Origin: a virus
DNA: 62,264 bases
Reading direction: 5' to 3' (one strand)
IMG/VR virus record: IMGVR_UViG_3300015078_000002
Coordinates: 1-62,264 of that record
This document shows positions 1 to 62,264 of the stretch, in pieces; positions within the stretch are counted from its first letter, which is position 1; the number at the start of each line of letters is the position of its first letter. Both the position numbers and the translations under genes were made by a program. The notes beneath the pieces are model-generated. The model made no database searches, was not told the origin of the DNA, and saw nothing but the letters and a program-made list of their open reading frames with translations.

Positions 1-55
1 CGTAGCCGTCGCCGTCGCCGTCGCCGTTGCCGTAGCCGTAGCCGTCGCCGTCGCC
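1..55. repeat. Terminal direct repeat, identical to 62210-62264 (circular-assembly type overlap)
   Basis: The 55-mer CGTAGCCGTCGCCGTCGCCGTCGCCGTTGCCGTAGCCGTAGCCGTCGCCGTCGCC occurs at both window ends. Compared base by base. Confidence 0.9.
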
Positions 56-220
56 GTTGCCGTAGCCGTAGCCGTTGCCGTAGCCGTCGCCGTCGCCGTT
101 GCCGTCGCCGTTGCCGTAGCCGTTGCCGTAGCCGTAGCCGTTGCCGTAGCCGTCGCCGTAGCCGTCGCCGTAGCCGTTGCCGTAGCCGTTGCCGTAGCCG
201 TAGCCGTAGCCGTAGCCGTT
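1..220. repeat. Tandem hexanucleotide repeat (GCCGTN)n, N = A/C/T, 37 units; the same repeat resumes at 62172-62264
   Basis: Read directly: position 1 is the last C of a GCC, followed by 36 x (GTN GCC) and a final GTT ending at 220. N is never G. Coding on the minus strand as GGC-NAC codon pairs. Confidence 0.95.
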
Positions 221-235
221 GACTAGGGCGCTCAC
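1..235 (-). CDS. X-Gly dipeptide-repeat protein, 5' portion (continues through the contig junction to the stop at 62061)
   Basis: GTG at 235-233 overlaps the upstream stop (GTGA). Reads MSALV then N-G-Y-G-Y-G and so on. The frame is open to position 1 and, after removing the 55-nt overlap, runs from 62209 to TGA 62063-62061 (235+149 = 384 nt, 127 aa). Confidence 0.6.
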   Translation of the reverse strand, partial: MSALVNGYGYGYGYGNGYGNGYGDGYGDGYGNGYGYGNGYGNGDGNGDGDGYGNGYGYGNGDGDGYGYGNGDGDGDGY

Positions 236-501
236 GACTTCCTCTTGCGCAACTTCAACCACACCTCGTCGTTGCAGTCGATCTGCCCGCACACCGCGAG
301 CACGTGCACCCGGACCACGCCGTAGTGATCCAGCACAGCGTCGGGCGTGGGACCGTTGAGGGCGATCTCGCCCAACCCTTTCGTGGTTCCCCACCGGCGG
401 ATATTCTGGCAGTCCTCGATGACCAGTTGGTCGGCTTCGCGCCTCGTCCTGCCGACGTAGACCCAACCGCGCTCGGCGATGATGATGTTGTATTCGCTCA
501 T
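232..501 (-). CDS. Hypothetical protein (89 aa)
   Basis: ATG 501, MSEYNIIIAERGWVYVGR... Strong G/C third-position bias. The R/S-rich N-terminal extension in the ORF track was rejected. Stop overlaps the next start. Confidence 0.7.
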   Translation of the reverse strand: MSEYNIIIAERGWVYVGRTRREADQLVIEDCQNIRRWGTTKGLGEIALNGPTPDAVLDHYGVVRVHVLAVCGQIDCNDEVWLKLRKRKS

Positions 502-507
502 TGGTGC

Positions 508-537
508 GTTTATAGCGTTGCTACGAGACGCGGTCAA
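508..537 (-). promoter_or_regulatory. Sigma70-like promoter candidate with ATAAAC-type -10 box
   Basis: Minus strand: TTGACC (537-532), 17-nt spacer, TATAAA (514-509), then 7 nt to ATG 501 with no Shine-Dalgarno. Spacer carries GTAGC-N6-ATAAAC (524-508). Confidence 0.5.
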
Positions 538-730
538 GCGCCGCGTACAAGTCATCCAGCGCCGTCACAGCGGCCTTGCGCGCCGCGAGCACCACGAAAA
601 CGGCTTCATCGCTCGAGCCGAGCAGGCTCACGCTCTCGTTGTGCGCTTGGTTCGCGGCTCGCAAAACCAGCGCTGCCTCGACCACGACCATCGCCTCACT
701 TGGCGTGTAATTTGTGGGCTGCATTCCCAT
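521..730 (-). CDS. Hypothetical protein (69 aa)
   Basis: ATG 730, MGMQPTNYTPSEAMVVVEAALVLRAANQ... Helical-looking, good GC3. The TAG stop lies inside the GTAGC half of the downstream motif. Confidence 0.6.
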   Translation of the reverse strand: MGMQPTNYTPSEAMVVVEAALVLRAANQAHNESVSLLGSSDEAVFVVLAARKAAVTALDDLYAALDRVS

Positions 731-735
731 TCTCG

Positions 736-765
736 GTTTACTCCACTTCAGACATCAGTTTGCAA
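736..765 (-). promoter_or_regulatory. Sigma70-like promoter candidate with GTAAAC -10 box
   Basis: Minus strand: TTGCAA (765-760), 18-nt spacer, GTAAAC (741-736), 5 nt, ATG 730. No SD. Confidence 0.4.
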
Positions 766-1138
766 CTACTTGATTACGCTCACCCCTCACCGTCACCATC
801 CCATCCCATGTATTCCTTAGATTCTCGGCACCTAGCACCACGGTCTTGTAGACCGGATGGCGCTGGCACCAACGTATAATCAGGCGGATACGGTCGAACG
901 CGTGACCGTCTAACCTGTGCATATCATTCAGTATCGACGCCCAACGTCGCACCGTATCATCGCGTAATCGTTGAGACGCTTTTGCGAGGAAACCGTGCGG
1001 ATTGTTCTGCACTATTAATGATGCGAGGATCCTGGCCAGCGCCACAGCCTTGCGGTCGATGCCTGGGTCAACCGACAGACGTGTCTGTTTTGCCACCTGG
1101 CTTGACCGTGGCGCTCGTTTTGTTGCTTTGGCGGTCAT
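755..1138 (-). CDS. Hypothetical protein (127 aa)
   Basis: ATG 1138 in an ATGA overlap with the upstream stop. MTAKATKRAPRSSQVAKQ...RIRLIIRWCQRHPVYK. The longer track start at 1219 was rejected. Confidence 0.65.
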   Translation of the reverse strand: MTAKATKRAPRSSQVAKQTRLSVDPGIDRKAVALARILASLIVQNNPHGFLAKASQRLRDDTVRRWASILNDMHRLDGHAFDRIRLIIRWCQRHPVYKTVVLGAENLRNTWDGMVTVRGERNQVVAN

Positions 1139-1422
1139 CGGTGAGGGTCCCGATTGCGATGCGTCTGAGGCGATTCTACTGGCGGTCGATAGGCCATGGC
1201 GTGACCGATCGACGGGCAACTCGCGGTCAGCCAGGCGAGATCGCGATGCGGCGCGCCGGCTGCGATCAGGACCCCGCGGATCTCGGCACGCGTGAAAGCG
1301 TCGACCGGTTCAACGGCCTCGATTCGGTTGAGTCGCGATTCCGTCTTCGTCGGTTCGTCGAGAGTGATCCCGACGGCTTCGAGCTCGAGCCGCAGGAACT
1401 CGCTTGCTCCTCGGAAGCTCAC
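1135..1422 (-). CDS. Hypothetical protein (95 aa)
   Basis: GTG 1422 in a GTGA overlap with the loader-gene stop. SFRGASEFLRLELEAVGITLDEPTK... This is the C-terminal in-frame part of track ORF 1135..2043. Confidence 0.6.
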   Translation of the reverse strand: MSFRGASEFLRLELEAVGITLDEPTKTESRLNRIEAVEPVDAFTRAEIRGVLIAAGAPHRDLAWLTASCPSIGHAMAYRPPVESPQTHRNRDPHR

Positions 1423-1991
1423 GGTTTCTCCGAGCCAATCAGCTTGAATACCGCCTGCAACGCGGTCGACATTCCGAGCGGTTTCCCAGCCGGCAACTCG
1501 GGCCTCGCCGCTCGAAGTCTGGCCTGCGCCGGCAACCCTTCGGCAAGGGTATTCACTCGGTAACTGTCGGACAGATCTTCGTAGAGCTCGGTGAACCTGG
1601 CGCGATCCGCGACGCTGTTCTCGCTCTGGCAAAGCTCCTGCCAGCCGAGCATGAGCACGCATCGCAGGACGAGCGGGTCCTGAAAATCGAAGTCCACACC
1701 GGGCTGGCGATAGGACCCGAACCGCTTGATCGCCGAGAGAACGAGCCCCCATGCTTGACCGCCAGGCATCTTGTCGCCGGTCTGCAGCACGAGGCACGCG
1801 TCGCGAATCTCGGCGATCGTCGGCAGGAACTTCGACGTCGCGAGCAACCGCTCGATGGCGGCATTCGCGACCGCGTAGTCGAGATCGGCGAGCATGCTCT
1901 CGTAGGACATGCTCGTCCCGAGCGTCGCTTTCGACGACGGAAACGCCGCGAGCAGAACAGAAACCAGCTTGTTGACTTCGAGGTCGGTCAT
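1419..1991 (-). CDS. Replicative helicase loader, G39P-like N-terminal domain
   Basis: MTDLEVNKLVSVLLAAFPSS...LLATSKFLPTIAEIRDACL resembles the SPP1 G39P loader family (recall level). ATGA overlap with the initiator gene. Confidence 0.6.
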   Translation of the reverse strand: MTDLEVNKLVSVLLAAFPSSKATLGTSMSYESMLADLDYAVANAAIERLLATSKFLPTIAEIRDACLVLQTGDKMPGGQAWGLVLSAIKRFGSYRQPGVDFDFQDPLVLRCVLMLGWQELCQSENSVADRARFTELYEDLSDSYRVNTLAEGLPAQARLRAARPELPAGKPLGMSTALQAVFKLIGSEKP

Positions 1992-2983
1992 TTTTTCTCT
2001 CCGTTGGCTGCGGCCACTCGGTCGCGTTCTTCGAGGGCTGCAACGCGTTCCATCTGCAGCTCCCAGGGTGACTTCTCGCTCGACGATTTCGCTCGCTGCG
2101 GTGGCTTGCGCGCTTCGTCGATGGTCATGTCGACGTCGCGCATCGCGTGCTTCGGATCCCAGATCACCGACGGCTTGAACCACTTCCGAGCCCGCTCGCG
2201 GATGGCGACAGCCTCGGATACACGCACGATGTGGCGCATTTTCTCGTCGACGATCTCGGGTGAGTAGCCTGAATCGCGAAGCTGCCGCTCGCATGCGAGA
2301 ACGTTTTTCTCGTGCTCACCAGCGAGGGTTTTTCCGAACGAGGGCGCGTTGGGTTCGATCCCGGCCGCCTTGATTCGGAGATCGGCGTCCAGCATCTCCT
2401 GCCACCAGGCCTGACGCGTGGCCCACCCGCTGGCCGGGCGTACCGTGCGCGCTCTCTCTCTCTCGGGATCCGGATCCGGAACAAGAGCAAGATCCGGAAC
2501 CGGATCCGGAGCAGCATCCGGAACCGGATCCGGAGGGTTCACCGGACCTTGAGGTGACCTTCGCGGTGACCTTGAGGTCTTAGTGAAGGTCACCTTCGCG
2601 TTTCGCTGAAGGTCACCTTCGCGCTTATTTCTTCGTGATTCACCACTCTTAACTCCACCGTCTCTACCGGTGGCCTCCCTTGTCGCGAGGTACGCAATGC
2701 GGTCGGATGCCCCTTTTATTCGCACCCTATGTAGAGGTTCGTGGTGGCTATCTCTATATAGGGTCGCCAACTGAACGGCTATCATCTGGTCCGCGAATCC
2801 GTCCTGCTCGGCCGCGATGTCGACGTCCCGTTGGTCCATGATGTCGTCTACACGGTCGTACACCACCGCATAAACGTCTATCAGGCGGCCGACCGCCTCC
2901 TGTCTCCGCCACCCGAAGAATCGCGCGAGCCGAATGACCCTCGGGTCACGCAGCATCTTGTCGTCGACGGATATGCGAGCCAC
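1988..2983 (-). CDS. Replication initiator / replisome organizer candidate
   Basis: GTG 2983 directly follows the RHH stop. 331 aa with a PDPVPD-type linker. An iteron cluster and palindromic repeats lie inside the gene (lambda O-like layout). It sits upstream of the loader. Confidence 0.5.
   Translation of the reverse strand: MARISVDDKMLRDPRVIRLARFFGWRRQEAVGRLIDVYAVVYDRVDDIMDQRDVDIAAEQDGFADQMIAVQLATLYRDSHHEPLHRVRIKGASDRIAYLATREATGRDGGVKSGESRRNKREGDLQRNAKVTFTKTSRSPRRSPQGPVNPPDPVPDAAPDPVPDLALVPDPDPERERARTVRPASGWATRQAWWQEMLDADLRIKAAGIEPNAPSFGKTLAGEHEKNVLACERQLRDSGYSPEIVDEKMRHIVRVSEAVAIRERARKWFKPSVIWDPKHAMRDVDMTIDEARKPPQRAKSSSEKSPWELQMERVAALEERDRVAAANGEKK
2466..2535. repeat. Palindrome-rich direct repeats (TCCGGATCCGGA cores)
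   Basis: The 20-nt unit ATCCGGAACCGGATCCGGAG occurs at 2492-2511 and 2516-2535, with a related copy at 2466-2482. It encodes the PDPVPD linker of the initiator. Confidence 0.85.
2547..2623. repeat. Candidate origin iterons (4 x GGTSACCTT)
   Basis: GGTGACCTT at 2553-2561 and 2565-2573. GGTCACCTT at 2588-2596 and 2611-2619. The 17-mer TGAAGGTCACCTTCGCG is repeated exactly (2584-2600, 2607-2623). A locally AT-richer stretch follows at 2624-2660. Confidence 0.55.
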
Positions 2984-3193
2984 CTAGGCCGCCTTGCCGG
3001 CGCGGATGTCCGCCAGTCGAGCCTGCACCGCGTTTCGCACGAACTGCGAGCGTGTCTCGCTGAGTTCGTCGGCAGCAGCGTCGATCTCGATGAGCGTCGA
3101 CGGCGAGATGGCCGTAGAGATAGGAACCTGCTTTTCGAGCGATGGTGCGTCGAGCCGCATGGAGATGCGAACGGATTTCCTTGACCGCGGCAT
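2984..3193 (-). CDS. Ribbon-helix-helix (CopG/Arc-like) DNA-binding protein
   Basis: ATG 3193, MPRSRKSVRISMRLD...STLIEIDAAADELSETRSQFVRNAVQARLA. This is a beta-strand plus helix RHH pattern. The upstream in-frame extension has poor GC3. Confidence 0.6.
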   Translation of the reverse strand: MPRSRKSVRISMRLDAPSLEKQVPISTAISPSTLIEIDAAADELSETRSQFVRNAVQARLADIRAGKAA

Positions 3194-3415
3194 CAGGTGA
3201 CCTCGTCGTCGGGATTTGAGCGAAACAGCGATGGCGACATATTCGCCACGCTCACACGACGGCTCACGCAAAGTCAAGGCCGCGAAAAGGTGCGCTCGTG
3301 CTCGGCAGGCTGTCCTGGCGTCCGGCGGCACCGTGGGTCGCGGTGGCGAACAGCAGCCTTGGCGCGCTACCGCGGCGTGCGATCCTGGTGCGCGAGCCGA
3401 GTTACGAGCGCGAAG

Positions 3416-3637
3416 CTATGACCACGCGTCGACGAGCCGCTTGAGCGCCTCGATCGTGAGCGGGTTCGATCCACGAGACCGCTCGATGAACGATCGGAAC
3501 ACCTCGATATCCTCGAGGGTCGGCGGGACCATGACGAGCGCGGTGTACAGCGCGAGCGACGACTCCGGTGTCCCGTCGATCCCGGCCTGCCCGGCGACCC
3601 ATCCAGCGCGAAACGCATCGGTGATCGGATTCGTCAC
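3416..3637 (-). CDS. Hypothetical protein (73 aa)
   Basis: GTG 3637 preceded by AAGGAGG. TNPITDAFRAGWVAGQAGIDGTPESSLALY... Confidence 0.6.
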   Translation of the reverse strand: MTNPITDAFRAGWVAGQAGIDGTPESSLALYTALVMVPPTLEDIEVFRSFIERSRGSNPLTIEALKRLVDAWS

Positions 3638-3960
3638 TACACAGCCTCCTTGCGCGCGCGCACCTTGGTTGACCCCCACGAGCTCACCGCGACCTTGCCA
3701 CGCGAGACCTCGGAGATCGCGACCGCGAGGTCGCGGCCCGGGGTGTAGTACGCGTTGCGGGCGTTGTAGACCGAGCTGACGCTGATCTTCGTTTTGCGCC
3801 CGTTCGTGATCCGCTTCAGCGCCTCGCCGATCTTCTCGGCGACCGCGGCCGGCGTCAGGTTGCAGTGCGCGAGCCACGCGGCGAAATCGTTGGCCGGCGC
3901 GCGGCTATCGCGGGGCCGACCGCCGGGCTTGGACTTGTTCGTGAGCGGCAAACTTCGCAT
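3637..3960 (-). CDS. HTH DNA-binding protein (Cro/YdaS-like)
   Basis: ATG 3960, MRSLPLTNKSKPGG...LTPAAVAEKIG...ISVSSVYNARNA...AVAISEVSRGKV. HTH-like segment. First gene after a promoter candidate. Confidence 0.5.
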   Translation of the reverse strand: MRSLPLTNKSKPGGRPRDSRAPANDFAAWLAHCNLTPAAVAEKIGEALKRITNGRKTKISVSSVYNARNAYYTPGRDLAVAISEVSRGKVAVSSWGSTKVRARKEAV

Positions 3961-3966
3961 CCCGTT

Positions 3967-3995
3967 GTTTACCGCGTCAGAGTAGGGCGCGTCAA
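3967..3995 (-). promoter_or_regulatory. Sigma70-like promoter candidate with GTAAAC -10 box
   Basis: Minus strand: TTGACG (3995-3990), 17-nt spacer, GTAAAC (3972-3967), 6 nt, ATG 3960. No SD, so leaderless geometry. Confidence 0.5.
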
Positions 3996-4013
3996 GGTCA
4001 CCAGGGGTACGCG

Positions 4014-4349
4014 TCACCAGGTGCCGATCCGTCCGACACGTGGGCTGTCGACAGCCGACCATTCGATGCGCTTCATGCGGATGCGATCATCATCCGACGA
4101 CAACCACAGCAGGCCCTCGGCCACGGGGTCATCGTGCGTCGCGTCCCGTGACAAGTAACACCTCATGCCAAGCACGGTTGTGCCGACCGCGATCGGATCG
4201 ACCTTGATGAAACCAGGCCAATGCTCTGCGCTCTTGAGGATAGACGCGAACACCCATGCGATCTCGCCCATCGACCCCAGCATGATGATTTCGAGCGAAG
4301 CGTCGTCGGCCGCCGAGATCCAGATCCGTTTGGTCGGCGGCGATATCAC
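4014..4349 (-). CDS. Hypothetical protein (111 aa)
   Basis: GTG 4349 in a GTGA overlap. ISPPTKRIWISAADDASLEIIMLGSMGEIAWVF... Confidence 0.6.
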   Translation of the reverse strand: MISPPTKRIWISAADDASLEIIMLGSMGEIAWVFASILKSAEHWPGFIKVDPIAVGTTVLGMRCYLSRDATHDDPVAEGLLWLSSDDDRIRMKRIEWSAVDSPRVGRIGTW

Positions 4350-4507
4350 TTCGCCCTCGGCACTCGCACGACCGCCGCCATCAGCCTCGCGAGGCCGGCG
4401 CGTCGCCTTCGGATCTCGGCGGCCATGCGGGTCATCTCCCATTCCGGCGGCAGATTGCAGATTCTCTCGATCTCGACGTCGGTCAGGTCTGTATCCTTGC
4501 GCGCCAT
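4346..4507 (-). CDS. Hypothetical protein (53 aa)
   Basis: ATG 4507, MARKDTDLTDVEIERICNLPPEWEMTRMAAEIRRRR... Abuts the neighbouring genes. Confidence 0.55.
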   Translation of the reverse strand: MARKDTDLTDVEIERICNLPPEWEMTRMAAEIRRRRAGLARLMAAVVRVPRAK

Positions 4508-5091
4508 CACGACCCACCCTTGCTGATCTCGTTGCGCAGCTGCGCGATCGTGCGATGGAGCGCCTCGAGCTCGAGCGCCGTTGGGCGCTGGCGGGCGAGC
4601 CACCGGATCCTGCCACCCAATGACAAGATCGCGTCGTGCTCGATCGAATGCGGAACACCGGCGGCCATGAGCGCAGCGGCGGCGTCGAAATAGATCTCCG
4701 CGAACTCCATGACCTCGCCGCCGGGGTCCGACAGCACGGCGACGACGTTGGCGACCGCGGCGCGCGCGAGCCGGTCTGGCGTGTGTTCGCCACCGGATGA
4801 GAACGCGTTGCTGATTCCTTCGGTCGCGGCGGCGAGCATGCGAGCCAGTGGCAGGCGGTCCAACAGCTCGCTGGCGAGCGGGGCCAGCTCGACGTCACCA
4901 ACCCCGATGCTCGCCTCGGTGGCAGTTAGCGCGTCGGCGATCCAACCCGGAGCTGGTACCCGTTTTCTCTGTACTCCACCCACCGAGCTTTCTCCGTCTG
5001 TTCGTTCCATGCGAACGGGACGGTCTGCGCAGGGCTGCGGCGGGTCTTTTCCGTTTGCTTCATGCATGTTGGTTCGTCCGATGGAAGTCAT
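4507..5091 (-). CDS. Hypothetical protein (up to 194 aa; start uncertain, 5091 or 5067)
   Basis: Long ORF with good GC3. ...EVMEFAEIYFDAAAALMAAGVPHSIEHDAILSLGGRIRWLARQRP... No family recognised. Confidence 0.6.
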   Translation of the reverse strand: MTSIGRTNMHEANGKDPPQPCADRPVRMERTDGESSVGGVQRKRVPAPGWIADALTATEASIGVGDVELAPLASELLDRLPLARMLAAATEGISNAFSSGGEHTPDRLARAAVANVVAVLSDPGGEVMEFAEIYFDAAAALMAAGVPHSIEHDAILSLGGRIRWLARQRPTALELEALHRTIAQLRNEISKGGS

Positions 5092-5115
5092 TCTACAGGT
5101 TCGGGTGGGGTAGCC

Positions 5116-5379
5116 TCACGGAGCCAGTCTACAGCGCAGTTGGCCGACGTCACGCTCCATTGCGAGGTATGCGCCCACGCGCTCGAGCGCCTCTGGGTTG
5201 TACGCGTGGAGCTTGCGGAGGTCAGAGAACGCCCCGCGGAACAGAACGCCCCCGACGCGCAGGTACTCGTTGGCCCAATACAGGATCTGAACGCGCTCTT
5301 GCGCGAGCAAAGCATCGAACGCGGCAACGATGAGGTCGCACTCTCGGGTGTCGGGACGGGTGACGGCAAGCGGCGGCAT
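5116..5379 (-). CDS. Hypothetical protein (87 aa)
   Basis: ATG 5379 preceded by GAGGG. MPPLAVTRPDTRECDLIVAAFDALLAQERVQILYWANEY... Confidence 0.6.
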   Translation of the reverse strand: MPPLAVTRPDTRECDLIVAAFDALLAQERVQILYWANEYLRVGGVLFRGAFSDLRKLHAYNPEALERVGAYLAMERDVGQLRCRLAP

Positions 5380-5432
5380 GGTGCCCTCGGGACGGTAGCT
5401 ACGGTTGGACAACGTTCTGGATGAGGTGTGCA

Positions 5433-5460
5433 TCAACCGATATGTAGCGCTGCGGTAAAC
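5433..5460 (+). promoter_or_regulatory. Plus-strand copy of the GTAGC-N6-GTAAAC motif with weak -35
   Basis: TCAACC (5433-5438), 5 nt, GTAGC-GCTGCG-GTAAAC (5444-5460). Lies in the divergent control region 5380-5551. Confidence 0.4.
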
Positions 5461-5512
5461 CTATCGCAAGCCCAATCGGTCGAAATCGACATACCCCTAC
5501 GCTACTCCAATC

Positions 5513-5529
5513 GTACCCCTACAGTAAAC
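5513..5529 (+). promoter_or_regulatory. Plus-strand copy of the GTAGC-N6-GTAAAC motif
   Basis: GTACC-CCTACA-GTAAAC, 22 nt upstream of ATG 5552. Confidence 0.4.
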
Positions 5530-5551
5530 CAGTGCGGCCGGTCTAGTAAGC

Positions 5552-5719
5552 ATGTGCAACCGCAATCACACCGCCCTCCGCGCCGACCTGACCCTCTGGC
5601 TGACCCTGCCGCTCGTCGGCATCCAGGTTGTGGAAGCGGACGAGACCGGCCCGGCCGAGCGCATCGAACTCCGCGACTGTTCATGCGGCTCCACGCTGGC
5701 CCGCAAGCTGGCGGACTGA
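5552..5719 (+). CDS. Small hypothetical protein (55 aa)
   Basis: MCNRNHTALRADLTLWLTLPLVGIQVVEADETGPAERIELRDCSCGSTLARKLAD. Below the ORF-track size cut-off. Third positions are almost all G/C. Confidence 0.55.
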   Translation: MCNRNHTALRADLTLWLTLPLVGIQVVEADETGPAERIELRDCSCGSTLARKLAD

Positions 5720-5739
5720 CCGATAGGCGCCGGTCAGTC
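5714..5739 (+). terminator. Hairpin, terminator-like
   Basis: GACTGACCG (5714-5722), 8-nt loop, CGGTCAGTC (5731-5739), followed by GCTAATTCATT. The left arm contains the TGA of the 55-aa ORF. Confidence 0.35.
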
Positions 5740-5777
5740 GCTAATTCATTGACCGGTATTCAGCGTACGGTCTCAGG

Positions 5778-5900
5778 ATGACCGAACCCAAGACCCCGCA
5801 GACCCCCTCCGACCCGAAGACCCCGCAAGGCCCGGCGCATCCGCCAGCCGCCCCGCACAACCCCAGCATCCCGCACTCGCCGACCCCTCACGGCAAGTAG
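5778..5900 (+). CDS. Pro-rich small ORF (40 aa), doubtful
   Basis: MTEPKTPQTPSDPKTPQGPAHPPAAPHNPSIPHSPTPHGK. Contains the 11-nt direct repeat AAGACCCCGCA (5790-5800, 5817-5827). Could be non-coding repeats instead. Confidence 0.3.
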   Translation: MTEPKTPQTPSDPKTPQGPAHPPAAPHNPSIPHSPTPHGK

Positions 5901-5902
5901 CG

Positions 5903-7207
5903 CTACTCCGATTCCCGCTTGGCGACCGTGCACGAGTAGCAAAGCGCCCCAGCCGGCGCAGCGAACTCGACCTCGGTGATCGCCCCGCAACCGGCGCACG
6001 CGCGATCCTCGAATCCCGGCTTGGGTGGCGGCTCGTCCGGCGGAACTTCGGGCTTGGGCTCGACCGGTGCCGGCGCCGCAGCGGGCTTTCCCGTCAGCGC
6101 GCCTTTGAGCGCTGCGGTGCCCTTGCCCGAGCTCGCGCGGGGCGCAACCTTGGCGAGCTCTGCCGGCTGGGTTGGCGGCTTCGGCCCGGCCTGCACCGCC
6201 GGCGTGGGCACCGGCTCCGCGGGTGCGACCGCGACCGGTGCTGCCGTTGGCGTGTCGCCGATTACCTTGCGTCCGCCGATCACCTCCCCGTCCTGCGGCT
6301 TCGCCGGCTTGTCAGCCTCACGCTCCGCGGTGGCCTCGCGTAAAGCGTCCGCCCATGAGGTCTCGCCCTCCTTGATCGCCGCGTGCAGCCCGAGCAGGAG
6401 CTCGCGCTCGGCCGGCGAGATCGTGTCGGTGCTGTGCCCGAGCCACTGCTCAAGCCCCGACGGCTTGACCCCGATCGCGGCGAACGCGTCGAACATCTTG
6501 TTGCGCGCGGCCGTCGGGTCGATCGCCTTGTCGGCGGCGGCGGTGACCTCCTGGCAGATCCGCCGCGCCTCGTCCTGCAGATGCCCGGGCACGATGCGCA
6601 GGATCCCGGTGCGCGACGCCTTCGAGATCTCCGCGTTCTGCTTCGTGCGCACGTCGTCGTCGGTGGCCTCGACGATGAACACGCGGTCCCCGTACGAGTT
6701 CACGCGCTCGCCGAGGGGGCGCTGCCCCTTCCTGAGCTGCTTGCGCTCCACCGTCTTGGGGATCGTGATATCGGTCCGCCATCGCGAGTTGCGCTCGTAG
6801 TCCACCACCTGCACGCGGATCTGACGCACCGCTGCATCGTCGTAGATCACATCGCTCGATGCCTCCATGTTGCCCATGCACCGCATCGCGACCTCGGCGA
6901 ACCGGATCGACAGGCCCTCGATCGTGGTGCCGGCGCGAGGGATCCGGTAGATCGCGACCGCGGCGAACCCCGGGCGCTTGCACTCCGCGATCAGATCCTG
7001 CCGCACGTCGTCGGCGTTGCGCGGCCATCGCTTGGCCATCACGCACGCTGACTCGACGTCGGCGCGCGCCTTGGCGACGAGCGCCTCGATGGCGCCGTTC
7101 TGCGTCTGCAGGCTGCTGCCCTGGAAGTCTTGCCTGGCGATCTGGTTGTCGCGCCGTGGCTGTGTGGTGAGCGCGCCCGATGGCTCGCCGTTCTCGTAGT
7201 CGGTCAT
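5903..7207 (-). CDS. Single-strand annealing protein candidate (RecT/Rad52-type) with C-terminal Zn ribbon
   Basis: ATG 7207 in an ATGA overlap with the exonuclease gene. ...EGLSIRFAEVAMRCMGNMEASSDVIYDD... A Pro/Ala-rich linker is followed by CAGC...CYSC. The call rests mainly on pairing with the YqaJ exonuclease. Confidence 0.5.
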   Translation of the reverse strand: MTDYENGEPSGALTTQPRRDNQIARQDFQGSSLQTQNGAIEALVAKARADVESACVMAKRWPRNADDVRQDLIAECKRPGFAAVAIYRIPRAGTTIEGLSIRFAEVAMRCMGNMEASSDVIYDDAAVRQIRVQVVDYERNSRWRTDITIPKTVERKQLRKGQRPLGERVNSYGDRVFIVEATDDDVRTKQNAEISKASRTGILRIVPGHLQDEARRICQEVTAAADKAIDPTAARNKMFDAFAAIGVKPSGLEQWLGHSTDTISPAERELLLGLHAAIKEGETSWADALREATAEREADKPAKPQDGEVIGGRKVIGDTPTAAPVAVAPAEPVPTPAVQAGPKPPTQPAELAKVAPRASSGKGTAALKGALTGKPAAAPAPVEPKPEVPPDEPPPKPGFEDRACAGCGAITEVEFAAPAGALCYSCTVAKRESE

Positions 7208-8367
7208 TCTGGCTCCTTCGGTTCCTTGGGTTCGCGTGGCGCACGCCACGACTTGGGGAAATTGAACGGCCGCTTGCCGTCGATCTCGATGGTGTACGCG
7301 GCATCGGTGCGCGCGTTGATCTCGTCGAGCGTGGTTTGTAGCACGGATACGAGTTGGGATATCTCGCCAGCGGTGATCGCGGCTCGAGCGCTGCACCCAA
7401 TCGGCGCGTGGTCGCCCGCCGACTTGAGGCAGATCAGCGCGCGCTCGATCTCGCCTCGCTTCGCCGACAGCGCGAGTCTGGCATCGGCGCGCACGTCGTT
7501 GGCGATCCCCGCGAAGTCGATCTTGCGCGTCGCCTTGCTGCGCTTCCAGGTGACCTTCTCGGGCCGCCCCTTCCCGTTCTTCCACGTGAGCCCCGCGTTC
7601 TCACCGATCTTGAGCTTGAGCTTCTGGATGATCAGCGCGTGCTCGTCGTCGAGGTCGGCGCCCATCGCCCGCACCTTCTTCGCCCGCTCGATCAGCGTGA
7701 ACGTGTCGTTGTCGTCGCCGATGTCGATCAGCACGTCGGTGTTCGCCTTGTGCCGCGCCTTGAGCCACGCGTCGAACGACTCGGAGCCGTCGGGGTCCGG
7801 CACCGCGCCGCCGCGCACGTTGTCGATCAGGAACCGCTCCGCGCGCTCGCGCAGCATCTCGATCAGCTCGTCGTCGCGGTCGATGATGTAGTCCTCCGGC
7901 TGGTTGTCGATGTACGCCACGAGATCCCATCGCGACAGCCCGGTCACACCCATCGACCACACGCACTGCACGAGCTCCCACGGCGGCACCTCGTCGGTCC
8001 CGGGATCACCGTAGAGGTGGGCGACGCGGAACGTGTGATCCTTGATCTCAAGGCCCCGCACAGGCACCGCGCCGTCGTATCCGATGCCGTCCGGGGTGCA
8101 CATCTGCCAGCGCGCGTCCGGGTGCCCGAGCGTGCCAGGGACGTCGATTCTCAGCCCGCTGCGCTCCTCGTAGTCGCGTCGAATGACGGGTTCGACGAGG
8201 TCGCCCCAGCGCGTGCGCTTGTTGCCTGCGAACGGCTGGGCCTCGCCCCGTTTCTCACGCCAGACGTCGATCGCCGAGCGATAGGGATTGGCCCCGATGA
8301 TCGCCGCGACGTCGGTGGCGGTGATCCCTTCGAGGCGCCGAGCGAGCTGGTCGGGTGAGAGAGTCAC
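7204..8367 (-). CDS. YqaJ-like (lambda Exo-type) recombination exonuclease with long C-terminal extension
   Basis: GTG 8367. ...GITATDVAAIIGANPYRSAIDVWREKRG... is the typical YqaJ N-terminal signature. About 170 extra C-terminal residues. Confidence 0.8.
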   Translation of the reverse strand: MTLSPDQLARRLEGITATDVAAIIGANPYRSAIDVWREKRGEAQPFAGNKRTRWGDLVEPVIRRDYEERSGLRIDVPGTLGHPDARWQMCTPDGIGYDGAVPVRGLEIKDHTFRVAHLYGDPGTDEVPPWELVQCVWSMGVTGLSRWDLVAYIDNQPEDYIIDRDDELIEMLRERAERFLIDNVRGGAVPDPDGSESFDAWLKARHKANTDVLIDIGDDNDTFTLIERAKKVRAMGADLDDEHALIIQKLKLKIGENAGLTWKNGKGRPEKVTWKRSKATRKIDFAGIANDVRADARLALSAKRGEIERALICLKSAGDHAPIGCSARAAITAGEISQLVSVLQTTLDEINARTDAAYTIEIDGKRPFNFPKSWRAPREPKEPKEPE

Positions 8368-8495
8368 TGCGCCCTGCGCTTGTCGGTTGCGTCCGCCACG
8401 ATCGACTCGAAGCTGATATCCGGGCCGTCCAGCGTGAGGCTGCGCCCGACATGGCGGCCGTTGACCGTGAACGCGAACCACTTCCCGTCGGACAC
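8364..8495 (-). CDS. Small hypothetical protein (43 aa)
   Basis: GTG 8495. SDGKWFAFTVNGRHVGRSLTLDGPDISFESIVADATDKRRAQ. Near-uniform G/C third positions. GTGA overlap with the exonuclease start. Confidence 0.5.
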   Translation of the reverse strand: MSDGKWFAFTVNGRHVGRSLTLDGPDISFESIVADATDKRRAQ

Positions 8496-8497
8496 AG

Positions 8498-9346
8498 CTA
8501 CGGGGTCCCCGCGAGAACCAGACGCCCCGTCTCCTTCGCCACCTTGGCGCGGACCTCACCGAACGCGTCGCGCTCGATCTCTGCTCGACGGTGGAGCGTG
8601 TACGAGAACGCCGGCCGCCCCTCGACGAGCGCGAACCGGACCCGCGCCTCTACTTGGTATCGCGTCCCGCCCTCGAACACGGGCACCCCGATCATGAACG
8701 CCCGCGGGATCTGCGTCGACTTCGCATCCGTCTCCGTCTTGCACACGAAGATGCTGTCGCCGTTCGTCGGGTTGATCTCGCGCTGGAACGTGCCCTTGGT
8801 GAGGATGTTCAGCTGGCGCGCCACCATGAGGACGTCGGTCGGCTTGGGCATGCCGTCGGCGCCGACCATGTCTTCGAGCCGCGACTCGATGAAGTCCGCG
8901 AACGTGGTCTGGTTCATCGCCTTGCCGTCCCACGCGCACCACGCGACCCACTCGGGCGAGCGCGGGCAGGCGTAGACCGCGCGATGTGCCCTCATGGCAT
9001 CGGTCGTCGCGTCCGCGGGGTAGTCGTCGAGCACGGCCTCGAGCACGAAGCTGACCGAGTCGGCGTAGACCACGGTCGCATCCGAGCCCCAGCGCTTGAG
9101 GTGCGCGATCAGACTGTCGACCTCGGTCAGCTTCGTGGTGTTGGCACGCGGCGCCTCGACGAAGCGCTTGTCGAGCACCGCCAGCACGTCACCCATCAGT
9201 GCGATGCCGCCGCCCGCCGTGATGCTGATCGGGACCTTGACGTCGGGGTCCTGCGGGTGAGCTACCCACGTCACTCGGTCGGCCACCTTGACGGTGTCCG
9301 CGCCCGCCTTCACTGCCGCCGCGGTGTCACTTGGGTTCTCGCTCAC
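8498..9346 (-). CDS. DUF2303 (YfdQ)-like protein
   Basis: GTG 9346 after AAGGAG. ...IPRAFMIGVPVFEGGTRYQVEARVRFAL... and the size match my recall of the prophage DUF2303 family found near recombination genes. Confidence 0.45.
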   Translation of the reverse strand: MSENPSDTAAAVKAGADTVKVADRVTWVAHPQDPDVKVPISITAGGGIALMGDVLAVLDKRFVEAPRANTTKLTEVDSLIAHLKRWGSDATVVYADSVSFVLEAVLDDYPADATTDAMRAHRAVYACPRSPEWVAWCAWDGKAMNQTTFADFIESRLEDMVGADGMPKPTDVLMVARQLNILTKGTFQREINPTNGDSIFVCKTETDAKSTQIPRAFMIGVPVFEGGTRYQVEARVRFALVEGRPAFSYTLHRRAEIERDAFGEVRAKVAKETGRLVLAGTP

Positions 9347-9690
9347 GATGGCTCCTTGCTGCCCTTGATCGGGTTGATGTCGAGCACCTTGCGCGGCAGG
9401 CTCATTTGCCTCGGATCCTCGGTGACCAGCGCGCCGCTTTCGGTCACGTAGTACGCGGCGCCCGGCAGCGCGGCCATCGGCTTGGTGACCTTGACCTTCG
9501 CCTTGCACTCCGCGAGACCGTCGAGCGCGCCGATGGAGATCGTCAGGTTGATCATCCCCTTGCCGCCGTTGGCCTGGCAGGCGCCGATCACCTCGCGCAT
9601 GACGTTGCCGAGCTGCTTGTTGGTAGCGCCGTGGCCGAACTCCTGCAGCCACAGTGCGAAATTAAAATCGTCGTCGGTTGGCCTGCCCAT
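9343..9690 (-). CDS. Hypothetical protein (115 aa)
   Basis: ATG 9690 after AAGGAGA. MGRPTDDDFNFALWLQEFGHGATNKQLGNVMREV... Confidence 0.65.
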   Translation of the reverse strand: MGRPTDDDFNFALWLQEFGHGATNKQLGNVMREVIGACQANGGKGMINLTISIGALDGLAECKAKVKVTKPMAALPGAAYYVTESGALVTEDPRQMSLPRKVLDINPIKGSKEPS

Positions 9691-9708
9691 GGATCTCCTT
9701 GTGGACGC

Positions 9709-9725
9709 GTAGTGTAGCTGTAAAC
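9709..9725 (+). promoter_or_regulatory. Plus-strand copy of the GTAGC-N6-GTAAAC motif upstream of the endolysin
   Basis: GTAGT-GTAGCT-GTAAAC. TAGCAT (9738-9743) lies 6 nt before ATG 9750. Confidence 0.4.
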
Positions 9726-9749
9726 CTGCCCGAGTGATAGCATCCGCGG

Positions 9750-10586
9750 ATGACAACGATCTTGCGAGCGCTCATGAACTGGCTCAACGCGCGACCGACA
9801 TCCTCGACGGCGCCCGACCCACCGCCCGCGCCGCCCGCGCCAGACCCAACGCCCGAGCCACTGCCTGTCAAGTCGCCGCTCTTTGTGGCCGGCCTTTGGC
9901 GTGGTTCGCGCTACGCATCCGCCAACCCGAGCCGCGTGGGCGCCCTCATCGATCCTGAGTTCGTCGTCGAGCACACGACCGACATGCACCCGGACGGCTG
10001 GAACGCGCTGGTCACCGCGTGGACAATGACGCCCGGGAATGGGGCATGTGCGCACTTCTTGATCGGTCGCACGCCCGAGCAGGGCGTCGTCCAATTCGTC
10101 CCGATCACGCGCAACGCGAACCACGCCGGCGGCACCACGCACGGCTGGTTCGTGATCAAGGGCGTGCGCTCCCACCCAAACCTGAAGGCGATCGGCATCG
10201 AGATCCACTGCGCCGGCCGCCTGCGAATGAGCGACGGGGTCTGGCGCTGGGGCGAGAACGACGGCAATGGCTGGGTCGCCAAGGGCGCCGCGATCCCGGA
10301 TGCCGAGGTAGAGCCGATCACCCCTTCGACCGGATTTCACCTACCGACCGCCTACCAGATCGCCATGCTGACCCGACTCGAGTTCGACCTCGCCGCCATG
10401 CTGCGCCCGCTGACCGACCGCAACTGGTTGCTGATTCCGAACCCACCGGACCACTGGCCAGCGTGGGCCAAGCCCCTACGCCCGATGGTCCCCGTGCTCG
10501 GCCATGTCCACCTGGACCCGACGAACCGCGAAGACCCCGGCCCGGCGTTGTGCGAGCGGATCTCAAAGTTGACATGGGGTACTTGA
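9750..10586 (+). CDS. N-acetylmuramoyl-L-alanine amidase endolysin (Amidase_2/PGRP type)
   Basis: HFLIGR...ANHAGG...AIGIEIHCAG...GHVHLDPTNREDPGP matches the T7-lysozyme/PGRP amidase signature. Pro-rich N-terminal linker. Confidence 0.8.
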   Translation: MTTILRALMNWLNARPTSSTAPDPPPAPPAPDPTPEPLPVKSPLFVAGLWRGSRYASANPSRVGALIDPEFVVEHTTDMHPDGWNALVTAWTMTPGNGACAHFLIGRTPEQGVVQFVPITRNANHAGGTTHGWFVIKGVRSHPNLKAIGIEIHCAGRLRMSDGVWRWGENDGNGWVAKGAAIPDAEVEPITPSTGFHLPTAYQIAMLTRLEFDLAAMLRPLTDRNWLLIPNPPDHWPAWAKPLRPMVPVLGHVHLDPTNREDPGPALCERISKLTWGT

Positions 10587-10611
10587 CAACGGTTTACTGC
10601 GACGCTACAAA
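10583..10611 (+). promoter_or_regulatory. Sigma70-like promoter candidate (leaderless geometry)
   Basis: TTGACA (10583-10588, overlapping the amidase TGA), 17 nt, TACAAA (10606-10611), 6 nt, ATG 10618. Spacer holds GTTTAC-N6-GCTAC (10592-10608). Confidence 0.55.
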
Positions 10612-10617
10612 CCGGAC

Positions 10618-10845
10618 ATGACGAAACGAACCCAAGCGGTGCTCGGCCTACTCGCCGAATCGGCGCAGCTCACCGCTCTCGAGATCGCGGACAAGCTGCA
10701 GCTCGCGACCGGCAACGCGGTGACGGCCTCGCTCGTGTCGATCTGCGATCAGGGGTTGGCGAACCGCGTGGCCGGCGCGGTCAGGCGCTACGAGGTGACC
10801 GCCCGCGGTCGCGAGGTGTGGCGTACCCTTCAGGAGCGGCCATGA
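10618..10845 (+). CDS. Winged-helix (MarR-like) DNA-binding protein
   Basis: MTKRTQAVLGLLAESAQLTALEIADKLQLATGNAVTASLVSICDQGLANRV... wHTH-like pattern. Confidence 0.5.
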   Translation: MTKRTQAVLGLLAESAQLTALEIADKLQLATGNAVTASLVSICDQGLANRVAGAVRRYEVTARGREVWRTLQERP

Positions 10846-11330
10846 AGATTCTGATCGCCCTGATCGCCCTGATCGCGTTCACCGGCTGCGCCGGCACCTT
10901 CGGCGCGACTGCCCCCGAGCGCCCGCGCACCAGCTGGTTCGAACCGCGCGACACCGCGCTCGAAACCGCGTGGGTGGCGACATCGGCGCTGACCGCGTGC
11001 GACTCGGCCGGCACGATCTGGTCCACGAACTTCGGGGCCTATAACCGCGTCACGAGCCCAGGCATGGTGCTCGGCGAACGCAACCCGATGGTCACCGCAC
11101 TACTCGGCGACCACCCCGGCCCGGCCGCGTTCGTGGTCAGCGGGCTGGTCACGATCGGCGCCTCCTACGCGGTCACCAGGGCCCCGTTGCCTCGCTGGGT
11201 CCGCTGGACGTTGCTCGGGGGCCTTGGCGCCGTGGAGAGTTTCGCCGTGGCCGCCAACGCGCGCTACGCGGGCGCGTGCGGACTGGCCGGTGTCACGGAC
11301 ATGCCACTCTCGATGCCCGGCGCCCGCTAG
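10842..11330 (+). CDS. Lipoprotein with C-terminal hydrophobic segments (spanin-like candidate)
   Basis: ATGA overlap. MKILIALIALIAFTGC has the lipobox FTGC. Two hydrophobic stretches lie near the C-terminus. Adjacent to the endolysin. Confidence 0.6.
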   Translation: MKILIALIALIAFTGCAGTFGATAPERPRTSWFEPRDTALETAWVATSALTACDSAGTIWSTNFGAYNRVTSPGMVLGERNPMVTALLGDHPGPAAFVVSGLVTIGASYAVTRAPLPRWVRWTLLGGLGAVESFAVAANARYAGACGLAGVTDMPLSMPGAR

Positions 11331-11334
11331 CCCG

Positions 11335-11607
11335 TCACGGTGTCCCGGCAGCGCTTCCGACGCCGGCATCGCCTCGCGTGGTAGTCGCCGCGCCTGGGCA
11401 ATCCTTGCGCGCCTGGGCATACGACGCTGCGAGGCCCATCTGCTCGGCCTGGGATGCCCCGTGCTGTCCGAGCAAGCCCGCCGAGAACTGCTCGAGCATC
11501 ATGAGGTCGGTGCACAGAACCGCACGGTTCGGATCGCTGGTAACGATCCGATTCGTCGGCTGCGACTGGCAGCCGACGAGCGCGAGCAGCAACCATGTCG
11601 CCTTCAC
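11335..11607 (-). CDS. Small lipoprotein (90 aa; o-spanin-like candidate)
   Basis: GTG 11607 in a GTGA overlap. KATWLLLALVGCQSQ has the lipobox LVGC. Converges on the plus-strand lipoprotein gene with a 4-nt gap. Confidence 0.55.
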   Translation of the reverse strand: MKATWLLLALVGCQSQPTNRIVTSDPNRAVLCTDLMMLEQFSAGLLGQHGASQAEQMGLAASYAQARKDCPGAATTTRGDAGVGSAAGTP

Positions 11608-12458
11608 AGTCGGCGCCCCGCGGGAAGCTGCCACGTCACGCCGCCGGCATGCGTTCGCAACTTCTCGAGCGCGGCACGGCTCGGTTCCGTCGGCGCCACC
11701 GCGGCGCGCGCGACATTGACATCCGGTGTCACAACCGCGGGCGGGTGCAGCGCGGCCCAGAACTCAGCGAACGCGCATTGGCCGACCGCGGAGCCTTCGT
11801 GCTCGGCATCGGCCACCAGCTTATTCCAGTCCACCGGCCCCGTTCCGACCACGCTCTGCGCCGCGTCGCCAACGAGCTCGAGCGCCACAACGAGCACCGC
11901 CGACGCGTCCTGCTTCGTGCAGTCGACGATCGCATGACCGGCCGCGTCGACGATCGGCGTTGCGTGAGCGCACCCGGCTGCGAGCGCGACCAACATGATC
12001 GCGGTGAACTTCGCCGCTGGTAGCACCGGGCTAGAACTCACCTTGTCGGCCGCAGCTTGCGCGCCTGGTAGGTGATCCTTGATCCACTCCCAGAATCCGG
12101 CCGCCGTCGCCGCAGTCGTGAGCGCGGTGATGATCATCACGATGTCCGGCTTCGCCCCGGCTGCGAGCGCAGCCCCGAACGTTGCCGCCAACGAGATACC
12201 AAAGGCCAGCAGCAAGCCTCCGGTCTTTGACTTGATGAACTCGGGTCCGAACCTGCGCAGCGGGTAGACCAGCGCGATCAAGCCGAGCCCCACGACGAGT
12301 CCCCAGTTCTTGCTCGTCAGCGCCATGTAGATCGCCTTGAGCCACCCGGCCGCATCGACGTCGGGCGGTGGTGGCGCGTCAGCGGCGAGCGCGAGACCAG
12401 TGAGGTACAAGAGCGCGAGCGCGACGAAGAGCGTGAGTCTTGACAGTGATCGGGGCAT
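11604..12458 (-). CDS. Multi-pass membrane protein (holin-like N-terminal half) with an in-frame internal lipobox
   Basis: ATG 12458 after AAAGGAG. N-terminal signal/TM plus 3 TM-like segments, then ...KFTAIMLVALAAGCAHA (Cys codon 11972-11970) and a soluble Cys-containing C-terminal half. Confidence 0.6.
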   Translation of the reverse strand: MPRSLSRLTLFVALALLYLTGLALAADAPPPPDVDAAGWLKAIYMALTSKNWGLVVGLGLIALVYPLRRFGPEFIKSKTGGLLLAFGISLAATFGAALAAGAKPDIVMIITALTTAATAAGFWEWIKDHLPGAQAAADKVSSSPVLPAAKFTAIMLVALAAGCAHATPIVDAAGHAIVDCTKQDASAVLVVALELVGDAAQSVVGTGPVDWNKLVADAEHEGSAVGQCAFAEFWAALHPPAVVTPDVNVARAAVAPTEPSRAALEKLRTHAGGVTWQLPAGRRL

Positions 12459-12476
12459 GTGGAACTCCTTTGTTCC

Positions 12477-12505
12477 ACGATACACGTTTACTGCGCCGCT
12501 GTCAC
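12477..12505 (-). promoter_or_regulatory. Sigma70-like promoter candidate
   Basis: GTGACA (12505-12500), 17 nt, TATCGT (12482-12477). Spacer holds ACAGC-N6-GTAAAC (12502-12486). Followed by an SD and ATG 12458. Confidence 0.4.
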
Positions 12506-13080
12506 GGCGCGTTGACGACGGGGTCCACGATGAACATCCGCGGCCCGATCACGTGTGTGCGGATGCCGCCGGCGATCGTCACGACGTCGAGCCAATAGAT
12601 CTTCGCGGCGATGTCGGTATCTGCGCTCGAGCCTGTGACGTCGGCCATGCCAAGCGTGTCGCCCGACTGGGTGAGCAGCGCGATCCCAGCGCCGATCGTC
12701 TTCCTGATCAGCGCCGGGTCGGGGCCATCGAGCACCGGCTTGACTTCGAACTCGATCGCGATCCCCGTCAGATCGACCGGCTCGGGCGGATCTTTGTCGT
12801 CGGTCACGGTGAGCCGGAAAGTGAACGAGTCGCCGCGATACACCCGCACTGGTCCAATGAGGTCAATCACGATGGGTCCAATCTGTTGGAGGGTGCCATA
12901 CGTCGACGTACGAGCAAGCCAACCCTCGAGCTCGGGCCACCGCTGCAACGCACTGTAGAGCGACCTCACTCGAGCGATCTCGCCGCGCGCCGGCCGTACC
13001 GTCGTCGGCGGAACCGCGTCGCCGACCTGGCCGTCCCACGCCCCATCCCACGCCCCATCCCATTGCCCGCTCCAGCTCAC
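12502..13080 (-). CDS. Tail-fibre-associated protein with Ig-like (BppU_N-like) segment
   Basis: GTG 13080 in a GTGA overlap. SWSGQWDGAWDGAWDGQ... then YRGDSFTFRLTVTDD...PVDLTGIAIEFEVK. Last gene of the fibre block. Confidence 0.5.
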   Translation of the reverse strand: MSWSGQWDGAWDGAWDGQVGDAVPPTTVRPARGEIARVRSLYSALQRWPELEGWLARTSTYGTLQQIGPIVIDLIGPVRVYRGDSFTFRLTVTDDKDPPEPVDLTGIAIEFEVKPVLDGPDPALIRKTIGAGIALLTQSGDTLGMADVTGSSADTDIAAKIYWLDVVTIAGGIRTHVIGPRMFIVDPVVNAP

Positions 13081-14984
13081 GTCGGGTCGACCGTCACCAC
13101 GGTTCGCCCGTCCGTCGTCACCGTGCCCGTGATCGCGTCCTTGGTGTCCGCGAGGTCGCGGTAGACGTACGCGCCGCCGATGACGCCGGTCAGCTTGCCG
13201 ACTTCGCGCCGCAGGATCGTGCGGATCGCCCCGGCGAGGTCGATCCCGTTCTCGATCACCGTCGCCAGTACCCCGACCGCGATCGTCGCGATTGCGCCGC
13301 CGACCAGCGACTGCACGCCCGCCTTGATGTTCCCGCCGCCGTCGAGCGCCGCGGGGATCCGCGTCTGGATGTTGTCGGTATCGGCTTGCAGCGAGATCAC
13401 CGCCGCAGCCGTCCCCGTCGACAGCGCGCCGATCGTCGTAACGTCGCCCGACACCGATGCCAGAGCCGAGGCCGAGGCTCGCGTGCTCGTGGCGACGTCC
13501 ACGCGGTCCAGGGCCGCGGCACGGCCGGGCGTGAGGTCCGCGTTGGATACCGCCGTAGACGCTGGTGCCCTCGATCCGATGTCGACGTCGAGGTGCGCGG
13601 CCCGTGCAGTCGTGTAGTCGGTGCGCAGCTGGATGTCGGCGACGTTCGGGATCCCTGGCGTTGTCGCAGCAACCGCGGTGCCGAGCCACGAACCCACGTC
13701 GGCCGGCACGCGACCAGAGACCAGCGCGGCAGGCGTTCTCGCCTGCAGGTCGTCGGTGTCTGCCTGGACGGCTGCGAGCGCGGATGACGTCGCCAGCGTC
13801 GAAGATGCGACGTCGAGACGGGTCAGGTTGTCGAATAGCCCGCCGCGTATCGCGGTCAGTCGCGCGACGAGCGCCGTGGTATCGGTCTGTACGAGTCCGA
13901 GCGCCGTCGCGGTCGCCAGCGTACTCACAGCGACGTCGAGCCTCGCGAGATTGTCTAGCAATCCTGCACGCGTCGCCGTGAGTCGCCCGGTCAACGTGGT
14001 CAGGTCCGCCTGCGCCGTGGTGAGCGCGCTCGCGGCGGCCAGCGTCGACGAGGCGACATCCAGCCGATCAAGGTTGTTCGCTCGGCCATTGGTCCACTGC
14101 ACGTTACTGAGCGCAGTCGCCGCGAGCGCGAGACCTGCTTGGATCGTCGTGACCGCGCCAGCGATCACCGACGAGATCTCGACCTTCGGAACACCGGCCA
14201 CCGTTGGAGCAGCAGCAGCTGTACCCAGCCATGCTTCGACGTCGCTGTTCATTCGCCCGCCGATGAGCGCAGCCGGCAAACGAGCCTGGATATCGCTCGC
14301 GCTGGTCTGCAGCGTCGTTTGGGCCGCGCCGGTACCGAGCCCAGACTGAATCTTCGTGACCGCACCGGCGGCCACCTGCGCCGCCCCGATCGCATCAGTC
14401 GCGATCACCGTCGCCGTGATCGCGTTCGCGGCGAACGTCGTCGCGGTGATCGCGCCGGTACCCAGCGCGCCGATATTCGCGTCGATCTTGCCGCTGACCA
14501 GCGCTGCGGGTAGACGGGTCTGGATGTCGTCGGTGTCGGCTTGCACAGTCGCCAGCGCTGCGCTCGTGGCCAGCCCCGACTGGATCGACGTGATAGCGCC
14601 CGCTGCGACTGTGAGCGCGTTCACGTCGTTGGTGTCCTGCAGTACCGTGAACCCGATTGACCTGCTGGTAGCCGTGGTGATCTTGACCGTGATATCCCAT
14701 CCGGTGTTGAGTAGATCGAGCGGCCACGAGAACCGCTGCGACTGCACTCCGCTCAGCGTCACCAGATCGTGAAGCAGTCCAGCCGACCCACCGGCGACCG
14801 CCTTGTAGAACCGGACCTCCATGATGTCGCCAGCGACCATCGCGCTCGCGTCGATCACCGCCTGCACGTACCCGGTCGTGGTCATCGGCGACGCGCTGTT
14901 GTACGTCGCATTCTTCGTGATCGAGAACTCCACGTTCTGCGTGCACGTGTGAGTGGTGTCCTGAACCGTGGTGAAGTTCGCCAT
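13077..14984 (-). CDS. Tail fibre protein with internal repeats
   Basis: 635 aa, Ala/Thr-rich. QADTDDIQTRLPAAL-type segment occurs 4 times and LDxLxRLDVAxSTLA-type segment 3 times. Located distal to the baseplate genes. Confidence 0.7.
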   Translation of the reverse strand: MANFTTVQDTTHTCTQNVEFSITKNATYNSASPMTTTGYVQAVIDASAMVAGDIMEVRFYKAVAGGSAGLLHDLVTLSGVQSQRFSWPLDLLNTGWDITVKITTATSRSIGFTVLQDTNDVNALTVAAGAITSIQSGLATSAALATVQADTDDIQTRLPAALVSGKIDANIGALGTGAITATTFAANAITATVIATDAIGAAQVAAGAVTKIQSGLGTGAAQTTLQTSASDIQARLPAALIGGRMNSDVEAWLGTAAAAPTVAGVPKVEISSVIAGAVTTIQAGLALAATALSNVQWTNGRANNLDRLDVASSTLAAASALTTAQADLTTLTGRLTATRAGLLDNLARLDVAVSTLATATALGLVQTDTTALVARLTAIRGGLFDNLTRLDVASSTLATSSALAAVQADTDDLQARTPAALVSGRVPADVGSWLGTAVAATTPGIPNVADIQLRTDYTTARAAHLDVDIGSRAPASTAVSNADLTPGRAAALDRVDVATSTRASASALASVSGDVTTIGALSTGTAAAVISLQADTDNIQTRIPAALDGGGNIKAGVQSLVGGAIATIAVGVLATVIENGIDLAGAIRTILRREVGKLTGVIGGAYVYRDLADTKDAITGTVTTDGRTVVTVDPT

Positions 14985-14986
14985 TG

Positions 14987-15232
14987 TTACACCGTCCTCG
15001 TCAGCGCCGTGTATCGCGGCAGTTGCTGGGTCGGGATCGGCTGGGTGACAGTCAGCGTGATGACGTTTGCCCCTGTGACGTTGAAGTCGATCGACACGAT
15101 GTCACCCGAGTAACCGCCCGTGCCATCGCGCAGGTGTTGCAGGAAGATTAGTAGATCCGTGTACGCGGTGACACGCTTGGCCGCGAGGTTCGGCGCGACG
15201 ATCGGGATAGAGACGTAGGTCGCGTTGGCCAT
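14987..15232 (-). CDS. Hypothetical tail-module protein (81 aa)
   Basis: MANATYVSIPIVAPNLAAKRVTAYTDLLIFLQHLRDG... Sits between fibre-like genes. Confidence 0.6.
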   Translation of the reverse strand: MANATYVSIPIVAPNLAAKRVTAYTDLLIFLQHLRDGTGGYSGDIVSIDFNVTGANVITLTVTQPIPTQQLPRYTALTRTV

Positions 15233-16072
15233 CTACCCACCCGTCCCGTGTGCAATCACCGACAGACCTGTGAGCGCAGTGCCGCCGGCCGCACGCCCCC
15301 GAACAAACACCCCGTCCCCGACGTTGCCCTGACCCCGCGTGCTGATCGACTTGAAGTAGTGAGTCTCGGCCGTCGTCGTCACGTTGGCCAAGTCGGCGAT
15401 GACGACCCGCTTGTTGCTGGCATCTCCGATGCCGAGATCCCATGTCCCGATGTTGTTGTTCTGGATCGAGTTGTTGATGCAGATTCCTAGATTCCAGGCC
15501 CATATCGGCGCGGTCAGCGCCGACCCGAGCTGTATCCACGCCGAGCTAGCGCCGGCTGATCCCGGCGTGATCGCAGTCCCCGAGCTTGTCGCTGGCGACG
15601 ATCCGAACGCCTGCACGAACGATCCGGCGCGCGGAGCGACCGGACCGGTGGGTCGCCCGACCAACTGAATGAACACCGTGCTCGTGCCGACCACCGCGTT
15701 GTTGGTACTGACCGCGACCGCGATTGACGAGCCAGCCCTGATCCCGAGCTCGAAGTAGTACCAGATCCCTAGGCCGCCCGTGCCTGACAGGGCACCGGCG
15801 CTGCTGCACGCGATGTCGATGATCTTGTCGACGAACGCTGTACCGCCGGCCGGGTCAACGCCGATCTTGGCGAGCGCGTCCTTGGCGAGCCCACTGACCC
15901 CGATGTTGCTGATGTTGAGCCACAGCCCGTAGACGTCGTCTACAGCGACGATCACCTGAGAGTAGGCGCTGTACACGTTGTTCCCTGGCACGATCGTGCT
16001 GCCCACTGCGAGCGCCAGGTTCGCGCTCATCAGGTTCGCGGTCCACTCGTTGATCGGAGCGCGGACCGTCAC
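15233..16072 (-). CDS. Tail fibre / receptor-binding candidate (279 aa)
   Basis: Clean ORF, Gly/Ser/Ala/Asn-rich and beta-looking. Position within the fibre block. No family recognised. Confidence 0.55.
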   Translation of the reverse strand: MTVRAPINEWTANLMSANLALAVGSTIVPGNNVYSAYSQVIVAVDDVYGLWLNISNIGVSGLAKDALAKIGVDPAGGTAFVDKIIDIACSSAGALSGTGGLGIWYYFELGIRAGSSIAVAVSTNNAVVGTSTVFIQLVGRPTGPVAPRAGSFVQAFGSSPATSSGTAITPGSAGASSAWIQLGSALTAPIWAWNLGICINNSIQNNNIGTWDLGIGDASNKRVVIADLANVTTTAETHYFKSISTRGQGNVGDGVFVRGRAAGGTALTGLSVIAHGTGG

Positions 16073-16563
16073 CGCCGCCGCCCTCTGCCGTTGTCGGTCG
16101 GCGGACGCATCGAATATTCGCCCGTCTGCCGCGGATCGGGGTCAGCCGGACGCGATACCGGCTGGCGCGGCGTGGGCGCCCTCGGTACGTCGGGCAGAAT
16201 CGGCGGCAGGTGATGGTCCTCGTAGCGCTGGCGGCCGACCGGAGTCAACTGGTCGGCCCAGTCGTCGGTGAACTGCTGCATGCGCGTGTCGACGATCGCG
16301 ATGCTCTGCCGCAACTCGGCCGTCGACGTCGCGATACCCTGCCTGATCTCCGCCGTGGACTCCGCGAGATCCTGTCGCAGTTCGGTGAACATGGCGGTGC
16401 TCGCGGTCGTGTGCGCGTTGATCCGCTCGCCGAACGTCTCGGTCTTCACGCCGACGCGATCGAGCGACGCGATCAAGCGCTCGCCGATCCGCCACACGAT
16501 AAAGCACAGCACCAGCACGGCGCCGCCCTGGCCGAGGAGTTTCCAGAGTTCGACGTCGTTCAC
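16069..16563 (-). CDS. N-terminally membrane-anchored coiled-coil protein
   Basis: GTG 16563 in a GTGA overlap. NDVELWKLLGQGGAVLVLCFIVWRIG (TM), then repeated TAEIRQGIATSTAELRQ, then a Pro-rich tail. Confidence 0.55.
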   Translation of the reverse strand: MNDVELWKLLGQGGAVLVLCFIVWRIGERLIASLDRVGVKTETFGERINAHTTASTAMFTELRQDLAESTAEIRQGIATSTAELRQSIAIVDTRMQQFTDDWADQLTPVGRQRYEDHHLPPILPDVPRAPTPRQPVSRPADPDPRQTGEYSMRPPTDNGRGRRR

Positions 16564-17780
16564 ATGCCCTCCGCGATGTGCCACGTGGCGATGGCGAACT
16601 GCGTACCCACTGGGGGACTCGTGAACTTGAGCGCCAGGTATTCGCCATTGATCGGAAACGTCGTGTCAAACTGGCCCGGCGACGGTCCGGGGCCACGGAA
16701 CCCATTGGACCAGACCGGGGCGCCCATGCCGTTGGCCGCAGCGAGCACCGTGGGCCCGGCCACCGGCGCGTGCAGATTCTGAAATATGCCAAGTGCCGTA
16801 CGCCGAAGGCTCATGCCTGTTGAGCCCACGGCGAAGTTTGCGCCGGCCAGCGGATTGGCGCCGCCTGTGGTCGGGACGCTCGCGTTGAACCGCTCCAGAA
16901 ACGAGCTGGAGCCGCCTGTCGGCGCGTTGTACGTGCAGTTGACCTCGACGAGTCGGCCAGCATTTCCCACACGCAAGCATGGCATGCGTATGTCGATCGA
17001 GAATGCCGCGGTCATCCTCTGCGCAATGAAGCGATTGACGATCGCGAACTCGCTCCCTGTGTCGACCCAGATGTAATTCGCCGGCAGCGTGCTCGTCGAG
17101 CGGACACGCAGCGGCATCCGCTGATCGTGGATCACCGCCGTGGCGCCGCCGAGATCGTCGAACGTGAATCCGGCCGCCGCGGCGTAGTTCGTGCCGACCA
17201 CCACACCGGCGACCACGACGCAGCCCGCATCCGGCGTTGGGTACGTCGGACTCGCCGCCGGTGTGCCCTGCTTGACGCTGAGCACGCACTGCACCCGGCG
17301 GCGAGTGGTCGGCGTCGTCGACGTCAGCGCGCGCGTGGCGGCGTCCTGGAAGTCGCGCGCGCTGGTCGCGTTGAGATACGACAACGACATCTGCACGAGG
17401 TCGACGCGCGGGTTCGTCGGGTCGCCGTTGGCGATCGTGACCTCGTCGGTGCCGGGAAACGAGTACGCGAGTAGCTTGGGCTCGGTGCCGTCCCGGGCCG
17501 CAATCGCCTGCATCAGCGTCCCGCCGGTGATCTTGATCTTGTTGTTGGCGCTGCCCTGCGTGGGGCGCGCGCCGGCGACGGTCAGCGCGACCGCGTACGG
17601 CATCGTCGTCGGATCAAACGCGGTGTCGAGATCGGGCGTGGCCGCCTCGCGCGGCAGGAGCTCGTAGATCAGCTGGTCGAACAGGACTGCCAACGGGGTC
17701 CCGCTGAGCGATTGCATGTCGGTCAGGTCGATCCCCTCGCCATCCGAGAAGATCGCGCGTGAATACAGATCCGTCGTCAT
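16560..17780 (-). CDS. Baseplate-distal tail protein (406 aa)
   Basis: MTTDLYSRAIFSDGEGIDLTDMQSLSG... Follows the J/gp48-position genes. No family recognised. Confidence 0.6.
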   Translation of the reverse strand: MTTDLYSRAIFSDGEGIDLTDMQSLSGTPLAVLFDQLIYELLPREAATPDLDTAFDPTTMPYAVALTVAGARPTQGSANNKIKITGGTLMQAIAARDGTEPKLLAYSFPGTDEVTIANGDPTNPRVDLVQMSLSYLNATSARDFQDAATRALTSTTPTTRRRVQCVLSVKQGTPAASPTYPTPDAGCVVVAGVVVGTNYAAAAGFTFDDLGGATAVIHDQRMPLRVRSTSTLPANYIWVDTGSEFAIVNRFIAQRMTAAFSIDIRMPCLRVGNAGRLVEVNCTYNAPTGGSSSFLERFNASVPTTGGANPLAGANFAVGSTGMSLRRTALGIFQNLHAPVAGPTVLAAANGMGAPVWSNGFRGPGPSPGQFDTTFPINGEYLALKFTSPPVGTQFAIATWHIAEGM

Positions 17781-18652
17781 GGCACGAGCCTCCGCTCAAC
17801 GATCACCGCGAACCCGGCCGCCTTCTTGGTGCGGATCGCCTCCTCGATGCTGGCTTGCGTTCCGGCGTCGGTGCCGAACGGCAGGATCACCACGATCTTG
17901 AGCGGGCGAGACGACGCGATGCGCCACCCGCGCCCGATGTACGACCGCGCATTGCCGTCGGTGACATTGCCCAGCCCGTCGAGCCGCTGCACCGTCCACG
18001 TCACCGTGGCGTCCGCGCCGGCAACCCCGCCAGCATTCGCGACCACAGCGCCGTTGCCCGCCAGGCTCGTGATGGTCCGCGTGCCGTTGTTCCCCGCGTT
18101 CGCCGCCCCTGCGATGACGAGCCGATGCCCCCGCACAGGGATCACTGCGGGGTCCTGAAACGGCGGCGTGGGCCACGGTAGCGCGGTTGGCGTGAAGGTC
18201 GACACGGTGCCGGTCTGCGCGAACGTCCCGCCCGTGCCGGTCATGGCCGCGTAGGTCCCGATCCACGCGCCATCCCGTGGGAGCTCGAGCATGGCTGCAA
18301 CGCCGACCACGCCCGCGGCAACCAGGATCGCGTTGGCGGCATCGAGGATCGACTGCCGGGTGAGTGCGTCGGGGATCACGCGCAGCCGCTGCTGCAGCAC
18401 GACGTCGCTCTCGCCAGCCTGCCGCGAGGTCCCGCGGTCGCGCGCGTGCTGGTTTAGCCAGTCGGGCGTTGTCGCCGTCGGCCCGGTCGCCGTCGTGATG
18501 AGCGCTTGCCCGAAGAGGTAGTCGAGCTGGGTCCGCGCCATGCCCATCATCTTCGCGGTCGCGGTCAAGATCTCGTCGTGAGCGCGCATCCAGTTGGGCA
18601 GCGCGCCGCGCCCAAAGTCAAAGAGCTCCTGTTCAGCGAGGGTGAGCGCCAT
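17777..18652 (-). CDS. Baseplate protein at the Mu gp48 / P2 gpI position
   Basis: Immediately downstream of the baseplate J-like gene. MALTLAEQELFDFGRGALPNWMRAHDE... Assigned by position only. Confidence 0.5.
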   Translation of the reverse strand: MALTLAEQELFDFGRGALPNWMRAHDEILTATAKMMGMARTQLDYLFGQALITTATGPTATTPDWLNQHARDRGTSRQAGESDVVLQQRLRVIPDALTRQSILDAANAILVAAGVVGVAAMLELPRDGAWIGTYAAMTGTGGTFAQTGTVSTFTPTALPWPTPPFQDPAVIPVRGHRLVIAGAANAGNNGTRTITSLAGNGAVVANAGGVAGADATVTWTVQRLDGLGNVTDGNARSYIGRGWRIASSRPLKIVVILPFGTDAGTQASIEEAIRTKKAAGFAVIVERRLVP

Positions 18653-18655
18653 GGG

Positions 18656-19735
18656 TCACGATATCGTGATCACGCCTGCGCGGATCACCTGGTTGGCGGT
18701 TGGCACCACGTCGGCGAGCGGTGCCGTGAGAATGAGCGCATTGAGCGCGTCGGGGTCGACGCCGATCGCCGCGCTCTTGATCGAGTCCAGGAACAGCGTT
18801 TCGCCCTGGCGTTGCTTGCCCATGCGGCCGGCGATTGCCAGCGCCGCCACGGGCCCGAGCACTGACGTATCGACGCCCGGCTCGGCGATCAGCGTGCCGG
18901 TCACGTTGACGATCAGCGCGGCGCCGCCGATCACGGTGACGATCGATCCCGCCGCGCGCCAGTTCTCGATCTCGGCCACGACGTCAGCGACCATCTGCGC
19001 CGTACTGTTGCCATCGGAGTCGGTCACGACGAGCGTGACGATGCCCGTGATCGGGTCTTCGGTGGCCTTGGCGATCCGCACGCTCGGGACCTGCAGCGCA
19101 CCGAACTCAAGCGCCCCCAGCGTGCCGCGGCGCAGGGTCTGCCAAAAATTGCGCGCCCGCACTCGCAGCTCGTCGTCGGACTCGCCGTCGTTGCCCCCGC
19201 CCGCAACCGCCGCATTCGTGACCGTGACCAGCGACGAGAACGGGGTATCGATCGTCCGCGTAATCTGCCCTGCAGCGACGTTGCCGGCCTTGCCGGCGAT
19301 CTTTGCGGTCACGCCGATCGCGTGCGGCCCGTTGTCGCCGATCCCGAACGTCACATTCCCGTCGGTGGTGTACGTCGACGAGTTGCCGGCCGCATCGAAC
19401 AGCGAACCGACGGCGAACCCGGCCGGGATCGATCCGCCTGCGCCGCCGGCCGTGCGCGCAAACGTCACCGCGGCCTGCGCGAACGTGGGCGGGACCGCTT
19501 CGATGTTCAGGTGATCCGATACCAGCGTGCGCAACGCGTCGCTCTTTGCGCCGTCAATGAACGTGTCCCTGAACGACTGCACCACGAGCCGGATCACCGC
19601 GTCGGCCATCGCACCGGCACCGTGCTCGAGCGCGAGCGTGACATCACCGTCGGCGAACGAGAGAACCGGCAACTGCTCAAGCGCTTCAGCCTCGAACTGG
19701 GCCAGCAGGTCGTCAAAGCTGGGTGCTACGGGCAC
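18656..19735 (-). CDS. Baseplate J-like protein
   Basis: 359 aa. ...AKIAGKAGNVAAGQI...AVAGGGNDGESDDELRVRARNFWQTL... is typical of the gpJ/gp47 family. Confidence 0.75.
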   Translation of the reverse strand: MPVAPSFDDLLAQFEAEALEQLPVLSFADGDVTLALEHGAGAMADAVIRLVVQSFRDTFIDGAKSDALRTLVSDHLNIEAVPPTFAQAAVTFARTAGGAGGSIPAGFAVGSLFDAAGNSSTYTTDGNVTFGIGDNGPHAIGVTAKIAGKAGNVAAGQITRTIDTPFSSLVTVTNAAVAGGGNDGESDDELRVRARNFWQTLRRGTLGALEFGALQVPSVRIAKATEDPITGIVTLVVTDSDGNSTAQMVADVVAEIENWRAAGSIVTVIGGAALIVNVTGTLIAEPGVDTSVLGPVAALAIAGRMGKQRQGETLFLDSIKSAAIGVDPDALNALILTAPLADVVPTANQVIRAGVITIS

Positions 19736-20268
19736 TAGCGGATCTCCACCATCACAGGCATCGGCTGGTCACTGCGCAGCCGGCCCTTTGGTGTCACCGT
19801 CACCGAGATCCTGATCCCCTGACTTCCATCGTCGAGCGGCGTCACGATCGCGGTGTCGACGGTGAGCACACGTGGGTCCTGGAGGTAGTTGGCCCGGATT
19901 CGCGACTCGAGCTCGGCGCGCTTGGCCGGCGTGTTCTGGCCCTTGACGTACTGCCGCGCGCCAACTCCGTAGTTGGGCAGCGTGCGCCACTCGCCCGGGT
20001 TCGTGATGGTTCGCCGGATCAACGACTGCCGCAGCGCCTCGCGGCCCATGACCAGCGTCAAGTCACCGGTCGGCGTGATGACGTAGTTGGCCTCGCCACT
20101 GGCGTCGGGCCGCGAGACATCGAGCCAAATATCGGTGCCGAACAACCCGGCGGTCTGCGCTGCGAGATCCGACGCAGATAGGCCGCTGGCGCTTGTCGCG
20201 CTGTCGCTCGACACTTCATCGACGGCGAATGCCGGCGAAAACGCGTCAGCGAAGGCGCCCGCGGTCAT
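19735..20268 (-). CDS. Baseplate wedge protein W / gp25-like
   Basis: ATG 20268 in an ATGA overlap. ...GREALRQSLIRRTITNPGEWRTLPNYGVGARQYV... resembles the GPW_gp25 core. Confidence 0.6.
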   Translation of the reverse strand: MTAGAFADAFSPAFAVDEVSSDSATSASGLSASDLAAQTAGLFGTDIWLDVSRPDASGEANYVITPTGDLTLVMGREALRQSLIRRTITNPGEWRTLPNYGVGARQYVKGQNTPAKRAELESRIRANYLQDPRVLTVDTAIVTPLDDGSQGIRISVTVTPKGRLRSDQPMPVMVEIR

Positions 20269-21578
20269 CAGAGCACCATCAGCACTCCGCTGCCTCCAGC
20301 CGAACCGTTGCCGCCGTTGCCGCCACCGCCCCCGACTCCGCCCAGGCCGGCCGCGCCGCCGGCAACCGATACGGTATTGGCGTTGCCGTAGCCTTGCAGC
20401 TTCAGGATCAGGATCCCGCCCGCGCCGCCGCCGCCGCCGCCGCCCGAGCCACCGCCTGCACTGCCGCCCGCACCGCCGGCACCGCCTGCACACGTGACTA
20501 TGCCCGGGCCCGTGATCCCCGGGCAGCAGATGTAGCTGTAGCCGCCAGGCGCGCCCCGGCCGCCACCTGGGCCGCTGCCGTTGCCGCCAGCGCCGCCCCA
20601 TGTGCCGAGCGTGTACGGGGTTCCGCCGTAGCTCCGTGCGCTCTCGGCGATCGACGCCGAGCACGGATCCCCGAATCCACCCGCGACGGTCGCGAGCACG
20701 ACCGACGGCGAACTCGACCCCGCATCGCCCTGCAACGTGAACGGTGACGTGTTGCCGCCCGCTCCGCCGCCACCGCCGCGCCCGATCGTCCCGGGTGCCG
20801 TGGCGTTGCCGCCGTTCGATCCGCCGCCGCCCACGCTGGCTCCGCCATTGGCCGCAGCCGACGCTACGAAGCACTGCGGCGCTGTGCTGCTGCTCGTCCC
20901 GCTCGACAGCGTCTGCGGAAAGAGCGCGCCCGCTCCGATCGGCGCCGCCCCGTCTGTGCTGCCCGACGCCGGGCCGCCGGAGCAATCGATCACTCCTGCG
21001 TTTGCGATCGGCGTGCGACAGCGGACCGCCGATCCCGCGATCTTGAGCGTGATCCCCGAGCCGACGGTCAGTGCCGCGGCCTGCACGTTGGTGGTCATCG
21101 TGTAGACCGAACCAGACTTCGATGCCCACGCGACCGTGTTGGTGCCATCGAGCACCGCCGTTCCGTCTCGACCATCGCCGCAGTCACCGGGCAAGACCGC
21201 AGCGATGCCGAGCATGGTCAGAACCTGAGCGATGGTCCCGTCGATCGCGTTCGCCGGCGACCCCGTGTTGTTGATCTTGAACGTGTTGGCGGCCATCTGC
21301 GCGAGCATCGCGTTGGTGATCGCGTTGTTGGTGACCGACGTCGCGACGGCGCCGACGCTCGTCGTGATCGGTCCAGTCAGCGCAGGCATGCGAGCGGCCA
21401 GGAGTGTGCCAGTCGCGAGATCGGCCGCGCTAGCGCTTACTGCCACAGCGGCCAATCCCAGTGCTGTCCTCAGCGCCGCTGCATCGTCGACGACGTGCTC
21501 GTCGTTCCAGTCCGCCGCTTGTATTTGTGCGGCATTCGTACTCGCTGGCAGGGTGGCTGTCCGTGTGTGCTTCAGCAT
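20268..21578 (-). CDS. Glycine-rich tail fibre/spike-associated protein
   Basis: The N-terminus ...IQAADWNDEHVVDDAAALRTALGLAAVA... is typical of fibre N-termini. The C-terminal half is long GGxGG tracts ending ...ILILKLQGYGNANTVSVAGG...VLMVL. Confidence 0.6.
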   Translation of the reverse strand: MLKHTRTATLPASTNAAQIQAADWNDEHVVDDAAALRTALGLAAVAVSASAADLATGTLLAARMPALTGPITTSVGAVATSVTNNAITNAMLAQMAANTFKINNTGSPANAIDGTIAQVLTMLGIAAVLPGDCGDGRDGTAVLDGTNTVAWASKSGSVYTMTTNVQAAALTVGSGITLKIAGSAVRCRTPIANAGVIDCSGGPASGSTDGAAPIGAGALFPQTLSSGTSSSTAPQCFVASAAANGGASVGGGGSNGGNATAPGTIGRGGGGGAGGNTSPFTLQGDAGSSSPSVVLATVAGGFGDPCSASIAESARSYGGTPYTLGTWGGAGGNGSGPGGGRGAPGGYSYICCPGITGPGIVTCAGGAGGAGGSAGGGSGGGGGGGAGGILILKLQGYGNANTVSVAGGAAGLGGVGGGGGNGGNGSAGGSGVLMVL

Positions 21579-21581
21579 CGG

Positions 21582-22172
21582 CTATTGCGCCTTCAGTACA
21601 GTTGTTCCGGCGATGACAGCCGACCCCAGCGGGGTCGCGACCGGCGGCACGCCCGGCACGAACGCCGACAGCGGGCCCGTGGTTGGCGCGCCGCTGGCAC
21701 CGTGGAGATGAGCGCTGTACTTGTTGTCCACGTTCACCACGTCGCTCTTGAGCGCGAGCGAGACCGCACCGCCGTTGCCGTCGTGGACCAGCACCTCGCC
21801 GCGCGTGATCACGATGCGCCCCGCCGCGGGCCCCTGTGCCGTCGGCACCGAGCCGTTCGAGAGCACGTCGGAGATCGTGGGCATGAAGTCGATCTTGCCC
21901 TCTGGGATTATCACCACCACCTCGTCGCCGAGGTCGGGCACGCGCCATAGCGCGGCCGACAGCCGGCACGTCGCCGGCACCTGCGACGGCTGCAGCACGA
22001 CCTCGACGAGCACGTCGGTGTCCGTGATCTCGAAGTGCGGGCCGCCATCGTCGGGCTTGCTGACCACGCCGACCGAGCACCACATCCGCGAGTCGCGGAA
22101 GGCGGCCTTCATATCGGTCAGGTCGAGCCGTTTCACCGCTCGACGCCCGCGATATGGTGCGGTGATTTTCAT
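21582..22172 (-). CDS. Baseplate spike/assembly protein V-like
   Basis: ATG 22172 in an ATGA overlap. ...LWRVPDLGDEVVVIIPEGKIDFMPTI... is an OB-fold-type gpV segment. Position between hub and W. Confidence 0.55.
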   Translation of the reverse strand: MKITAPYRGRRAVKRLDLTDMKAAFRDSRMWCSVGVVSKPDDGGPHFEITDTDVLVEVVLQPSQVPATCRLSAALWRVPDLGDEVVVIIPEGKIDFMPTISDVLSNGSVPTAQGPAAGRIVITRGEVLVHDGNGGAVSLALKSDVVNVDNKYSAHLHGASGAPTTGPLSAFVPGVPPVATPLGSAVIAGTTVLKAQ

Positions 22173-23866
22173 CGGTCCCACCGCTTCTGTTGCGCTGCCT
22201 GGTACGCGGCAGTCCACCCGACGGGCTTGCCGTCAGCCTTGCGCAGCGTCTGCCGCCGCGTCGCGAGCGTGGGCGGTTGCACCGCGCCGCTGTCGGGCCG
22301 GATGCCATCGATCACCATGAAGTCCTGGAGTTCCATTTCGATGCTGACGCCGCTGTCGACGTCGTACTCGATCGTGCCCTCCTTGAAACGCATCGGTCGC
22401 GTGAGTCCCTGAAGGATCGCGTAGTGCTTGACGATCGTCTGCGCAACGCCAGCCTGGAATCCGCGAGCCTCGAGGTGTCGCTGCTTCACCGCTGGGGACA
22501 GCGCCGTGTTCGACAGCATCTCGATGTTGAACTCGTCCCACTCGATCCCCACGGCGTCGCCGGCTGCGATGCTGAGCAGATCGAGCCCGTGCAGATCCTT
22601 CAGGTCTTTGGTCTTCGCGATCACCGTGCGCTCGGCCTTGCCGAGCAGGTGGTAGCGGTTCTCGGCGATCCGCTGCAGCGCCGCCTGGTCCGTGATGCCG
22701 TGTACGTCGACGATCTGATACTCGTCGCGCTCGCGCACCGTCGTCTTGACCTTGCCCCGCTTGCTGATCGAGGTCGACTCCTTGATGTGCGTCTTGAATT
22801 TGAACTTCGCGTTCTTGCCGTGGAGCGCCTTCGAGACGAACACGCCGGACCGGTCGATCTGGTTCGCCGGGAATTCCGCGGTTAGCGTCTTGCCGTGACC
22901 GACGTACGAACGCACCACGATCGTCGGTGCCTGTTCTTTGCCGAGGTGGCGCCGCATCGTCAAGTGCTCAAGGTTTTTGCCCCAGACCATGCGTCGGATC
23001 TTCGACGTGTCTTTGTCCGTGATCGTCTTCGGGCGCGAGATCACGACGTCGAGCCCGTCGACGAAGCAAATGAACCCGTACCGCTCGACGAGTTTGTAGA
23101 TCACATCCCAGTAGCTGGTAGCCTGCTCGACGGAGATCCCGCGCTTGTTGCCGGCGACCTCGAGATTGCCGCCGACCACGGGCAGCGAGGCGACGTCGAT
23201 CCCGCGCACCGCAACGCTCAGCTGGCGGTCCGGGTCAGCCTCTTCGATCAGGTTGTCGACGATGATATCGAGCCGCTTGCCCATCGGGATCCTGCGCGCG
23301 GTACCGCTGGCGTTCGGCGGAAATTGGATCGAGGCCAGAAACGCCGTGTAGTCCTGGCCCTTGATCGTGACCCACTTCCCGCTGTCCGAGAGCTCGATAT
23401 CCACGTCGTCGAACGTTCCGACGATCCGCGGCGGGTTGCCGAGCGTGAACGTGTCGCGCGCGGCGTCGGTGCCCAGCTCGAGTTCGAGCGTGTCGACCGG
23501 CGACCGCGGGCGCACGTTGCCCGGGTCCGCCGCGGTGAACGGGTGCCGCCGATCGACCACACGCTGATCGCCGAGCGACTCGAAGATGAAGATCTCCGCG
23601 GCGCCGGCGCGGATGATCTGCGGGTCGAAGGGCAGATCAAGCACGTCGAAGACCAGTTCGAAGCTGTCGGCCTGCTTGTAGCTGTTGATGTGGACCGTGA
23701 CGTTCTTCGGGATGATCGGGATGACCTGGATCTCCGAGTCCTGCACCGAGGCGCCGAACCCGTCGCAGATCACCTGCAGGATCGCGCGCGCCTGCGGCCG
23801 GAAGATCTTCGCGTGCTCGCGCGGAGCCTCCTCGAACATCATCCCGCCATGACCGAACGCGCTCAC
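22169..23866 (-). CDS. Baseplate hub protein (late control D / Mu gp44 position)
   Basis: 565 aa, between the gp43-position gene and V. Assigned by size and order. Confidence 0.5.
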   Translation of the reverse strand: MSAFGHGGMMFEEAPREHAKIFRPQARAILQVICDGFGASVQDSEIQVIPIIPKNVTVHINSYKQADSFELVFDVLDLPFDPQIIRAGAAEIFIFESLGDQRVVDRRHPFTAADPGNVRPRSPVDTLELELGTDAARDTFTLGNPPRIVGTFDDVDIELSDSGKWVTIKGQDYTAFLASIQFPPNASGTARRIPMGKRLDIIVDNLIEEADPDRQLSVAVRGIDVASLPVVGGNLEVAGNKRGISVEQATSYWDVIYKLVERYGFICFVDGLDVVISRPKTITDKDTSKIRRMVWGKNLEHLTMRRHLGKEQAPTIVVRSYVGHGKTLTAEFPANQIDRSGVFVSKALHGKNAKFKFKTHIKESTSISKRGKVKTTVRERDEYQIVDVHGITDQAALQRIAENRYHLLGKAERTVIAKTKDLKDLHGLDLLSIAAGDAVGIEWDEFNIEMLSNTALSPAVKQRHLEARGFQAGVAQTIVKHYAILQGLTRPMRFKEGTIEYDVDSGVSIEMELQDFMVIDGIRPDSGAVQPPTLATRRQTLRKADGKPVGWTAAYQAAQQKRWDR

Positions 23867-25005
23867 GACGCACCTCGCTCTGGGATGATCAGCGTCTCGC
23901 TGCCAGCCATCACGAATGTTTTGAGCGCATTCCTGTCGTAGATCAGTCGCCAGGCGTGCGCCGTGCCGTAGAACCGCCGCGAGATCCCGTACAAGTGCTC
24001 GCCTGCGCTCGGGCGATACAGCCGCACCGCGTTGGGTTCGGCGTGCTCCGTCATTCCAAGGTCGCCAGCGAGCGCGGTGCCCATCGCGATCCGTGCGGTG
24101 TACCTCAGCGACCGCGACCAGTCCTCGAAGTCGAGCACGCCGATCGCGGTCAGCTGCGCCATGTCGAGATCGGCGCGCACCCGAGAGAGTCGGACGATCA
24201 GCTTGAACGCCTGGCCGCGCGCCGCGCGGAACTGCGTGGCGATCCGCGTGAACACGTTCTCGCCGGTGGCGAGTCCGCGATCGACCACGCCGAGCAGCCG
24301 GTCCGGCGCATTGATGACGCGACCGATCCCACGGTCGATCGATGCCGCCAGCGACTCGCGCGCATCGACCATGCCCACGAGCGATGTGCTCACGTCGTCC
24401 GCGAGCGTGCCCGTCATCGCGTTGCGCGGCGCTCGCTGGTCGGCGTCGAGCGTCGCCTGAACGGCAGTGTCGTGCGCGTCGAGCGAGGTGATGGCGTCGT
24501 TCGGCGTCGTCGGGACGCGCGAGCGGTCAGTCTCGTCGGGCCGGTTGTAGACGTCGATCGTAAACTGGTAGTCGATATCCCAGACCCGCTGCACGTTGCA
24601 GGTCCACTCCGTGATGATTCCTTCGTAGGCGAGGTCGTCGTACTGGACCTTGACGATCGATCCGCGCTCGCACATCGACGTGAAGCGGCGCCACTCGAAC
24701 TTCGCGTAGCCCGGCCCGTTGTAGCGGTCGTCCCACTTGCCCGAGAACGAATGCGGCTTGTGGATCGGCCCGAGCACCTGCGCGCTCGGGATCTTCGCAT
24801 TCGGGTAGTTCGTGCGCACCGTCCGCTGTGCACCGCCGATTCCCCACGGCTTGATCGGACACGCCTTGGCGCCTCCGCCGCGCTGGCCGTCGAACGGGGT
24901 TTTGGCCGTTGAGTCCGCGGTCCACTCGAACAACTCGGCAATGTCGGCGTTCGCCGGATCGCTGCCGTCGTTGATCTCGAGCACGGTGAAAACGCCCTCG
25001 GCCAC
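23863..25005 (-). CDS. Tail protein at Mu gp43 position with C-terminal LysM/gpX-like segment
   Basis: Follows the tape measure. The C-terminus YRPSAGEHLYGISRRFYGTAHAWRLIYDRNAL...LIIPE resembles the LysM / P2 tail protein X motif. Confidence 0.5.
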   Translation of the reverse strand: MAEGVFTVLEINDGSDPANADIAELFEWTADSTAKTPFDGQRGGGAKACPIKPWGIGGAQRTVRTNYPNAKIPSAQVLGPIHKPHSFSGKWDDRYNGPGYAKFEWRRFTSMCERGSIVKVQYDDLAYEGIITEWTCNVQRVWDIDYQFTIDVYNRPDETDRSRVPTTPNDAITSLDAHDTAVQATLDADQRAPRNAMTGTLADDVSTSLVGMVDARESLAASIDRGIGRVINAPDRLLGVVDRGLATGENVFTRIATQFRAARGQAFKLIVRLSRVRADLDMAQLTAIGVLDFEDWSRSLRYTARIAMGTALAGDLGMTEHAEPNAVRLYRPSAGEHLYGISRRFYGTAHAWRLIYDRNALKTFVMAGSETLIIPERGAS

Positions 25006-26891
25006 TACCCCTCCCTGAGCGCGGCGAACGCGCTGGATGGGTTCTTTGCCGCGTCGCGGAACGATTCGATCAGCCCGAACGCCATGCGGTCTGGATTATC
25101 GCTCTGCACCTCGATGCGCGCGATGTGGACGTTGACGTTGGGCTTCTCGGACATCGGCTTGTGCGTACCCGTCGGATCATCCGACGCCTCGCGCATGAGC
25201 TTGACCAGCGAGATCGGATCGATCTGCAGCCCGTGCGAGTTGAGGTACGCGAGGATACTCTGCTGCGCCTTGGCGACGTCGAGCGTCTGCTGCTGGTAGT
25301 CGGTCAGTGAGGTCAGCCCCGATTCCCACACCGTCAGCGTCGTGAGTTGGAGATCGGCCTGCCGCTGCCCGAGCTCCGCGGCCTTGGCGTTCATCTGGTC
25401 GGCGAACGCCTTCATGCCGCCGGCCTTGGAGATGTCGTCGTTGCCGATGCCCATCGCTTCCATCGCGTTGCGCTTGTCGATGGCTGGGTCGCCCTGCGCC
25501 GCGGCGCGACTGACATCGCCCGCCAGATTGCCAAGCTGTTTGTAGCGCTCCTGCGACCCGGCGAGGTTAGTGATCGCGCGCCCCGCATCAGGCTGCGCCG
25601 CAGCTGCTCGCTCGAGCGCGTCGCTGAGCGAGTCACTGGCGCGCTTGACGCGCTCGAGCTCCCTGCCGACCTCACCGATCGCCAGGTTGTGCAACCCCTC
25701 CTTGAGTCCGGTCGCCTCGCTGACAATCGACCCGAACGCGTAGCCGACCGCTGCGCTCTGCGCCAGCAGCGGGATCGCGCCAGCGATGTTGCCCATACCC
25801 ATCTGCGTTCGCATCCCGCTGCCCATGTTGCGTTGCTCGCCCTCTTGCAGCGGGCCCGACATCGCGCCCATGCCACCGGCCCATCCCGCGAGCCGTCCGA
25901 CGCCACCACCCGCGCCGAGCAGACCGCCGCCGAGCGCGCCGCCAATCTTCACGGCAAGCCAGATCTTGCCCATCGTCATGAGCGCTTCACGGTGCTCGAC
26001 GAGGAATCCGATCGCGTCCTTCACGACGCCGAACCCGTGCGCGAGCCCTTCTCCGAGATCGCGACCGATCTTCTCGACGGTGACGGCGTTCTTATCGAGC
26101 CACGCGTTCCACTTCGCGACCTCGGCCGTGATCGCCTTGAACAGCGGTAGCCCAACCTTGCCGAGCGCGATCTGAATCTTGTCTTCGAGCGTCGACGTCA
26201 CGCCCGCCCACGAGTCGGTGAAGGCGGCCTGCGCGTTGTGCATCGCCTCGGAGTCGAGCGTCTTCATCACGAGCGTCTTGCGCTGCTCGGCGTTGAGCTT
26301 GCGGAATTCCTCCTCGTTGGTATGCGCCATCCCGAGGAGCTGCTTGGCAAACATCATGCGCTGGCTGACGTTGCCGGACAGCATCTCGGAGATCTCGAGG
26401 GAGGAGTAGGCGCTCTCGTATCCGAACGCCTTCGCTGCGATCACGCCTTTTTCGGTGATCGTCGTCAGGTCTTTGATCGATCCGCCGGCCTGGAACGTCG
26501 CGACCGCCACGGCCTTGCCGAACGTCATGATCTCCGACGTCGTGACCGGCGTCTGCGTCGAGAACTTCTGAAACTCGTCGTAGAGCCCGGCGGCCGATTC
26601 GGTGGCCTTGTCCCACGAGCCGCCGAGGTTGCCCTGGATCATCGCGGACAGGCCGATCTTGGCGCTCTGGACGTTGGCGTTGAAGTCGATCAAGTTTTTC
26701 TTGAGCACGTCAAACCCGCGCTTGCCCAGCTCGATCGCCTGCATGCCGAGCGCGATGAACGCGCCCTTGGCCAGCTCGGAGTTGCGCGCGAGATCCTTGA
26801 CGTTCTCGTTCAGGCCCTTGACGCCTGCCTGCCCCGCACGCGAATCGATCGCGTACTTCACGTTGACGAGGTAGGTAGTTTCGCTTGCCAT
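25005..26891 (-). CDS. Tape measure protein
   Basis: 628 aa, helical. Gly-rich hydrophobic core ...GGALGGGLLGAGGGVGRLAGWAGGMGAM... Located after the chaperone pair. Confidence 0.8.
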   Translation of the reverse strand: MASETTYLVNVKYAIDSRAGQAGVKGLNENVKDLARNSELAKGAFIALGMQAIELGKRGFDVLKKNLIDFNANVQSAKIGLSAMIQGNLGGSWDKATESAAGLYDEFQKFSTQTPVTTSEIMTFGKAVAVATFQAGGSIKDLTTITEKGVIAAKAFGYESAYSSLEISEMLSGNVSQRMMFAKQLLGMAHTNEEEFRKLNAEQRKTLVMKTLDSEAMHNAQAAFTDSWAGVTSTLEDKIQIALGKVGLPLFKAITAEVAKWNAWLDKNAVTVEKIGRDLGEGLAHGFGVVKDAIGFLVEHREALMTMGKIWLAVKIGGALGGGLLGAGGGVGRLAGWAGGMGAMSGPLQEGEQRNMGSGMRTQMGMGNIAGAIPLLAQSAAVGYAFGSIVSEATGLKEGLHNLAIGEVGRELERVKRASDSLSDALERAAAAQPDAGRAITNLAGSQERYKQLGNLAGDVSRAAAQGDPAIDKRNAMEAMGIGNDDISKAGGMKAFADQMNAKAAELGQRQADLQLTTLTVWESGLTSLTDYQQQTLDVAKAQQSILAYLNSHGLQIDPISLVKLMREASDDPTGTHKPMSEKPNVNVHIARIEVQSDNPDRMAFGLIESFRDAAKNPSSAFAALREG

Positions 26892-26893
26892 AC

Positions 26894-27594
26894 TCAGCGG
26901 TCTTCTTTGGGTCGCGCGCTCCCACGCTCGTTCGATATCTCGATCAGGTCATTCAGCGTCTCGCCGGCGAGGTACCGGTCGGTAAGGGTCAGGTCGAGAA
27001 AGTCGTCGTACGTGCCGGGGTACCCGTGCCAGTACAGCCGCGTGAACTCGCCCCAGGCTAGCCGCCGGACCTCCCAGGATCGGCGCTTGCGGGGGTCCCG
27101 CTTGTCGGAAGAGCGAACGCGCCGACGGTCTGCCCTCCCCTCAACCCCTCAATGAACTCCTCGAAGGGCAGGCCGTTGGTGTCGTTGTAGTAGCGCGACA
27201 TCGCGTCCCAGATGCGCTTCCCGAAGTTGTTGATCTCGGCGAGCGGGGTGCCGTTCGCGTTCACGTGGCGATACACGACCGCGCCGCCGCGCAACTCGCC
27301 GAACCCAACGATCGCCAGCCGGATGCACTCGCGTTCCTCGGCCTCGTTGCTGAGCTTGAAGCTGGCCTTCTCGATCCCGCTCATGAGCGAATCGGCCATC
27401 GTGGCGGCCTCGATGACGTCGCGCGACCGCAGCTCGCGCATGAAGACCTCGCGGATCTCGGTGACCACGAGGGGCAGCACGTAGCGCTTGATCGGCCACG
27501 GGAACGGGTAGCGCTGGCGCAGCTCGCGCGAGAAATCGTCGAGCACTTGGCTCGCCGCTGGGGGGCCTGTGTCTTTGGTCGCTAGAAGTTCCAT
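26894..27594 (-). CDS. Candidate -1 frameshift fusion product of the tail assembly chaperone (G-T / E-E' type)
   Basis: The -1 frame is open from 27148 to TGA 26896-26894 (...WGEFTRLYWHGYPGTYDDFLDLTLTDRYLAGETLNDLIEISNERG...). It has no ATG/GTG/TTG of its own and ends 2 nt before the TMP start. Confidence 0.45.
27058..27594 (-). CDS. Tail assembly chaperone (0-frame product)
   Basis: 178 aa, between the tube gene and the tape measure. MELLATKDTGPPAASQVLDDFSRELRQRYPFPWPIK... Confidence 0.55.
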   Translation of the reverse strand: MELLATKDTGPPAASQVLDDFSRELRQRYPFPWPIKRYVLPLVVTEIREVFMRELRSRDVIEAATMADSLMSGIEKASFKLSNEAEERECIRLAIVGFGELRGGAVVYRHVNANGTPLAEINNFGKRIWDAMSRYYNDTNGLPFEEFIEGLRGGQTVGAFALPTSGTPASADPGRSGG

Positions 27595-27633
27595 GGTTGC
27601 TCCAGTGCTACCGGCGAAGCCGCGCCGGCTCGG

Positions 27634-28077
27634 TTACACGTTCAGCAGATCGCGGCGCTTGAACTTGCCGCTGAATTTCCCTTTGACGATTTCCTTGCGT
27701 CCGCCGAACGTCTCCTCGTCCTGCTTGAGGAATCCGGCATGGAACACGGCGACGCGCCCGCGGATGCTCGGGTCCGTGAACGTGTAGATCACGGTGATGG
27801 TGATCTCGGCGGGCCGCGCGTGCGCCTGTTCGCGCGCGATGAGATCGTCGGTATAGTTGATCGCCGCGTCGTCGGTGGTGTCGATCGAGAACCCGACGTC
27901 CCATCCGTGGTGCTGGATGTCGAGATCGGTCTCGAGCTCACCGAGGTAGTCGTCCTCGTTGATCGTCGTGCGTGGGGTCGCGGTGAAGTCGCGCACCTTG
28001 ATCATCGAGCCGGATTGAACCTCGCCATCGACGGCGATCTTGATGGTTGCTCCTGAGCCACGCGTTTTTAAAGCCAC
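27634..28077 (-). CDS. Tail tube protein
   Basis: 147 aa, directly downstream of the sheath gene. Beta-rich sequence. Confidence 0.6.
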   Translation of the reverse strand: MALKTRGSGATIKIAVDGEVQSGSMIKVRDFTATPRTTINEDDYLGELETDLDIQHHGWDVGFSIDTTDDAAINYTDDLIAREQAHARPAEITITVIYTFTDPSIRGRVAVFHAGFLKQDEETFGGRKEIVKGKFSGKFKRRDLLNV

Positions 28078-28090
28078 CGTCGATCTCCTT

Positions 28091-29626
28091 TTACTGATGC
28101 TGAATCACAGTGCCCGTGGCTATGTCGGTGTCGAGCACGACGGCGAGCATGTGCCCGATGAGCCGCACCCGCTCGAGCAAGTGCTCCTCGCCCTGCGCGC
28201 GCTGCGCCGGCGTGTTCACGCTGATGTTGTCGATGGAGAAGTCCTCGACGACGCGCGGGATCACCTTGAGCCCGAGCAGAAACGCGGTGACCTCGGCGGC
28301 CATCTGCGCGCGGATCTCCGGGGTGTTCTTCCCTTTGACGTACGTGCGTAGCCGGCTCGCCTGGCTCAGCTGCAGGAAGTCCGCCATCCGCCGCCGCGCC
28401 AGCTCGGTGCGGCCCGGCGTGAGGCTCGTGGTCACGACCGAGCGGAACTGGAACCCATCCGAGTTGCGCTCGAGGGTAGAGATGCCGGCGGACTTGAGCG
28501 CGATCAGGTCGAGCCGCGTGAGCGCCGTGTTGGTGACCCGCGTGATGCCCGCGAGGAGCGCCACGGTCTGGAATGACCCCGCGTGGATGTCGACGTCGAT
28601 CTGCGACAGGATCGACGCGAGCCACACGTGAGGCGCGGTCTGAACCTCCTGCGTCGTTGACGGGTCGATCGTGAACGCCGAGTTGAAACACCACACGATG
28701 CGATCGGTCCGCGTGGTGATCTGCGTACCGATCTGCGTGACCTCGGTCGCGACCGGCTGCCCGTGAACCTGTGCCCAGGTCAGGAAGATGCGATCGGCGA
28801 TCGTGGCCGACAGCGTGACGAGGCTCGAGTGGTAGGTCGCGCTCGAACCCGCGACCGCCTCGGGCACGATCACGGTCGAGATCCCGGGGTACACCGCCAG
28901 GTTTCCGACGCCGGCCGTATAGTCGCCCACGACGAGCGTGCCATCGGTTCCCGCGACCGAGGTATACGCGGCAACGGTCTGGCCGAGCAGCGTGTAGCCG
29001 TTGGTATCTGCCCCGTCGACGGTCGCCGCGCTGTTGTTCGGCCGGCCCGCGGCGATCTTCGTCAGGTTGACCAGCCGCGCGACGTCCGAGCCGACGAGCG
29101 CCGCGGTGTTGTCGTTCGTCCCGCTGATGTCGACGTTCTGATAGACCGTGCTCTTGCCGAGGTACTGCAGGGTCAGGTTGAAGTGGTTCGCGTTGCCATC
29201 GGTGGCCGCCGCGACGTTCCACCCGACAGCCCCGCCCCACGCGCCGACGCTCGACGCGTCGATCTGCAGGACCGCGGTTCCCGCGCCGCCGGCCGCCGTC
29301 TCGAGCGTGAATGACGCCTTGACCGCATCGGCCGCGCGAACGCGCTGGATGACCAGCGAGCCGAACGACTTGTTGAGCAGCGCCTTCCAGACCTCGCCGA
29401 CGATCGCGCCGCCCGAGCCCTGGTCGCGCGCGCCGAAGATGTCCAGGAACCGCCCGACGCTGGTGATCGGCTGCGGGTCGTCCGGCCCGCGGACACAGCG
29501 CCCGCCGATGCCGGTCGTCTGAAAGTCGGCGCCACGGATGAACCCCGTCGGCCCGCGCTCGGCGATGTAAAGCCCCTCGAGCTTGGCGTAGTCGGAGGGG
29601 TTGCTCGAAAAATAAACATCGCTCAA
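28091..29626 (-). CDS. Contractile tail sheath protein
   Basis: 511 aa. The N-terminus ...LEGLYIAERGPTGFIRGADFQTTGIGGRCVRGPDDPQPITSVGRFLDIFG and the size are typical of sheath proteins. Confidence 0.8.
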   Translation of the reverse strand: MSDVYFSSNPSDYAKLEGLYIAERGPTGFIRGADFQTTGIGGRCVRGPDDPQPITSVGRFLDIFGARDQGSGGAIVGEVWKALLNKSFGSLVIQRVRAADAVKASFTLETAAGGAGTAVLQIDASSVGAWGGAVGWNVAAATDGNANHFNLTLQYLGKSTVYQNVDISGTNDNTAALVGSDVARLVNLTKIAAGRPNNSAATVDGADTNGYTLLGQTVAAYTSVAGTDGTLVVGDYTAGVGNLAVYPGISTVIVPEAVAGSSATYHSSLVTLSATIADRIFLTWAQVHGQPVATEVTQIGTQITTRTDRIVWCFNSAFTIDPSTTQEVQTAPHVWLASILSQIDVDIHAGSFQTVALLAGITRVTNTALTRLDLIALKSAGISTLERNSDGFQFRSVVTTSLTPGRTELARRRMADFLQLSQASRLRTYVKGKNTPEIRAQMAAEVTAFLLGLKVIPRVVEDFSIDNISVNTPAQRAQGEEHLLERVRLIGHMLAVVLDTDIATGTVIQHQ

Positions 29627-30279
29627 GGGGCGCTCCTCGTGATGGTCCCGTCCGCGTTGATCGTGATCAGCTCGACGGTGGGATCGCCGACCGGCGGCGC
29701 CGTAGTCGCATCTGTCGGCGTTGGCGTGACGTCAACGCCCATGATCAGCGCCGTCATCGTGTACACGGGCGAGTCGACGGTGAGCGCGGGGATCGTGGCG
29801 TTGACGATCATGCGGCTCTCGTAGCGCCGGTCCATCGCCAGCGTCTCGACCCACTCGTCGGAGTCGAGCTCGAACGAGGACGACCAGCGCGAGACTTCGG
29901 GGCAATTCGAGATCAGGAACGCGATCACGCCCGGCATGTGCATGCCGGTCAGCGGGTGTTTGCTCGAGAGAAACAGGTCGATCACCTGCTGCTCGAGCGT
30001 GGCGCGCTGGCGCGGCGAGGTCGCCATGATCGACACAACGCACGACGCCTCGTGGTTGCCGACGTCGTACACCACCACGTTGCCGGGCAGGGTCGCGGTC
30101 TGCGCCGCCTGATCCATCGCGTACATCCAGCGCGTGGGCTCGATCGACAGGTTCGGCAGCTTCTCGAGCTCACCGCTCGGCGCCTGGCCGGCGCACGTGC
30201 GCCCGACCAGCGCAGGAATCTGCGACTCGACCAGCGCGGTGAACGCCTCGAGCGCCTCGATGCGGACGACGCACGTCAC
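29623..30279 (-). CDS. Virion protein upstream of sheath (tail completion candidate)
   Basis: GTG 30279 in a GTGA overlap. TCVVRIEALEAFTALVESQIPALVG... Assigned by position only. Confidence 0.5.
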   Translation of the reverse strand: MTCVVRIEALEAFTALVESQIPALVGRTCAGQAPSGELEKLPNLSIEPTRWMYAMDQAAQTATLPGNVVVYDVGNHEASCVVSIMATSPRQRATLEQQVIDLFLSSKHPLTGMHMPGVIAFLISNCPEVSRWSSSFELDSDEWVETLAMDRRYESRMIVNATIPALTVDSPVYTMTALIMGVDVTPTPTDATTAPPVGDPTVELITINADGTITRSAP

Positions 30280-30851
30280 GGCTGCGCCTCGGCATTGGCG
30301 AGCGCGCGCTCGACCTCTTCGACCATCGCGGCCTTGATGTCGGGCATCGCGTTGCGCACGAACAGCCGCGCCGGCGTGCCCTTGACCGCGATTCGATGGA
30401 CGATCGCGTTGGTGATCGCGCTGATCACCGGATCGTCCCCGTGGTAGGGCGCGGTCGGTCCCATCACGCTCTTGCGCGGGCGCATGCGGCCTTTGCCGCC
30501 CATCACACCGCCCCGATGGTGCCGGCGGACCCACTCGTAGATCGCCGTCCATCCGGCCGGTGACATCTTGTGGGGCCGCGAGCCGAGCTCCACGGCGGCC
30601 ATCGCCGGATGATCGTTCTCAAGGGTCGCGAGCACGCCGTCGGCCACGCCCTCGAAATCGGCGAGGCCCTTGTTGACCTTCCATGCGGCCTTCATCGGCC
30701 CCATGTCCACCGGCGTGACCGCGACGACGACAGCGCGCCCCCGGTGCGCCCCCGCGAGCGCGCCGCGGGCGATGGCCCGGCGGATCTTGCGCTCGCCGCC
30801 CTTGAGCGCGGCCGCCAGCTCGCGCATGTCGACCTCGATCACGGAACCCAT
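30276..30851 (-). CDS. HK97 gp10-like head-tail joining protein
   Basis: ...AVVVAVTPVDMGPMKAAWKV... and ...PAMAAVELGSRPH... resemble the gp10 family (TPxDTGxL / xVExG) motifs. Confidence 0.55.
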   Translation of the reverse strand: MGSVIEVDMRELAAALKGGERKIRRAIARGALAGAHRGRAVVVAVTPVDMGPMKAAWKVNKGLADFEGVADGVLATLENDHPAMAAVELGSRPHKMSPAGWTAIYEWVRRHHRGGVMGGKGRMRPRKSVMGPTAPYHGDDPVISAITNAIVHRIAVKGTPARLFVRNAMPDIKAAMVEEVERALANAEAQP

Positions 30852-31345
30852 GGCGGCGCGGCCTCCACGCGACGGAGGTTCAACACCCAGCCCATATCGA
30901 CCTCGCGATCAATGAACGGCGGCACGATGTGCGTCCATACGCGCAGCGGCGAGCCTTGCCCGTGCGCTTCGCCGATCGCGATGATGATCTCCTGGTTCGC
31001 CGCGAGCGGCTGACCGGTGAGATCGCTGTCCGAGTAGGTCAGCGAGACCTCGGTCAGCCGCACGTCGCCCAGCTCGCGAATACCGCAGACCGCCTGCACG
31101 TACTTCAGGCCGTCCCACTGCTTCACCCGAGGCTGCGGTCGGATCTCGGCGCCGACGTCGACGGGATCGCCATCGCCCGCGACCTGTCCCGTCCACGTGC
31201 GGATCACGCGGTAGGTCCGGTACGCGCGCACGCCGAATTGCGGGTGGAGCTCCTCGCGTAGCCCGTCGATCACATCGGGCACGAGCGAGTCCACCAGGAC
31301 GTTTGGGTCCAGGACTGCCGAGCCGATGAGAACCGGGGTCGCCAT
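30839..31345 (-). CDS. Head-tail region structural protein (168 aa)
   Basis: ATG 31345, MATPVLIGSAVLDPNVLVDSLVPDVIDGLREELHPQFG... The track ORF N-terminal extension was rejected. Confidence 0.55.
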   Translation of the reverse strand: MATPVLIGSAVLDPNVLVDSLVPDVIDGLREELHPQFGVRAYRTYRVIRTWTGQVAGDGDPVDVGAEIRPQPRVKQWDGLKYVQAVCGIRELGDVRLTEVSLTYSDSDLTGQPLAANQEIIIAIGEAHGQGSPLRVWTHIVPPFIDREVDMGWVLNLRRVEAAPPWVP

Positions 31346-31347
31346 GA

Positions 31348-32076
31348 TCAGGACAGCGTCGCCGCCTTGCGGAGCGCGATCGTGGCCGCGATGGCCGGCG
31401 TCGTGCTGCCGGTCAGGTGCAGCCGGATCGCGTTGTGCGGCCCGGTGACGGTGAGCGGGGTCGCCGCGTTGCTGGTCGTGATCGCGGCTCCGCGGTTCGT
31501 CCAGACCGGCACGGCGACCGTCGGGTCCTCGGTGGTCTGCGCCTGCACGGAGCCGCCGCCGAACGTGCCGGTGACGGTGATGATCGCGTCCTGGCACTCG
31601 AACATCGACACCGCGCTGTCGCCGTCGGCGGTGATCGCGAACACCTTGCTGACGATGTTCAGGGGCGCCGAGATCGCGGCGAGCGCGTCGCTGCCGAAGC
31701 TGGCCGCGACCAGGCCGCCGGCGCCGGGGTTGACGGTGGCGACGTTCTGATCGAGCGCCGAGACTTGGTGGACGATGTTCAGCGTGTCCGCCGTCGCCAC
31801 CGCGATGCGAACGCCGAGCGCGCCGAGCGTGTCCAGGTCGCCCGCGTTGTGGACGACCTTGTACCAGCCGTTGGTGAGCTCGGTGATGGCTGTGCCGCCG
31901 TTGGGCGCCGCGAACGCCCCGCCCGCCTTGCTGATCGTCATGACCGGAACCAGCCCGGTCGCGTCCGTCGAGTCCGCGCTCTTGACGAGGTGAAACACCC
32001 ACGTCGCTTGCGCGGCGGTCGCCTCGGAGAGCGTGAAGATCATCGGGCTTGCGGTGCTGCAGGGTGCGGTCGCCAT
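31348..32076 (-). CDS. Structural protein (242 aa), function unassigned
   Basis: ATG 32076 after AAAGGAC. ...VPVMTISKAGGAFAAPNGGTAITELTNGWYKVVHNAGDLDT... Confidence 0.6.
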   Translation of the reverse strand: MATAPCSTASPMIFTLSEATAAQATWVFHLVKSADSTDATGLVPVMTISKAGGAFAAPNGGTAITELTNGWYKVVHNAGDLDTLGALGVRIAVATADTLNIVHQVSALDQNVATVNPGAGGLVAASFGSDALAAISAPLNIVSKVFAITADGDSAVSMFECQDAIITVTGTFGGGSVQAQTTEDPTVAVPVWTNRGAAITTSNAATPLTVTGPHNAIRLHLTGSTTPAIAATIALRKAATLS

Positions 32077-32102
32077 GTTGTCCTTTGCTCAGTAGATCCA
32101 AC

Positions 32103-32145
32103 GTCGCGCGTGGGCGGCACTGGAGCGTATCGCTCCACGCGCGAC
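32103..32145 (-). other. Strong intergenic hairpin
   Basis: GTCGCGCGTGG (32103-32113) pairs with CCACGCGCGAC (32135-32145). An inner GGAGCG/CGCTCC pairing is possible. No U-tract. Confidence 0.5.
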
Positions 32146-32155
32146 GAGGAATTGA

Positions 32156-32554
32156 TCATCCCATCATCTGCGAGTTGCCGCCTCCGATGGGTCCGCCGAA
32201 GCCGGCGCGCCAGCGCGGCAGGTCTGGTGAGAACGGGTTGTCTCGGACCTCGCAGCCGAGGAGCGTTGCCAGCCGGCCGAGCCGCTCCGCGCCGCGCGAC
32301 CGCAGCCGCGAGAGCTCGCTCTCCGACAAGACGATCGAGCCGACCTTCGTGGCCTTGAACCGGGCCTCGCACGCCTGGATCGCGGCGTCGATCCGCGCGA
32401 GCTCCACGAGGTGCGTGCGGGCCTTGGCTTCGTCGTCGGGCATCGTCTCGATCGCCGACATCGCCCGCTCGAGCGCGGTGTCGTATTGCGCAAAGCGCGC
32501 GCTCCATCCCATGTACTCGCGGATGGTCGCCTTCTCTGCGCCCGTGAACGCCAT
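32156..32554 (-). CDS. Head-module hypothetical protein (132 aa)
   Basis: MAFTGAEKATIREYMGWSARFAQYDTALERAMSAIETMPDDEAK... Confidence 0.6.
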   Translation of the reverse strand: MAFTGAEKATIREYMGWSARFAQYDTALERAMSAIETMPDDEAKARTHLVELARIDAAIQACEARFKATKVGSIVLSESELSRLRSRGAERLGRLATLLGCEVRDNPFSPDLPRWRAGFGGPIGGGNSQMMG

Positions 32555-32555
32555 G

Positions 32556-33182
32556 CTAGCGGCCGGCCCTCTTTATCTCGGGCTTGACCGGCGCTGGCGC
32601 GGTCGGCTGCATCGGCGGCAGGACTAGCGGTGGCATGTCGTCGGGATCGTCGTCGGGGATCGGGACGATCCCGCCATCATCCACCGGCGCGCGCGCTCGG
32701 GGGGCGGGTTCGACGGCGGCCTCGACTTCGACGCTCGTGCCGTCGGTGCGCTGCATGACGATCCGCATCGGGGCCTTCTCGGCCTCGGCGCGCTGCGACA
32801 TCGCCTGGTCCCACTGCGCCCTGACCGCATCGGCCTTGCTCTCGGCGACCACCTGCGGCAACCGCGGGCCGGGGTTCGTGTGCCACGTCTCCTTGCCCTC
32901 CTTGATCGATCGTCGGCCGGGCCACGCCTCGCGCGTCGTGTTCACTTCGATCGCGGCGGGCACCATGTAGTGCTTGCTCGCGCCCCGCGTCTCGACGGTA
33001 TAGCCGCGTGAGAGCAGCGTGGTCTCGCCCGGGGCCAGCCTGATCATTCGCGGCGGCGAGCCGGGGACCGTGGCGATTTCGATGCGCGCGTCGAACGGGC
33101 TGACGTTGACGACGCGCACGTCGCCGCCCTCGCGCGCAGCGCGGTCAAACTCGATGTCACTTTCACTGCGGTGCGGTTGCAT
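32556..33182 (-). CDS. Head-module hypothetical protein (208 aa)
   Basis: Directly downstream of the capsid gene. Pro-rich C-terminal tail. Confidence 0.6.
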   Translation of the reverse strand: MQPHRSESDIEFDRAAREGGDVRVVNVSPFDARIEIATVPGSPPRMIRLAPGETTLLSRGYTVETRGASKHYMVPAAIEVNTTREAWPGRRSIKEGKETWHTNPGPRLPQVVAESKADAVRAQWDQAMSQRAEAEKAPMRIVMQRTDGTSVEVEAAVEPAPRARAPVDDGGIVPIPDDDPDDMPPLVLPPMQPTAPAPVKPEIKRAGR

Positions 33183-33207
33183 GCCTGCTCCTGTGCTCGG
33201 ATGATCT

Positions 33208-34254
33208 CTACAGCGCGGCGTCGAGATCCTTGATCACCCCGTTGCGGAACGGGTACCGGCACTGCAGTTGCGGGTACATGATCAGCTGGAACGGGTACGC
33301 GTCGCCCGTCGGCCCCAGCGCGTGGATGCGCGCCGTGAGCTTGCCGGTTGGCTGGCCGAGTTGCTCCTCCGGCGTGCCCATCACGGAGATCATCGCCATC
33401 GACTGGTTCGCCGCAGTGACTTGGTCGGGCAGCTGCAGCACGCGGATCGTCGCCGTGTTCAGCGCGACCATGTTGCCGGTCGGGCAGTCGACATCCTCGA
33501 GAATCGGCACGCCGTCGTGCTCCAGCATGGTGAATCCGCCGTCGAGCGCGATCTGCTGGCCGCGGAGCCGGATGTCCATCACGTAGCGGCGTTGCTGGCC
33601 GAATAGCGAGCCGTACTTGTTGTAGAGCTCGGGCGTGGTCACCCACAGATCCGGCTTCATGCCCGAGGCGCGGTAGATCTGCGCTCGCATCGCGCGCATG
33701 ACATCGAACGTGAGCGCGCGCCCGACGCCGCCGTTCGCGCTGACGTTGGACTGCCACTGCGTGCGCACGGCGCGGTCGATGCCGGCGTACGTACCCGTGT
33801 TCGAGAGCGGGCCGCCCGTCGCGAGCAGCCCGAAAATGAAGTTGGCCGCGCCCGACCCGACCCACAGATCGCCGGCGACACCCTTGGCGAGACGCTCGAC
33901 GCTGTCGCCGAGCTCGTCGACGAACAGGTTGCTCAGCTCCTCGGGATTGCGCGCCGCCGCCGCCATCGCCATCGCCTTGCCGGTGACGGAGAAGGCGGTG
34001 TCGTACGTGCCGAATTCGAGCGCGGCCGGGATCTTGTCGTCGTTGTCGAACGTCACGACGGCAGCGCCCTCGGCCCGGGCCGCTCCGACCGCGGTACCGA
34101 AGCGAGCGGCCCACGTGATGTTCTTTCCCGTGGTGCCGTTGCCGACGGGCAGCACCTGGAGCAGCACCGTGGCGCGGTTGATCTGTGACGCGATGCGATC
34201 CTCGAAGATCGTGGTCAGCGCCGAGGCGATTTGAGCGGTTGCGACGATCGACAA
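33208..34254 (-). CDS. Major capsid protein
   Basis: TTG 34254 after AGGAG. 348 aa, SIVATAQIASALTTIFEDRIASQINRATVLLQVLP... Assigned by size and position in the head module. Confidence 0.65.
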   Translation of the reverse strand: MSIVATAQIASALTTIFEDRIASQINRATVLLQVLPVGNGTTGKNITWAARFGTAVGAARAEGAAVVTFDNDDKIPAALEFGTYDTAFSVTGKAMAMAAAARNPEELSNLFVDELGDSVERLAKGVAGDLWVGSGAANFIFGLLATGGPLSNTGTYAGIDRAVRTQWQSNVSANGGVGRALTFDVMRAMRAQIYRASGMKPDLWVTTPELYNKYGSLFGQQRRYVMDIRLRGQQIALDGGFTMLEHDGVPILEDVDCPTGNMVALNTATIRVLQLPDQVTAANQSMAMISVMGTPEEQLGQPTGKLTARIHALGPTGDAYPFQLIMYPQLQCRYPFRNGVIKDLDAAL

Positions 34255-34437
34255 TGGAGGCTCCTGGGGCGGTGCACGCGGGTTCGCCCGCGCCGCGTTC
34301 GCCCAGGGTCATCCCCTGCCGTGCTCCCACTCCTGGCTCCACAGGAAGTGTAGTGAGTAATACGCTACGTGACACGACTAGAAAGTCAACGAAAATCGGC
34401 GGGTAGGCGATTTCGACGAATTCGGAGCGATCCCCCC

Positions 34438-34466
34438 TTGCGCCCGGTTTACTCCGGTGCTACAAA
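34438..34466 (+). promoter_or_regulatory. Sigma70-like promoter candidate (leaderless geometry) for the plus-strand cassette
   Basis: TTGCGC (34438-34443), 17 nt, TACAAA (34461-34466), 6 nt, ATG 34473. Spacer GTTTACTCCGGTGCTAC is nearly identical in layout to 10592-10608. Confidence 0.5.
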
Positions 34467-34472
34467 CTAAGC

Positions 34473-34631
34473 ATGAACAAAGCAATCGAGACCGCCGCCA
34501 ACAGCGGCTGCATCTTCGGTGTCGTTGTCGTCGCTGTCTTTGCGGTTTGCGGTCACTCGGCCGCCATGTGGCTCCTGCTCGCGCTCGTCGCCAACGTCGC
34601 GGCATTCGTCGCGGTATGGAGCCGGTCGTGA
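34473..34631 (+). CDS. Small two-TM membrane protein (52 aa)
   Basis: MNKAIETAANSGCIFGVVVVAVFAVCGHSAAMWLLLALVANVAAFVAVWSRS. Below the ORF-track cut-off. High GC3. Confidence 0.55.
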   Translation: MNKAIETAANSGCIFGVVVVAVFAVCGHSAAMWLLLALVANVAAFVAVWSRS

Positions 34632-34978
34632 TCGTCCTCGACAGCCAGCACCTGCTCATGGTCGAGCCTACGAGCCCGCGCTCGGCGACCCCCGTGATCG
34701 ACGGCCTGACCCGCAAGATGGCCGCCGCGCTCGCGACAGCACGGATCGGAAACCACTACCGCGGCCAGCACAGCTGCACCGGGCACGGCTGCCGGTCGGC
34801 GAGCGACAATGCCGACCACCACGTCGGCGAGGCGCTGACCAACTCGCTCGCGGTCCACTACCTCGCGTATCACCGCGAGGACGTGCCGGCCGAAGAGTTG
34901 CTCAAGGTCGCCGCGCTGGCGGGTGACGAGGTCGAGCCGACCACGGCCCAGATCGAGGGCGGGGTGTCGCTGTGGTGA
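34616..34978 (+). CDS. Hypothetical protein (120 aa), His/Cys-containing
   Basis: MEPVVIVLDSQHLLMVEP...HYRGQHSCTGHGCRSASDNADHHVGEALTNSLAVHYLAYHREDVP... Confidence 0.6.
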   Translation: MEPVVIVLDSQHLLMVEPTSPRSATPVIDGLTRKMAAALATARIGNHYRGQHSCTGHGCRSASDNADHHVGEALTNSLAVHYLAYHREDVPAEELLKVAALAGDEVEPTTAQIEGGVSLW

Positions 34979-35280
34979 CCGCGGAGACGGCGCCGATGGC
35001 GTACCGCTTTATCGCGACGGCGTACCTCGATGACGCACGCGCGAGCGGGGTTCGGTTCGGAGACCGTAAGGTATTCCTCAGCACCATCCCGGGTATCGAC
35101 CTCACTGACCCCGATTGCACGTTCCTGCTCGACGAGCTGCGCCGCATGCAACTCCTGACCTTTGCGCGCGCCGACTTCGTGGCCGCGATGGACCCTGTGC
35201 TGGTAAGCGCGTCCGAGTGGCGCCTCACGTCGCCCACCGGCGGGACGATGGCAACCTTTCACTTTCTGGTCATCCCGTGA
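34972..35280 (+). CDS. Hypothetical protein (102 aa)
   Basis: GTG start overlapping the upstream stop. ...GDRKVFLSTIPGIDLTDPDCTFLLDELRRMQLLTFARADFVAAMDP... Confidence 0.6.
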   Translation: MVTAETAPMAYRFIATAYLDDARASGVRFGDRKVFLSTIPGIDLTDPDCTFLLDELRRMQLLTFARADFVAAMDPVLVSASEWRLTSPTGGTMATFHFLVIP

Positions 35281-35537
35281 CCCGGCTCGCCGCCGGCACC
35301 GGCGCCCACATCGCAGAATTTCTCGAGTTGCCGCTCGCTCGCGATGGCGACGCCAAACGCGCGCTCCGACGAGGGGCAGCCCGCGCGATGGCCCGCGTGC
35401 TGCGCACTCAACTCGGCTACCCTGGAGCCGCGCTCGCGCTCGAGATGTACGCCGAGGATCTGCGAGCGCCGTTCGATCCGGGCCAGTTTGACGACGATCC
35501 CGACACCGAGATCGTAATCGTCATCGAGGCCGACTAG
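35277..35537 (+). CDS. Hypothetical acidic protein (86 aa)
   Basis: GTG 35277 in a GTGA overlap. TRLAAGTGAHIAEFLELPLARDGDAKR... The TAG stop shares the CTAG at 35534-35537 with the scaffold-gene stop. Confidence 0.55.
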   Translation: MTRLAAGTGAHIAEFLELPLARDGDAKRALRRGAARAMARVLRTQLGYPGAALALEMYAEDLRAPFDPGQFDDDPDTEIVIVIEAD

Positions 35538-36334
35538 CCGGTCGGGATCTGACCGGTCACCAGCTCGGCCGCCGCTGACGCCAGCAACGCGTGAGCCTCG
35601 GCCACCTTCGCGGCGCGCACCGACTTCGCATCGTTGCTCGGCGTCGTGCGCCCCGGGCTGGCGTTGCCGATCACGCGCGGTAGCCCGGTGCCGCCGCGAG
35701 CTGGTTGCGTGGGCGGAGCCACGTGAGCCTTGCCCTCGTCGGTCGCGATCCAGTCCTTGGCGCCGGCCCCGAGGTCGAGCTCCTCGGTGTACCCGTCGCG
35801 CTGCGCGATGTACGACCACTCGCCCGTCTTGTCGTCCTGCCGCGTGTTCTCGCGGAGGATCGCAACCGCGCCGCGCATGAGCTCCGTCTTGACCCCCAGC
35901 TTGCCGAGGTGGTCGCGGAGCGCCGTGTCCCTGGTGAGCGCGGCGGCTTGCGCCTTCTCCGTCTTGCGTTCGGCCTCGAGCGCGTCGAGCTTGCGCTGCA
36001 TCGCGATCAGCGCCGGGCTCTCGCGGTCGGCTGGTCGCGCCGCCTGCTTGCCGTTCTTCGCGTGCCCGTTCTTCGCCTTCGGCGGCGGGGTCTCGTCCTC
36101 ATCCTCATCGTCCTCGTGCTCCTCGGCCTTGGGGCGGGCCTTGAGCAGTTCCTCGATCTTCGTCAGCTGCGGCGTGATCGCGGACTCGACGGCCTTGTCG
36201 AGCTGGCGGCCGAGTTGCTTGCTCACCGCCGAGTTGACCATGCTGCCGAGCCGCGCTAGTTGCGCCTCGGTAAACTCGGCCTCACCGCCCTCGTCTTCGT
36301 TGTCGTCGGACGGCTTCTTGATCTTTGGGGCCAT
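35534..36334 (-). CDS. Scaffolding protein
   Basis: 266 aa, highly charged and helical (EHEDDEDEDE, KLDALEAERKTEKAQAAAL). Between the MuF-like gene/methylase and the capsid region. Confidence 0.6.
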   Translation of the reverse strand: MAPKIKKPSDDNEDEGGEAEFTEAQLARLGSMVNSAVSKQLGRQLDKAVESAITPQLTKIEELLKARPKAEEHEDDEDEDETPPPKAKNGHAKNGKQAARPADRESPALIAMQRKLDALEAERKTEKAQAAALTRDTALRDHLGKLGVKTELMRGAVAILRENTRQDDKTGEWSYIAQRDGYTEELDLGAGAKDWIATDEGKAHVAPPTQPARGGTGLPRVIGNASPGRTTPSNDAKSVRAAKVAEAHALLASAAAELVTGQIPTG

Positions 36335-36351
36335 GGTTCATCTTGCCGCGT

Positions 36352-37335
36352 TTACTCCAGCACGTCTAGCGCGGCGCGAATGAAGCGGGCGGCTACCTGT
36401 GGGACTATCGCGTTTCCGTAGCCCCGCAGTAACCCCACACGGCCGGGAAGCCCTGCAACCAACGGCTCAAGTCCGGGTTCAATTGGCCGCGAGACTCCGT
36501 CGGAACAGGCGATCCATTCGGCGTTACACCATGGGTCATCTGGACCTGCAACGCGAGCGACGTCACTGATTCCCCGAGGCTGCTTCCATTCGCCCTCGAT
36601 TTCCGCTTGCGTGCGACCTGCGCCGCTGGGGTTCCACCCGCTTCGTGCGCCGCTGGGGTTGCCCAACTGGCAGCCGTTCCGAGACACGCCCCCCCTTCCG
36701 TGTGACTCGTCTTGCCCTTGGCGTCCCGAGCCAAAGCTGTCGGCCAGGCCGACAGCTTCGCGATGCCGCCGAGCTTCAATGTCTTCTGATCGTGGTCCCC
36801 GTTGCGGTAGCTGTAATCTCCGTCCCGCGTCTGCGGCGTAGGCCACGAAGTAGAGGCGCTGCCGGATGTGCGGCGCGCCGACGCCCGCAGCGCACAGATC
36901 CGATGCCCCGAAGGCGTAACCGCATCGTTCCAGGTCAGCGCGAACAAGATCGAGCCATCCAAGTCCGTCGCGGCTCGCAACCTGCTCTCCAAAGATCGTT
37001 GCAGGTCGGCACTCGCGGATGAGCTCGAACCATGCTGGCCAAAGATGTCGAGCGTCGCGTGTTCCGCCCCTCTTGCCCGCGTCGGAGAACGGCTGGCACG
37101 GACACGACCCGGTCCAGATGTCTGAGGTGTCTGGGACGCCTGCGAGTCTGAGTGCGTAAGACCAGCCGCCGATCCCAGCGAAGAAATGCCGCTGTCCCGG
37201 TCCGGCAACGTCATCTGCGGCGAGATCGACGATGCTCCTTCGATCAACAGTTCCGGCTGCGACGTGGCCTCTTGCGGTGAGGTTCTCGAGCCACCGTGCA
37301 GCGAACTTGTCGATCTCGTTGTAGAGCGCATGCAA
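36352..37335 (-). CDS. DNA (cytosine-5) methyltransferase
   Basis: FFAGIGG (motif I), SCPCQPFS (IV), IFGEQV (VI), IRQRLYFVA (VIII), GNAIVPQVA (X). TTG 37335 or ATG 37331 start. Confidence 0.85.
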   Translation of the reverse strand: MHALYNEIDKFAARWLENLTARGHVAAGTVDRRSIVDLAADDVAGPGQRHFFAGIGGWSYALRLAGVPDTSDIWTGSCPCQPFSDAGKRGGTRDARHLWPAWFELIRECRPATIFGEQVASRDGLGWLDLVRADLERCGYAFGASDLCAAGVGAPHIRQRLYFVAYAADAGRRLQLPQRGPRSEDIEARRHREAVGLADSFGSGRQGQDESHGRGGVSRNGCQLGNPSGARSGWNPSGAGRTQAEIEGEWKQPRGISDVARVAGPDDPWCNAEWIACSDGVSRPIEPGLEPLVAGLPGRVGLLRGYGNAIVPQVAARFIRAALDVLE

Positions 37336-37342
37336 GCACCGA

Positions 37343-37370
37343 GTTTACATCGCGACTACGAACCGATCAA
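37343..37370 (-). promoter_or_regulatory. Sigma70-like promoter candidate with GTAAAC -10 box
   Basis: TTGATC (37370-37365), 16 nt, GTAAAC (37348-37343), 7 nt to TTG 37335. Contains GTAGT-CGCGAT-GTAAAC. Confidence 0.45.
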
Positions 37371-38827
37371 CGCCCAAACGGCCACCATCGCCGCTTTGGC
37401 AGCGCGGTCGCCTTGGGGAGCGGGCCGCGGTCCGCCGCTGTGGGCTGCACCGGGTTTCGACGACGGGCCTCGCCCTCGTGCATGAGCCTCACGCGCTCCT
37501 GATGCTCGCGTTGCTTGCGTCGCTCTTCGTCGTGGAACGATTCGGCGCGCGGCTTCTCGGCGAGGTGTACCACCTGGCGGGTTCGCTGCTGGTCCCCGTG
37601 CTGCCAGATCGACGTGGTGCCACGCGGGGCCGCGGCCCGCTCGGCTGCCTGCGATTCCTCCACCAGCTTCGCCAGGCGCGCGATCGCCCGCTGGGTCGCC
37701 GCCATGTGCGCCTCCTCGGTGACGTGCGCGCGAGCCGGAACCTCACGCGTCGGCGCCACTGGTTCGCCCTCGTCGGCGTGGATGCGGTGCTCGCCGATGC
37801 GTATGGCCCGGGGTTCGTGCTCGTCGATCCGGTTGTCGACCGCGCGCGGCCCGTCGTCGGGTTGAATCGGCTCGGGCTGCGGCGGCGGGATCGATTCGGC
37901 CTTGACGCGCGCGGCGCCCTTGTCGCTCCACCGGGGGTTCCACGCGACGAGAATGCAGCGATCATGCGGATGGATGGGTGGCCGCACGTAGCCGCCCGGG
38001 AACGTGCCGCCGATCGGCGCCGTCTTGCCGTCGAGTCCCATGCAGATCGGGCACGTCACGCTGTCCGCGGTCGCGTCCCACTTCCGCACGTACTCGGGCT
38101 CACCGTCGGGTCGGTTCTCGTTCGCGTGCTCGGTCGCGATGTCGTGGAGCACGTTGTAGCTGTTCATGACCTCGGTGCGCACCAACCGGTCGGCCCAGTA
38201 CCTCTGCCTCTGGAACAGCCCGCCGGCGATCGCCGCCGCATCGTGCCCCGGGTCGAACGGGCCGCGGCGCGAGCCGCCCCCGAGCCCTCGCAGCCTCGCG
38301 ACCATCTGTTCGATCGTCTCGTGCTTCGCCACGCCGACCGCGAGCAGATGCTTGATGTCGTTGCCGACGTCGCCCGCGTAGCGCCGCGCCGATGACTCAT
38401 GCCGCTTCCAGAGCAGCTTATTCCCCTGCGCCAGCACCGCCGCCGTGTTGATGTCGGGCAGATGCGGGACGCCGTGGCCAAACACCGCCGAGAGCCGCGT
38501 GAGCTCGGTGTCCAGGTTGGCGATCGCCAGCGGCCCCGCCGCGTGCCGGCCGGCGGCGAGCGCGTGGCCCATGGCCGGATCGAGCTCGGCCACGCGGTCG
38601 AAGGTCGACTCGAGCGCGCGCAGGGCCTCGGTGCGACGTAGCGCGCTGAACTTGTCCTCGCCCTTGACCCGGCTCAGGAAGTCCAACATGTCGGCCTGGA
38701 GCTCGGCGCGGACCTGGCGCAGGGCTGGTAGCACGGCACGCAGCGCCTCGGGGGCCAACGCGTCGACGTGGGCCACCGACTCGCGAACCAGGCGCTGGAC
38801 GGCTGCGGCTTGCTGTACCGTTGACAT
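37367..38827 (-). CDS. Head morphogenesis protein (SPP1 gp7 / Mu F family)
   Basis: ...RTEVMNSYNVL...WDATADSVTCPICMGLDGKT...PPIHPHDRC... is the family signature. Long charged C-terminal extension. Confidence 0.8.
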   Translation of the reverse strand: MSTVQQAAAVQRLVRESVAHVDALAPEALRAVLPALRQVRAELQADMLDFLSRVKGEDKFSALRRTEALRALESTFDRVAELDPAMGHALAAGRHAAGPLAIANLDTELTRLSAVFGHGVPHLPDINTAAVLAQGNKLLWKRHESSARRYAGDVGNDIKHLLAVGVAKHETIEQMVARLRGLGGGSRRGPFDPGHDAAAIAGGLFQRQRYWADRLVRTEVMNSYNVLHDIATEHANENRPDGEPEYVRKWDATADSVTCPICMGLDGKTAPIGGTFPGGYVRPPIHPHDRCILVAWNPRWSDKGAARVKAESIPPPQPEPIQPDDGPRAVDNRIDEHEPRAIRIGEHRIHADEGEPVAPTREVPARAHVTEEAHMAATQRAIARLAKLVEESQAAERAAAPRGTTSIWQHGDQQRTRQVVHLAEKPRAESFHDEERRKQREHQERVRLMHEGEARRRNPVQPTAADRGPLPKATALPKRRWWPFGR

Positions 38828-38830
38828 CCG

Positions 38831-40708
38831 CTACTTCTTGGCCTTCGGCGGCACGAACTTGCCCGGCATGGGCGGCTTCGGCTTCGCCGGGTCCGACCCG
38901 CCCGGCGGTGCACCCTCGGGTGGCGGTTGCTGGTCGGCTTGCGCCAGCGCATCGCTCGCCGCCTTGGCGGCCAACTCCTCGGCCGTGATGCTCTCGCGGA
39001 TCTGCTGCCGGATGAGTTCGGCATCGTCCTGCGGGACGTCACCGAGGATCTGCCCGTAGGTCTTGCTGAGAAACAACTCGGCGAAGCGCGCGCTCTTTTG
39101 CGGGATCCCGTTGAAGACGTCGATCGCCAGCGCGATCGCATCGTTAACTCCCTCGACGTCGAATGACTCGAGCCCTGTAACGCTCGCCTTCGGGACCGCC
39201 GTGCCGCGACCCAGCGAGCCGAGCACGAACAGCCGGCGCACGAACGGGTGGAGCAGCGCGCCGAACGCGTCGAGCAGCACCGCCGTGGTCGCGTGGTCCT
39301 GCTGCTTGCTCTCGCCGCTCCGCTGCAGCGCCGCGTTGTCCATGTTCGCGGAGAGCGCCATCGAGAACATCACGCGGTGCATCTCGCGCATCGCGTCGTT
39401 GCAGGACTCGCGCGCCGCGACGAAGACCTCGGGCGCAGGCCCGACATACATCGCCTTGTCGTCTTTGCCGCGCACCTGGGTGTGGCCCACGCTGCGCAGC
39501 TGGTTCACCGCGCGCCCGCTGTCCTGCTGCGCGTCGGGCACGGGAAGGCCGACCGATTCCTCGGGGCCAAGGAACTCATAGAGCTGCGAGAACAGCGATC
39601 GAAACTCGGCCCAGCCCATCGCGCAACGCTTGTTGAAGTGCTCGCGCGCGAGGCTATGGAGCTTGCCCATCGCGTGCATCCCCTCGGGCAGGATCAGCCG
39701 CTCAAGCGGGACACGGCCGAACGCGTGCGGCGCGCCGTCGATCGGCGAGAACGGCATGTCCGGGTGCGGCGGCTTCGTGGGGTCGACGTCGATCTGGTAC
39801 TTGATCCACGCGTGGGCGTCCCACATCACGTAGGTGTGCCGGATGATCCCGCGGCGCGCCTTCATCGTCGGGCGGATCGACTCGCACGTGAGGATCGTCG
39901 CCCATATCAGGCGGCCCTTGTCGTCGCACTGCCAGTCGATCACCTGCTCGGCCGGCACGAGGCACAGGTACGGGTCGTTGCCCTCGCCGGGTTCCGCTTC
40001 GTCGGCGGATGGCAGATCGGCGAGCACCCACGCGATCCGGGTCTGCAGCGCCTCGCGGAGCGCGTCGACGCAGAACCGATGGATCGATCGCCCGCCCTCG
40101 TCGTCCTCCTCGTCGTCGGTGCCGTTGTCCTCAAGCCCGTAGTCCGCCGGGCGCTCGGCCTCGTCGGTCACGTCGCTCACCCAGTGCTGCCACCACTGCG
40201 CCTCCTTGTCGGGCTTGGCCGCGATGCCCTCGTCGTCGATCAGCGTGAACGAGACCTTGAGCGGATCGGTCCCGAGGCCGGCGAGCAGGTGGTCGATGAT
40301 CGTGCCGGGGTACGGGAAGTAATGCGCCCGCGCCTTGCGCTGCGCGTACACCGCCGCGTCCTCGAAGAGGTTGCGCGGGAACAGGCGCTCGAGCACCTTC
40401 GGGTCCCCGAGCAAGCGCTGGCCGCCGGCGTACAGCGCTCGGCATTCGGCCCAGTAGTCGCCGTACCACTCGGGGTTGCGCTGCTGGAAATCCGCCCAGG
40501 TCAGCGTCAGCGCCGAGTCCTTGACGTCGAGTTGCGCCGTCGGTGTCGGCGCCGAATCCGACCGCAAGCGCATGCGCAGGTTGACCGCCGCCGCGAGCTC
40601 CGGGCCCCGAGGTACGCCCTCGAGAGCGGAGTCGATCATCGTGTTGAACGGTCCGAGCGGTGCAACCATGTGCAGCGTTTTACCGCGTTCGTAGCCCCGC
40701 TGCGACAT
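38831..40708 (-). CDS. Portal protein
   Basis: 625 aa, immediately upstream of the MuF-like gene. Acidic patch DDEEDDEGG. Assigned by size and order. Confidence 0.65.
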   Translation of the reverse strand: MSQRGYERGKTLHMVAPLGPFNTMIDSALEGVPRGPELAAAVNLRMRLRSDSAPTPTAQLDVKDSALTLTWADFQQRNPEWYGDYWAECRALYAGGQRLLGDPKVLERLFPRNLFEDAAVYAQRKARAHYFPYPGTIIDHLLAGLGTDPLKVSFTLIDDEGIAAKPDKEAQWWQHWVSDVTDEAERPADYGLEDNGTDDEEDDEGGRSIHRFCVDALREALQTRIAWVLADLPSADEAEPGEGNDPYLCLVPAEQVIDWQCDDKGRLIWATILTCESIRPTMKARRGIIRHTYVMWDAHAWIKYQIDVDPTKPPHPDMPFSPIDGAPHAFGRVPLERLILPEGMHAMGKLHSLAREHFNKRCAMGWAEFRSLFSQLYEFLGPEESVGLPVPDAQQDSGRAVNQLRSVGHTQVRGKDDKAMYVGPAPEVFVAARESCNDAMREMHRVMFSMALSANMDNAALQRSGESKQQDHATTAVLLDAFGALLHPFVRRLFVLGSLGRGTAVPKASVTGLESFDVEGVNDAIALAIDVFNGIPQKSARFAELFLSKTYGQILGDVPQDDAELIRQQIRESITAEELAAKAASDALAQADQQPPPEGAPPGGSDPAKPKPPMPGKFVPPKAKK

Positions 40709-40723
40709 GATAGCGTGGCGGCG

Positions 40724-41035
40724 ATGTCAACATCCTTGACCGTGGGCAAAGCCCGCCTCTGCACCATGACGCTCATCACCGCCGGCCTCGTCGACACCAC
40801 GACGGTTCTATCGGTGAGCAGCGGCAACCCAGCAACCCTGAGGGTCACCGTGAACCCCGACAACCCGCGCCAGATCGCCGCGGTCGGCGTAGCACCCGGC
40901 AACGTCAACGCGAACGTGACCGCCAACGGGCACACCGCTCAGTCGCTGTTTGCGGTCAGCGCAGCCGCGCCGCCAGCCGACGGGCCGACGTTCGGCGACT
41001 GGGGCGACGAGATCGATCCGCCAACTTGGGCGTAG
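40724..41035 (+). CDS. Ig-like (Big_2-like) domain protein
   Basis: ATG 40724, only 15 nt from the divergent portal start. ...VLSVSSGNPATLRVTVNPDNPRQIAAVGVAPGNVNANVTANGHTAQSLFAV... Confidence 0.45.
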   Translation: MSTSLTVGKARLCTMTLITAGLVDTTTVLSVSSGNPATLRVTVNPDNPRQIAAVGVAPGNVNANVTANGHTAQSLFAVSAAAPPADGPTFGDWGDEIDPPTWA

Positions 41036-41045
41036 CGCTTCTTCG

Positions 41046-41282
41046 TCAGGTCTCCTTGGTTGGTTGAGTCGGATCGGCTGGTATCTGCGCTACCGCTCGC
41101 CGCTCCCACATCTGGGCCAGCTGCTCTGCTCGATGCTGGGCCATGGTCGCGCGGACCACCTCGCGGCGATCGAAGAGCGCGCGACAGAGGTCGCCCGCAT
41201 TCCATCCGGTGCGGTAGGCGATCTTCCCGACGAGGACGACAGCGAACGCGAACGCGAACGCGGCGACCATGACCATCAGCAT
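41046..41282 (-). CDS. Small membrane protein (78 aa)
   Basis: MLMVMVAAFAFAFAVVLVGKIAYRTGW... has a single N-terminal TM. Confidence 0.55.
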   Translation of the reverse strand: MLMVMVAAFAFAFAVVLVGKIAYRTGWNAGDLCRALFDRREVVRATMAQHRAEQLAQMWERRAVAQIPADPTQPTKET

Positions 41283-41488
41283 CCTCCGCTCCTCGTGCGC
41301 CTGCGAGACTCGACCTCGAGCGTAAACTCGTCGCCGAACGTCGTCCGCGCCTCGGGTACCGGCCTCGACGGGCGTAGCGGCATGACTGCGATCGAGAATT
41401 CCACGATCACCGGCCGGTCCAGTATGGCGGGCCGCCTGGGATCGGTCACCAGGCCGATCCTGGTCTCTCGCCGCATCCTCCGCGTCAT
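41276..41488 (-). CDS. Hypothetical protein (70 aa)
   Basis: ATG 41488 in an ATGA overlap. MTRRMRRETRIGLVTDPRRPAILDRPVIVEFSIAV... Confidence 0.45.
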   Translation of the reverse strand: MTRRMRRETRIGLVTDPRRPAILDRPVIVEFSIAVMPLRPSRPVPEARTTFGDEFTLEVESRRRTRSGGC

Positions 41489-41643
41489 GACGCGTCCTCC
41501 GCGCGCAGTACGCGCCGCGCCGCGGCCTGGTTCATCGCCTTGACTCGCGCTTGCTCGTCTTCGTTCAGACGCAGCCAGACGAACTGCGGAACCAGCCCAT
41601 GCTCGGCGCGCCAGCGTACAGCCTCCTCTTCGATGTCGCTCAT
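41485..41643 (-). CDS. Hypothetical protein (52 aa)
   Basis: ATG 41643 after GGAGGG. MSDIEEEAVRWRAEHGLVPQFVWLRLNEDEQARVKAMN... Confidence 0.5.
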   Translation of the reverse strand: MSDIEEEAVRWRAEHGLVPQFVWLRLNEDEQARVKAMNQAAARRVLRAEDAS

Positions 41644-41719
41644 ATTGACCCTCCGGCCAGCGCGCTCGACGAGTGCACTCGACGGAAGGCGCCGACCTCC
41701 AAGGGCCGGCGCGTGGCAT

Positions 41720-42085
41720 CTAGGGCACTTCGCCGGCGGCGCATCTGGTCTGGAGCTGGTTGTAGCAATTGACGTAGCAATCAGTACGGTACTGATCCGG
41801 CTGCAGATGGCAGCGATCGTCGCATTCGTTGCTTTGTGCGTCCGTTGGCTCGGGGCAATATATGCTGTGGCTGTCGTCGTCACAGTTGGAGAGACAAACC
41901 CAGTCACTATTGTTGTCGTGCTCGAGGCTGAACTGCACCTTATCCGGGCCATTCCCGTTACGTACTGCCTTCCATGGATTGCAATACGGGCTACCCGAGC
42001 ACGTCAGACCTTGTTCGTCCTGGCCGAAGTGAACGGGTACGGCGCAAGCTGCGAACATGATCAGAAACGCAATAATGATCTTCAT
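41720..42085 (-). CDS. Cys-rich lipoprotein, paralog family member 1
   Basis: MKIIIAFLIMFAAC (lipobox). 10 further Cys. ...EHDNNSDWVCLSNCDDD... C-terminus CAAGEVP shared with 43048 and 42082. Confidence 0.7.
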   Translation of the reverse strand: MKIIIAFLIMFAACAVPVHFGQDEQGLTCSGSPYCNPWKAVRNGNGPDKVQFSLEHDNNSDWVCLSNCDDDSHSIYCPEPTDAQSNECDDRCHLQPDQYRTDCYVNCYNQLQTRCAAGEVP

Positions 42086-42474
42086 GGTCGGACTCCTGCG
42101 ACGCAGTTTGTCAACGTATCGGGCAGGCACGTGTACCTATTGCACTCGAGGGGGAACTGCCGACACGTGGGCGGGTCATTGAGCGCGCATCCGACGGCTT
42201 CAGGGCTGGATATCCACTCATCATACGCATCGCATGCCTGTTGGCAGTGCGCATAGAGCCAATCGGGCCAGTCGGCACAGTAGCCGATATCGGTTCCCCA
42301 TTCTTCTCCACATGCTTGCCGGCACGGCGTATCCGGGTCACCACGAACCAGGCCAGGGTTGCACTGTGTCGTCGTGCAGGACGCACTTACCTCTTGCGAG
42401 GTGTCGTCGATCTGCGGCGGTCCGCCGCACGCGATAAGCGCGAGCACCACGAGCGCGGTGTAGACGGTCTTCAT
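42082..42474 (-). CDS. Cys-rich lipoprotein, paralog family member 2 (divergent)
   Basis: MKTVYTALVVLALIAC (lipobox). 12 further Cys. C-terminus NCVAGVRP. Confidence 0.7.
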   Translation of the reverse strand: MKTVYTALVVLALIACGGPPQIDDTSQEVSASCTTTQCNPGLVRGDPDTPCRQACGEEWGTDIGYCADWPDWLYAHCQQACDAYDEWISSPEAVGCALNDPPTCRQFPLECNRYTCLPDTLTNCVAGVRP

Positions 42475-42476
42475 TG

Positions 42477-42956
42477 TCAGTTGCTTCCGTCGCCGGTGAT
42501 GCACTGCGCGCTGGCCGTTCCATCTGCAGCCACGATCACGGTGCAGGTGAGCTGCACTCGACCGGCGAGCGGTAGATCGATCAGAACGCCGCACGTATAC
42601 GACGTACCGCCAGATGCGTGCGGCGCCCCCAGGACGCAGATGAACGAGGCCATCTGCGCGTTCGTGGCATCGGGGTGATCGTCGACCGCGGTTCCGAGAC
42701 TGGAGGTGCCGGCCGCGTAGGTATACTGGTCACCGAACCCGTGCCACGCGTCGCACGTGACAGTCCCGTCGGCGAGAGTGAGCGGGCCATAGAACGCACC
42801 GCGCGAGTCGTTCGCGCTGCCGTCGTGGCAGTTTTCGCCGTCGATGGCGATCTGCGTGCACTTCACGTTGGTGATAGGCTCGCAGGGATCGGCATGGGCG
42901 GTGGCAGTCGTGGCGATGGTCGCGAGCGCGAGCAAAAATGCAGTGATGATCTTCAT
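42477..42956 (-). CDS. Secreted Cys-containing protein (signal peptidase I type)
   Basis: MKIITAFLLALATIATTATAHA/DPCEP... 159 aa, 10 Cys. Confidence 0.7.
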   Translation of the reverse strand: MKIITAFLLALATIATTATAHADPCEPITNVKCTQIAIDGENCHDGSANDSRGAFYGPLTLADGTVTCDAWHGFGDQYTYAAGTSSLGTAVDDHPDATNAQMASFICVLGAPHASGGTSYTCGVLIDLPLAGRVQLTCTVIVAADGTASAQCITGDGSN

Positions 42957-42995
42957 GATATTTCCTTGTGATTCAATTGCCCACCATTGGGCAGT

Positions 42996-43039
42996 GCGCT
43001 GTCGGGACTCGAACCCGCTCTCCCAACGTCGACCAGCGC
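42996..43039 (-). other. tRNA-like T-arm minihelix (not a complete tRNA)
   Basis: Minus strand: GCGCTG-gtcgacgttgggagag-CGGG-TTCGAGT-CCCG-a-CAGCGC. A GGTTCGAGTCC T-loop consensus is closed by a 6-bp acceptor-like stem. D and anticodon arms are absent. Confidence 0.35.
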
Positions 43040-43047
43040 GCCAGCAA

Positions 43048-43410
43048 TCAGGGTGGCTCGCCCGCCACGCAGCCGATCGTTTGGCTATTCATGCAATCTC
43101 GGATACAGCCGTAGTAGTTCGGCGTGCAGACGGCCACGCAGTAGTTGATCCAGTTGTTTCCACCGTCGCTCGGGTCGGGACAGAACGCGCCCCAGTTCTC
43201 GTCCCCGCAGTTCGCCTCGCACTGCCAGTCGGCGTTGTCGTTGTGCTCGCACTCCACGCTACTGCCGCTGTCGTTCGCGCCAACGGCAACGCATGACCAC
43301 GGATGGCAACGGGGATGGTTCGGGCACTGCAACCCCTGGATGTCGGTGCTCTCGACGGTGCCATTGGCACATGCCGCGATCAAGATACAGACGAGTAACA
43401 TGGTCTTCAT
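43048..43410 (-). CDS. Cys-rich lipoprotein, paralog family member 3
   Basis: MKTMLLVCILIAAC (lipobox). 12 further Cys. ...EHNDNADWQCEANCGDE... C-terminus GCVAGEPP. Confidence 0.7.
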   Translation of the reverse strand: MKTMLLVCILIAACANGTVESTDIQGLQCPNHPRCHPWSCVAVGANDSGSSVECEHNDNADWQCEANCGDENWGAFCPDPSDGGNNWINYCVAVCTPNYYGCIRDCMNSQTIGCVAGEPP

Positions 43411-43559
43411 GGCGTGCCGGTTCCTCCATGGGTCGGCGTTCCGATCGTGCCGATGATGTTCGGCCGGTCGCCAGCGACCGGCGCGCCCGGAACTCGACGG
43501 CTCGCCTGGTTAACCGCGCATGCGGTCAGAGCTAACACAAGTGCCAGAATGATCTTCAT
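43407..43559 (-). CDS. Small lipoprotein (50 aa)
   Basis: MKIILALVLALTAC (lipobox), then a Pro/Gly-rich tail. GAGGAA SD. ATGA overlap with the next gene. Below the ORF-track cut-off. Confidence 0.55.
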   Translation of the reverse strand: MKIILALVLALTACAVNQASRRVPGAPVAGDRPNIIGTIGTPTHGGTGTP

Positions 43560-43598
43560 GTTGAAGTTCCTCGCCGCGTGGCTGCGACATGGTCCTCA

Positions 43599-43627
43599 TG
43601 TTATTCCTGCACAGTAAACTCGGTCAA
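43599..43627 (-). promoter_or_regulatory. Sigma70-like promoter candidate for the lipoprotein cluster
   Basis: TTGACC (43627-43622), 17 nt, ATAACA (43604-43599). GTTTAC (43619-43614) in the spacer. A leader of about 40 nt precedes ATG 43559. Confidence 0.45.
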
Positions 43628-43663
43628 CAGATCGGCATGCCGCGAAGTGATGCACTATCTCCT

Positions 43664-43999
43664 TCACGACGCCTCCCTCTGCTCGTCACCGAGCCGGTCG
43701 CAGTAGTCCTCGTACGCTGCCTCGGCGTCATCGCGAGCGGCTTCCAGCGCCATGTCCTCGATTTCCTGCTCGGCCCGGGCCATCGAGATCCCGCGCTCGG
43801 CCGCGTAGCCGAGGATCACGGTGACGGTGCGCTCAACGTCGGTCACGCCGACGCTGAACTCCACCGTGGCTGACCGCGCCAGATCCGCGTAGCCGCTGTC
43901 ACCCGGATCGTGGCGGGTCGCCGCGGTCGGCGGGCTATAAGAGCGCAGCGGGATCGTGTAGTAGGCGTCACCGACGGTGAGCGTTACAACGGCGGTCAC
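43664..43999 (-). CDS. Hypothetical protein (111 aa)
   Basis: GTG 43999 in a GTGA overlap. TAVVTLTVGDAYYTIPLRSYSPPTAATRHDPGDSGY... Confidence 0.6.
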   Translation of the reverse strand: MTAVVTLTVGDAYYTIPLRSYSPPTAATRHDPGDSGYADLARSATVEFSVGVTDVERTVTVILGYAAERGISMARAEQEIEDMALEAARDDAEAAYEDYCDRLGDEQREAS

Positions 44000-44151
44000 G
44001 AACGCACCGCCGTGATCTCGGCAAGAACGTCGCCGTGCCAGACTTGGACGTCACCGCCGTCAAACCACGTCAGTCGACCGTCGGCGTGCAGCACGACGAG
44101 GCCGCGGTAACAGGTCGTGTGCGGTCCTCGGTTGTTGAGACGGGCGATCAC
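43996..44151 (-). CDS. Small hypothetical protein (51 aa)
   Basis: GTG 44151. IARLNNRGPHTTCYRGLVVLHADGRLTWFDGGDVQVWHGDVLAEITAVRS. GTGA overlaps at both ends. Confidence 0.5.
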   Translation of the reverse strand: MIARLNNRGPHTTCYRGLVVLHADGRLTWFDGGDVQVWHGDVLAEITAVRS

Positions 44152-44405
44152 GAGCGCACCACCTGTGCCAGCTGTTGCTCAAGCGCGTGCTGCAGCTTGA
44201 CGCTCAGCCCAGCCTGGTCGGCGCACAGCACCGCGAGCGCGGCCCACTCCGTCTCGGTCAGCGCCGGCAGACCAGCGAAGACCGACTTGGCGACCTTCTT
44301 GGCGCACTCGGGGTGCTGGCCGGCGTCGTCGGTCTCGGACGCGTGGGCGGGCAGCGAGCAAACGGGGCAAAGGTCGAGAGCGACTGGGGTGTGGTTCGTG
44401 TCCAT
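44148..44405 (-). CDS. Hypothetical protein (85 aa)
   Basis: ATG 44405, MDTNHTPVALDLCPVCSLPAHASETDDAGQHPECAKK... First gene after a promoter candidate. Confidence 0.6.
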   Translation of the reverse strand: MDTNHTPVALDLCPVCSLPAHASETDDAGQHPECAKKVAKSVFAGLPALTETEWAALAVLCADQAGLSVKLQHALEQQLAQVVRS

Positions 44406-44411
44406 GTGATT

Positions 44412-44440
44412 ACTCTAGTGCAGTAAACCGGTCGTGTCAA
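44412..44440 (-). promoter_or_regulatory. Sigma70-like promoter candidate (leaderless geometry)
   Basis: TTGACA (44440-44435, overlapping the terL TGA), 17 nt, TAGAGT (44417-44412), 6 nt, ATG 44405. GTTTAC in the spacer. Confidence 0.55.
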
Positions 44441-45996
44441 CCGAACGGGTTACGATTCTTCAAGGCACCGAATTGACTGCGCTTTACGTCCCATAGCTCG
44501 TTGAACCCGTGTGCGAGCGCGTCTATCTCGTCGTCCTCGAGATCCCCCACGCCCGTGAACTTGTCGGCCTCCCATAGAAGCTCGTCTGCCCAGGTGACGT
44601 TGCTCGCCACGCCCGCGCGAAGCTTGCGCTGCGCCCGCATGCCGGTGACCTCGTTGCGGGGCAGCATGAATCGCCCCTGGCGCCCGTCGGGCCACGCCGC
44701 TTGCGCGTCCCACCACAGCTCGCTGTCGAGCGGGACGAGCACGCGCCCCGTATTCCACGCCGCGGCGAGCCCCTGCGCCCGGGTGAACTTGTCGCCCTTC
44801 GGCTTGATCGGCCGGATGCGAAGCCGCGGCTCGATCTCCTTCAAGATCTGTGGCACCGCCTTGAACCCGCCCACGCTCTCGATCGCGACCGGCGCCGTGC
44901 CGCCCCAGTGCCGCATCGCGATCTCGTAGAGCTTGCGCGCGACCGCCGGAACCGTGACGTGATCGCGCCAGCCGAACAGCACCCAGATCACCATGTCCGC
45001 GCCGTAGCCCTTGGCGGCGAGCACGAACGCGGCGCTGAAGTCGGCGCGGTTGTCGTCGGTCGCCGCGGGGTCGCAGCAGATCAGGATGCGGTGCCCGTCG
45101 GGTCGCCAGTCGGCGAGCGAGAACCGCGCGGGGTCGCCGAAGATGTCCGCGCCCTTGGGCCGCGGGCGTTGCTGGTAGAGCGACGCCCAACTGTAGGGTC
45201 CGATCGACTCCTCGATCTTGCGCAGCTCGTCGGCGGAATACTGCTCGGGCCATAGCGCCTCGCCGATCTGCCGGCCGAGGATGTCGTCTTCGTCCTCGCA
45301 GATCGCCTTGAGCTTGACCTCCTCGAACTGGTAGCCCCTGAACTTGCCTTGCAGCAGACGGCCGATGAGATCGTCGTCGTGCCAGCGCGTGAACTGCGCG
45401 ATCACCGAGGCGCCAATGCGCGTGGCCGATCCCGGATGGCACCGAGGCCACAAGACGTCGGTGAACCACTCCCATACGTTCTCGCGGACCTTCTTTGACT
45501 CGGCGTCCTTGCGGTCCGAATAGAGGTCATCGATCAGCGCGACGCCGTTGATCGGCTGGCCGGTCCACTGACCCTTGTAGCCGTGCGCGAGCAGCCCGCC
45601 GCCTTGAGTGGTCTGCCACTCGTGGAGCGCGCTCGAGCCGCGAGGGAGCGACACGCCGCCCGCGATTGCCATGCGCCGGCAGATGCGCGACTTGCTCGCC
45701 GCGAGATCATCGGCGTACGTCGCGTAGCCATGGGAGAGCACGGGATCGCGCGACATCCGCCACGCCAAGCCGTGCAATCCCGTCGTGCTCTTGCCGTTTT
45801 GCGGAGGGAGCTCGACGACAGCGAACACGCGCTCGTATCGAGTCCGCTCCCACAGCGCGCCGACAGGCTTCAGGTGCCGCGGCAGCTGCTGATACGGCGA
45901 TACCCGGTGAATGAACTCGTCGAGGCTCTCGCCCCCGTTCTGCGACCTCAGGAGCGTCGCCAGCCTCGCCTCCTCCGACGAGGTCCAGCCTTCCAC
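44437..45996 (-). CDS. terL: Terminase large subunit
   Basis: GTG 45996. Walker A ELPPQNGKSTT, ...ALIDDLYSD..., C-terminal nuclease-type segment ...ILICCDPAATDDNRADFSA... 519 aa. Confidence 0.85.
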   Translation of the reverse strand: MEGWTSSEEARLATLLRSQNGGESLDEFIHRVSPYQQLPRHLKPVGALWERTRYERVFAVVELPPQNGKSTTGLHGLAWRMSRDPVLSHGYATYADDLAASKSRICRRMAIAGGVSLPRGSSALHEWQTTQGGGLLAHGYKGQWTGQPINGVALIDDLYSDRKDAESKKVRENVWEWFTDVLWPRCHPGSATRIGASVIAQFTRWHDDDLIGRLLQGKFRGYQFEEVKLKAICEDEDDILGRQIGEALWPEQYSADELRKIEESIGPYSWASLYQQRPRPKGADIFGDPARFSLADWRPDGHRILICCDPAATDDNRADFSAAFVLAAKGYGADMVIWVLFGWRDHVTVPAVARKLYEIAMRHWGGTAPVAIESVGGFKAVPQILKEIEPRLRIRPIKPKGDKFTRAQGLAAAWNTGRVLVPLDSELWWDAQAAWPDGRQGRFMLPRNEVTGMRAQRKLRAGVASNVTWADELLWEADKFTGVGDLEDDEIDALAHGFNELWDVKRSQFGALKNRNPFG

Positions 45997-45997
45997 G

Positions 45998-46588
45998 CTA
46001 CGCCGATCCGCGAGGCCTTGTTCCGATGTCCGCTGGGATCTCGACGTCGCTCGTCATCGTGACCGCAGGCCCGACTGCGGTGCGGTGACATATCTCGATC
46101 AGAATGTGCTCGGGGTCGAGCGCGTCACGCGAGCATGTGACCCGCACGTCGAGCACATCGGGATCGATCGCGCTCAGCGCGGTCTTCAGCTCTGCTTGCA
46201 TGCTCTCGAGCTCGCTCGCCGGCCCGGGCACGTAGCGGTCCATCACAGCGTGCAGCAGGTCCTCCATCGTCACGCCCTCGCCGCGCGCCGCGGCGCGTCC
46301 AACCAAAGCCTCCCACCGGGCCACCGGTCGCGGGACCCAGATCGATGCCGCCATGCTGTCGCCGCGGTACTCGAGCACGTGAGCGTGGTGCGCGTCGTCG
46401 ACCATGAGCTGGCCGATCACCTCCCACACCGTCATCTGGCCCATCACGAACAGCGTGACCAGCCACGCCTCGCGCTCGAGCCCGTGGAGCCGGTCGCAGC
46501 CGTCGCAGAGCGCGCAGCGGCGCAGGTGGGCGCGCATCCCCGACTGCAGGACGCCGCAGCAACGGCAGCGTGCGTTGGCGTTCGTCAC
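45998..46588 (-). CDS. Hypothetical Cys-cluster protein (196 aa)
   Basis: GTG 46588 in a GTGA overlap. TNANARCRCCGVLQSGMRAHLRRCALCDGCDRLHG... is Zn-finger-like. Ends 1 nt before terL. Confidence 0.55.
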   Translation of the reverse strand: MTNANARCRCCGVLQSGMRAHLRRCALCDGCDRLHGLEREAWLVTLFVMGQMTVWEVIGQLMVDDAHHAHVLEYRGDSMAASIWVPRPVARWEALVGRAAARGEGVTMEDLLHAVMDRYVPGPASELESMQAELKTALSAIDPDVLDVRVTCSRDALDPEHILIEICHRTAVGPAVTMTSDVEIPADIGTRPRGSA

Positions 46589-46890
46589 AGGCCGTCGATC
46601 CACGCGGCCACCGTCGCCGCATCGGCCGCCGAGAAGAACGCGATCCCGTGGTGGTCGCCCTTGGTGACGAGAGCGTTCGTCGCGCCGGGCTTGACCTTGT
46701 ACTGAGGCTGCAGCGCGGCGAACGAGGTCAGCGTGGGCTGCTCGTTCATTGGGTCGCCGTGGTGGCATGGCAGGCAGCGGACGACCAGCGGCGCGATGAC
46801 GGCATCGAACATCGGATCGCGCACAACGGCGTCGAGCGGCGCGACCTCGCCGACGGAGCACGCGGCGAGCAGAAGGATTAACAACCTCAT
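46585..46890 (-). CDS. Lipoprotein with CxxCH haem-binding-type motif (PSCyt1-like)
   Basis: MRLLILLLAAC (lipobox). CLPCH is encoded at 46776-46762 (TGC CTG CCA TGC CAC). The surrounding ...VIAPLVVRCLPCHHGD... resembles the planctomycete cytochrome c domain. Confidence 0.55.
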   Translation of the reverse strand: MRLLILLLAACSVGEVAPLDAVVRDPMFDAVIAPLVVRCLPCHHGDPMNEQPTLTSFAALQPQYKVKPGATNALVTKGDHHGIAFFSAADAATVAAWIDGL

Positions 46891-47150
46891 TTCTTCTCCG
46901 GTAGCAGTTGCCTGAGCGTTAGCCCAGCGCGTTCTCGGTCCTCGAACTCGCGCAAGCGAGCGGCCGCAACATCTGCGCCGAGTCTGGCTAGCAGCACCTG
47001 AATTCGTGGGTTCTCTGCGGCGTGACTCGGACACAGCCACGAGCCGTCGACGGTGCACCAGCCCCCGCCACTCTGCGCGATGCGCAGCACGTCATCGATC
47101 GACGCGAGGCAACCCGGAACCGTGCAGGTAGTTACGCTCAATTCGCCCAC
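46887..47150 (-). CDS. Hypothetical Cys/His protein (87 aa)
   Basis: GTG 47150. GELSVTTCTVPGCLASIDDVLRIAQSGGGWCTVDGSWLCPSHAAENP... The track ORF start at 47267 was rejected because its N-terminal third has poor GC3. Confidence 0.45.
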   Translation of the reverse strand: MGELSVTTCTVPGCLASIDDVLRIAQSGGGWCTVDGSWLCPSHAAENPRIQVLLARLGADVAAARLREFEDRERAGLTLRQLLPEKK

Positions 47151-47269
47151 CGTTTCTCCACAGGCTTCACGATCGCCCACAGGTCCGGCCTGATATGACG
47201 GATCTGCACATGGCCCCGCTTGACGCGGCACGCGTCGCACGGGCGCTGAGGTCGACAGAAACGGCACAT
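47141..47269 (-). CDS. Small Zn-ribbon protein (42 aa)
   Basis: ATG 47269. MCRFCRPQRPCDACRVKRGHVQIRHIRPDLWAIVKPVEKRWAN. Two CxxC pairs, high GC3. Alternative frame to the track ORF. Confidence 0.45.
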
Positions 47270-47270
47270 G

Positions 47271-47786
47271 TTAGTTCCCCTGTCCGCTGCCCTTTCGCAG
47301 CTGGTCTTCGCGTTTGGCGAGGAGCGTCTTGATCTCGGCTTCGCGCTCGGCCGGCGTCATCGAGGCTGGGTCGAGCACTCCCTCGTGGCGGACCGCGATC
47401 GGTGCGGCCAGCCCGTCGAGCGCGATCGACAGCTTCGCGATCTTGGTGCACTCCGCGAGCGCCATCGAGCGCGCCACGGCGCTCTTGCTCTCGTCGGTGG
47501 CATGCTTGTAGGCCGTCAGGTACAGCTTCTCGAGCCGGGCCCGCATCATGTCTTTGCGAGCCGGCCGAAGCTCTTGCTCCTCGGAGGCCCATCGCCGGTT
47601 GACCTCGTTGCGCCACGCGTGCGCCGTCGACGCCGATTCGGTGCGCCCCTCGTCGGCGAGGATGTCCAGGATCTTGTCCCACGCGTAGCCCGAGACGATA
47701 AGGTCTTCCACGCGCGCGATATTGTTTCGCGTGACGTAGGCGGGCGGCGGGCCCTTCCATTCGCGGGTCTTTGGTTCGTCCGACAT
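47271..47786 (-). CDS. Terminase small subunit candidate
   Basis: 171 aa, basic and helical. First sizeable gene of the packaging block, but separated from terL by four small genes. Assigned by position only. Confidence 0.3.
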   Translation of the reverse strand: MSDEPKTREWKGPPPAYVTRNNIARVEDLIVSGYAWDKILDILADEGRTESASTAHAWRNEVNRRWASEEQELRPARKDMMRARLEKLYLTAYKHATDESKSAVARSMALAECTKIAKLSIALDGLAAPIAVRHEGVLDPASMTPAEREAEIKTLLAKREDQLRKGSGQGN

Positions 47787-47799
47787 GACCCCTACGAGG

Positions 47800-48021
47800 T
47801 TACCCTACCGTCGGTCCGGTGTCACCCGGGTTTACAGCAGGGGCGGCATCGGGCAGCAGCTCGCGCACCGCCTCGACTACTGCGGCGCGCGCGTCGTGCA
47901 TTGCTCGGATGGCCAGCCGTTTGGTCCTACCCGACGCCGGTGGCACTACCGAGCACCAATCGCCCACGCGCTCGGCCGCCGACGCATACGCGTCGATGAG
48001 GTGCATGAACTCGCGCGCGGT
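47800..48021 (-). CDS. Hypothetical protein (73 aa; start TTG 48021 or ATG 48006)
   Basis: ...MHLIDAYASAAERVGDWCSVVPPASGRTKRLAIRAMHDARAAVVEAV... TTGA overlap with the upstream stop. Confidence 0.5.
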   Translation of the reverse strand, partial: TAREFMHLIDAYASAAERVGDWCSVVPPASGRTKRLAIRAMHDARAAVVEAVRELLPDAAPAVNPGDTGPTVG

Positions 48022-48170
48022 CAATGGCCCTTGATCCTCGCGACGAGCACCTCGAGCAGCTTGGCTTCGTCGTCGCTGCCCTTCTTGGCGCAGCCGTAGG
48101 CCCACGCGACGCGCTTCAGGCTGTAGCTGTCAGGATTCGCCAGCACGGCAGCAGCTACGGCGTGCGTCAT
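48021..48170 (-). CDS. Small hypothetical protein (49 aa)
   Basis: ATG 48170 in an ATGA overlap. MTHAVAAAVLANPDSYSLKRVAWAYGCAKKGSDDEAKLLEVLVARIKGH. Confidence 0.5.
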   Translation of the reverse strand: MTHAVAAAVLANPDSYSLKRVAWAYGCAKKGSDDEAKLLEVLVARIKGH

Positions 48171-48682
48171 GATTCCAGCCCCGCCCGCTCGAGCGCAGCG
48201 GCGATGTCAGGGGTGATCGCGGCGCGGGCGGTGTCGACGGCGTTCTCAAGCTGCCTATGTGGACCGTCGCTGCCGTCTCCGTCGTGCCATTCGCATGCCG
48301 CCCGGTACACCGGTAGGATGGCGCGGAGGGCGGCGAGAATGGCCACGTTTCCGCCGCTGAGCGTAATCGTCTCGCGCGTCGCTGCCTTCAGGGCTTGGTC
48401 CGCTCTATCCAGCGCGGCGAGATTGGTATCGCTATGGACGCCATCCAGCCAATCGCGCCCAGCCTCGTGGTAGAGGTCGATCAACGCGTCGCGCAGGGTT
48501 TCGATCTCTGCCTGCGCCGCCTCGAGCTGGTCGGCTAGATCCTGCCCGTACGACAGCCACCAAATCACCTCGTCGCACCGTCGACAGTCTTCGCCCGCGT
48601 GCACGAGATGAGCGATCCCGGGATCCCGCTTCGCAGCTTCCGCGATCAACCGCGCCGCCTCGGTGGGCGAGTAGGCAGTCAT
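48167..48682 (-). CDS. Hypothetical protein (171 aa)
   Basis: ATG 48682 after GGAGGA. MTAYSPTEAARLIAEAAKRDPGIAHLVHAGEDCRRCDEVIWWLSYG... Confidence 0.65.
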   Translation of the reverse strand: MTAYSPTEAARLIAEAAKRDPGIAHLVHAGEDCRRCDEVIWWLSYGQDLADQLEAAQAEIETLRDALIDLYHEAGRDWLDGVHSDTNLAALDRADQALKAATRETITLSGGNVAILAALRAILPVYRAACEWHDGDGSDGPHRQLENAVDTARAAITPDIAAALERAGLES

Positions 48683-48975
48683 CGATCCTCCAAGAGCGCG
48701 TCCGGCAACTGATCGATGTCGTGGTCGGGGTTGCCGCCGGTCTCGATGCTGGTGTCGATCGGGTCGAGCCCGCGCAGCTCGCGATCCCGGTCGCGGCGAC
48801 TCTCGGCGCTGGCGCTCATCCGATTGCGCGTGCGGATCGACACCAGCTTGCGGGCGCGGGTCTTCATGGCTCGCACGCGACGTACGATCAACGCGCGGCG
48901 CTGGTTGCGGATGCGGGTGACGTCGCTCGAGTAGCCCACGAACCCCGCGCCGTCGCCGAACCGGATCGCACTCAC
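48679..48975 (-). CDS. Basic hypothetical protein (98 aa)
   Basis: GTG 48975 in a GTGA overlap. SAIRFGDGAGFVGYSSDVTRIRNQRRALIVRRVRAMKTRARK... Confidence 0.5.
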   Translation of the reverse strand: MSAIRFGDGAGFVGYSSDVTRIRNQRRALIVRRVRAMKTRARKLVSIRTRNRMSASAESRRDRDRELRGLDPIDTSIETGGNPDHDIDQLPDALLEDR

Positions 48976-49226
48976 GAGGTCCCGTCCGTTTCGATTCGGT
49001 CCGCGAGCGCTCGCGCCTCGTCCGCGTCGAGCACCCTGCCCATCCATGGCTCGAGCGAGAACGTGAGATCGTCGGTGGCATAGCTGGACTCCATGCCCTG
49101 CACCTCGCCGTACTCGCGCACCCCGGCTCGGTTTATCGCTGTCAGGAGGTCAGGGGCGTCGACGATTACGATCCCGAGGAATTGCTGGTCCAGCTTGCCG
49201 GTGTACGAGAGCCACCAGGTTCCCAT
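48972..49226 (-). CDS. Hypothetical protein (84 aa)
   Basis: ATG 49226 after AAGGAG. MGTWWLSYTGKLDQQFLGIVIVDAPDLLTAINRAGVREYG... Confidence 0.6.
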   Translation of the reverse strand: MGTWWLSYTGKLDQQFLGIVIVDAPDLLTAINRAGVREYGEVQGMESSYATDDLTFSLEPWMGRVLDADEARALADRIETDGTS

Positions 49227-49765
49227 CACTCCTTGCCCCCGAGCCGCTTGTATTCGGCCAGCGCGCGCGACGCCTGCGCCATGAGGTGTGCCGTGTGAGC
49301 CGGCGCGTTGCCGGTTAGCTGCGCGCCGCGAAGCACCGTGGCCATCTGGTCGGCCAGCATCTTCCACCGGCCCAGCTTGCTCGGCGCGATCCCGCTGTCG
49401 GGGTCGAGCGGCCTGGCGCGCCCCGTGGCCTCCCATACGACGGCCTTGCGGGGTCCGACCCTGCAGCGTCGCAGCCCGACCTCGCGAATCAGGCCGCGCG
49501 ACTGGAGCTCGGTGAACCGACCGCGCCACGCGTTCGCGTTGGTGACATCGGGAATCGCCTTGAGGATCTCGCCACTGGTCGCCGGTCCGTGGTCGATCAG
49601 GGCGGCGAGTACCAGCATCTGTTTGCCGACCAGCAAGCCGTCTGCCACGAGCGCATCGAACACTTTGAGGAGATAGCGTTGGCGCGGTGAGTAGCACCCA
49701 CCGTTGAGGATTGGCGCTGGGTGACCGTTCGCCTCGGTGTCCGCGTTGCTCTGATCGGTCGGCAT
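49226..49765 (-). CDS. Winged-helix DNA-binding protein (179 aa)
   Basis: ...QMLVLAALIDHGPATSGEILKAIPDVTNANAWRGRFTELQSRGLIREVG... is MarR-like. ATG 49765 abuts a GTAAAC box (49771-49766). Confidence 0.5.
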   Translation of the reverse strand: MPTDQSNADTEANGHPAPILNGGCYSPRQRYLLKVFDALVADGLLVGKQMLVLAALIDHGPATSGEILKAIPDVTNANAWRGRFTELQSRGLIREVGLRRCRVGPRKAVVWEATGRARPLDPDSGIAPSKLGRWKMLADQMATVLRGAQLTGNAPAHTAHLMAQASRALAEYKRLGGKE

Positions 49766-49786
49766 GTTTACTGTCCGAGGATATAC

Positions 49787-49957
49787 TCAGCGCTTTGGCT
49801 CGTCAACCGGCTCGTGCATGCTCTTGAGTCCTTCGCGCCAGCACGTCGAGCACAGCGCCCACCCGCCCACCATCGTGAACATGTACATCGTGCGTTTACC
49901 GCAGTGGTCGCAGGTTAGGGTCGGGGCGCGATCCAGCGCTGATGTCCGTTGCGGCAT
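49787..49957 (-). CDS. Small Zn-ribbon protein (56 aa)
   Basis: MPQRTSALDRAPTLTCDHCGKRTMYMFTMVGGWALCSTCWREG... (CxxC...CxxC). Overlaps the upstream gene end by 43 nt. Start uncertain. Confidence 0.45.
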   Translation of the reverse strand: MPQRTSALDRAPTLTCDHCGKRTMYMFTMVGGWALCSTCWREGLKSMHEPVDEPKR

Positions 49958-50706
49958 CGCACGATTCCAGCATCGTACTGTGACACGCCAGACCCGCACT
50001 GTGGGCAGAGCCCCAGCTCGACGAGATCCGCGATCGGTCGGAACCCCCCGGATGCCAGCGCCGTCTCGCGAGCCTCGCGGAGCGCGCACTCGGGGTCTGC
50101 TTCAACTTCGACCGCCGGAATCCCGTCGATCTCCGGGGTGACCGGCTCGGCGACCGCCGCCAGCATCTCGCGCCCGATCGTCAGGTACACGCCGCTGGGG
50201 TCGATGCGCAGCCCGTGCAGCATCTCGCAGTCGTCGATCCCTTTGGCAATGCACAGCGCCAACGCCTCGACGATGTCAGTCTCGTGCGAGACGGCCATGC
50301 GCACGACGGCCGCGAGCCGACCCATCGCGGCGAGCGGGATCACGTCGGGGCGCCGCGTGAACTCGCGAGCGAGCTCGAGAATCGGCGCGATCGACATCCC
50401 GTGGATGTACGCGAGGATCGACGCGAAACACATCACCTTGCCTAGCGCTTCGACCGCCCGCTCCGGGTCGTCACCTTCGAACGTCTGCCCGAGATGCTCG
50501 ATCACCGCGAGCGCCGCATCCGATGTGTCCCACACGTCGAGCTCGTCGAGGTGGAACAGGTTGATTTGGATCGCGTTGCACCCGGCCGCGGTCGCGTCCC
50601 ATGTCGCGTCCTGTTCTGGTCTGGGCTTGAGCGCCCGCTCGGTCGTCATCTTGACCAAGACGCGCCGTTCTGCGGCGAGCCGCGCATCGTTGTCGATCTC
50701 CGTCAT
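49915..50706 (-). CDS. Hypothetical protein with C-terminal Zn ribbon (263 aa)
   Basis: ATG 50706 in an ATGA overlap. MTEIDNDARLAAERRVLVK... C-terminus LCPQCGSGVSQYDAGIVRCRNGH. Confidence 0.6.
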   Translation of the reverse strand: MTEIDNDARLAAERRVLVKMTTERALKPRPEQDATWDATAAGCNAIQINLFHLDELDVWDTSDAALAVIEHLGQTFEGDDPERAVEALGKVMCFASILAYIHGMSIAPILELAREFTRRPDVIPLAAMGRLAAVVRMAVSHETDIVEALALCIAKGIDDCEMLHGLRIDPSGVYLTIGREMLAAVAEPVTPEIDGIPAVEVEADPECALREARETALASGGFRPIADLVELGLCPQCGSGVSQYDAGIVRCRNGHQRWIAPRP

Positions 50707-51164
50707 GCTTTCTGCTCCTCGTGCTGTGGGATCTTGAATCCGATATCGTCGACGCTCCAGCTGGCCTTGCAGTAGGCGCACCAGATGCGGAGATGGCCTA
50801 GTCCATCGTCCATGGGTCCGGCAATGCCGCGGCCCGAACCGGGACACATCGGAAGCCGCGCCCTCGGCTGGTCTTCCTCGCGGATCTCGAACGTGATCTC
50901 AGCCAGCGACACCTTCTCGCCAGCGTCCTCAGCCTTTCTGATCAGGTCGCGCGTGCCCTCGATCTGCATCGCGAGGTAGCGACGAGCTCGAACGCGCGCG
51001 AACGGTGACAGCGCAACGAACCAGGCGCGGAGGTCCTTGTAGCCCTTCGTGCTCGTCAGGTTGACGCGCACCGTGTCCATCTTCGCCACGGGGTCATGGT
51101 CGGCGGCCACTCGAGCTTGCAGCTGCGCGAACTCGAGCAGCAAGCGCGACTCGGCATAGGTCAT
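50703..51164 (-). CDS. Hypothetical protein (153 aa)
   Basis: ATG 51164 after GGAG. MTYAESRLLLEFAQLQARVAADHDP... Contains CPGSG...WCAYC. Confidence 0.6.
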   Translation of the reverse strand: MTYAESRLLLEFAQLQARVAADHDPVAKMDTVRVNLTSTKGYKDLRAWFVALSPFARVRARRYLAMQIEGTRDLIRKAEDAGEKVSLAEITFEIREEDQPRARLPMCPGSGRGIAGPMDDGLGHLRIWCAYCKASWSVDDIGFKIPQHEEQKA

Positions 51165-51394
51165 GATGACTCCAGGCCGTCCCATCGATCGACGGCAGGA
51201 AGCACGACGACCGCGACGGGCGGTGAGGTATGGGTTGACGTGTAGGCGCCCCTGCGTCGACGACGTAACGCTATGAGCAGCGCCCTGGCTCGATGGATCG
51301 CACCCGTGTTGCGCGACACCGCCACATCAGGTGCGACGCTGGCCAGCGCGACGACAAGAAGCGAGGATGTGATCAGGTGACGAACCACGGTCAT
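51161..51394 (-). CDS. Small membrane/secreted protein (77 aa)
   Basis: ATGA overlaps at both ends. MTVVRHLITSSLLVVALASVAPDVAVS... Confidence 0.5.
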   Translation of the reverse strand: MTVVRHLITSSLLVVALASVAPDVAVSRNTGAIHRARALLIALRRRRRGAYTSTHTSPPVAVVVLPAVDRWDGLESS

Positions 51395-51660
51395 ACGGCA
51401 AGGTCCGCCAGCAGCTCGGTGGACCGCCGCCGCCCCAGCGCGGTCAGGGCGTACATCTTGCGCCGTGGGCGCCCGAGGTACTGCGGGGTTCCGTGCTCCC
51501 ACTTCCACGCGATCCATCGCTCGCCCTCGAGTCGGTCCAGGATCGGGTAGAGCGTCCCGGTCGCGATATCCGTCCTCGCCGACAACGCGTAGCCATATTG
51601 TCCGCCCTTGGCGCAGAGGAATTGGCGCAAGATCTTGAGCATCGGCATCGTCACTCTCAT
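51391..51660 (-). CDS. PadR-family transcriptional regulator
   Basis: ...LKILRQFLCAKGGQYGYALSARTDIATGTLYPILDRLEGERWIAWKWE... is the classic PadR wHTH signature. Confidence 0.75.
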   Translation of the reverse strand: MRVTMPMLKILRQFLCAKGGQYGYALSARTDIATGTLYPILDRLEGERWIAWKWEHGTPQYLGRPRRKMYALTALGRRRSTELLADLAV

Positions 51661-51671
51661 CCCGCCCCGAC

Positions 51672-51699
51672 GTTTACCGCGGCGCTGTGGACTTGTCAA
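51672..51699 (-). promoter_or_regulatory. Sigma70-like promoter candidate with GTAAAC -10 box
   Basis: TTGACA (51699-51694), 16 nt, GTAAAC (51677-51672, containing the upstream TAA stop), 11 nt, ATG 51660. Includes ACAGC-GCCGCG-GTAAAC. Confidence 0.5.
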
Positions 51700-52042
51700 C
51701 AAGGTGGAGCGCTCGCGGGAAGGCGTACGCCATCCACGCCTTGCGGAGCCGCTCGTTCGCGAACGCCTGATCTCCCTCGCCGTCCTTTTTCCCGTCGCAC
51801 TCGTACCAATCGCGCACGGCGTCGACGAGCGGCTGCAGTCCCTGTAATGCGTCGTAATGTTGTCCTGCGATCCGGCGCCACAACCCATCCTGCCCCGCGG
51901 CGATGACATGTTCCCGCGTGTCCCGCAGGATGAGCGCGAGCCCATGCACACTCTGGTGTAGGTCGTTCGGCCCGTGGTTTCGCTGCTCGTGCAGCTCGAT
52001 GATCAAGTTCTCGAGCATTTCGTCGAGTGGTGTAGTCGGCAT
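51674..52042 (-). CDS. Hypothetical protein (122 aa)
   Basis: MPTTPLDEMLENLIIELHEQRNHGPNDLHQSVHGLALILRDTREH... Confidence 0.65.
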   Translation of the reverse strand: MPTTPLDEMLENLIIELHEQRNHGPNDLHQSVHGLALILRDTREHVIAAGQDGLWRRIAGQHYDALQGLQPLVDAVRDWYECDGKKDGEGDQAFANERLRKAWMAYAFPRALHLVDKSTAPR

Positions 52043-52047
52043 GCCGC

Positions 52048-52078
52048 GTTTATAGCACGGCTACGTTTGGACGGTCAA
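52048..52078 (-). promoter_or_regulatory. Sigma70-like promoter candidate (leaderless geometry)
   Basis: TTGACC (52078-52073), 18 nt, TATAAA (52054-52049), 6 nt, ATG 52042. Includes GTAGC-CGTGCT-ATAAAC (52064-52048). Confidence 0.55.
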
Positions 52079-52256
52079 CGGTTGCCGAGCGCCGTCGGCG
52101 AGGTAGCCTAGCCCATTGCGCCCACCTAGCCCGACCGTCCTGCACCGCGGGATCCTGCTCGCCCGCGACCTAGCGTGCGCGGTCGTCGATATCCTTGCCG
52201 TGCTATTGGCTGTGCTCGTCGACGCGGCATGCGGCGGGCGTACCGAGGGATCGTAG

Positions 52257-52751
52257 CTACCTGTGGACCATGAGCGAGGCGACGGTCCCAGCTACGCTGA
52301 CGGCAAACGCGATCCACCCGATGTAGTCCTTCAGGCCGCCCGCTCGGCCCTCGAGCTTGGCCTCGAGCTTGTCGAGCGAGCGCTGTTGCAGCCCGACCAC
52401 GTCCTTGAGCGCGTCCACTTCGGTTGACGTCGCCACCGCCTTGCGCATGTCGTTGAGCTCGCTGAATCGCTTCTCCGCCGTGGCGTCGGAGCGCTTGGTG
52501 TCGATTTTTTGCGCTTCGTCTGCGCGCGCGGAGTCGAGCTTTTGCGCTTCGAGCGCGGCCTGAACGGCTTTGTCCGCGGCCCCGAACATGACGTCGATCG
52601 CTGCCCTGTTGGTGACGCGCAACTCGTCGAGGCGCTTGATCTCGCCCTCGAGCCGCTTGACCTCGCTCTCGAGCAACGCCTCGAGGTGCTCGCGCAGCGG
52701 GATCGCGTCGTCAGGGCGATGCTTCTCACGGTCTACAAGCGCAGCAGCCAT
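52257..52751 (-). CDS. Coiled-coil protein with C-terminal TM anchor
   Basis: 164 aa. Long heptad-like charged region, then ...YIGWIAFAVSVAGTVASLMVHR. Confidence 0.6.
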   Translation of the reverse strand: MAAALVDREKHRPDDAIPLREHLEALLESEVKRLEGEIKRLDELRVTNRAAIDVMFGAADKAVQAALEAQKLDSARADEAQKIDTKRSDATAEKRFSELNDMRKAVATSTEVDALKDVVGLQQRSLDKLEAKLEGRAGGLKDYIGWIAFAVSVAGTVASLMVHR

Positions 52752-52810
52752 ACCCTGTGAGTCGACCGACTACCGGTGAATTGCCGAGATGTTGGGGTGT
52801 CAGTGGGGTA

Positions 52811-54778
52811 CTACGTCGCGTCGATGCCGGTCGAGATCCCTATCACCTTGCCCCCGAGCGTGAAGGTCACGCCCACGCCTGCGAAAACCACCGTCGGTGT
52901 TACTGGCGACACCGCACCGTCGAGGGCAATCACGGTGACGTAGGTGCGGTCGCCGCCGGGCTGCGTGCGGTCGCCGCCGGGCTGCGCGCAGTCCAATCGC
53001 CATGCTCCGGTAAAGTCTGAGTTGGTGCGGAAGTCGAACGTGGTCCACTGCCCCGCCGCGGGCGCAACGCGGGTCACGGTCATCGTGTGGCCGCCCGCGG
53101 TCACGGTCGCCACAGCACCGGCGATTACCGGCTGGGTCGGGACCACGAGCTGCCAGGTCTGCGCCAGCGATGGCGTGGTGACCACGTGGTCCTGGACGAT
53201 GAACACGTCGGGCTGCAGCCACAGGATTTGCCGAGCGACCAACACCACGTTGGGGTTGCCCGCGTACGCCGCGGTCAGGTCGATCGACGCGAACATGTAG
53301 CCCGGTCCCGAGCGAAGCGTGAACACGCGCGACGTCGTGCCCGATTTCTGCGGGCACGAGCCGACCGCGCCGAGCCGCACCAGGCTGTGTGCCTCGGGGA
53401 GTCCGACCAGCGATCCCGACTGGACCACGCCACCCTTGCTGGCGATCACCGCGTCGTACGCCATCCAGCCGCCCTTGTAGATCATCAGCGAGCCCTGGTC
53501 CTGGTGCGCGTGGCTCTGCGTGTACGGGCCCGCGATCATACTGAGCATGGTGGCGGTCTTCGCCCACGAGCTTCGCGCGTTGATCTGTCCGATCCCGCTG
53601 GCGTAGCGCACGAGCGGCAGGTCGAGCGGAACGGGCGCAACGCTCGGGGCGAATACGACGTCGTAGCCGAGCATGAAGCCGCTCTGCATCGACGGCACGC
53701 TTGATGCTGCGAGCAGCGCCAGCGCGCGGGCGGATTCGGGGGCCGCTGGATAGAGCGCGACGAGCTCGAGCATGTAGGAGCGCTCGTAGTCGAACAGCGC
53801 CGCCGTGCTGTCGCGGGACTGGTCGCCGATCGGCAGCTTGCGGTCCAGCGTCGGCACGATCTGCGAGATCGCGGTCAGGATCGAGGCGCGCGTGTGCGGG
53901 GTCAGATCCGCGAGCGATTCGCCGGTGCTCCACTGCCACAGCGCGTAGAGCTCGAACAGGTTGCGCAGCGCGACGCCGTAGCCGGTACCCTCGCGCGAGC
54001 CGCCGTCCGCCTGCTCCGCGGTCATGTACGGGATGAGCCGGCCCACGATGCGCTCGTTGAGCTTCGCGATCCACGACGCGGCCTGCGGGTTCTCGCCCTG
54101 CGTCGCCAGCCCAAACAGCATCGTGGCGCGCGTGAACGAGTAGTAGTAGTTGTCCCCGGGGTCGTCCGTCGCCCAGCCCGTCCACGTCGCCGTCTTGCCG
54201 CCCCACGATGCCGTGGTCGGGTTCCAAACGTTGCTCACCGCCTGGTTGGCGTAGGCGATCCACCTCGAGCGCTGCGAGCTCGTGAGCGTCGTGGAGCACC
54301 AGTCATAGACCAGCGCGAGGTCGCCGATCATCTCGCCGACCTGCAGGTAACTGTCACCGGCGACCGCCGGGACCATGCCTTGCGCGATGGCCGACTCGGC
54401 CGCAGCGACCTGCGCATCGATCACAGCAACGGCCTTGGCCGCGTATCTCGGATCGCCACCGAGCGCGCTGAGCAGAGCGCCGTTCCACGCGTCGAGCCCC
54501 CAGATGTCCTCGCCTCCGAGCCACCGGTCGACGATCCCCTTCCAGCGCGCGCCGGCCGGCGAGGTCAGCGACGCCTTGAGCCGCGGGGCTTGCGAGCCCA
54601 GCATGATGCGCGGGTGCCCGGTCGGCACGATCACGGGCGTGGGCGGCGGCGGCGGCGGTATTGGCGGCGGACTAGGAACTGGATCGGGCGGCGGAGCGAC
54701 GATGGGTAGCGCCTCGAGCAGCGCGTCGATGCCGGCGGTCGCCGCGCTGATCAGTTTGTCGCGCGTGTCGTCGGGCAT
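52811..54778 (-). CDS. Heparinase II/III-like polysaccharide lyase (depolymerase candidate)
   Basis: ATG 54778. Pro-rich N-terminal linker, W/Y-rich helical region, then ...GPYTQSHAHQDQGSLMIYKGGWMAYD..., resembling the HxHxDxGSF core of the Hepar_II_III family (recall level). Confidence 0.55.
   Translation of the reverse strand: MPDDTRDKLISAATAGIDALLEALPIVAPPPDPVPSPPPIPPPPPPTPVIVPTGHPRIMLGSQAPRLKASLTSPAGARWKGIVDRWLGGEDIWGLDAWNGALLSALGGDPRYAAKAVAVIDAQVAAAESAIAQGMVPAVAGDSYLQVGEMIGDLALVYDWCSTTLTSSQRSRWIAYANQAVSNVWNPTTASWGGKTATWTGWATDDPGDNYYYSFTRATMLFGLATQGENPQAASWIAKLNERIVGRLIPYMTAEQADGGSREGTGYGVALRNLFELYALWQWSTGESLADLTPHTRASILTAISQIVPTLDRKLPIGDQSRDSTAALFDYERSYMLELVALYPAAPESARALALLAASSVPSMQSGFMLGYDVVFAPSVAPVPLDLPLVRYASGIGQINARSSWAKTATMLSMIAGPYTQSHAHQDQGSLMIYKGGWMAYDAVIASKGGVVQSGSLVGLPEAHSLVRLGAVGSCPQKSGTTSRVFTLRSGPGYMFASIDLTAAYAGNPNVVLVARQILWLQPDVFIVQDHVVTTPSLAQTWQLVVPTQPVIAGAVATVTAGGHTMTVTRVAPAAGQWTTFDFRTNSDFTGAWRLDCAQPGGDRTQPGGDRTYVTVIALDGAVSPVTPTVVFAGVGVTFTLGGKVIGISTGIDAT
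52944..52985. repeat. Exact 21-bp tandem duplication inside the lyase gene
   Basis: GTGCGGTCGCCGCCGGGCTGC at 52944-52964 and 52965-52985. Encodes QPGGDRT twice. Confidence 0.95.
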
Positions 54779-54832
54779 CCTCTGACCGTACCTCGATCGG
54801 CGACGAACACCCGAAGATGCTACGGTCGCCGG

Positions 54833-54910
54833 ATGTTCATCAGCATCGTCCCTGTGGTGATCTGCCTCGTCGGCCTGCTGAGCGCCCACGTCGTCAGCGT
54901 CGGGCGGTAA
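54833..54910 (+). CDS. Very small hydrophobic peptide (25 aa), antisense to the lyase 5' leader
   Basis: MFISIVPVVICLVGLLSAHVVSVGR. 23 of the 24 sense codons after the ATG end in G/C (background about two-thirds). GCTACGGT lies 6 nt upstream of the ATG, as at other leaderless starts. Confidence 0.35.
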   Translation: MFISIVPVVICLVGLLSAHVVSVGR

Positions 54911-54936
54911 CTGCTCCCTTGCTTCGAGCTCGAGCC

Positions 54937-54953
54937 GTGGCCACGCTGTAAAC
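54937..54953 (+). promoter_or_regulatory. Orphan plus-strand copy of the GTAGC-N6-GTAAAC motif
   Basis: GTGGC-CACGCT-GTAAAC in the 393-nt non-coding region. No convincing downstream plus-strand gene. Confidence 0.3.
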
Positions 54954-55034
54954 AGTTGGTCGCCCCTGGACGATCCGCCCTGAGCCCGCTGGCCGCCCCT
55001 CACCAGTGGGCTCGAACTTTGTGGGCCACAAACG

Positions 55035-55064
55035 ACAACACCCCGGGCTCTGTCGGGGTGTTGT
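55035..55064 (-). terminator. Hairpin, terminator candidate
   Basis: ACAACACCCCG (55035-55045), 8-nt loop, CGGGGTGTTGT (55054-55064). On the minus strand it is followed by GUCGUUUGUGG. Lies 108 nt after the stop at 55172. Confidence 0.45.
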
Positions 55065-55171
55065 GTGCGCTGAGAGGGTGACCAGCGCGTCGTCACATCC
55101 GCGATCTCCACCGCGCGGTCGGCTGACAGACGTCGACTTCAGCTCGTCAGCGAGTCGGACGCCGAGAGACG

Positions 55172-55513
55172 TTACGGGGTCGGCGGCGGGTTCGCGGCCG
55201 GCGTGTTCGCGACCACCGCGGCGGCCAGTGCGGCGCGGCTGGTCTCGAGCGTGCTCGCCAGCGCGGTCAACTTCGTGCGATCGGTGCCGGCGTCGCGGAG
55301 TTGCTGAGCGATGCCTGCGAGCAAGAGGGCCACGCTGGCCTCCTCGTCGGTGTTGGCGGTGACCTGGACAGTGAGGGCGTCGAGTTCTGCTGACATGATG
55401 AGATCTCCGATCAAGAGCTGCTGGGTTGCCAAATACGAACGGTCGATCTTGCGCTCGATCCGCACGAGCAATGCCGTCAGTCGTGCGAATGCGGCGGTGT
55501 GTTCGGCGTCCAT
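55172..55513 (-). CDS. Hypothetical protein (113 aa; start 55513, 55546 or later)
   Basis: ...MSAELDALTVQVTANTDEEASVALLLAGIAQQLRDAGTDRTKLTALASTLETSRAALAAAVVANTPA... Confidence 0.55.
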   Translation of the reverse strand: MDAEHTAAFARLTALLVRIERKIDRSYLATQQLLIGDLIMSAELDALTVQVTANTDEEASVALLLAGIAQQLRDAGTDRTKLTALASTLETSRAALAAAVVANTPAANPPPTP

Positions 55514-55561
55514 CTTTTTACCTTGCACGAGCAAACGCGCCGACACAAGCGGGCGCCGCTG

Positions 55562-55960
55562 TCACTCGAAGGGCACTATCGAGATCGTCACGCCGCTCGG
55601 GGATCCGATGGTCACACGTTTGGTCACGTGGAGCGCGTCGACCTGCTCATCGTCGATCCATACCAGCGCTGTGAGAGCGTCCAAGATCGAGCGGCAAAGC
55701 TTGTCGATGTCACGCTTGTTCGCCCGCGTTCGGTTCGGTGGCGGCTCGAGCACGAAGTCGAGATGCACCTGGTATCGGCGATCGTCTGCGACGTGGCGCG
55801 CCTTGATGCACGCCGCCTTCGTTGCCCACGCCACCGACGCGGCCCAGCCCTTCTCGCGCGGGTTGTCGGCCTTCACGCGCCCGCCGCCGAGCGGGATCCA
55901 TGAGCCCTTGGTCTCGGGCATTCCGGCGACGAAGTAGGTCAGGGCGGTGGGTCCCAGCAT
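55562..55960 (-). CDS. rusA: RusA-like Holliday junction resolvase
   Basis: ...FVAGMPETKGS... and ...KRDIDKLCRSILDALTALVWIDDEQV... match the RusA catalytic Asp motif region. Start uncertain (55960 overlaps the upstream gene by 22 nt). Confidence 0.7.
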   Translation of the reverse strand: MLGPTALTYFVAGMPETKGSWIPLGGGRVKADNPREKGWAASVAWATKAACIKARHVADDRRYQVHLDFVLEPPPNRTRANKRDIDKLCRSILDALTALVWIDDEQVDALHVTKRVTIGSPSGVTISIVPFE

Positions 55961-56367
55961 AGGAAGTGCAGCCGAATGAGGTTTGGTTCGGTCGTGACGT
56001 AGTGAGGCTCGGCTCCGACCGCGGTCAGATCGTAGACCTCTGACTCGAATGGCCCACCTTCCTCCCTGCTGCCCCACCGATGTTCCATCTCGCGCCGCAT
56101 CCCGCTCGAGATCCGACCGCCACACAGCACGATCCCGTCGCAACGCTCGACCACGGCGCAATCGTCGACCAGCCCGGCCTCGCGCGCGGCGGGGTCCGAG
56201 TCATCCGCGCCGGCGAGCACCGCCGCAATCCACGGCGCGATGAACGTGATGTTCGGGTACGTCTTGCGCAGCCAGGCGAGCCAGCGGAGCGCGCGCAAGA
56301 TATTAGCCTGGATGCCGCGGGCGTCAGGTGCACCGAGCGGATGCGCGACGTAGAGGACGTGCCTCAC
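55939..56367 (-). CDS. Hypothetical protein, possibly nucleoside 2-deoxyribosyltransferase-like (DUF1937/DUF4406-type)
   Basis: GTG 56367 after GGAGGGA. RHVLYVAHPLGAPD...ITFIAPWIAAVLAG...VERCDGIVLCGGRISSGMRREM. Weak recall-level similarity only. Confidence 0.35.
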   Translation of the reverse strand: MRHVLYVAHPLGAPDARGIQANILRALRWLAWLRKTYPNITFIAPWIAAVLAGADDSDPAAREAGLVDDCAVVERCDGIVLCGGRISSGMRREMEHRWGSREEGGPFESEVYDLTAVGAEPHYVTTEPNLIRLHFLCWDPPP

Positions 56368-56501
56368 GGCTTCCCTCCGTGCTCTGCGATCCACCGCTGC
56401 ACGTCGTCGGCGACCTGTAGGTACTCGTCGCTCGGCGTCATGTCGACCTCCTGCCCGGGTTTGTACGCCTTCCACACGCGGTCGCGCAGCGCCTTGGGCA
56501 A
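56364..56501 (-). CDS. Small hypothetical protein (45 aa from TTG 56501, or 25 aa from ATG 56441)
   Basis: PKALRDRVWKAYKPGQEVDMTPSDEYLQVADDVQRWIAEHGGKP. AGGAGG precedes the internal ATG. GTGA overlap downstream. Confidence 0.35.
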   Translation of the reverse strand: MPKALRDRVWKAYKPGQEVDMTPSDEYLQVADDVQRWIAEHGGKP

Positions 56502-56544
56502 CGCGAACCAGTGCCGACGTCATGCTCGGGCTCCGCGCTTCATG

Positions 56545-56781
56545 TCATCCGCGACCCGCGCGGTACCTGGCCAGGAACTCCGCGCCCGACGTGAACGGTT
56601 TCCGCTCGCCACCGTCGTGCATGTTGAGCAGCGTGGCGTAGTGGCCGTACAAGCGAACCAACTCATCGAGCGCGCGCACGAGATCTTGGTTCTCGGCCTC
56701 GAGTTCCGCGATCTTGTCGCGAAGCTTATCTGCGTGATACTCGACGTATTCACGATCGGCACGCTCGTCAGACGTGCTCAC
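56545..56781 (-). CDS. Hypothetical coiled-coil protein (78 aa)
   Basis: GTG 56781 in a GTGA overlap. STSDERADREYVEYHADKLRDKIAELEAENQDLVRALDELVRLYG... Confidence 0.5.
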   Translation of the reverse strand: MSTSDERADREYVEYHADKLRDKIAELEAENQDLVRALDELVRLYGHYATLLNMHDGGERKPFTSGAEFLARYRAGRG

Positions 56782-56882
56782 AACTTGGGCCTCGGGCCGC
56801 GCAGGACCCACAGGATCGGGCCGCCGATCCCCACGATCGCGAGGTCGGCCAGCACGCGCAACGGGAACAGGATGACTTTCAT
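56778..56882 (-). CDS. Small membrane peptide (34 aa)
   Basis: ATG 56882, 8 nt after a GTAAAC box. MKVILFPLRVLADLAIVGIGGPILWVLRGPRPKL. Confidence 0.4.
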   Translation of the reverse strand: MKVILFPLRVLADLAIVGIGGPILWVLRGPRPKL

Positions 56883-56890
56883 TGGGCGCA

Positions 56891-56918
56891 GTTTACCGCG
56901 GCGATACGACGGCGTCAA
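56891..56918 (-). promoter_or_regulatory. Sigma70-like promoter candidate with GTAAAC -10 box
   Basis: TTGACG (56918-56913), 16 nt, GTAAAC (56896-56891), 8 nt, ATG 56882. Includes GTATC-GCCGCG-GTAAAC. Abuts the dnaN stop. Confidence 0.5.
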
Positions 56919-58016
56919 TCATAGGCGCATCGGCATCGCCACGCAGCGATGACTCTTGTCCCCGAACGGCATGATCAGCGCGGGGTCCACGTCGGTGCCG
57001 AGCGCGATCACAGCCTGTTCGCTCGTCATCGTCGAGAGTATCTCCACCAGGTACTTCGGGTTGAACCCGATCGACAGGTGCGGGCCGCTGCACTCGGCGC
57101 CGATCTCGTCGGAGACCTGCCCCATGTCCGGGTGCTCGGACACGAGGGACAGACCGTCCGCCGACGTCGTGATCTTCACGCCGCGCGTCTCGCTGGTCAT
57201 CAGCTGCACGCGCTTGAGCGACTCGATCAGGCGCAGCCGGTCGACGGTGACCAGCGTCTTGTTGGCGATCCCGTCGAACATCGTGCGCAGGTTCGGGAAC
57301 TCGGCGGCGATCAGCTTGGCGGCGATCGTGAGCGTGCCGACCTGCACGAATAGGATCGGCCCGGCGACGCCGACCATGGGCGCCTCGTTGCTCTCGGCGA
57401 TCTTGCGGATCTCGCCCAGCCCCTTGCGCGGCACCAGAACACCATTGTCGAACACCGGGCCGGCCGCGATGCGCTCGACCACCGAGGCCCGATGCCCGTC
57501 GGTCGCCGATGCGCGCATGACCTTGCCGTCGCTCTCGAGCAGCACGCCCGCGAGGTTGAACTTCGCGTCATCCAGCGACGTCGCGAAGATCGTGCGGTCG
57601 ATCAGGTCGCGCAGTACGATCGGGTCGACCTTGACCAGCTTGGCCTCGGTCGCGATCGGGACGCGAGGGAAGTCGCGGTCCGACATGCCGAGCAACTTGT
57701 ACTTCGCCTTCCCGCTCTTGATCTCGGCGTGGTTACCGTCGCTCTTCTTGAGCGTCACATCCTCGCCTGGCGCGTTGGCCACGAGCTCGTAGAGGCTCTT
57801 GGCGTCAAGCGCGATCCCGCCCTCGACGGCGTTGGCGCTCTTGAGCTCGGCGGTCAGCGAGACGTTGAGGTCGGTGGCGGCGACCAGGATCTGCCCCTTG
57901 CCGTGCGTGCGCAGCACGACGTTGCCCAGCATCGGCATCACGTTTTTCTTGTCCGCGATGCCCTGCGCCAGCTTGAGGCCGCGGAGAAACTCGAGCTTTG
58001 CGATTCGGAATTCCAT
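56919..58016 (-). CDS. dnaN: DNA polymerase III beta subunit (sliding clamp)
   Basis: 365 aa. MEFRIAKLEFLRGLKLAQGIADKKNVMPMLGNVVL...ATDGHRAS...IGFNPKYLVEIL... Canonical three-domain clamp pattern. Confidence 0.85.
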   Translation of the reverse strand: MEFRIAKLEFLRGLKLAQGIADKKNVMPMLGNVVLRTHGKGQILVAATDLNVSLTAELKSANAVEGGIALDAKSLYELVANAPGEDVTLKKSDGNHAEIKSGKAKYKLLGMSDRDFPRVPIATEAKLVKVDPIVLRDLIDRTIFATSLDDAKFNLAGVLLESDGKVMRASATDGHRASVVERIAAGPVFDNGVLVPRKGLGEIRKIAESNEAPMVGVAGPILFVQVGTLTIAAKLIAAEFPNLRTMFDGIANKTLVTVDRLRLIESLKRVQLMTSETRGVKITTSADGLSLVSEHPDMGQVSDEIGAECSGPHLSIGFNPKYLVEILSTMTSEQAVIALGTDVDPALIMPFGDKSHRCVAMPMRL

Positions 58017-58022
58017 GGCGAC

Positions 58023-58052
58023 AACGTAGCACTACGGTAAACGCGGCGTCAA
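58023..58052 (-). promoter_or_regulatory. Sigma70-like promoter candidate (leaderless geometry) for dnaN
   Basis: TTGACG (58052-58047), 18 nt, TACGTT (58028-58023), 6 nt, ATG 58016. Spacer carries GTTTAC-CGTAGT-GCTAC (58042-58026). Confidence 0.5.
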
Positions 58053-58565
58053 GCATCTCGGGTCTCCCTGCTTGAGCAGCCCCAGGGTCTGCGTGGTCGC
58101 GACGCCATCGAGCACACCGATGGACGCATCGCCCTGCCAGCACGGGACGTCGCCGACCGAACCGTCGACGTGCGCGAAGTACGCGCCTGCGGTCACGGGT
58201 CGAATGGTCAGGGTGTCGCCGACCTCCACGCATGGCATCGCGGCCGAACGAGGGCACATGGCGGTGTACGTCCCGACCGTGGTAGCGCCGCGCTGGTGCA
58301 GGATGGTGACGGGCACGCAGGCGCCCGATGCGGTGACGAGCACGAGCGACATCGCGGTGATACCACCCGTGCAGTTGGAGTTTCCGCGGGTGGAGATGGA
58401 AAGCACGATGCTGCCGTTGGCCCCGGAGTCCTGCGGCGGGTGGACGTGAGCGTCGAGTTCGGCGTCACCGGTGCTGACCGAGGCGTCGTGCTTGGTGACG
58501 GTGGCGCAGCTCGAGGGCTGGCAGGATGCCACGACGATGACGAGCGCCGCGATGACACGCGACAT
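58032..58565 (-). CDS. Lipoprotein (177 aa)
   Basis: MSRVIAALVIVVASC (lipobox). Beta-rich mature part with 8 further Cys. Confidence 0.65.
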   Translation of the reverse strand: MSRVIAALVIVVASCQPSSCATVTKHDASVSTGDAELDAHVHPPQDSGANGSIVLSISTRGNSNCTGGITAMSLVLVTASGACVPVTILHQRGATTVGTYTAMCPRSAAMPCVEVGDTLTIRPVTAGAYFAHVDGSVGDVPCWQGDASIGVLDGVATTQTLGLLKQGDPRCLTPRLP

Positions 58566-59437
58566 CAGAACAGCGTCCTTTGTGCCGGCGACTCGACCGC
58601 CCGCAGGTTCGCCACCGCCTGCTTGTAGTACGACGCCTTGAGCTCGGCGCCCACGAACTTGCGGCCCATCTCGAGCGCGACGTAGCCCTCGGACCCGATG
58701 CCGGCGAAGGGCGAGAGCACGGTGTCACCGGGGTTGGACCACAGGTGTATCGCGCGGCGGATGACCTCCAATTGAAGCGGACACACGTGTCTCTCGTCGG
58801 CATCCTCGCGTGCGCTGCGGAATTGGAGCGTGTCGCTGGGGTCGATATCCATCCACACCGGCGACGCGTACCGCTGCCAGAGCGTGACCGGCAGATCGGT
58901 GTCGTCGTGGGTCACGGGCTCGGGGTTGTCGCCGGGCTTGCCCATGGTCACCAGGTAGTCGGCGAGTCCCATGCGAGAGCGGCAGCTGTCTTTCTTGATC
59001 TGCTTGTGGAGCAGCCCGAGCGCCTTGGTCCGTTGCATCTGCACAACAGGGTCTTTCCAGATGCAGACCTCGGAGTGATAGAGAAAGCCCGCCGCCTTGA
59101 ACAGCCTGATCAGGTCGCCGCGGAAGTCCGACAACTCGATGCGACCGAATGACGCCTTGCTAAGTGGCAGCAGCATGCAGTGGAAGCTGACAAGCCGACC
59201 GGGCTTGAGCACACGGAATAACTCGCCCGCCATCCAGACCATTTGCTCGAAGAATTGCGAGTGATCCGAGTTCCCGAAATCGCGTGGCGACGCTGAATAT
59301 GTATAAAGGCTCGCAAAGGGAGGACTAAACACCGAATAATGCAGACTGCCAGTCGGCAACCCAGCGAGCACGTCGACGCAATCGCTGTGATAGAGGGCGA
59401 ACCGGTCCGTGATGGTCTGGTCGAGAACGTCGGTCAT
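58565..59437 (-). CDS. DNA methyltransferase, beta-class N4-cytosine/N6-adenine type
   Basis: SPPF (motif IV) is N-terminal and FAGIGSEG (motif I) C-terminal, the order of the N6_N4_Mtase family. Base specificity is not decidable from sequence alone. Confidence 0.8.
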   Translation of the reverse strand: MTDVLDQTITDRFALYHSDCVDVLAGLPTGSLHYSVFSPPFASLYTYSASPRDFGNSDHSQFFEQMVWMAGELFRVLKPGRLVSFHCMLLPLSKASFGRIELSDFRGDLIRLFKAAGFLYHSEVCIWKDPVVQMQRTKALGLLHKQIKKDSCRSRMGLADYLVTMGKPGDNPEPVTHDDTDLPVTLWQRYASPVWMDIDPSDTLQFRSAREDADERHVCPLQLEVIRRAIHLWSNPGDTVLSPFAGIGSEGYVALEMGRKFVGAELKASYYKQAVANLRAVESPAQRTLF

Positions 59438-59439
59438 GC

Positions 59440-59456
59440 GTTTACTCTCGCACTAC
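59440..59456 (-). promoter_or_regulatory. GTAGC-N6-GTAAAC motif copy at a gene junction
   Basis: GTAGT-GCGAGA-GTAAAC. The TAG of the helicase gene is inside GTAGT. GTAAAC ends 2 nt before ATG 59437. Confidence 0.4.
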
Positions 59457-60847
59457 GGCGCGCCCGACGTCAACCACGACGGCACGATCATGCGCAAGCC
59501 CGGCTGATACGGGTTCCACTCGCGCCCCAGCCCCTTCACTTCGGCCCGCACCGCCGCGCCCACGTGCGCCGTCATCTCGCGCTGCATGTTGGCGTAGTCC
59601 GCCTCCTTGCGCTGGTAGTTCCGCACGATCTCGCTCTCGAGCTCGGACCGCACCATGTCCACCACTACCTCGTGCCTCTGCCCGAAGCGCCAGAACCTTC
59701 TGATCGCCTGGAAAGTCCGCTCGAACGAATGCGACGCTCCTACGAAGATCGTCCGGTGGCAACGCTGTAGGTTGAGCCCGAACCCCAGCATCGAGCTCTT
59801 GCCAATCATGCATCGTACCTCGCCGCGCAGCCACGCCGCGATCATCTCCTCGGCTTCGTCGTCCGGCGTGGAGCCCTCGATGCTCACGCAATCGTCGCCG
59901 AGCGCGCGCTCCATGGCGTGCTGCTCGTCGTTCAGGTCGACCCACACCACGAACTGCTCGCCCGGCTCTCGAGCAATGATCTCGGCTGACTTCGCGACAC
60001 GGGTGTCAATCGTCGCCCGCTTGGCGGCGCGCTGCTCATCGAGCGTCCGAGCCTGTAGCGCGAACAACGTCCCCGACGCGGCGATGTCATGGCCCGTTGC
60101 GGGTACCACGTGCTCGACCATGCGGAGCGGCGGCAAGCTGTAGGCCCCGTCGTCGTAGCCGAGATCGCTGGGCTTGGCCACCACCGCGCCCCACGTGGCG
60201 ACCCAGCGCCAGAACGGGGTGACCGCGTGGCCCTTGACCCGCCAGTCCTGCGTGCTGCCGCCATCGTGCACAAAAAACTCCGCGAGCATCTCGGTCCGCG
60301 ACTTGAGGCCCAGGAACTCGCTGTGGTTGCCGAGTTCGGTGAAGTCATTCGGCGCCGGCGTCGCTGTGCCGGCCAGCCTGAACGGGGTGTTGCGGAATGC
60401 CTCGATGATCTGCGTCCTCTGCTTGCCGTCAAAGGACTTCAGGCGCGACGATTCGTCTAGGATCACGCCGACGAAGTTGCTCGGATCGAACTTGTGCAGC
60501 TTCTCGTAGTTGGTGATCACGATTCGCTGCGCTGGGTCGTCAGCGTGCAGGTACCGAGCGTCGACGCCGAACCGCTCACCCTCGGCTGCGATCTGCGGAC
60601 CCACGGCGAGCGGCGCGAGGATCAACACGCGACCGCGCTCGGCCACGTGGCGCGCGTACTCGAGCTCCATGGCCGTCTTGCCCAGTCCCGTCGCCGCCAA
60701 CTGCGCGGCCCGCCCGCGGCGCAACGCCCATCGCACGAGGTCGCGCTGGTGCGGGAACAGGTGCGGCGCCAGGCCGTCGGGGCCGACGTCGAACCCTACG
60801 GCGGGGGCTGCGGCGCTCTTGCGAGCGATGATCTCCTCGTAGGTCAC
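59453..60847 (-). CDS. SNF2/DEAD-like superfamily 2 helicase
   Basis: GTG 60847. ...ATGLGKT (I), ...ILDESS (II), ...LAGTATPAPN (III), C-terminal helicase lobe ...SSMLGFGLNLQ... The track ORF N-terminal extension was rejected. Confidence 0.8.
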   Translation of the reverse strand: MTYEEIIARKSAAAPAVGFDVGPDGLAPHLFPHQRDLVRWALRRGRAAQLAATGLGKTAMELEYARHVAERGRVLILAPLAVGPQIAAEGERFGVDARYLHADDPAQRIVITNYEKLHKFDPSNFVGVILDESSRLKSFDGKQRTQIIEAFRNTPFRLAGTATPAPNDFTELGNHSEFLGLKSRTEMLAEFFVHDGGSTQDWRVKGHAVTPFWRWVATWGAVVAKPSDLGYDDGAYSLPPLRMVEHVVPATGHDIAASGTLFALQARTLDEQRAAKRATIDTRVAKSAEIIAREPGEQFVVWVDLNDEQHAMERALGDDCVSIEGSTPDDEAEEMIAAWLRGEVRCMIGKSSMLGFGLNLQRCHRTIFVGASHSFERTFQAIRRFWRFGQRHEVVVDMVRSELESEIVRNYQRKEADYANMQREMTAHVGAAVRAEVKGLGREWNPYQPGLRMIVPSWLTSGAP

Positions 60848-60864
60848 GTTTACAGCACTACTAC
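60848..60864 (-). promoter_or_regulatory. GTAGC-N6-GTAAAC motif copy at a gene junction
   Basis: GTAGT-AGTGCT-GTAAAC directly abutting GTG 60847. The TAG stop of the upstream gene is inside GTAGT. Confidence 0.4.
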
Positions 60865-61157
60865 GTCCGCGGCTTGCGGTCAACCCATGGCGCGAACGGA
60901 GATGGTGCTCTCCGGCCCATCTCGACCAGCAACGCCCGCGCCTGGTACAGCACGGTCTGGCCCTCGTGCTCCATGTACCCGGGCGGCACGATCCGCTCGA
61001 GCCTCTCCACCACATCCAGCAGACGATCGCGCTCGGCTGTGCGGATCTCGAGGAGCGCCGTGTACTCCGGGATCATCGTCTCGACGTCGCTACCGATCGC
61101 GTAGCGCTGGGGTTCGGGCGCGCGAAGCTGGCGAGGCGCGATCGTCTTGCGCGTCAC
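60861..61157 (-). CDS. Hypothetical protein (98 aa)
   Basis: GTG 61157 in a GTGA overlap. TRKTIAPRQLRAPEPQRYAIGSDVETMIPEYTALLEIRTAERDRLL... Confidence 0.55.
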   Translation of the reverse strand: MTRKTIAPRQLRAPEPQRYAIGSDVETMIPEYTALLEIRTAERDRLLDVVERLERIVPPGYMEHEGQTVLYQARALLVEMGRRAPSPFAPWVDRKPRT

Positions 61158-61360
61158 CGCAGCCCTCGATTCTTCAGCGTGTTGCTGATCCCTGTCTCGA
61201 CGATTCCGAGCTCGTTCGCGATCGACCGGTGAGACCGACCCGGGTCTTCGGTGATCATCTTGATCGCAAGCTGCGACGCCGAGCACGTTCCGTTGCGAGC
61301 GTTGTGGCCGACCTCGCCGCAAAACGAGCAGCGGCTATGACTCCCCCGTGGCCGGCTCAC
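61154..61360 (-). CDS. Zn-knuckle plus HTH small protein (68 aa)
   Basis: GTG 61360 in a GTGA overlap. ...CSFCGEVGHNARNGTC... then ...SHRSIANELGIVETGISNTLKNRG (HTH-like). Confidence 0.5.
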   Translation of the reverse strand: MSRPRGSHSRCSFCGEVGHNARNGTCSASQLAIKMITEDPGRSHRSIANELGIVETGISNTLKNRGLR

Positions 61361-61647
61361 CGGCACCCGACCGTCTCGCCCGGCTCGATCACCGGTAGCG
61401 TGGGTCGGTCGCAGTAGACCCTGCCCTCGATCATCCACGAGGGTTGCACCCCACGCTCGGGCCTGCCCCACGTGCCATCGTAGTCGGGATCGCCGGTCGG
61501 CCTGGGCCAGCACTGGAACCTCCCATCCCGTCGCACGCCCGTTCGTAGGTCAGCACCGGCGGGACAGCGAGATCGATGCGGCCTGGTCACGTATCCGATT
61601 CCCATCACCAAACATGTGATCACGAATGCGACAATCGCCAGCCTCAC
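61357..61647 (-). CDS. Membrane-anchored hypothetical protein (96 aa)
   Basis: GTG 61647 after GAGGGAGAA. RLAIVAFVITCLVMGIGYV (TM)... Confidence 0.55.
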   Translation of the reverse strand: MRLAIVAFVITCLVMGIGYVTRPHRSRCPAGADLRTGVRRDGRFQCWPRPTGDPDYDGTWGRPERGVQPSWMIEGRVYCDRPTLPVIEPGETVGCR

Positions 61648-61823
61648 TTCTCCCTCGGGCGCAACGGGCTGCGGCCGACCAACCGTGGTTCGCTCTCGAA
61701 TTGGTCGGCGCGGCGCAGCGCGCGAACGTGGGCGATCCAGACACGGGCGGTCATCGCCAGCGTCGCGAGAAACAACACCGCCTGCCCGCCCACCAACAGC
61801 ACCGAGACTAGGCGTAGGTTCAT
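61644..61823 (-). CDS. Small membrane protein (59 aa)
   Basis: ATG 61823 after GAAAGGAAC. MNLRLVSVLLVGGQAVLFLATLAMTARVWIAHVRALRR... Just below the ORF-track cut-off. Confidence 0.5.
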   Translation of the reverse strand: MNLRLVSVLLVGGQAVLFLATLAMTARVWIAHVRALRRADQFESEPRLVGRSPLRPREK

Positions 61824-61944
61824 AACGGTTCCTTTCGGGAATTCCCCCTCGGCTACAATTGATCGGTTCGCCTCGTCTGTGATGTCGCAAAGTGATGCAC
61901 CGTCGAATACCGCCGTAGGTCGCTGTGTACGTTGCTGGCATAGG

Positions 61945-62064
61945 TCAGCGCCGGCCGCGGAGCCAGTCGACCACCGACCGCACCGCGACTCGCTGAAGAA
62001 ACAGAGCGCCCCACACGAAGCTGGCGAAGCCGCGCCAGAACGGCTCTTGGTCCGGTGCCATCAT
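61945..62064 (-). CDS. Small hypothetical protein (39 aa)
   Basis: ATG 62064 in an ATGA overlap with the repeat-protein stop. MMAPDQEPFWRGFASFVWGALFLQRVAVRSVVDWLRGRR. Confidence 0.4.
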   Translation of the reverse strand: MMAPDQEPFWRGFASFVWGALFLQRVAVRSVVDWLRGRR

Positions 62065-62264
62065 CCGACCGCGAGCAGCGCGATGTCCGCGATCGACATC
62101 CCCTCGATCCCCTCTCGCGCGGCGCAGGTGACCAGCGCGACCGCCGGGCCTCCGATCTCTTGCTCTGGAAAGCCGTTGCCGTAGCCGTCGCCGTCGCCGT
62201 CGCCGTTGCCGTAGCCGTCGCCGTCGCCGTCGCCGTTGCCGTAGCCGTAGCCGTCGCCGTCGCC
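62061..62264 (-). CDS. X-Gly dipeptide-repeat protein, 3' portion (62210-62264 duplicates 1-55)
   Basis: Reads ...GDGDGDGYGNGFPEQEIGGPAVALVTCAAREGIEGMSIADIALLAVG, stop TGA 62063-62061. Confidence 0.6.
   Translation of the reverse strand, partial: GDGDGYGYGNGDGDGDGYGNGDGDGDGYGNGFPEQEIGGPAVALVTCAAREGIEGMSIADIALLAVG
62172..62264. repeat. Tandem hexanucleotide repeat (GCCGTN)n, continuation of 1-220
   Basis: Direct reading. GCC GTT GCC GTA GCC GTC ... runs to the window end. Confidence 0.95.

Follow-up and report, generated by a model that had tools for sequence, protein, structure and literature searches.

A repeated, imperfectly dyad-symmetric element in the promoters of an uncultured phage, probably the operator of a phage-encoded regulator

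Comparable repeats have been described as the stoperators of L5, the CIRs of phiC31 and the Cluster O repeats. In stoperator-type immunity, as in the Cluster A mycobacteriophages, a prophage repressor acts at many short intergenic sites, where it stops both initiation and elongation. L5 has more than 20 sites in promoters and short intergenic spaces, and stoperators are asymmetric 13-mers that are bound by a monomer and whose orientation follows transcription (PMC9283540). Judged by analogy, the repetition of a regulator's docking site in promoters appears to be an arrangement already known from other phages, of which the element described here would be a new case. It occurs about 20 times in an uncultured phage, whose whole 62,264-nucleotide record (IMGVR_UViG_3300015078_000002, hereafter the window) was analysed.

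Frequency and placement of the motif

The initial annotation had listed 15 full copies of a 17-bp motif at gene starts, with no enrichment statistics. Exact matches to RYAGY-N6-RTAAAC (search pattern RYAGYNNNNNNRTAAAC) numbered 12 against 0.04 expected from dinucleotide shuffles of the window, and both GTAAAC alone (24 vs. 4.4 expected) and GCNRYAAAC (22 vs. 4.5) were also above expectation. Twelve of the 15 listed copies were exact at their coordinates, but the three others carry one mismatch each in their left halves (GTACC at 5513, GTGGC at 54937, and GTATC at 56891). The six positions reported as GTAAAC-only were all right, but five more are present, two of which (47830 and 49894) are intergenic and have a GC-N-G prefix. 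A weight matrix trained on the 15 listed sites scored 12 bits or more at 19 positions, compared with 0-3 in shuffles. As those 15 sites are bound to match their own matrix, the count is partly circular. Four hits were new (36418(+), 7334(-), 36259(+), and 40715(+)), and a weaker one was found at 27595(-) with 11.3 bits.

All 15 copies, and every strong copy of the motif, were located in an intergenic gap or at a gene edge, as had been proposed, in a window that is about 84% coding according to our own codon-usage heuristic, from which the gene calls also derive and in which start codons are inferred. The motif stands 0-27 nt from the start codon, and roughly a third of the copies are oriented against the local gene. 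The sites and the candidate binding proteins are listed in Table 1.

Table 1. Copies of the element, associated promoters and candidate binding proteins in the window. Promoter coordinates are given for the −35 and −10 hexamers.
Feature	Position	Strand	Promoter	Context
Copy GTAGTAGTGCTGTAAAC	60848-60864	-	TTGACC(60883-60878)-N17-TAGTGC(60860-60855)-N7-GTG 60847 (-)	Holds stop TAG of upstream ORF; helicase (Pfam)
Copy GTAGTGCGAGAGTAAAC	59440-59456	-	TTGACG(59473-59468)-N18-GAGAGT(59449-59444)-N6-ATG 59437 (-)	Holds helicase stop TAG; N6/N4 DNA methylase
Inverted copy	58026-58042	+	TTGACG(58052-58047)-N18-TACGTT(58028-58023)-N6-ATG 58016 (-)	In spacer of DnaN clamp promoter; DnaN N-terminus MEF matches DnaN of candidate host
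Copy GTATCGCCGCGGTAAAC	56891-56907	-	TTGACG(56918-56913)-N17-TAAACT(56895-56890)-N7-ATG 56882	−35 begins right after dnaN stop codon
Orphan copy GTGGCCACGCTGTAAAC	54937-54953	+	No convincing −35/−10 on either strand	Between hairpin 55035-55064(-) and 655-aa heparinase-like gene
Copy GTAGCCGTGCTATAAAC	52048-52064	-	TTGACC(52078-52073)-N18-TATAAA(52054-52049)-N6-ATG 52042	
Copy ACAGCGCCGCGGTAAAC	51672-51688	-	TTGACA(51699-51694)-N17-TAAACG(51676-51671)-N10-ATG 51660 (-)	Holds stop TAA of upstream gene; PadR gene
Half-site GCGGTAAAC	49894-49910	-	No recognisable −35	5 nt upstream of ATG
Half-site CAGTAAAC	49766-49782	-	TTGACG(49806-49801)-N17-TATCCT(49783-49778)	At inferred start site of promoter; abuts ATG 49765 of conserved MarR-like wHTH gene
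Half-site GCTGTAAAC	47830-47846	-	Followed by CCGG-GTGACA-N17-TAACCT	Upstream of small-terminase-like (TerS) gene
Inverted half-site (GTTTAC on minus strand)	44412-44428	+	TTGACA(44440-44435)-N17-TAGAGT(44417-44412)-N6-ATG 44405	In spacer
Inverted GTAAAC box	43614-43619	+	TTGACC(43627-43622)-N18-TAACAT(43603-43598)-N7-ATG 43590	In spacer; ATG opens short ORF only, lipoprotein-like gene next
Copy GTAGTCGCGATGTAAAC	37343-37359	-	TTGATC(37370-37365)-N17-TAAACT(37347-37342)	Upstream of C5-methylase region
Variant copy GTAGCCCCGCAGTAACC	36418-36434	+		Weight matrix, 19 bits
Half-site GGAGTAAAC	36350-36366	-	No −35	Upstream of scaffold gene (ATG 36334)
21-bp dyad GTTTGTAGCACCGGAGTAAAC	34447-34467	-	TTGCGC(34438-34443)-N17-TACAAA(34461-34466)-N6-ATG 34473 (+)	In spacer/−10; divergent region adjoining capsid gene
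Copy ACAGCGGCGCAGTAAAC	12486-12502	-	GTGACA(12505-12500)-N17-TATCGT(12482-12477)	Overlaps −35/spacer; downstream gene has Shine-Dalgarno leader
21-bp dyad GTTTGTAGCGTCGCAGTAAAC	10592-10612	-	TTGACA(10583-10588)-N17-TACAAA(10606-10611)-N6-ATG 10618 (+)	In spacer/−10; upstream of 75-aa wHTH regulator gene
Copy GTAGTGTAGCTGTAAAC	9709-9725	+	Over −35 region of possible TAGCAT −10	24 nt upstream of amidase ATG 9750
One-mismatch copy GTACCCCTACAGTAAAC	5513-5529	+	No −35 recognised	22 nt upstream of ATG 5552
Inverted copy	5444-5460	+	TTGCGA(5469-5464)-N17-TACATA(5446-5441)-N7-ATG 5433 (-)	In spacer
Half-site GCGGTAAAC	3967-3983	-	TTGACG(3995-3990)-N18-TAAACA(3971-3966)-N5-ATG 3960	Cro-like HTH, 107 aa
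Half-site GGAGTAAAC	736-752	-	TTGCAA(765-760)-N16-GAGTAA(743-738)-N7-ATG 730	
Copy GTAGCAACGCTATAAAC	508-524	-	TTGACC(537-532)-N17-TATAAA(514-509)-N7-ATG 501	
Candidate binder, 179-aa MarR-like winged-helix protein (wHTH-179)	49226-49765	-		Conserved in L002, L013/L195, L196, and L197
Candidate binder, PadR-family regulator, 89 aa	51391-51660	-		Motif site in own promoter
Candidate binder, 75-aa winged-helix "transcriptional regulator" (phrog_2440)	10618-10845	+		Full-dyad promoter

Overlap with sigma70-type promoters

A link to promoters had been offered as one option, and at no fewer than 15 sites the motif does overlap a TTGACN-N17/18-TAnnnN sigma70-type promoter, with 6-7 nt between the end of the promoter and a start codon. 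With all transcription starts deduced from sequence, this spacing implies that many phage genes may be expressed from leaderless or nearly leaderless mRNAs. Among ORFs of 60 codons or more, the distance from TTGAC to the start codon peaks at 35-36 nt (9 cases vs. about 1.4 per offset elsewhere), and the box is present in 12 of the 16 TTGAC sites that have a plausible −10 (16-18 nt) and an ATG or GTG (33-39 nt). An independent sigma70 scan of the 42-62 kb region returned seven promoters for 1.9 expected, four of which contain or abut the box. The element appears to lie inside nearly all host-type promoters of the phage.

In the commonest layout, the −35 is followed after 1-4 nt by the element, whose last arm (TATAAA, TACAAA, or TAAACN) serves as the −10, so that the element spans about −26 to −6 and its remainder fills the normally unconstrained spacer. 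Other copies lie over the −35 (12486 and 9709), at the inferred transcription start (49766, 59440, and 60848), or just upstream of a weak −35 (47830), and four stand alone (5513, 54937, 49894, and 36350). The three copies described as inverted in promoter spacers (10592, 34447, and 58026) were found there, between TTGACN or TTGCGC and a TAC... hexamer at N17/18, and two of the GTAAAC-only copies (43614 and 44423) are likewise inverted within spacers. The copy at 5444, reported as lacking a nearby start codon, is in fact enclosed in the spacer of a minus-strand promoter leading to an ATG.

The −10 is supplied in several sites by TAAACN or TATAAA of the motif itself, which in most forward sites stands exactly 17-18 nt from the −35. 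The variant also tracks the distance between TAAAC and the −35, being TATAAAC at 19-20 nt and GGTAAAC at 17-18 nt. GCNRTAAAC with its upstream RTAGC might therefore be a lineage-specific −10 or extended −10 plus spacer signature with no separate repressor, read directly by the host holoenzyme, alone or modified by a phage sigma-like or "appropriating" factor. Half-sites without a −35 before the late scaffold and TerS genes also favour this reading, and recall T4, whose late promoters (TATAAATA) are −35-independent. We nevertheless consider it unlikely. TAAACN as a −10 lacks the usual T at −7, the register varies (49766 has the box at the start site, 12486 over the −35), the three promoters of the candidate-host region have no box, and the ORFs scanned yielded neither an RNA polymerase gene nor a complete sigma gene. 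The symmetry described below also argues against it.

Many copies are found in very short junctions with start codons abutting and stop codons inside, and the latter agree with the initial description (TAG in GTAG at 60848 and 59440, TAA in GTAAAC at 51672); at 12486, a TGA overlaps the first base of the motif. Such junctions, and the distribution of copies across early, lysis and structural regions, which matches that in L5, would suit stoperator-type immunity. This seems improbable, since nearly every junction copy is also readable as part of a correctly spaced promoter, and since stoperators are asymmetric and orientation-bound, whereas the phage element is dyad-symmetric and often opposed to the local gene. 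The ORFs scanned yielded no integrase or other indication of lysogeny. The closer relatives in genome assemblies lie on short phage-sized contigs (67.8 kb for L198, with 69% capsid identity, and 13.7 kb for L199, with 42%); weaker matches (L200 and L201) are inside larger contigs.

An RNA-level signal had also been listed as an option, and the proximity to start codons and an inner dyad AGC-N3-GCT that could form a short stem (508 and 10592) would suit a hairpin, a processing site or a translation signal in the mRNA. This can hardly be maintained: minimum-energy folds differed among ten sites (z-scores −2.0 to +1.1), an Rfam search gave no match, and only 15 of 37 sites allow A3 to pair with position 11 as the third pair of the inner stem. 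Moreover, the motif is upstream of the inferred transcription start in most sites, inverted copies would yield a different RNA, and the motif is neither purine-rich like a Shine-Dalgarno sequence nor at a constant distance from the start codon.

Symmetry and conservation of the element

The 17-bp motif is real, but the conserved element is longer: the 17-mer appears to be the core of an imperfectly dyad-symmetric element of about 21 bp, GTTTRYAGC-N3-GCNRYAAAC. The GC at motif positions 9-10 is conserved, and a GTTT arm precedes the copies at 10592 and 34447, giving 21-bp dyads. Perfect 21-bp palindromes occur in relatives (L002:3549-3569, L013:9789-9809, and L013:1221-1241), and near-perfect ones are present in the window (at 10592 and 34447), L012 and L009. 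Only one correctly spaced promoter accompanies each of the palindromes at L002 3549 and L013 9789; the −35-proximal arm is thus not needed as a promoter element, yet mirrors the other arm. Perfect palindromes at unidirectional promoters argue against a pure promoter element, as does the conservation, in at least six sites of the window and most sites of relatives, of an arm that is GTTTAC of the opposite strand in the upstream spacer and cannot be a −10. The information profile is limited to about 21 bp with no position conserved at a fixed distance from the −35, and the element is used in either orientation and in five or more registers relative to −35/−10. In many copies, however, the second arm is missing or, with RTAGC alone, weak, which fits a symmetric dimer less well.

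The element is conserved in related phages: where capsid identity is 65% or more, it was found in 9 of the 11 loci, and it also occurs in the early regions L195-L197. About 20 loci with capsid identities of 60% or less lacked it, as did three unrelated phages sharing the host-like 655-aa gene, and 80 helicase-related loci carried it no more often than chance predicts (six AT-rich loci had one copy each). In an oriC region of Kofleriaceae, a candidate host, it was absent as a promoter-spacer element, the two GTAAAC found there being the chance expectation; rpmH, carD and yidD have TTGACN −35 boxes, with a TAnnnN −10 at 17 nt in rpmH and carD, and spacers unrelated to the element.

Orthologous sites are kept despite non-alignable flanks at the scaffold gene (36350; L006, L007, L008, and L034), the Cro-like gene (L196 and L197, retaining TTGACG and GCGGTAAAC), wHTH-179 and TerS (L196 and L197, with the box centred near −42 as in the window). 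In the L198 lineage, five of six sites carry the variant GCTACAAAC. In relatives, unrelated moron-like genes have promoters with TTGACA-ta-GTTTACCGCGGTGC-TATGTT in common, a conservation of the spacer that favours an operator. These promoters are almost identical, and the homology between the window and the four scaffold-gene relatives starts at the stop codon abutting the left edge of the 36350 site, with different genes upstream. The element could on these grounds be a by-product of history, a copied promoter cassette or a module-exchange "boundary" sequence with no further regulatory role. We judge this very unlikely: the positions flanking N3 and N11 are fixed while these two vary freely, and sites persist between genomes with proteins only 45-75% identical and intergenic flanks that can no longer be aligned, which points to selection on the sites and not to recent copying.

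Candidate regulators and proposed role

The most likely candidate for the binding protein is the MarR-like wHTH-179, whose gene is directly preceded by a site in each of the four genomes that have an intergenic gap at this place (the window, L013/L195, L196, and L197). The PadR protein and the 75-aa wHTH protein are alternatives; each of the three genes lies directly downstream of a site. No PadR homologue was found in the examined early regions of motif-carrying relatives. The wHTH profile matches of the candidates were sub-threshold, except for PadR, and the structure model of the 179-aa protein was unreliable (pLDDT 45).

On balance, the sequence evidence favours the element being the operator of a phage-encoded dimeric winged-helix regulator laid over host-type sigma70 promoters. 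An operator, one of the options initially listed, best accounts for the features that go beyond a plain sigma70 promoter (GTAGC, the GC dinucleotide and GTTTAC in spacers), and it fits best because of the dyad symmetry, the use of both orientations and several registers, and the absence of the element from three host-region promoters. A dimer bound over the spacer and the −10 would keep the host RNA polymerase off the promoter, and regulation would thus be mainly repression. Part of the conservation could still reflect promoter function alone, as the conserved arm GCNRTAAAC usually supplies the −10. The half-sites without a −35 (36350, 49894, 5513, 54937, and 47830) call for a second role, e.g., roadblock or activation: copies in very short gene junctions may act additionally as roadblocks, and the copy at the TerS promoter possibly activates it. 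A prophage-style global repressor is not obviously needed, as the scanned ORFs yielded neither integrase nor partition genes. If the operator reading is true, a single phage regulator would control host-type promoters together, and with them nearly all transcription units of the phage, its own gene included.

Distribution and architecture of the repeated element

The 17-bp motif RYAGY-N6-RTAAAC, listed by the initial annotation in 15 full copies, was strongly over-represented, with 12 exact matches against 0.04 expected. These 12 stood among the 15 copies, and the other three each carried one mismatch. The hexamer GTAAAC occurred 24 times in the window versus 4.4 expected, and a weight matrix returned 19 strong matches versus 0-3 in shuffles, a count that is partly due to construction since the 15 training sites are among the 19; the four new matches begin at 36418 (+), 7334 (-), 36259 (+), and 40715 (+). 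The intergenic placement was also borne out: by our own gene calls about 84% of the window is coding, yet each of the 15 copies falls in a gap or at the edge of a gene. By strand, 16 copies are minus and eight plus, and at least seven point the opposite way to the gene that they precede. A type I restriction or methylase target was rejected because the copies are confined to intergenic DNA, and DnaA, iteron, or parS sites because they are dispersed and no ParAB genes were found.

Column counts sharpened the consensus to GTAGC-NNN-GC-N-GTAAAC, and in copies 10592 and 34447 (copies are named by their first coordinate) GTTT stands directly 5', giving GTTTGTAGC-N3-GCAGTAAAC. The 17-mer was thus real but incomplete, comprising one full half-site (GCNRTAAAC) and only the inner five bases (RTAGC) of the other half. 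The element has a 9-3-9 layout, GTTTRYAGC-N3-GCNRYAAAC, in which the N3 is free, the half-site GCNRYAAAC is conserved, and one arm is degenerate in many copies. Across 37 sites, information was limited to about 21 bp, with the three central bases and position 11 free, and no position was conserved at a fixed -35 distance. Inverted half-sites, fixed spacing, conserved contact positions, and a free centre, which define a dyad operator, are all found in the element. Related phages carry perfect palindromes (see the table) or, in the relatives L012 and L009, near-perfect ones, and an IMG/VR search recovered the perfect palindrome in just two contigs. A CII-like direct repeat, GTA-N8-GTA, was discarded in view of these true palindromes. 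The suggestion of an RNA-level signal was not supported, as we observed neither a common stable fold with covarying pairs nor an Rfam match.

Coordinates of the features discussed in the text. Positions refer to the window unless a related contig (L002, L013, L198) is named; promoters are predicted and are listed by the position of the ATG.
Feature	Position	Strand	Details
Hexamer tandem array	1-219 and 62172-62264		CGTAGC x36 and GCCGTC x15; both contig ends form one array
DNA polymerase III beta clamp (DnaN)	56919-58016	-	~55% identity to chromosomal DnaN of Kofleriaceae and other Myxococcota MAGs
655-aa protein	52811-54778	-	~50% identity to Kofleriaceae proteins, some annotated heparinase II/III-like
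C5 cytosine methylase	36352-37335	-	Inserted between MuF-like and scaffold genes
PadR	51391-51660	-	Pfam E = 1e-9; motif site 5' of gene
75-aa winged-helix (wHTH) protein	10618-10845	+	phrog_2440; preceded by full dyad at 10592
Cro-like HTH protein	3637-3960		Motif site 5' of gene
MarR-like wHTH protein, 179 aa (wHTH-179)	49226-49765	-	Motif site 5' of gene
Perfect palindrome	L002:3549-3569		GTTTATAGCACCGCTATAAAC
Perfect palindrome	L013:9789-9809		GTTTATAGCACTGCTATAAAC
Perfect palindrome	L013:1221-1241		GTTTGTAGCGATGCTGCAAAC
Variant sites in L198	3851, 6081, 9637, 14051, 20735		GCTACAAAC
Promoter	56882		TTGACG-N17-TAAACT-N7-ATG
Promoter	52042		TTGACC-N18-TATAAA-N6-ATG
Promoter	501		TTGACC-N17-TATAAA-N7-ATG
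Promoter	58016		TTGACG-N18-TACGTT-N6-ATG; dnaN
Promoter	10618		TTGACA-N17-TACAAA-N6-ATG
Promoter	44405		TTGACA-N17-TAGAGT-N6-ATG
Copies over the -35	12486, 9709
Copies between -10 and start, or at start	59440, 60848, 49766
Copy ~5 nt 5' of weak GTGACA -35	47830		Small-terminase-like (TerS) gene; kept in the relatives L196 and L197
Copies with no recognisable promoter	36350, 49894, 5513, 54937

Predicted promoters of leaderless genes

Read together with their flanks, the sites show TTGACN and, beyond a spacer, a hexamer that begins with TA, with a start codon following after 5-7 nt. The -35 is close to TTGACA (TTGACN at 12 sites; TTGCGC, TTGCGA, TTGATC, TTGCAA, or GTGACA at five more) and the spacer measures 17-18 nt in nearly all sites. 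The -10 begins with TA in most of them (TATAAA, TACAAA, TACGTT, TAGAGT, TAACAT, or TAAACN), many sites lack its final T, and at two the hexamer is GAGAGT or TAGTGC. At sigma70-type promoters, the transcript starts about 7 nt 3' of the -10, and the start codon lies 5-7 nt past this hexamer in 12 of the 17 promoters listed, all transcription starts being deduced from sequence. The dnaN start at 58016 could be fixed by the MEF N-terminus common to host DnaN proteins. Copy 5444, described earlier as having no start codon nearby, in fact belongs to a predicted promoter for a minus-strand ATG at 5433.

Over the whole genome, 16 TTGAC sites are followed by a credible -10 and, at 33-39 nt, by a start codon; the box was present at 12 of them, and the -10s of the four others were poor. 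Start codons of long ORFs peaked 35-36 nt after TTGAC. An independent consensus scan of 42-62 kb detected seven promoters versus 1.9 expected, with the box inside or abutting four of them. Among the few promoters that have no box is a candidate 5' of the ribbon-helix-helix gene region (TTGACT-N18-GAGCGT-N7-ATG, 3277-3235, minus strand); the equivalent place in L196 and L197 has TTGACA, likewise with no box.

In the commonest layout, the -35 is followed after 1-4 nt by the 21-bp element, whose last arm is the -10. The sequence of this arm tracks its distance from the -35: where TAAAC lies at 19-20 nt, the arm is TATAAAC, with TATAAA as the -10, and where TAAAC lies at 17-18 nt, the arm is GGTAAAC, with TAAACN as the -10. 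Inverted copies have their strongly conserved arm, GTTTAC, 2-6 nt past the -35, and their -10 begins with the weaker arm, GCTAY. At the TerS promoter, the window (47790-47846, minus strand), L196 (11553-11620), and L197 (11434-11500) share the arrangement GCNGTAAAC-CC(C)G-GTGACA-N17/18-TAnnnT, with the box near -42, a position unlike that of all other sites.

It is possible that the element is purely a promoter sequence with no operator function, since its invariant arm is usually the -10 and some half-sites that lack a -35 precede late genes. However, the GTTTAC in the spacer, the palindromes, and the varied registers would then be left unexplained; a plain promoter needs no fixed spacer sequence, the candidate host's promoters have none, and perfect palindromes occur at promoters firing in one direction only. 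A promoter for a T7-like single-subunit polymerase or a phage sigma factor is argued against by the Pfam and PHROGs scans of the non-structural ORFs, in which neither protein was detected. GTAAAC also resembles the -35 of ECF sigma factors (TGAAAC or TGTAAC), but this candidate was rejected as no conserved -10 is found 16-17 nt downstream and the start codons are too close.

Conservation among relatives and probable host

A capsid search returned about 200 relatives, many on 50-65 kb contigs. Conservation in related genomes, raised by the initial annotation as a check, was observed for the full motif in nine of the 11 loci with at least 65% capsid identity, and the full motif was absent from about 20 loci at 60% or less. 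The closest relatives (89-90% capsid identity) carry small opposite-strand "moron" genes with near-identical promoters (TTGACA-ta-GTTTACCGCGGTGC-TATGTT-N6-ATG). The slot of the C5 methylase is occupied in the relatives L006, L008, and L034 by other, mostly opposite-strand morons, each with the stereotyped GTTTACCGCGGTGC promoter. About ten sites with a correctly spaced TTGACN were found in each of the early regions of L196 and L197. Orthologous sites are kept 5' of the scaffold, Cro-like, wHTH, and TerS genes, whose proteins are just 45-60% identical, and the intergenic DNA around them is no longer alignable. In L198 (DATIPA010000256.1, 69% capsid identity), five of the six sites carry the variant GCTACAAAC, which suggests that site specificity drifts between lineages.

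Motif sites coincide with mosaic junctions. At the scaffold junction (window 36335-36370; L006:7780-7830; also L007, L008, and L034), homology begins at the stop codon abutting the motif, and the genes 5' of it are unrelated between these relatives. Copying of promoter cassettes, or a role as recombination boundary sequences, may lie behind the spread of the sites, as homology blocks begin at a site, but neither explains their position-specific conservation.

Outside this group, the motif was at most at chance level. Among 80 helicase-related loci of other lineages, one copy was found in each of six AT-rich loci; three unrelated siphoviruses that share the host-like 655-aa gene did not exceed chance, and a Kofleriaceae oriC region contained two GTAAAC, as expected by chance. 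In none of these three sets did a copy fall in a promoter spacer. In the oriC region, rpmH and carD have TTGACN-N17-TAnnnN and yidD a TTGACG box, with spacers unrelated to the element. A general host -10 variant was rejected given its absence from this candidate-host region and from other phages with host-like genes. When another repeated motif was sought in the distant capsid relatives, k-mer counts were swamped by codon-bias words, the direct-repeat families were low-complexity coding repeats, and few leaderless promoters were seen in structural regions.

The genome (62,264 bp, 66% GC) has no nucleotide relative among GenBank phages by megablast of 20 kb of the window, and its protein matches were remote only. 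Most genes are on the minus strand. The gene products of the window include an SU10-type major capsid protein, portal, terminase, tail proteins, and an amidase, together with a helicase, two DNA methylases, RusA, a YqaJ exonuclease, and the DnaN clamp. Both ends lie in a single hexamer array, so that the contig probably represents the whole of a circularly permuted genome that was opened within the repeat. This array encodes Gly-Asp/Tyr-Gly repeats on the minus strand, and the 36 GTAGC words inside it have no relation to the motif. Small ORFs rich in cysteine follow one another between the portal and terminase regions (41283-43663, minus strand), and their N-termini resemble signal peptides or those of lipoproteins (e.g., MKTMLLVCILIAACANG...). 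Short tandem repeats (GGATCC/GGAACC units and a 23-nt unit) at 2466-2627, beside the ribbon-helix-helix gene and within about 1 kb of DNA that our gene caller left empty, may represent a replication origin or an array of binding sites.

DnaN, for which no phage homologue was closer than the chromosomal proteins of Myxococcota, looks host-derived and is the best clue to the host. The 655-aa protein had no Pfam domain in our own scan, and PF07940 is present in several of its homologues. It is 62-65% identical to tail-module proteins of the unrelated siphoviruses (L003-L005), and its gene stands in the early region, with a strong hairpin (55035-55064, minus strand) on its 5' side. A possible role for the protein is that of a depolymerase moving between phages of one host group. 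One related contig was binned in a Kofleriaceae MAG, and another, L198, with Xanthobacteraceae. From DnaN, the Kofleriaceae identity of the 655-aa protein, and the contig in the Kofleriaceae MAG, the host is probably a member of the Myxococcota. No tRNA or Rfam family was found in the window, and no integrase among about 50 ORFs compared with Pfam and 20 with PHROGs. Single-protein IMG/VR scans (DnaN, PadR, terminase, and tail protein) gave nothing useful or unrelated phages only. In a genome-collection scan, the closer matches were short, phage-sized contigs binned to Xanthobacteraceae and Zixiibacteriota, with no integrated close relative among them; weak matches lay in larger contigs.

Candidate regulator and comparison with known phage systems

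Dyad symmetry, occurrence in both orientations, more than one register against the -35 and -10, and lineage-specific variants are the features that an operator superimposed on host-type promoters, and recognised by a dimeric DNA-binding protein, would be expected to show. Four regulator-like genes are preceded by a site (see the table), and wHTH-179, PadR, and the 75-aa wHTH are the candidate binders. We tentatively rank wHTH-179 first, with low confidence, because it is the sole candidate found in all five motif-bearing genomes that cover its region (the window, L002, L013/L195, L196, and L197), while PadR has no homologue in the available parts of L195-L197 and the element is unlike PadR operators. 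A site lies immediately 5' of the wHTH-179 gene in the four genomes with an intergenic gap; in L002, the gene overlaps the upstream ORF. PadR-family operators are inverted repeats of the ATGT-N8-ACAT type (PadR, LmrR), and the lack of ATGT/ACAT arms in the element lowers the case for PadR, although operators differ among PadR proteins. Domain matches of wHTH-179 were sub-threshold and its single-sequence AlphaFold model was unreliable (pLDDT 45). PDB sequence searches with the two wHTH proteins gave nothing significant, a metagenome scan with the wHTH alignment added no contig, and a literature search for PadR as a phage repressor found nothing relevant.

As most copies span about -26 to -6, a protein bound there would be expected to keep RNA polymerase out, which makes repression the likeliest effect. 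The TerS copy near -42 would occupy an activator-like position, and copies in gene junctions of 13-15 bp could additionally block elongation. A broader scheme, which we consider unlikely, would have a single small regulator serve as timing switch for the whole genome of a non-temperate phage that infects an uncultured myxococcotal host: it would bind the dyad whose arm is the -10 of about 15 leaderless early or middle promoters, shutting them, and would turn on -35-poor late promoters (small terminase, scaffold) with copies upstream of or at the -10. Alternatively, within the same low estimate, a spacer-bound factor would recruit and re-programme the host polymerase in a MotA-like "appropriation".

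In Cluster A mycobacteriophages (L5 gp71; the TipsytheTRex repressor), promoters and very short gaps genome-wide contain more than 20 copies of one short site, and the control of all transcription units through them is attributed to one phage protein; each such stoperator is an asymmetric 13-mer that works in one orientation only and is recognised by a monomeric protein carrying two DNA-binding domains (PMC9283540). The present element likewise occurs in many copies in promoters and short intergenic spaces, a similar distribution that would favour a stoperator-like immunity system. This reading fails on asymmetry and orientation: the element is dyad-symmetric (9-3-9, with perfect 21-bp palindromes in relatives), not an asymmetric 13-bp site, and its orientation does not track the direction of transcription. 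One of its arms also doubles as the -10 of predicted leaderless promoters, no sign of lysogeny was found, and neither a homologue of the two-domain immunity repressor (HTH plus Stoperator domain) of these temperate phages nor an integrase was seen among the about 50 ORFs compared with Pfam and 20 with PHROGs.

In Cluster O mycobacteriophages, 17-bp dyad repeats (TGTTCGG-N3-CCGAACA) occur in tens of copies, mostly intergenic with about one third inside genes; SigA-like promoters give leaderless mRNAs, and the repeats, of unknown function, map apart from the predicted promoters (PMC4351075). The present element resembles them in its dyad symmetry, 3-bp centre, genome-wide intergenic distribution, and predicted leaderless promoters. 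Its sequence is unrelated, and nearly all of its copies coincide with a promoter.

The conserved inverted repeats (CIRs) of phiC31, reportedly described by Ingham and co-workers in 1994 and Wilson and co-workers in 1995, are said to lie at many intergenic places and to be bound by the c repressor. This high-GC phage is temperate and has an integrase, a CIR lies in the repressor's own promoter, and its early promoters are not sigma70-like. A conserved inverted repeat at many intergenic places of a high-GC phage is common to both systems, whereas the sequence, host phylum, and repressor family differ and the promoters here look host-type. In Cluster K mycobacteriophages, the start-associated sequences (SAS) form a short conserved motif just before many start codons, at a fixed short distance, and include the ribosome-binding site. 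Our motif is also short and close upstream of many start codons, but at 0-27 nt; it is not purine-rich, has no Shine-Dalgarno character, and is linked to promoters of leaderless genes, most downstream genes having no room for a Shine-Dalgarno sequence. Finally, lambda (OR/OL), P22, and 434 have a few clustered dyad operators that cover the -10 and spacer and occlude polymerase at one or two control regions, and lambda CI is a dual regulator at PRM. The dyad over the -10 and spacer is shared, and the copy near -42 could activate, as CI does at PRM; here, however, single copies are dispersed over about 20 promoters.

Dispersed single-site control of a whole genome is already known from L5-type stoperators and phiC31 CIRs and is suspected for the Cluster O repeats. 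What is particular here is that one arm of the putative operator is the -10 of predicted leaderless promoters, in an uncultured lineage that probably infects Myxococcota. No current view is overturned, and the result is useful and testable, not surprising. It provides a ready-made map of transcription units, with about 17 predicted promoters, most for leaderless mRNAs, for a lineage without cultured members in which hardly any gene has a known function, and it points to a single candidate regulator-operator pair that is testable in vitro without the host. An AT-rich operator arm doubling as the -10 would be an economical design in a 66% GC genome, and the sites at mosaic junctions bear on module exchange. 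With this element, the few phages in which one dispersed site would control the whole genome gain a member from outside the Actinobacteria, and either the timing switch or the appropriation of host polymerase, if true, would constitute a promoter grammar undescribed so far for any phage of Myxococcota.

Follow-up and report, generated by a model that had tools for sequence, protein, structure and literature searches.

Four small genes, here called o1 to o4, lie on the plus strand of a phage genome between a putative scaffold gene and the major capsid protein gene, both of which are encoded on the minus strand. This arrangement raises the question of what the four genes are, how they came to lie in a head module and what they might do for the phage. 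The locus was analyzed within a window of 62,264 nucleotides, which is the whole stretch of DNA studied (positions 1 to 62,264 of IMG/VR virus record IMGVR_UViG_3300015078_000002).

A variable slot between the scaffold and capsid genes

A sequence-only reading of this DNA had described an opposite-strand cassette of four genes between scaffold and capsid genes. The ORF listing confirms this layout, with the four plus-strand genes filling the gap between the two minus-strand genes. The flanking features are:

33208-34254, minus strand: major capsid protein gene (SU10_MCP and phrog_9953; 89-90% identical in L001-L003)
34255-34389, minus strand: capsid promoter-like element and leader (TTGACT at 34389-34384, N17, TAGCGT; four-way DNA alignment)
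34390-35533, no strand: variable slot whose sequence has no equivalent in relatives; it reaches from the scaffold stop to immediately upstream of the capsid -35 element
35534-36334, minus strand: putative scaffold gene, 266 aa (position, composition and 62% identity in relatives)
35537-35557, no strand: junction hairpin of 9 bp, a weak terminator candidate without a U-tract

The capsid gene was identified by its matches to Pfam SU10_MCP (26.9 bits, cut-off 24.1) and to phrog_9953, annotated ‘major head protein’ (E 1e-25). The 266-aa product matched no family in Pfam, PHROGs or NCBIfam. It is called a putative scaffold protein from position, composition and conservation only, because its gene has a Mu-F-like gene on one side and the capsid gene on the other, its composition is charged and coiled-coil-like and it is 62% identical in relatives.

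Seven relatives (L001-L003 and L076-L079) were compared with the window, and tblastn found o1-o4 in none of them. In L078 and L079, whose capsid proteins are 72% identical to that of the window, the scaffold-capsid gap is only 199 nt, so the cassette is present between genes that are adjacent in these relatives, the mark of an accessory island. The closer relatives L001-L003 have slots of 1.4-1.6 kb with cargo that is unrelated to o1-o4 and mutually different, including a tRNA-Met and small ORFs on both strands; in L001 and L002, an opposite-strand ORF is convergent on the scaffold gene and overlaps its stop. An alignment of the capsid upstream regions showed that conservation between relatives resumes exactly at the capsid -35 element, TTGACT. 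The window has a second slot of this kind on the other side of the scaffold gene, where a C5 methyltransferase gene lies between the Mu-F-like and scaffold genes, and a 10-kb DNA query against GenBank phages matched a methyltransferase fragment only. The relatives also point to Myxococcota (Kofleriaceae/Haliangiales-like) as hosts of these phages.

The region upstream of the capsid gene bears on how the cassette relates to head-gene transcription. Its leader is ~125 nt long, with AGGAG ahead of a TTG start, and the final ~80 nt are nearly invariant in the four-way DNA alignment; partial similarity to the element and leader extends to L079. An Rfam scan of the window returned no family, and the folding energy of the leader was no better than that of shuffles (z -1.27). 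Conservation of this region shows that the capsid gene retains a promoter-like element of its own, placed back-to-back with that of the cassette. The cassette had been pictured as wedged inside a single scaffold-capsid transcription unit. This picture does not hold, since the capsid gene keeps its TTGACT-N17-TAGCGT element and leader. Because this upstream element is retained, the cassette is better described as lying between two transcription units and converging on the scaffold unit only. A predicted collision with late head-gene transcription is thus plausible for transcripts leaving the scaffold gene and does not extend to the capsid gene. Nor is it a rule that scaffold and capsid genes are adjacent, as lambda gpD and gene h of Pseudomonas Mu-like phages (h of PaMx73) lie between them (PMC4378225).

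At the other end of the slot, the stops of o4 and the scaffold gene share a CTAG (35534-35537), as had been noted from the sequence. The hairpin at this junction has a predicted fold of -18 kcal/mol, a value that does not stand out from shuffles (z -0.66); a scan found no intrinsic terminator after o4. Since the stops overlap and no terminator was found, the o4 and scaffold transcripts must overlap.

Four small genes, three with uncurated homologue families

The genes of the cassette are:

34473-34631, plus strand: o1, 52 aa (ORF, GC3 0.79, independent gene call on L011)
34628-34978, plus strand: o2, 116 aa from GTG (alternative 34616-34978, 120 aa from ATG)
34996-35280, plus strand: o3, 94 aa from ATG (alternative 34972-35280, 102 aa from GTG)
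35277-35537, plus strand: o4, 86 aa, acidic with pI 4.7 (GTGA overlap onto the o3 stop)

GC content at codon positions 1/2/3 was 0.60/0.49/0.79 for o1, 0.70/0.47/0.93 for o2, 0.63/0.50/0.83 for o3 and 0.79/0.48/0.78 for o4; long minus-strand ORFs over the same stretch were without this coding-type pattern. An independent gene caller reported genes of 52, 116, 94 and 86 aa on contig L011, which is 100% identical to the window and so provides gene calls, not substitution data. Based on the GC3 frame signal, these calls, homologue families with conserved motifs and confident AF2 models, o1-o4 look like real genes. Four genes of 52, 120, 102 and 86 aa had been proposed; their existence stands, and the shorter starts of o2 and o3 (116 and 94 aa) are more likely. 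For o2, homologue N-termini and the gene call favor the GTG at 34628, which overlaps the o1 stop as GTGA. For o3, the ATG at 34996 lies 9 nt after GGAGA.

It had also been stated that none of the four proteins belongs to a recognized family. We agree, as nothing above noise was found in Pfam, PHROGs, PADLOC or NCBIfam, including no HTH family (Pfam, PHROGs, NCBIfam) and no PADLOC family at E<=0.01, so that o1-o4 do not match a known defense system carried by a phage. Searches of Pfam, PHROGs and PADLOC likewise revealed no resemblance to a known anti-CRISPR or anti-defense protein. A holin/lysis cassette was considered and rejected: no endolysin gene adjoins the cassette, the only Amidase_2 gene found (9750-10586) is 24 kb away and o2, o3 and o4 match no lysis family in Pfam or PHROGs. 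At 67.4% GC vs. 66.5% for the genome, the cassette shows no compositional anomaly. The remote-homology and structure checks proposed with the original description showed that o2, o3 and o4 each have an uncurated homologue family and the models of o2 and o3 are confident.

The first protein, o1, has hydropathy peaks at residues 11-27 and 31-49, giving two predicted transmembrane segments. It has no homologues in IMG/VR and no match in Pfam, PHROGs, PADLOC or NCBIfam. It is possibly a small membrane protein acting in exclusion or membrane perturbation.

In contrast to o1, o2 is one of a widespread group of stand-alone ~115-aa proteins that form an uncurated family, with 498 homologues at E<=1e-3. 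Their alignment reveals conserved H48, C50, C55, S59, TNSL, H77, Y78, H82 and R83, residues that may form a metal site. The AF2 model has a pLDDT of 93.1. Foldseek found no significant match to it in the PDB (best E 0.73) and only weak matches in BFVD, to uncharacterized jumbo-phage and giant-virus proteins (best E 0.014). Profile searches of PDB sequences found nothing, and neither o2 nor o3 had a tblastn match among GenBank phages (INPHARED). Homologues of o2 occur in 12 IMG/VR contigs of 29-63% GC, in viruses of 29-70% GC, and also in bacterial chromosomes, in a housekeeping context. We therefore read o2 as what appears to be a broadly mobile small protein, possibly metal-binding.

The o3 protein has 496 homologues and represents an uncurated domain with the motifs FGDRKVF, RADLVAAMDP, SE and FHF. 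Its AF2 model is highly confident (pLDDT 95.6); Foldseek found no significant match in the PDB (best E 0.66), and the weak matches are winged-helix-like, with a TM of about 0.4. In most of 63 genomic loci (51 by ORF extraction), this domain forms the C-terminus of a ~330-aa middle protein, and o3 is 45-50% identical to the domain in this NTPase operon of the presumed host lineage, Myxococcota. Directly after the middle gene, often with overlapping stop and start, is a gene for a ~1250-aa ATPase that matches AAA_22, nSTAND1, BrxC_BrxD and then DUF87/HerA. A DUF559/MTES_1575 nuclease-like gene usually lies ahead of the middle gene. The nuclease-like/middle/ATPase operon is conserved, widespread and multi-copy in Myxococcota. 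Its PADLOC matches were weak and confined to the ATPase (<=31 bits), with no known defense system, and a literature search found no description of a DUF559 plus HerA-type operon. The operon looks like a possible undescribed defense system.

Among phages, the o3 domain is found stand-alone, in tandem or fused. In phage-like contigs, stand-alone homologues (~92 aa) map to early or lysogeny-switch regions, and some adjoin the gene for a large serine recombinase or for a CI-type HTH protein. The domain also follows receiver domains in phage proteins, is fused to a GDSL lipase and occurs within a 1239-aa phage protein; because of these contexts, it may instead serve as a module for general binding or for DNA binding with no connection to defense. 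The o3 protein may be an anti-defense or a regulatory protein. It is the best candidate in the cassette for an inhibitor or decoy of the Myxococcota operon and would otherwise be a small regulator. If it is an anti-defense protein, the phage o3 would act on the middle protein, by competing with its C-terminal module or poisoning it. A homotypic-adaptor arrangement was tried and rejected: when the o3 profile was compared by hhalign with an alignment of full-length ATPases, the probability was 0.06% (E 0.73), and no o3-like domain was found. A simple homotypic-adaptor decoy model is thus left without sequence support. That o3 and its ~92-aa stand-alone relatives are a new domain-only anti-defense family, disabling an undescribed nuclease-like/middle/ATPase system of Myxococcota whose ATPase has STAND-like and HerA/FtsK-like parts, is a tentative proposal that we regard as doubtful at present.

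The last gene, o4, has 13 homologues at E<=1e-3 in an exhaustive search (44-69% identity), none of them in IMG/VR and one among small phage-like genes. The family core, LELP...AKRAL.RGA.R.AAR.LR..LGYPGAALALE.YAE.LR, is followed by an acidic tail, and we read o4 as helical ahead of this tail.

The four genes had been presented as one unit of coupled genes. They are not a co-inherited functional unit, as the homologues known for o2, o3 and o4 are found apart from one another: they were never linked in 40+ other loci, with no shared neighbors, and the genes next to o2 and stand-alone o3 homologues (26 loci) include no recurrent family. Since the genes do not travel together elsewhere, the cassette is best seen as a mosaic of independent accessory genes.

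A family of promoter-like elements with leaderless geometry

Two plus-strand elements in the window share an 18-base motif:

34438-34466, plus strand: cassette promoter-like element (sequence; 18-base motif shared with 10590-10612)
10583-10620, plus strand: sibling promoter-like element (TTGACA-N17-TACAAA within GCTACAAAC, then N5-ATG)

The cassette element consists of a -35 hexamer TTGCGC (34438-34443), a 17-nt spacer and a -10 hexamer TACAAA (34461-34466). With the preceding TGC, the hexamer forms an extended -10, TGCTACAAA (34458-34466), and the o1 ATG (34473) lies 7 nt past it. Its likeness to the element near 10583 was correctly spotted from the sequence: the window contains exactly two copies of CGGTTTACT-N5-GCTACAAAC, at 10590 and 34445 (vs. 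0.00 expected from shuffles), and each copy ends 5 nt before an ATG. Downstream of the sibling is a 75-aa gene whose product reads like a winged-helix protein. A broader family, TTGAC(C/A)-N17/18-(T)GCTAYAAAC-N5-ATG, has four occurrences in the window, and GCTANAA-N4-9-ATG has 5 matches vs. 0.2 expected. When aligned, the four window members and two elements from the L001 slot share this layout. The predicted 5' ends of the four window units are at 34473 and 10618 on the plus strand and at 52042 and 501 on the minus strand. The exact motif is absent from IMG/VR and from the retrieved loci, apart from the identical contig L011.

In all four window units, the ATG start lies 5-6 nt after GCTAYAAAC and no Shine-Dalgarno sequence is present, a geometry that predicts leaderless mRNAs. 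In the mechanism that we propose, a sigma-70-type RNA polymerase of the host would start at the A of the o1 ATG and produce a leaderless mRNA. Translation of o2, o3 and o4 would follow by coupling, through the GTGA overlaps and one GGAG site. The cassette would be expressed alongside the other three units of leaderless layout, probably at an early stage and without dependence on head-gene transcription, and its products would act on the host, not in the virion.

Explanations, significance and comparison with known systems

The locus was originally interpreted as an accessory cassette with its own promoter, typical of a moron. The accessory nature of the cassette and its promoter-like element stand, given that relatives have an empty slot or other cargo and that the genes are real; the moron hallmarks of a terminator and a distinct composition were not found. 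Based on these observations, we consider it probable that the cassette is a strain-specific mosaic of four independent accessory genes in a recombination-prone slot, with a role in conflict with the host being most likely.

A classical lysogenic-conversion moron, expressed from a prophage, in which o1 and its partners would exclude superinfecting phages or alter the cell surface, is an unlikely alternative that nonetheless has several features in its favor. These are a sigma-70-like promoter element of its own, independent of late transcription, a small o1 with two predicted transmembrane segments and the recombinase or CI-type neighbors of some stand-alone o3 homologues. However, the window ORFs scanned yielded no integrase, repressor or attachment features, there is neither a terminator nor a compositional signature and a promoter of this type also drives three further units, possibly ordinary early genes.

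We think it quite improbable that the cassette is regulatory, with o3 as a winged-helix-like DNA-binding protein and convergent transcription into the scaffold gene timing or damping the head genes. The weak fold matches of o3 are mostly winged-helix, the position after receiver domains is the usual place of an output domain, the o4 and scaffold transcripts must overlap and L001 and L002 also have an opposite-strand ORF across the scaffold stop. Yet none of the fold matches reaches significance, relatives whose slot is empty do without a unit of this kind and close relatives differ in their slot cargo, which speaks against a conserved role in regulation.

Genes for capsid decoration or assembly would agree in position with lambda gpD and PaMx73 h (PMC4378225), but this explanation is very improbable because the cassette is on the opposite strand and is absent from close relatives, whose capsids are 89-90% identical, o2 has homologues in bacterial chromosomes and in viruses of widely differing GC, and o3 homologues lie in early regions. 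Finally, long spurious ORFs are common in high-GC DNA and dozens are listed in this region, but it is barely credible that the plus-strand ORFs are chance open frames in a non-coding gap, as the GC3 pattern singles out exactly the o1-o4 frames and hundreds of homologues with conserved motifs and confident structure predictions already refute it for o2, o3 and o4, leaving only o1 without homologues.

A variable-slot accessory island in a head module is routine phage genomics, and its main value is to map where this phage group swaps cargo. Three by-products are worth more. The first is a clear promoter family of leaderless geometry, from which the host-dependent transcription units of an uncultured Myxococcota phage group could be defined. 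Two large protein families (o2 and o3) are absent from Pfam, PHROGs and NCBIfam and have confident predicted folds without a significant PDB counterpart. In addition, the domain-only o3 of the phage and the Myxococcota operon make up a candidate defense system and its possible inhibitor that can be tested together.

Several known systems resemble parts of this locus. Morons, a concept developed by Hendrix and colleagues for lambdoid and other temperate phages, are extra genes between otherwise adjacent genes, with their own promoter. Similarly, o1-o4 are inserted between genes that are neighbors in related phages and have their own promoter-like element; they differ in that no terminator was found, their composition is that of the genome and the scanned ORFs include no integrase or repressor. 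Poxviral pyrin-only or CARD-only proteins are domain-only decoys of host immune adaptors. Similarly, o3 is a stand-alone copy of one module of a multi-protein NTPase operon, although that operon is a candidate defense system, inhibition by o3 is a proposal and no matching domain was found in the ATPase. The lambda cI transcript from PRM is a leaderless phage transcript. The -10 hexamer of the cassette likewise ends 7 nt before the A of the ATG, with no Shine-Dalgarno sequence; in contrast to cI, the starts are predicted and the layout marks a family of units instead of one repressor gene.

The anti-CRISPR loci of Pseudomonas phages share the orientation of the head genes. An HTH regulator, Aca1, is part of these loci (PMC8633003). 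The cassette differs from these loci in lying on the opposite strand, in having no detectable HTH gene and in having the GC content of the genome; with no HTH aca-type gene among o1-o4 in Pfam, PHROGs or NCBIfam, an acr-aca layout was rejected. A further likeness is to the Pseudomonas Mu-like phages, in which small, horizontally exchanged accessory genes lie between conserved head-morphogenesis genes, beside a Mu-F-like gene, their content varies among collinear phages and one such region, RGP G, coincides with low GC (PMC4378225). The phage studied here also has variable accessory cargo in its head module, with two slots that flank the scaffold gene.

Variable cargo between the scaffold and capsid genes

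The four plus-strand genes (o1-o4) between the putative scaffold and capsid genes occupy a variable slot of the phage head module as accessory cargo, an arrangement of a known kind. Coding in the window (GC content 66.5%) lies nearly all on the minus strand, and the four ORFs are present between these genes as a sequence-only reading had described.

Features of the window
9750-10586, plus: Amidase_2 endolysin-like gene, in a second plus-strand island (9750-11330)
10618-10845, plus: 75-aa gene, winged-helix-like by reading, beginning at the second promoter-motif copy
within 10818-11330, plus: ORF with a lipoprotein-like signal, in the same island
33208-34254, minus: major capsid protein gene (Pfam SU10_MCP above cut-off; phrog_9953, E 1e-25)
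34255-34389, minus: capsid promoter-like element and leader
34473-34631, plus: o1
34628-34978, plus: o2
34996-35280, plus: o3
35277-35537, plus: o4
35534-36334, minus: putative scaffold gene, upstream of the capsid gene (266 aa, charged; no family matched in Pfam or PHROGs)
36352-37335, minus: C5 cytosine DNA methyltransferase (PF00145; phrog_363, E 2e-73)
37367-38827, minus: Mu-F-like head morphogenesis gene (family matches in Pfam and PHROGs)
56919-58016, minus: complete DNA polymerase III beta sliding clamp (all three Pfam domains)

Presence and absence among related phages, of which seven contigs were found via the capsid protein, support the accessory reading: o1-o4 are absent from the relatives, where the slot is either short or filled with other cargo. 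In the most distant contigs (L078 and L079; 72% capsid identity), 199 nt separate the stop of the scaffold gene from the start of the capsid gene. In the closer ones (L001-L003, capsid 89-90% identical), the slot measures 1.4-1.6 kb, contains nothing related to o1-o4 and differs in cargo from contig to contig. This cargo includes a tRNA-Met (CAT) gene (L001 5104-5178, L002 1423-1497, L003 5139-5213), an opposite-strand ORF of 62 aa overlapping the stop of the scaffold gene, an ORF for a 63-aa peptide rich in Cys (L001 4868-5059 and L003 4903-5094, both minus) and several further small ORFs on both strands. The 63-aa sequence reads MKQT.KRVLKLSRESVRVLSSRQL..AGGG, then continues into a Cys-rich tail; by eye, it resembles the precursor of a RiPP or of a bacteriocin with a double-glycine leader. 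No tRNA gene is present in the window itself.

Alignment of the DNA upstream of the capsid gene was near-invariant from a TTGACT hexamer (34389-34384, minus) down to the capsid start, with no similarity upstream of the hexamer. Since conservation stops there, the variable slot of the window is placed at approximately 34390-35533. The GC content of the cassette is that of the genome. The interval between the Mu-F-like and scaffold genes is a second variable slot, occupied in the window by the methyltransferase. This gene is absent from L079, a contig that holds the upstream genes, and is replaced in L001 and L003 by unrelated ORFs of 152 and 132 aa. The Mu-F-like protein of L079 (1298-3253, 651 aa) has a proline-rich linker and a C-terminal extension that, by eye, resembles an ADP-ribosyltransferase toxin domain (R...STS...E pattern).

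Coding status and transcription signals

A contig from another assembly, 100% identical to the window over 17,189 bases, received independent gene calls of 52, 116, 94 and 86 aa. Based on these calls and on homologue N-termini, GTG 34628 and ATG 34996 are favoured as the starts of o2 and o3; the genes first read thus stand, with these two start codons moved. The o1/o2 and o3/o4 junctions are GTGA overlaps, and a 17-nt spacer containing GGAGA separates o2 from o3. As first noticed, the o4 and scaffold stops share a CTAG. GC at codon positions 1/2/3 was 0.60/0.49/0.79 for o1, 0.70/0.47/0.93 for o2 and 0.63/0.50/0.83 for o3, a coding pattern (position 2 low, position 3 high) in precisely these frames; that of o4 (0.79/0.48/0.78) is ambiguous. 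By the same measure, long antisense ORFs over the cassette showed no coding pattern. Homology settles that o2, o3 and o4 are real genes, and AlphaFold2 gave confident models of o3 (pLDDT 95.6) and o2 (93.1). For o1, no relatives were found in IMG/VR; its support is limited to GC3, the gene call on the identical contig, two clear hydrophobic segments and a position right at the promoter element.

The promoter-like element proposed ahead of the cassette was borne out: two copies of CGGTTTACT-N5-GCTACAAAC are present in the window, where 0.00 are expected. A relaxed pattern, GCTANAA-N4-9-ATG, has five matches versus 0.2 expected, and four of the five align as TTGAC(C/A) or TTGCGC, N17-18, (T)GCTAYAAAC, N5-6, ATG.

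ORFs in the window preceded by promoter-family copies
34473, plus: ORF start (o1)
10618, plus: ORF start (75-aa gene)
52042, minus: ORF start
501, minus: ORF start

The L001 slot contains this layout twice more, once per strand. In the window, the two plus-strand copies have the spacer CGGTTTACT in common, and CGTAGC or GTAGC is common to the spacers of its two minus-strand copies and of those in L001; the latter sequences might be operator sites. Since the A of the ATG follows 7 nt after the end of the -10 hexamer, leaving no room for a Shine-Dalgarno sequence, we predict from this geometry that the four transcription units would yield leaderless mRNAs from a host sigma-70-type polymerase.

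The cassette had been read as wedged inside a single scaffold-capsid operon, its transcription colliding with that of the late head genes. The single operon is unsupported. A conserved TTGACT-N17-TAGCGT element and a conserved leader belong to the capsid gene itself; therefore, the predicted cassette promoter and a putative capsid promoter stand back to back, and the capsid gene can be expressed without transcription through the cassette. The leader is about 125 nt long, and its last 80 nt are almost invariant among phages with unrelated neighbouring DNA (counterpart in L001, 5860-6000); it matched nothing in Rfam and folds with an unremarkable energy. At its other end, the cassette runs head-on into the scaffold gene: their stops overlap, no convincing terminator was found, and it is plausible that its transcripts overlap with those of the scaffold unit.

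Families of the cassette proteins

None of o1-o4 has a match in Pfam, PHROGs, PADLOC or NCBIfam, in agreement with the earlier view that their families are unrecognised. The most informative is o3, with 496 relatives sharing the motifs FGDRKVF, RADLVAAMDP, SE and FHF. Across 63 genome loci, almost all of them Myxococcota and chiefly Kofleriaceae (several genomes are multi-copy), a protein of ~300-450 aa, commonly about 330 aa, ends at its extreme C-terminus in the o3-type domain. The next gene in 51 of these loci encodes a ~1250-aa ATPase, often with overlapping stop and start, that matches AAA_22, nSTAND1, BrxC_BrxD and then DUF87/HerA (STAND-like and HerA/FtsK-like parts), and the preceding gene is usually DUF559/MTES_1575 nuclease-like (examples, L041 6592-11914 and L006 182-4721). 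PADLOC assigned this operon to no known system. In L041 and L021, the operon genes fail a GC3 filter that adjoining genes pass.

The o3 protein belongs to a stand-alone group of ~92 aa (56-71% identity inside the group) on phage-like contigs, found beside a serine recombinase, heading a run of small genes, or third after a divergent CI-type HTH gene. Other settings of the domain among IMG/VR phage contigs are a tandem pair following a receiver (Response_reg) domain, the C-terminus of a GDSL-lipase protein and the interior of a protein of 1239 aa (L084 4164-5660, L086 3582-5648, L090 3435-5252, L088 3762-5237, L081 3456-7175). A fold search returned winged-helix-like matches, none significant, and profile comparison detected no o3-like domain in the ATPase. 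The phage copy might act against the middle protein of the operon; alternatively, its domain might serve as a general module for binding, or for binding DNA. A pairing of o3 with this undescribed Myxococcota operon is the most promising thread of our analysis, even though we consider it improbable.

For o2, 498 relatives (E<=1e-3) were found, mostly stand-alone and 110-125 aa long, in viral contigs of 29% to 70% GC, some very large; one relative lies in a bacterial chromosome, adjoining dnaG and rpoD. Its invariant or near-invariant residues (H48, C50, C55, S59, TNSL, H77, Y78, H82, R83) include a His/Cys pattern that suggests a candidate metal site, and its model fold had no significant counterpart in PDB or BFVD. 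For o4, searching 1.84 billion representatives exhaustively with HMMER yielded 13 relatives. Because none of more than 40 loci with o2, o3 or o4 relatives has a second cassette gene or a recurrent neighbour family, the four families do not travel together.

Comparison with known systems

Of the features classically used to define a moron, the cassette shows presence/absence among relatives; at the sequence level it carries a promoter-like element, no convincing terminator was found and its composition is not distinct. Variable regions are known on both sides of the protease-scaffold gene in Pseudomonas Mu-like phages, where aca1 accompanies the anti-CRISPR genes of RGP G, and the scaffold gene is separated from the major head gene by RGP H (PMC4378225; PMC11445458). 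In contrast to those phages, the cassette is on the opposite strand, without a detectable HTH regulator or compositional anomaly, and o1-o4 matched no known anti-defence protein in Pfam, PHROGs or PADLOC. The window resembles them in having a variable slot on either side of its scaffold gene, filled by the methyltransferase and by the cassette, respectively.
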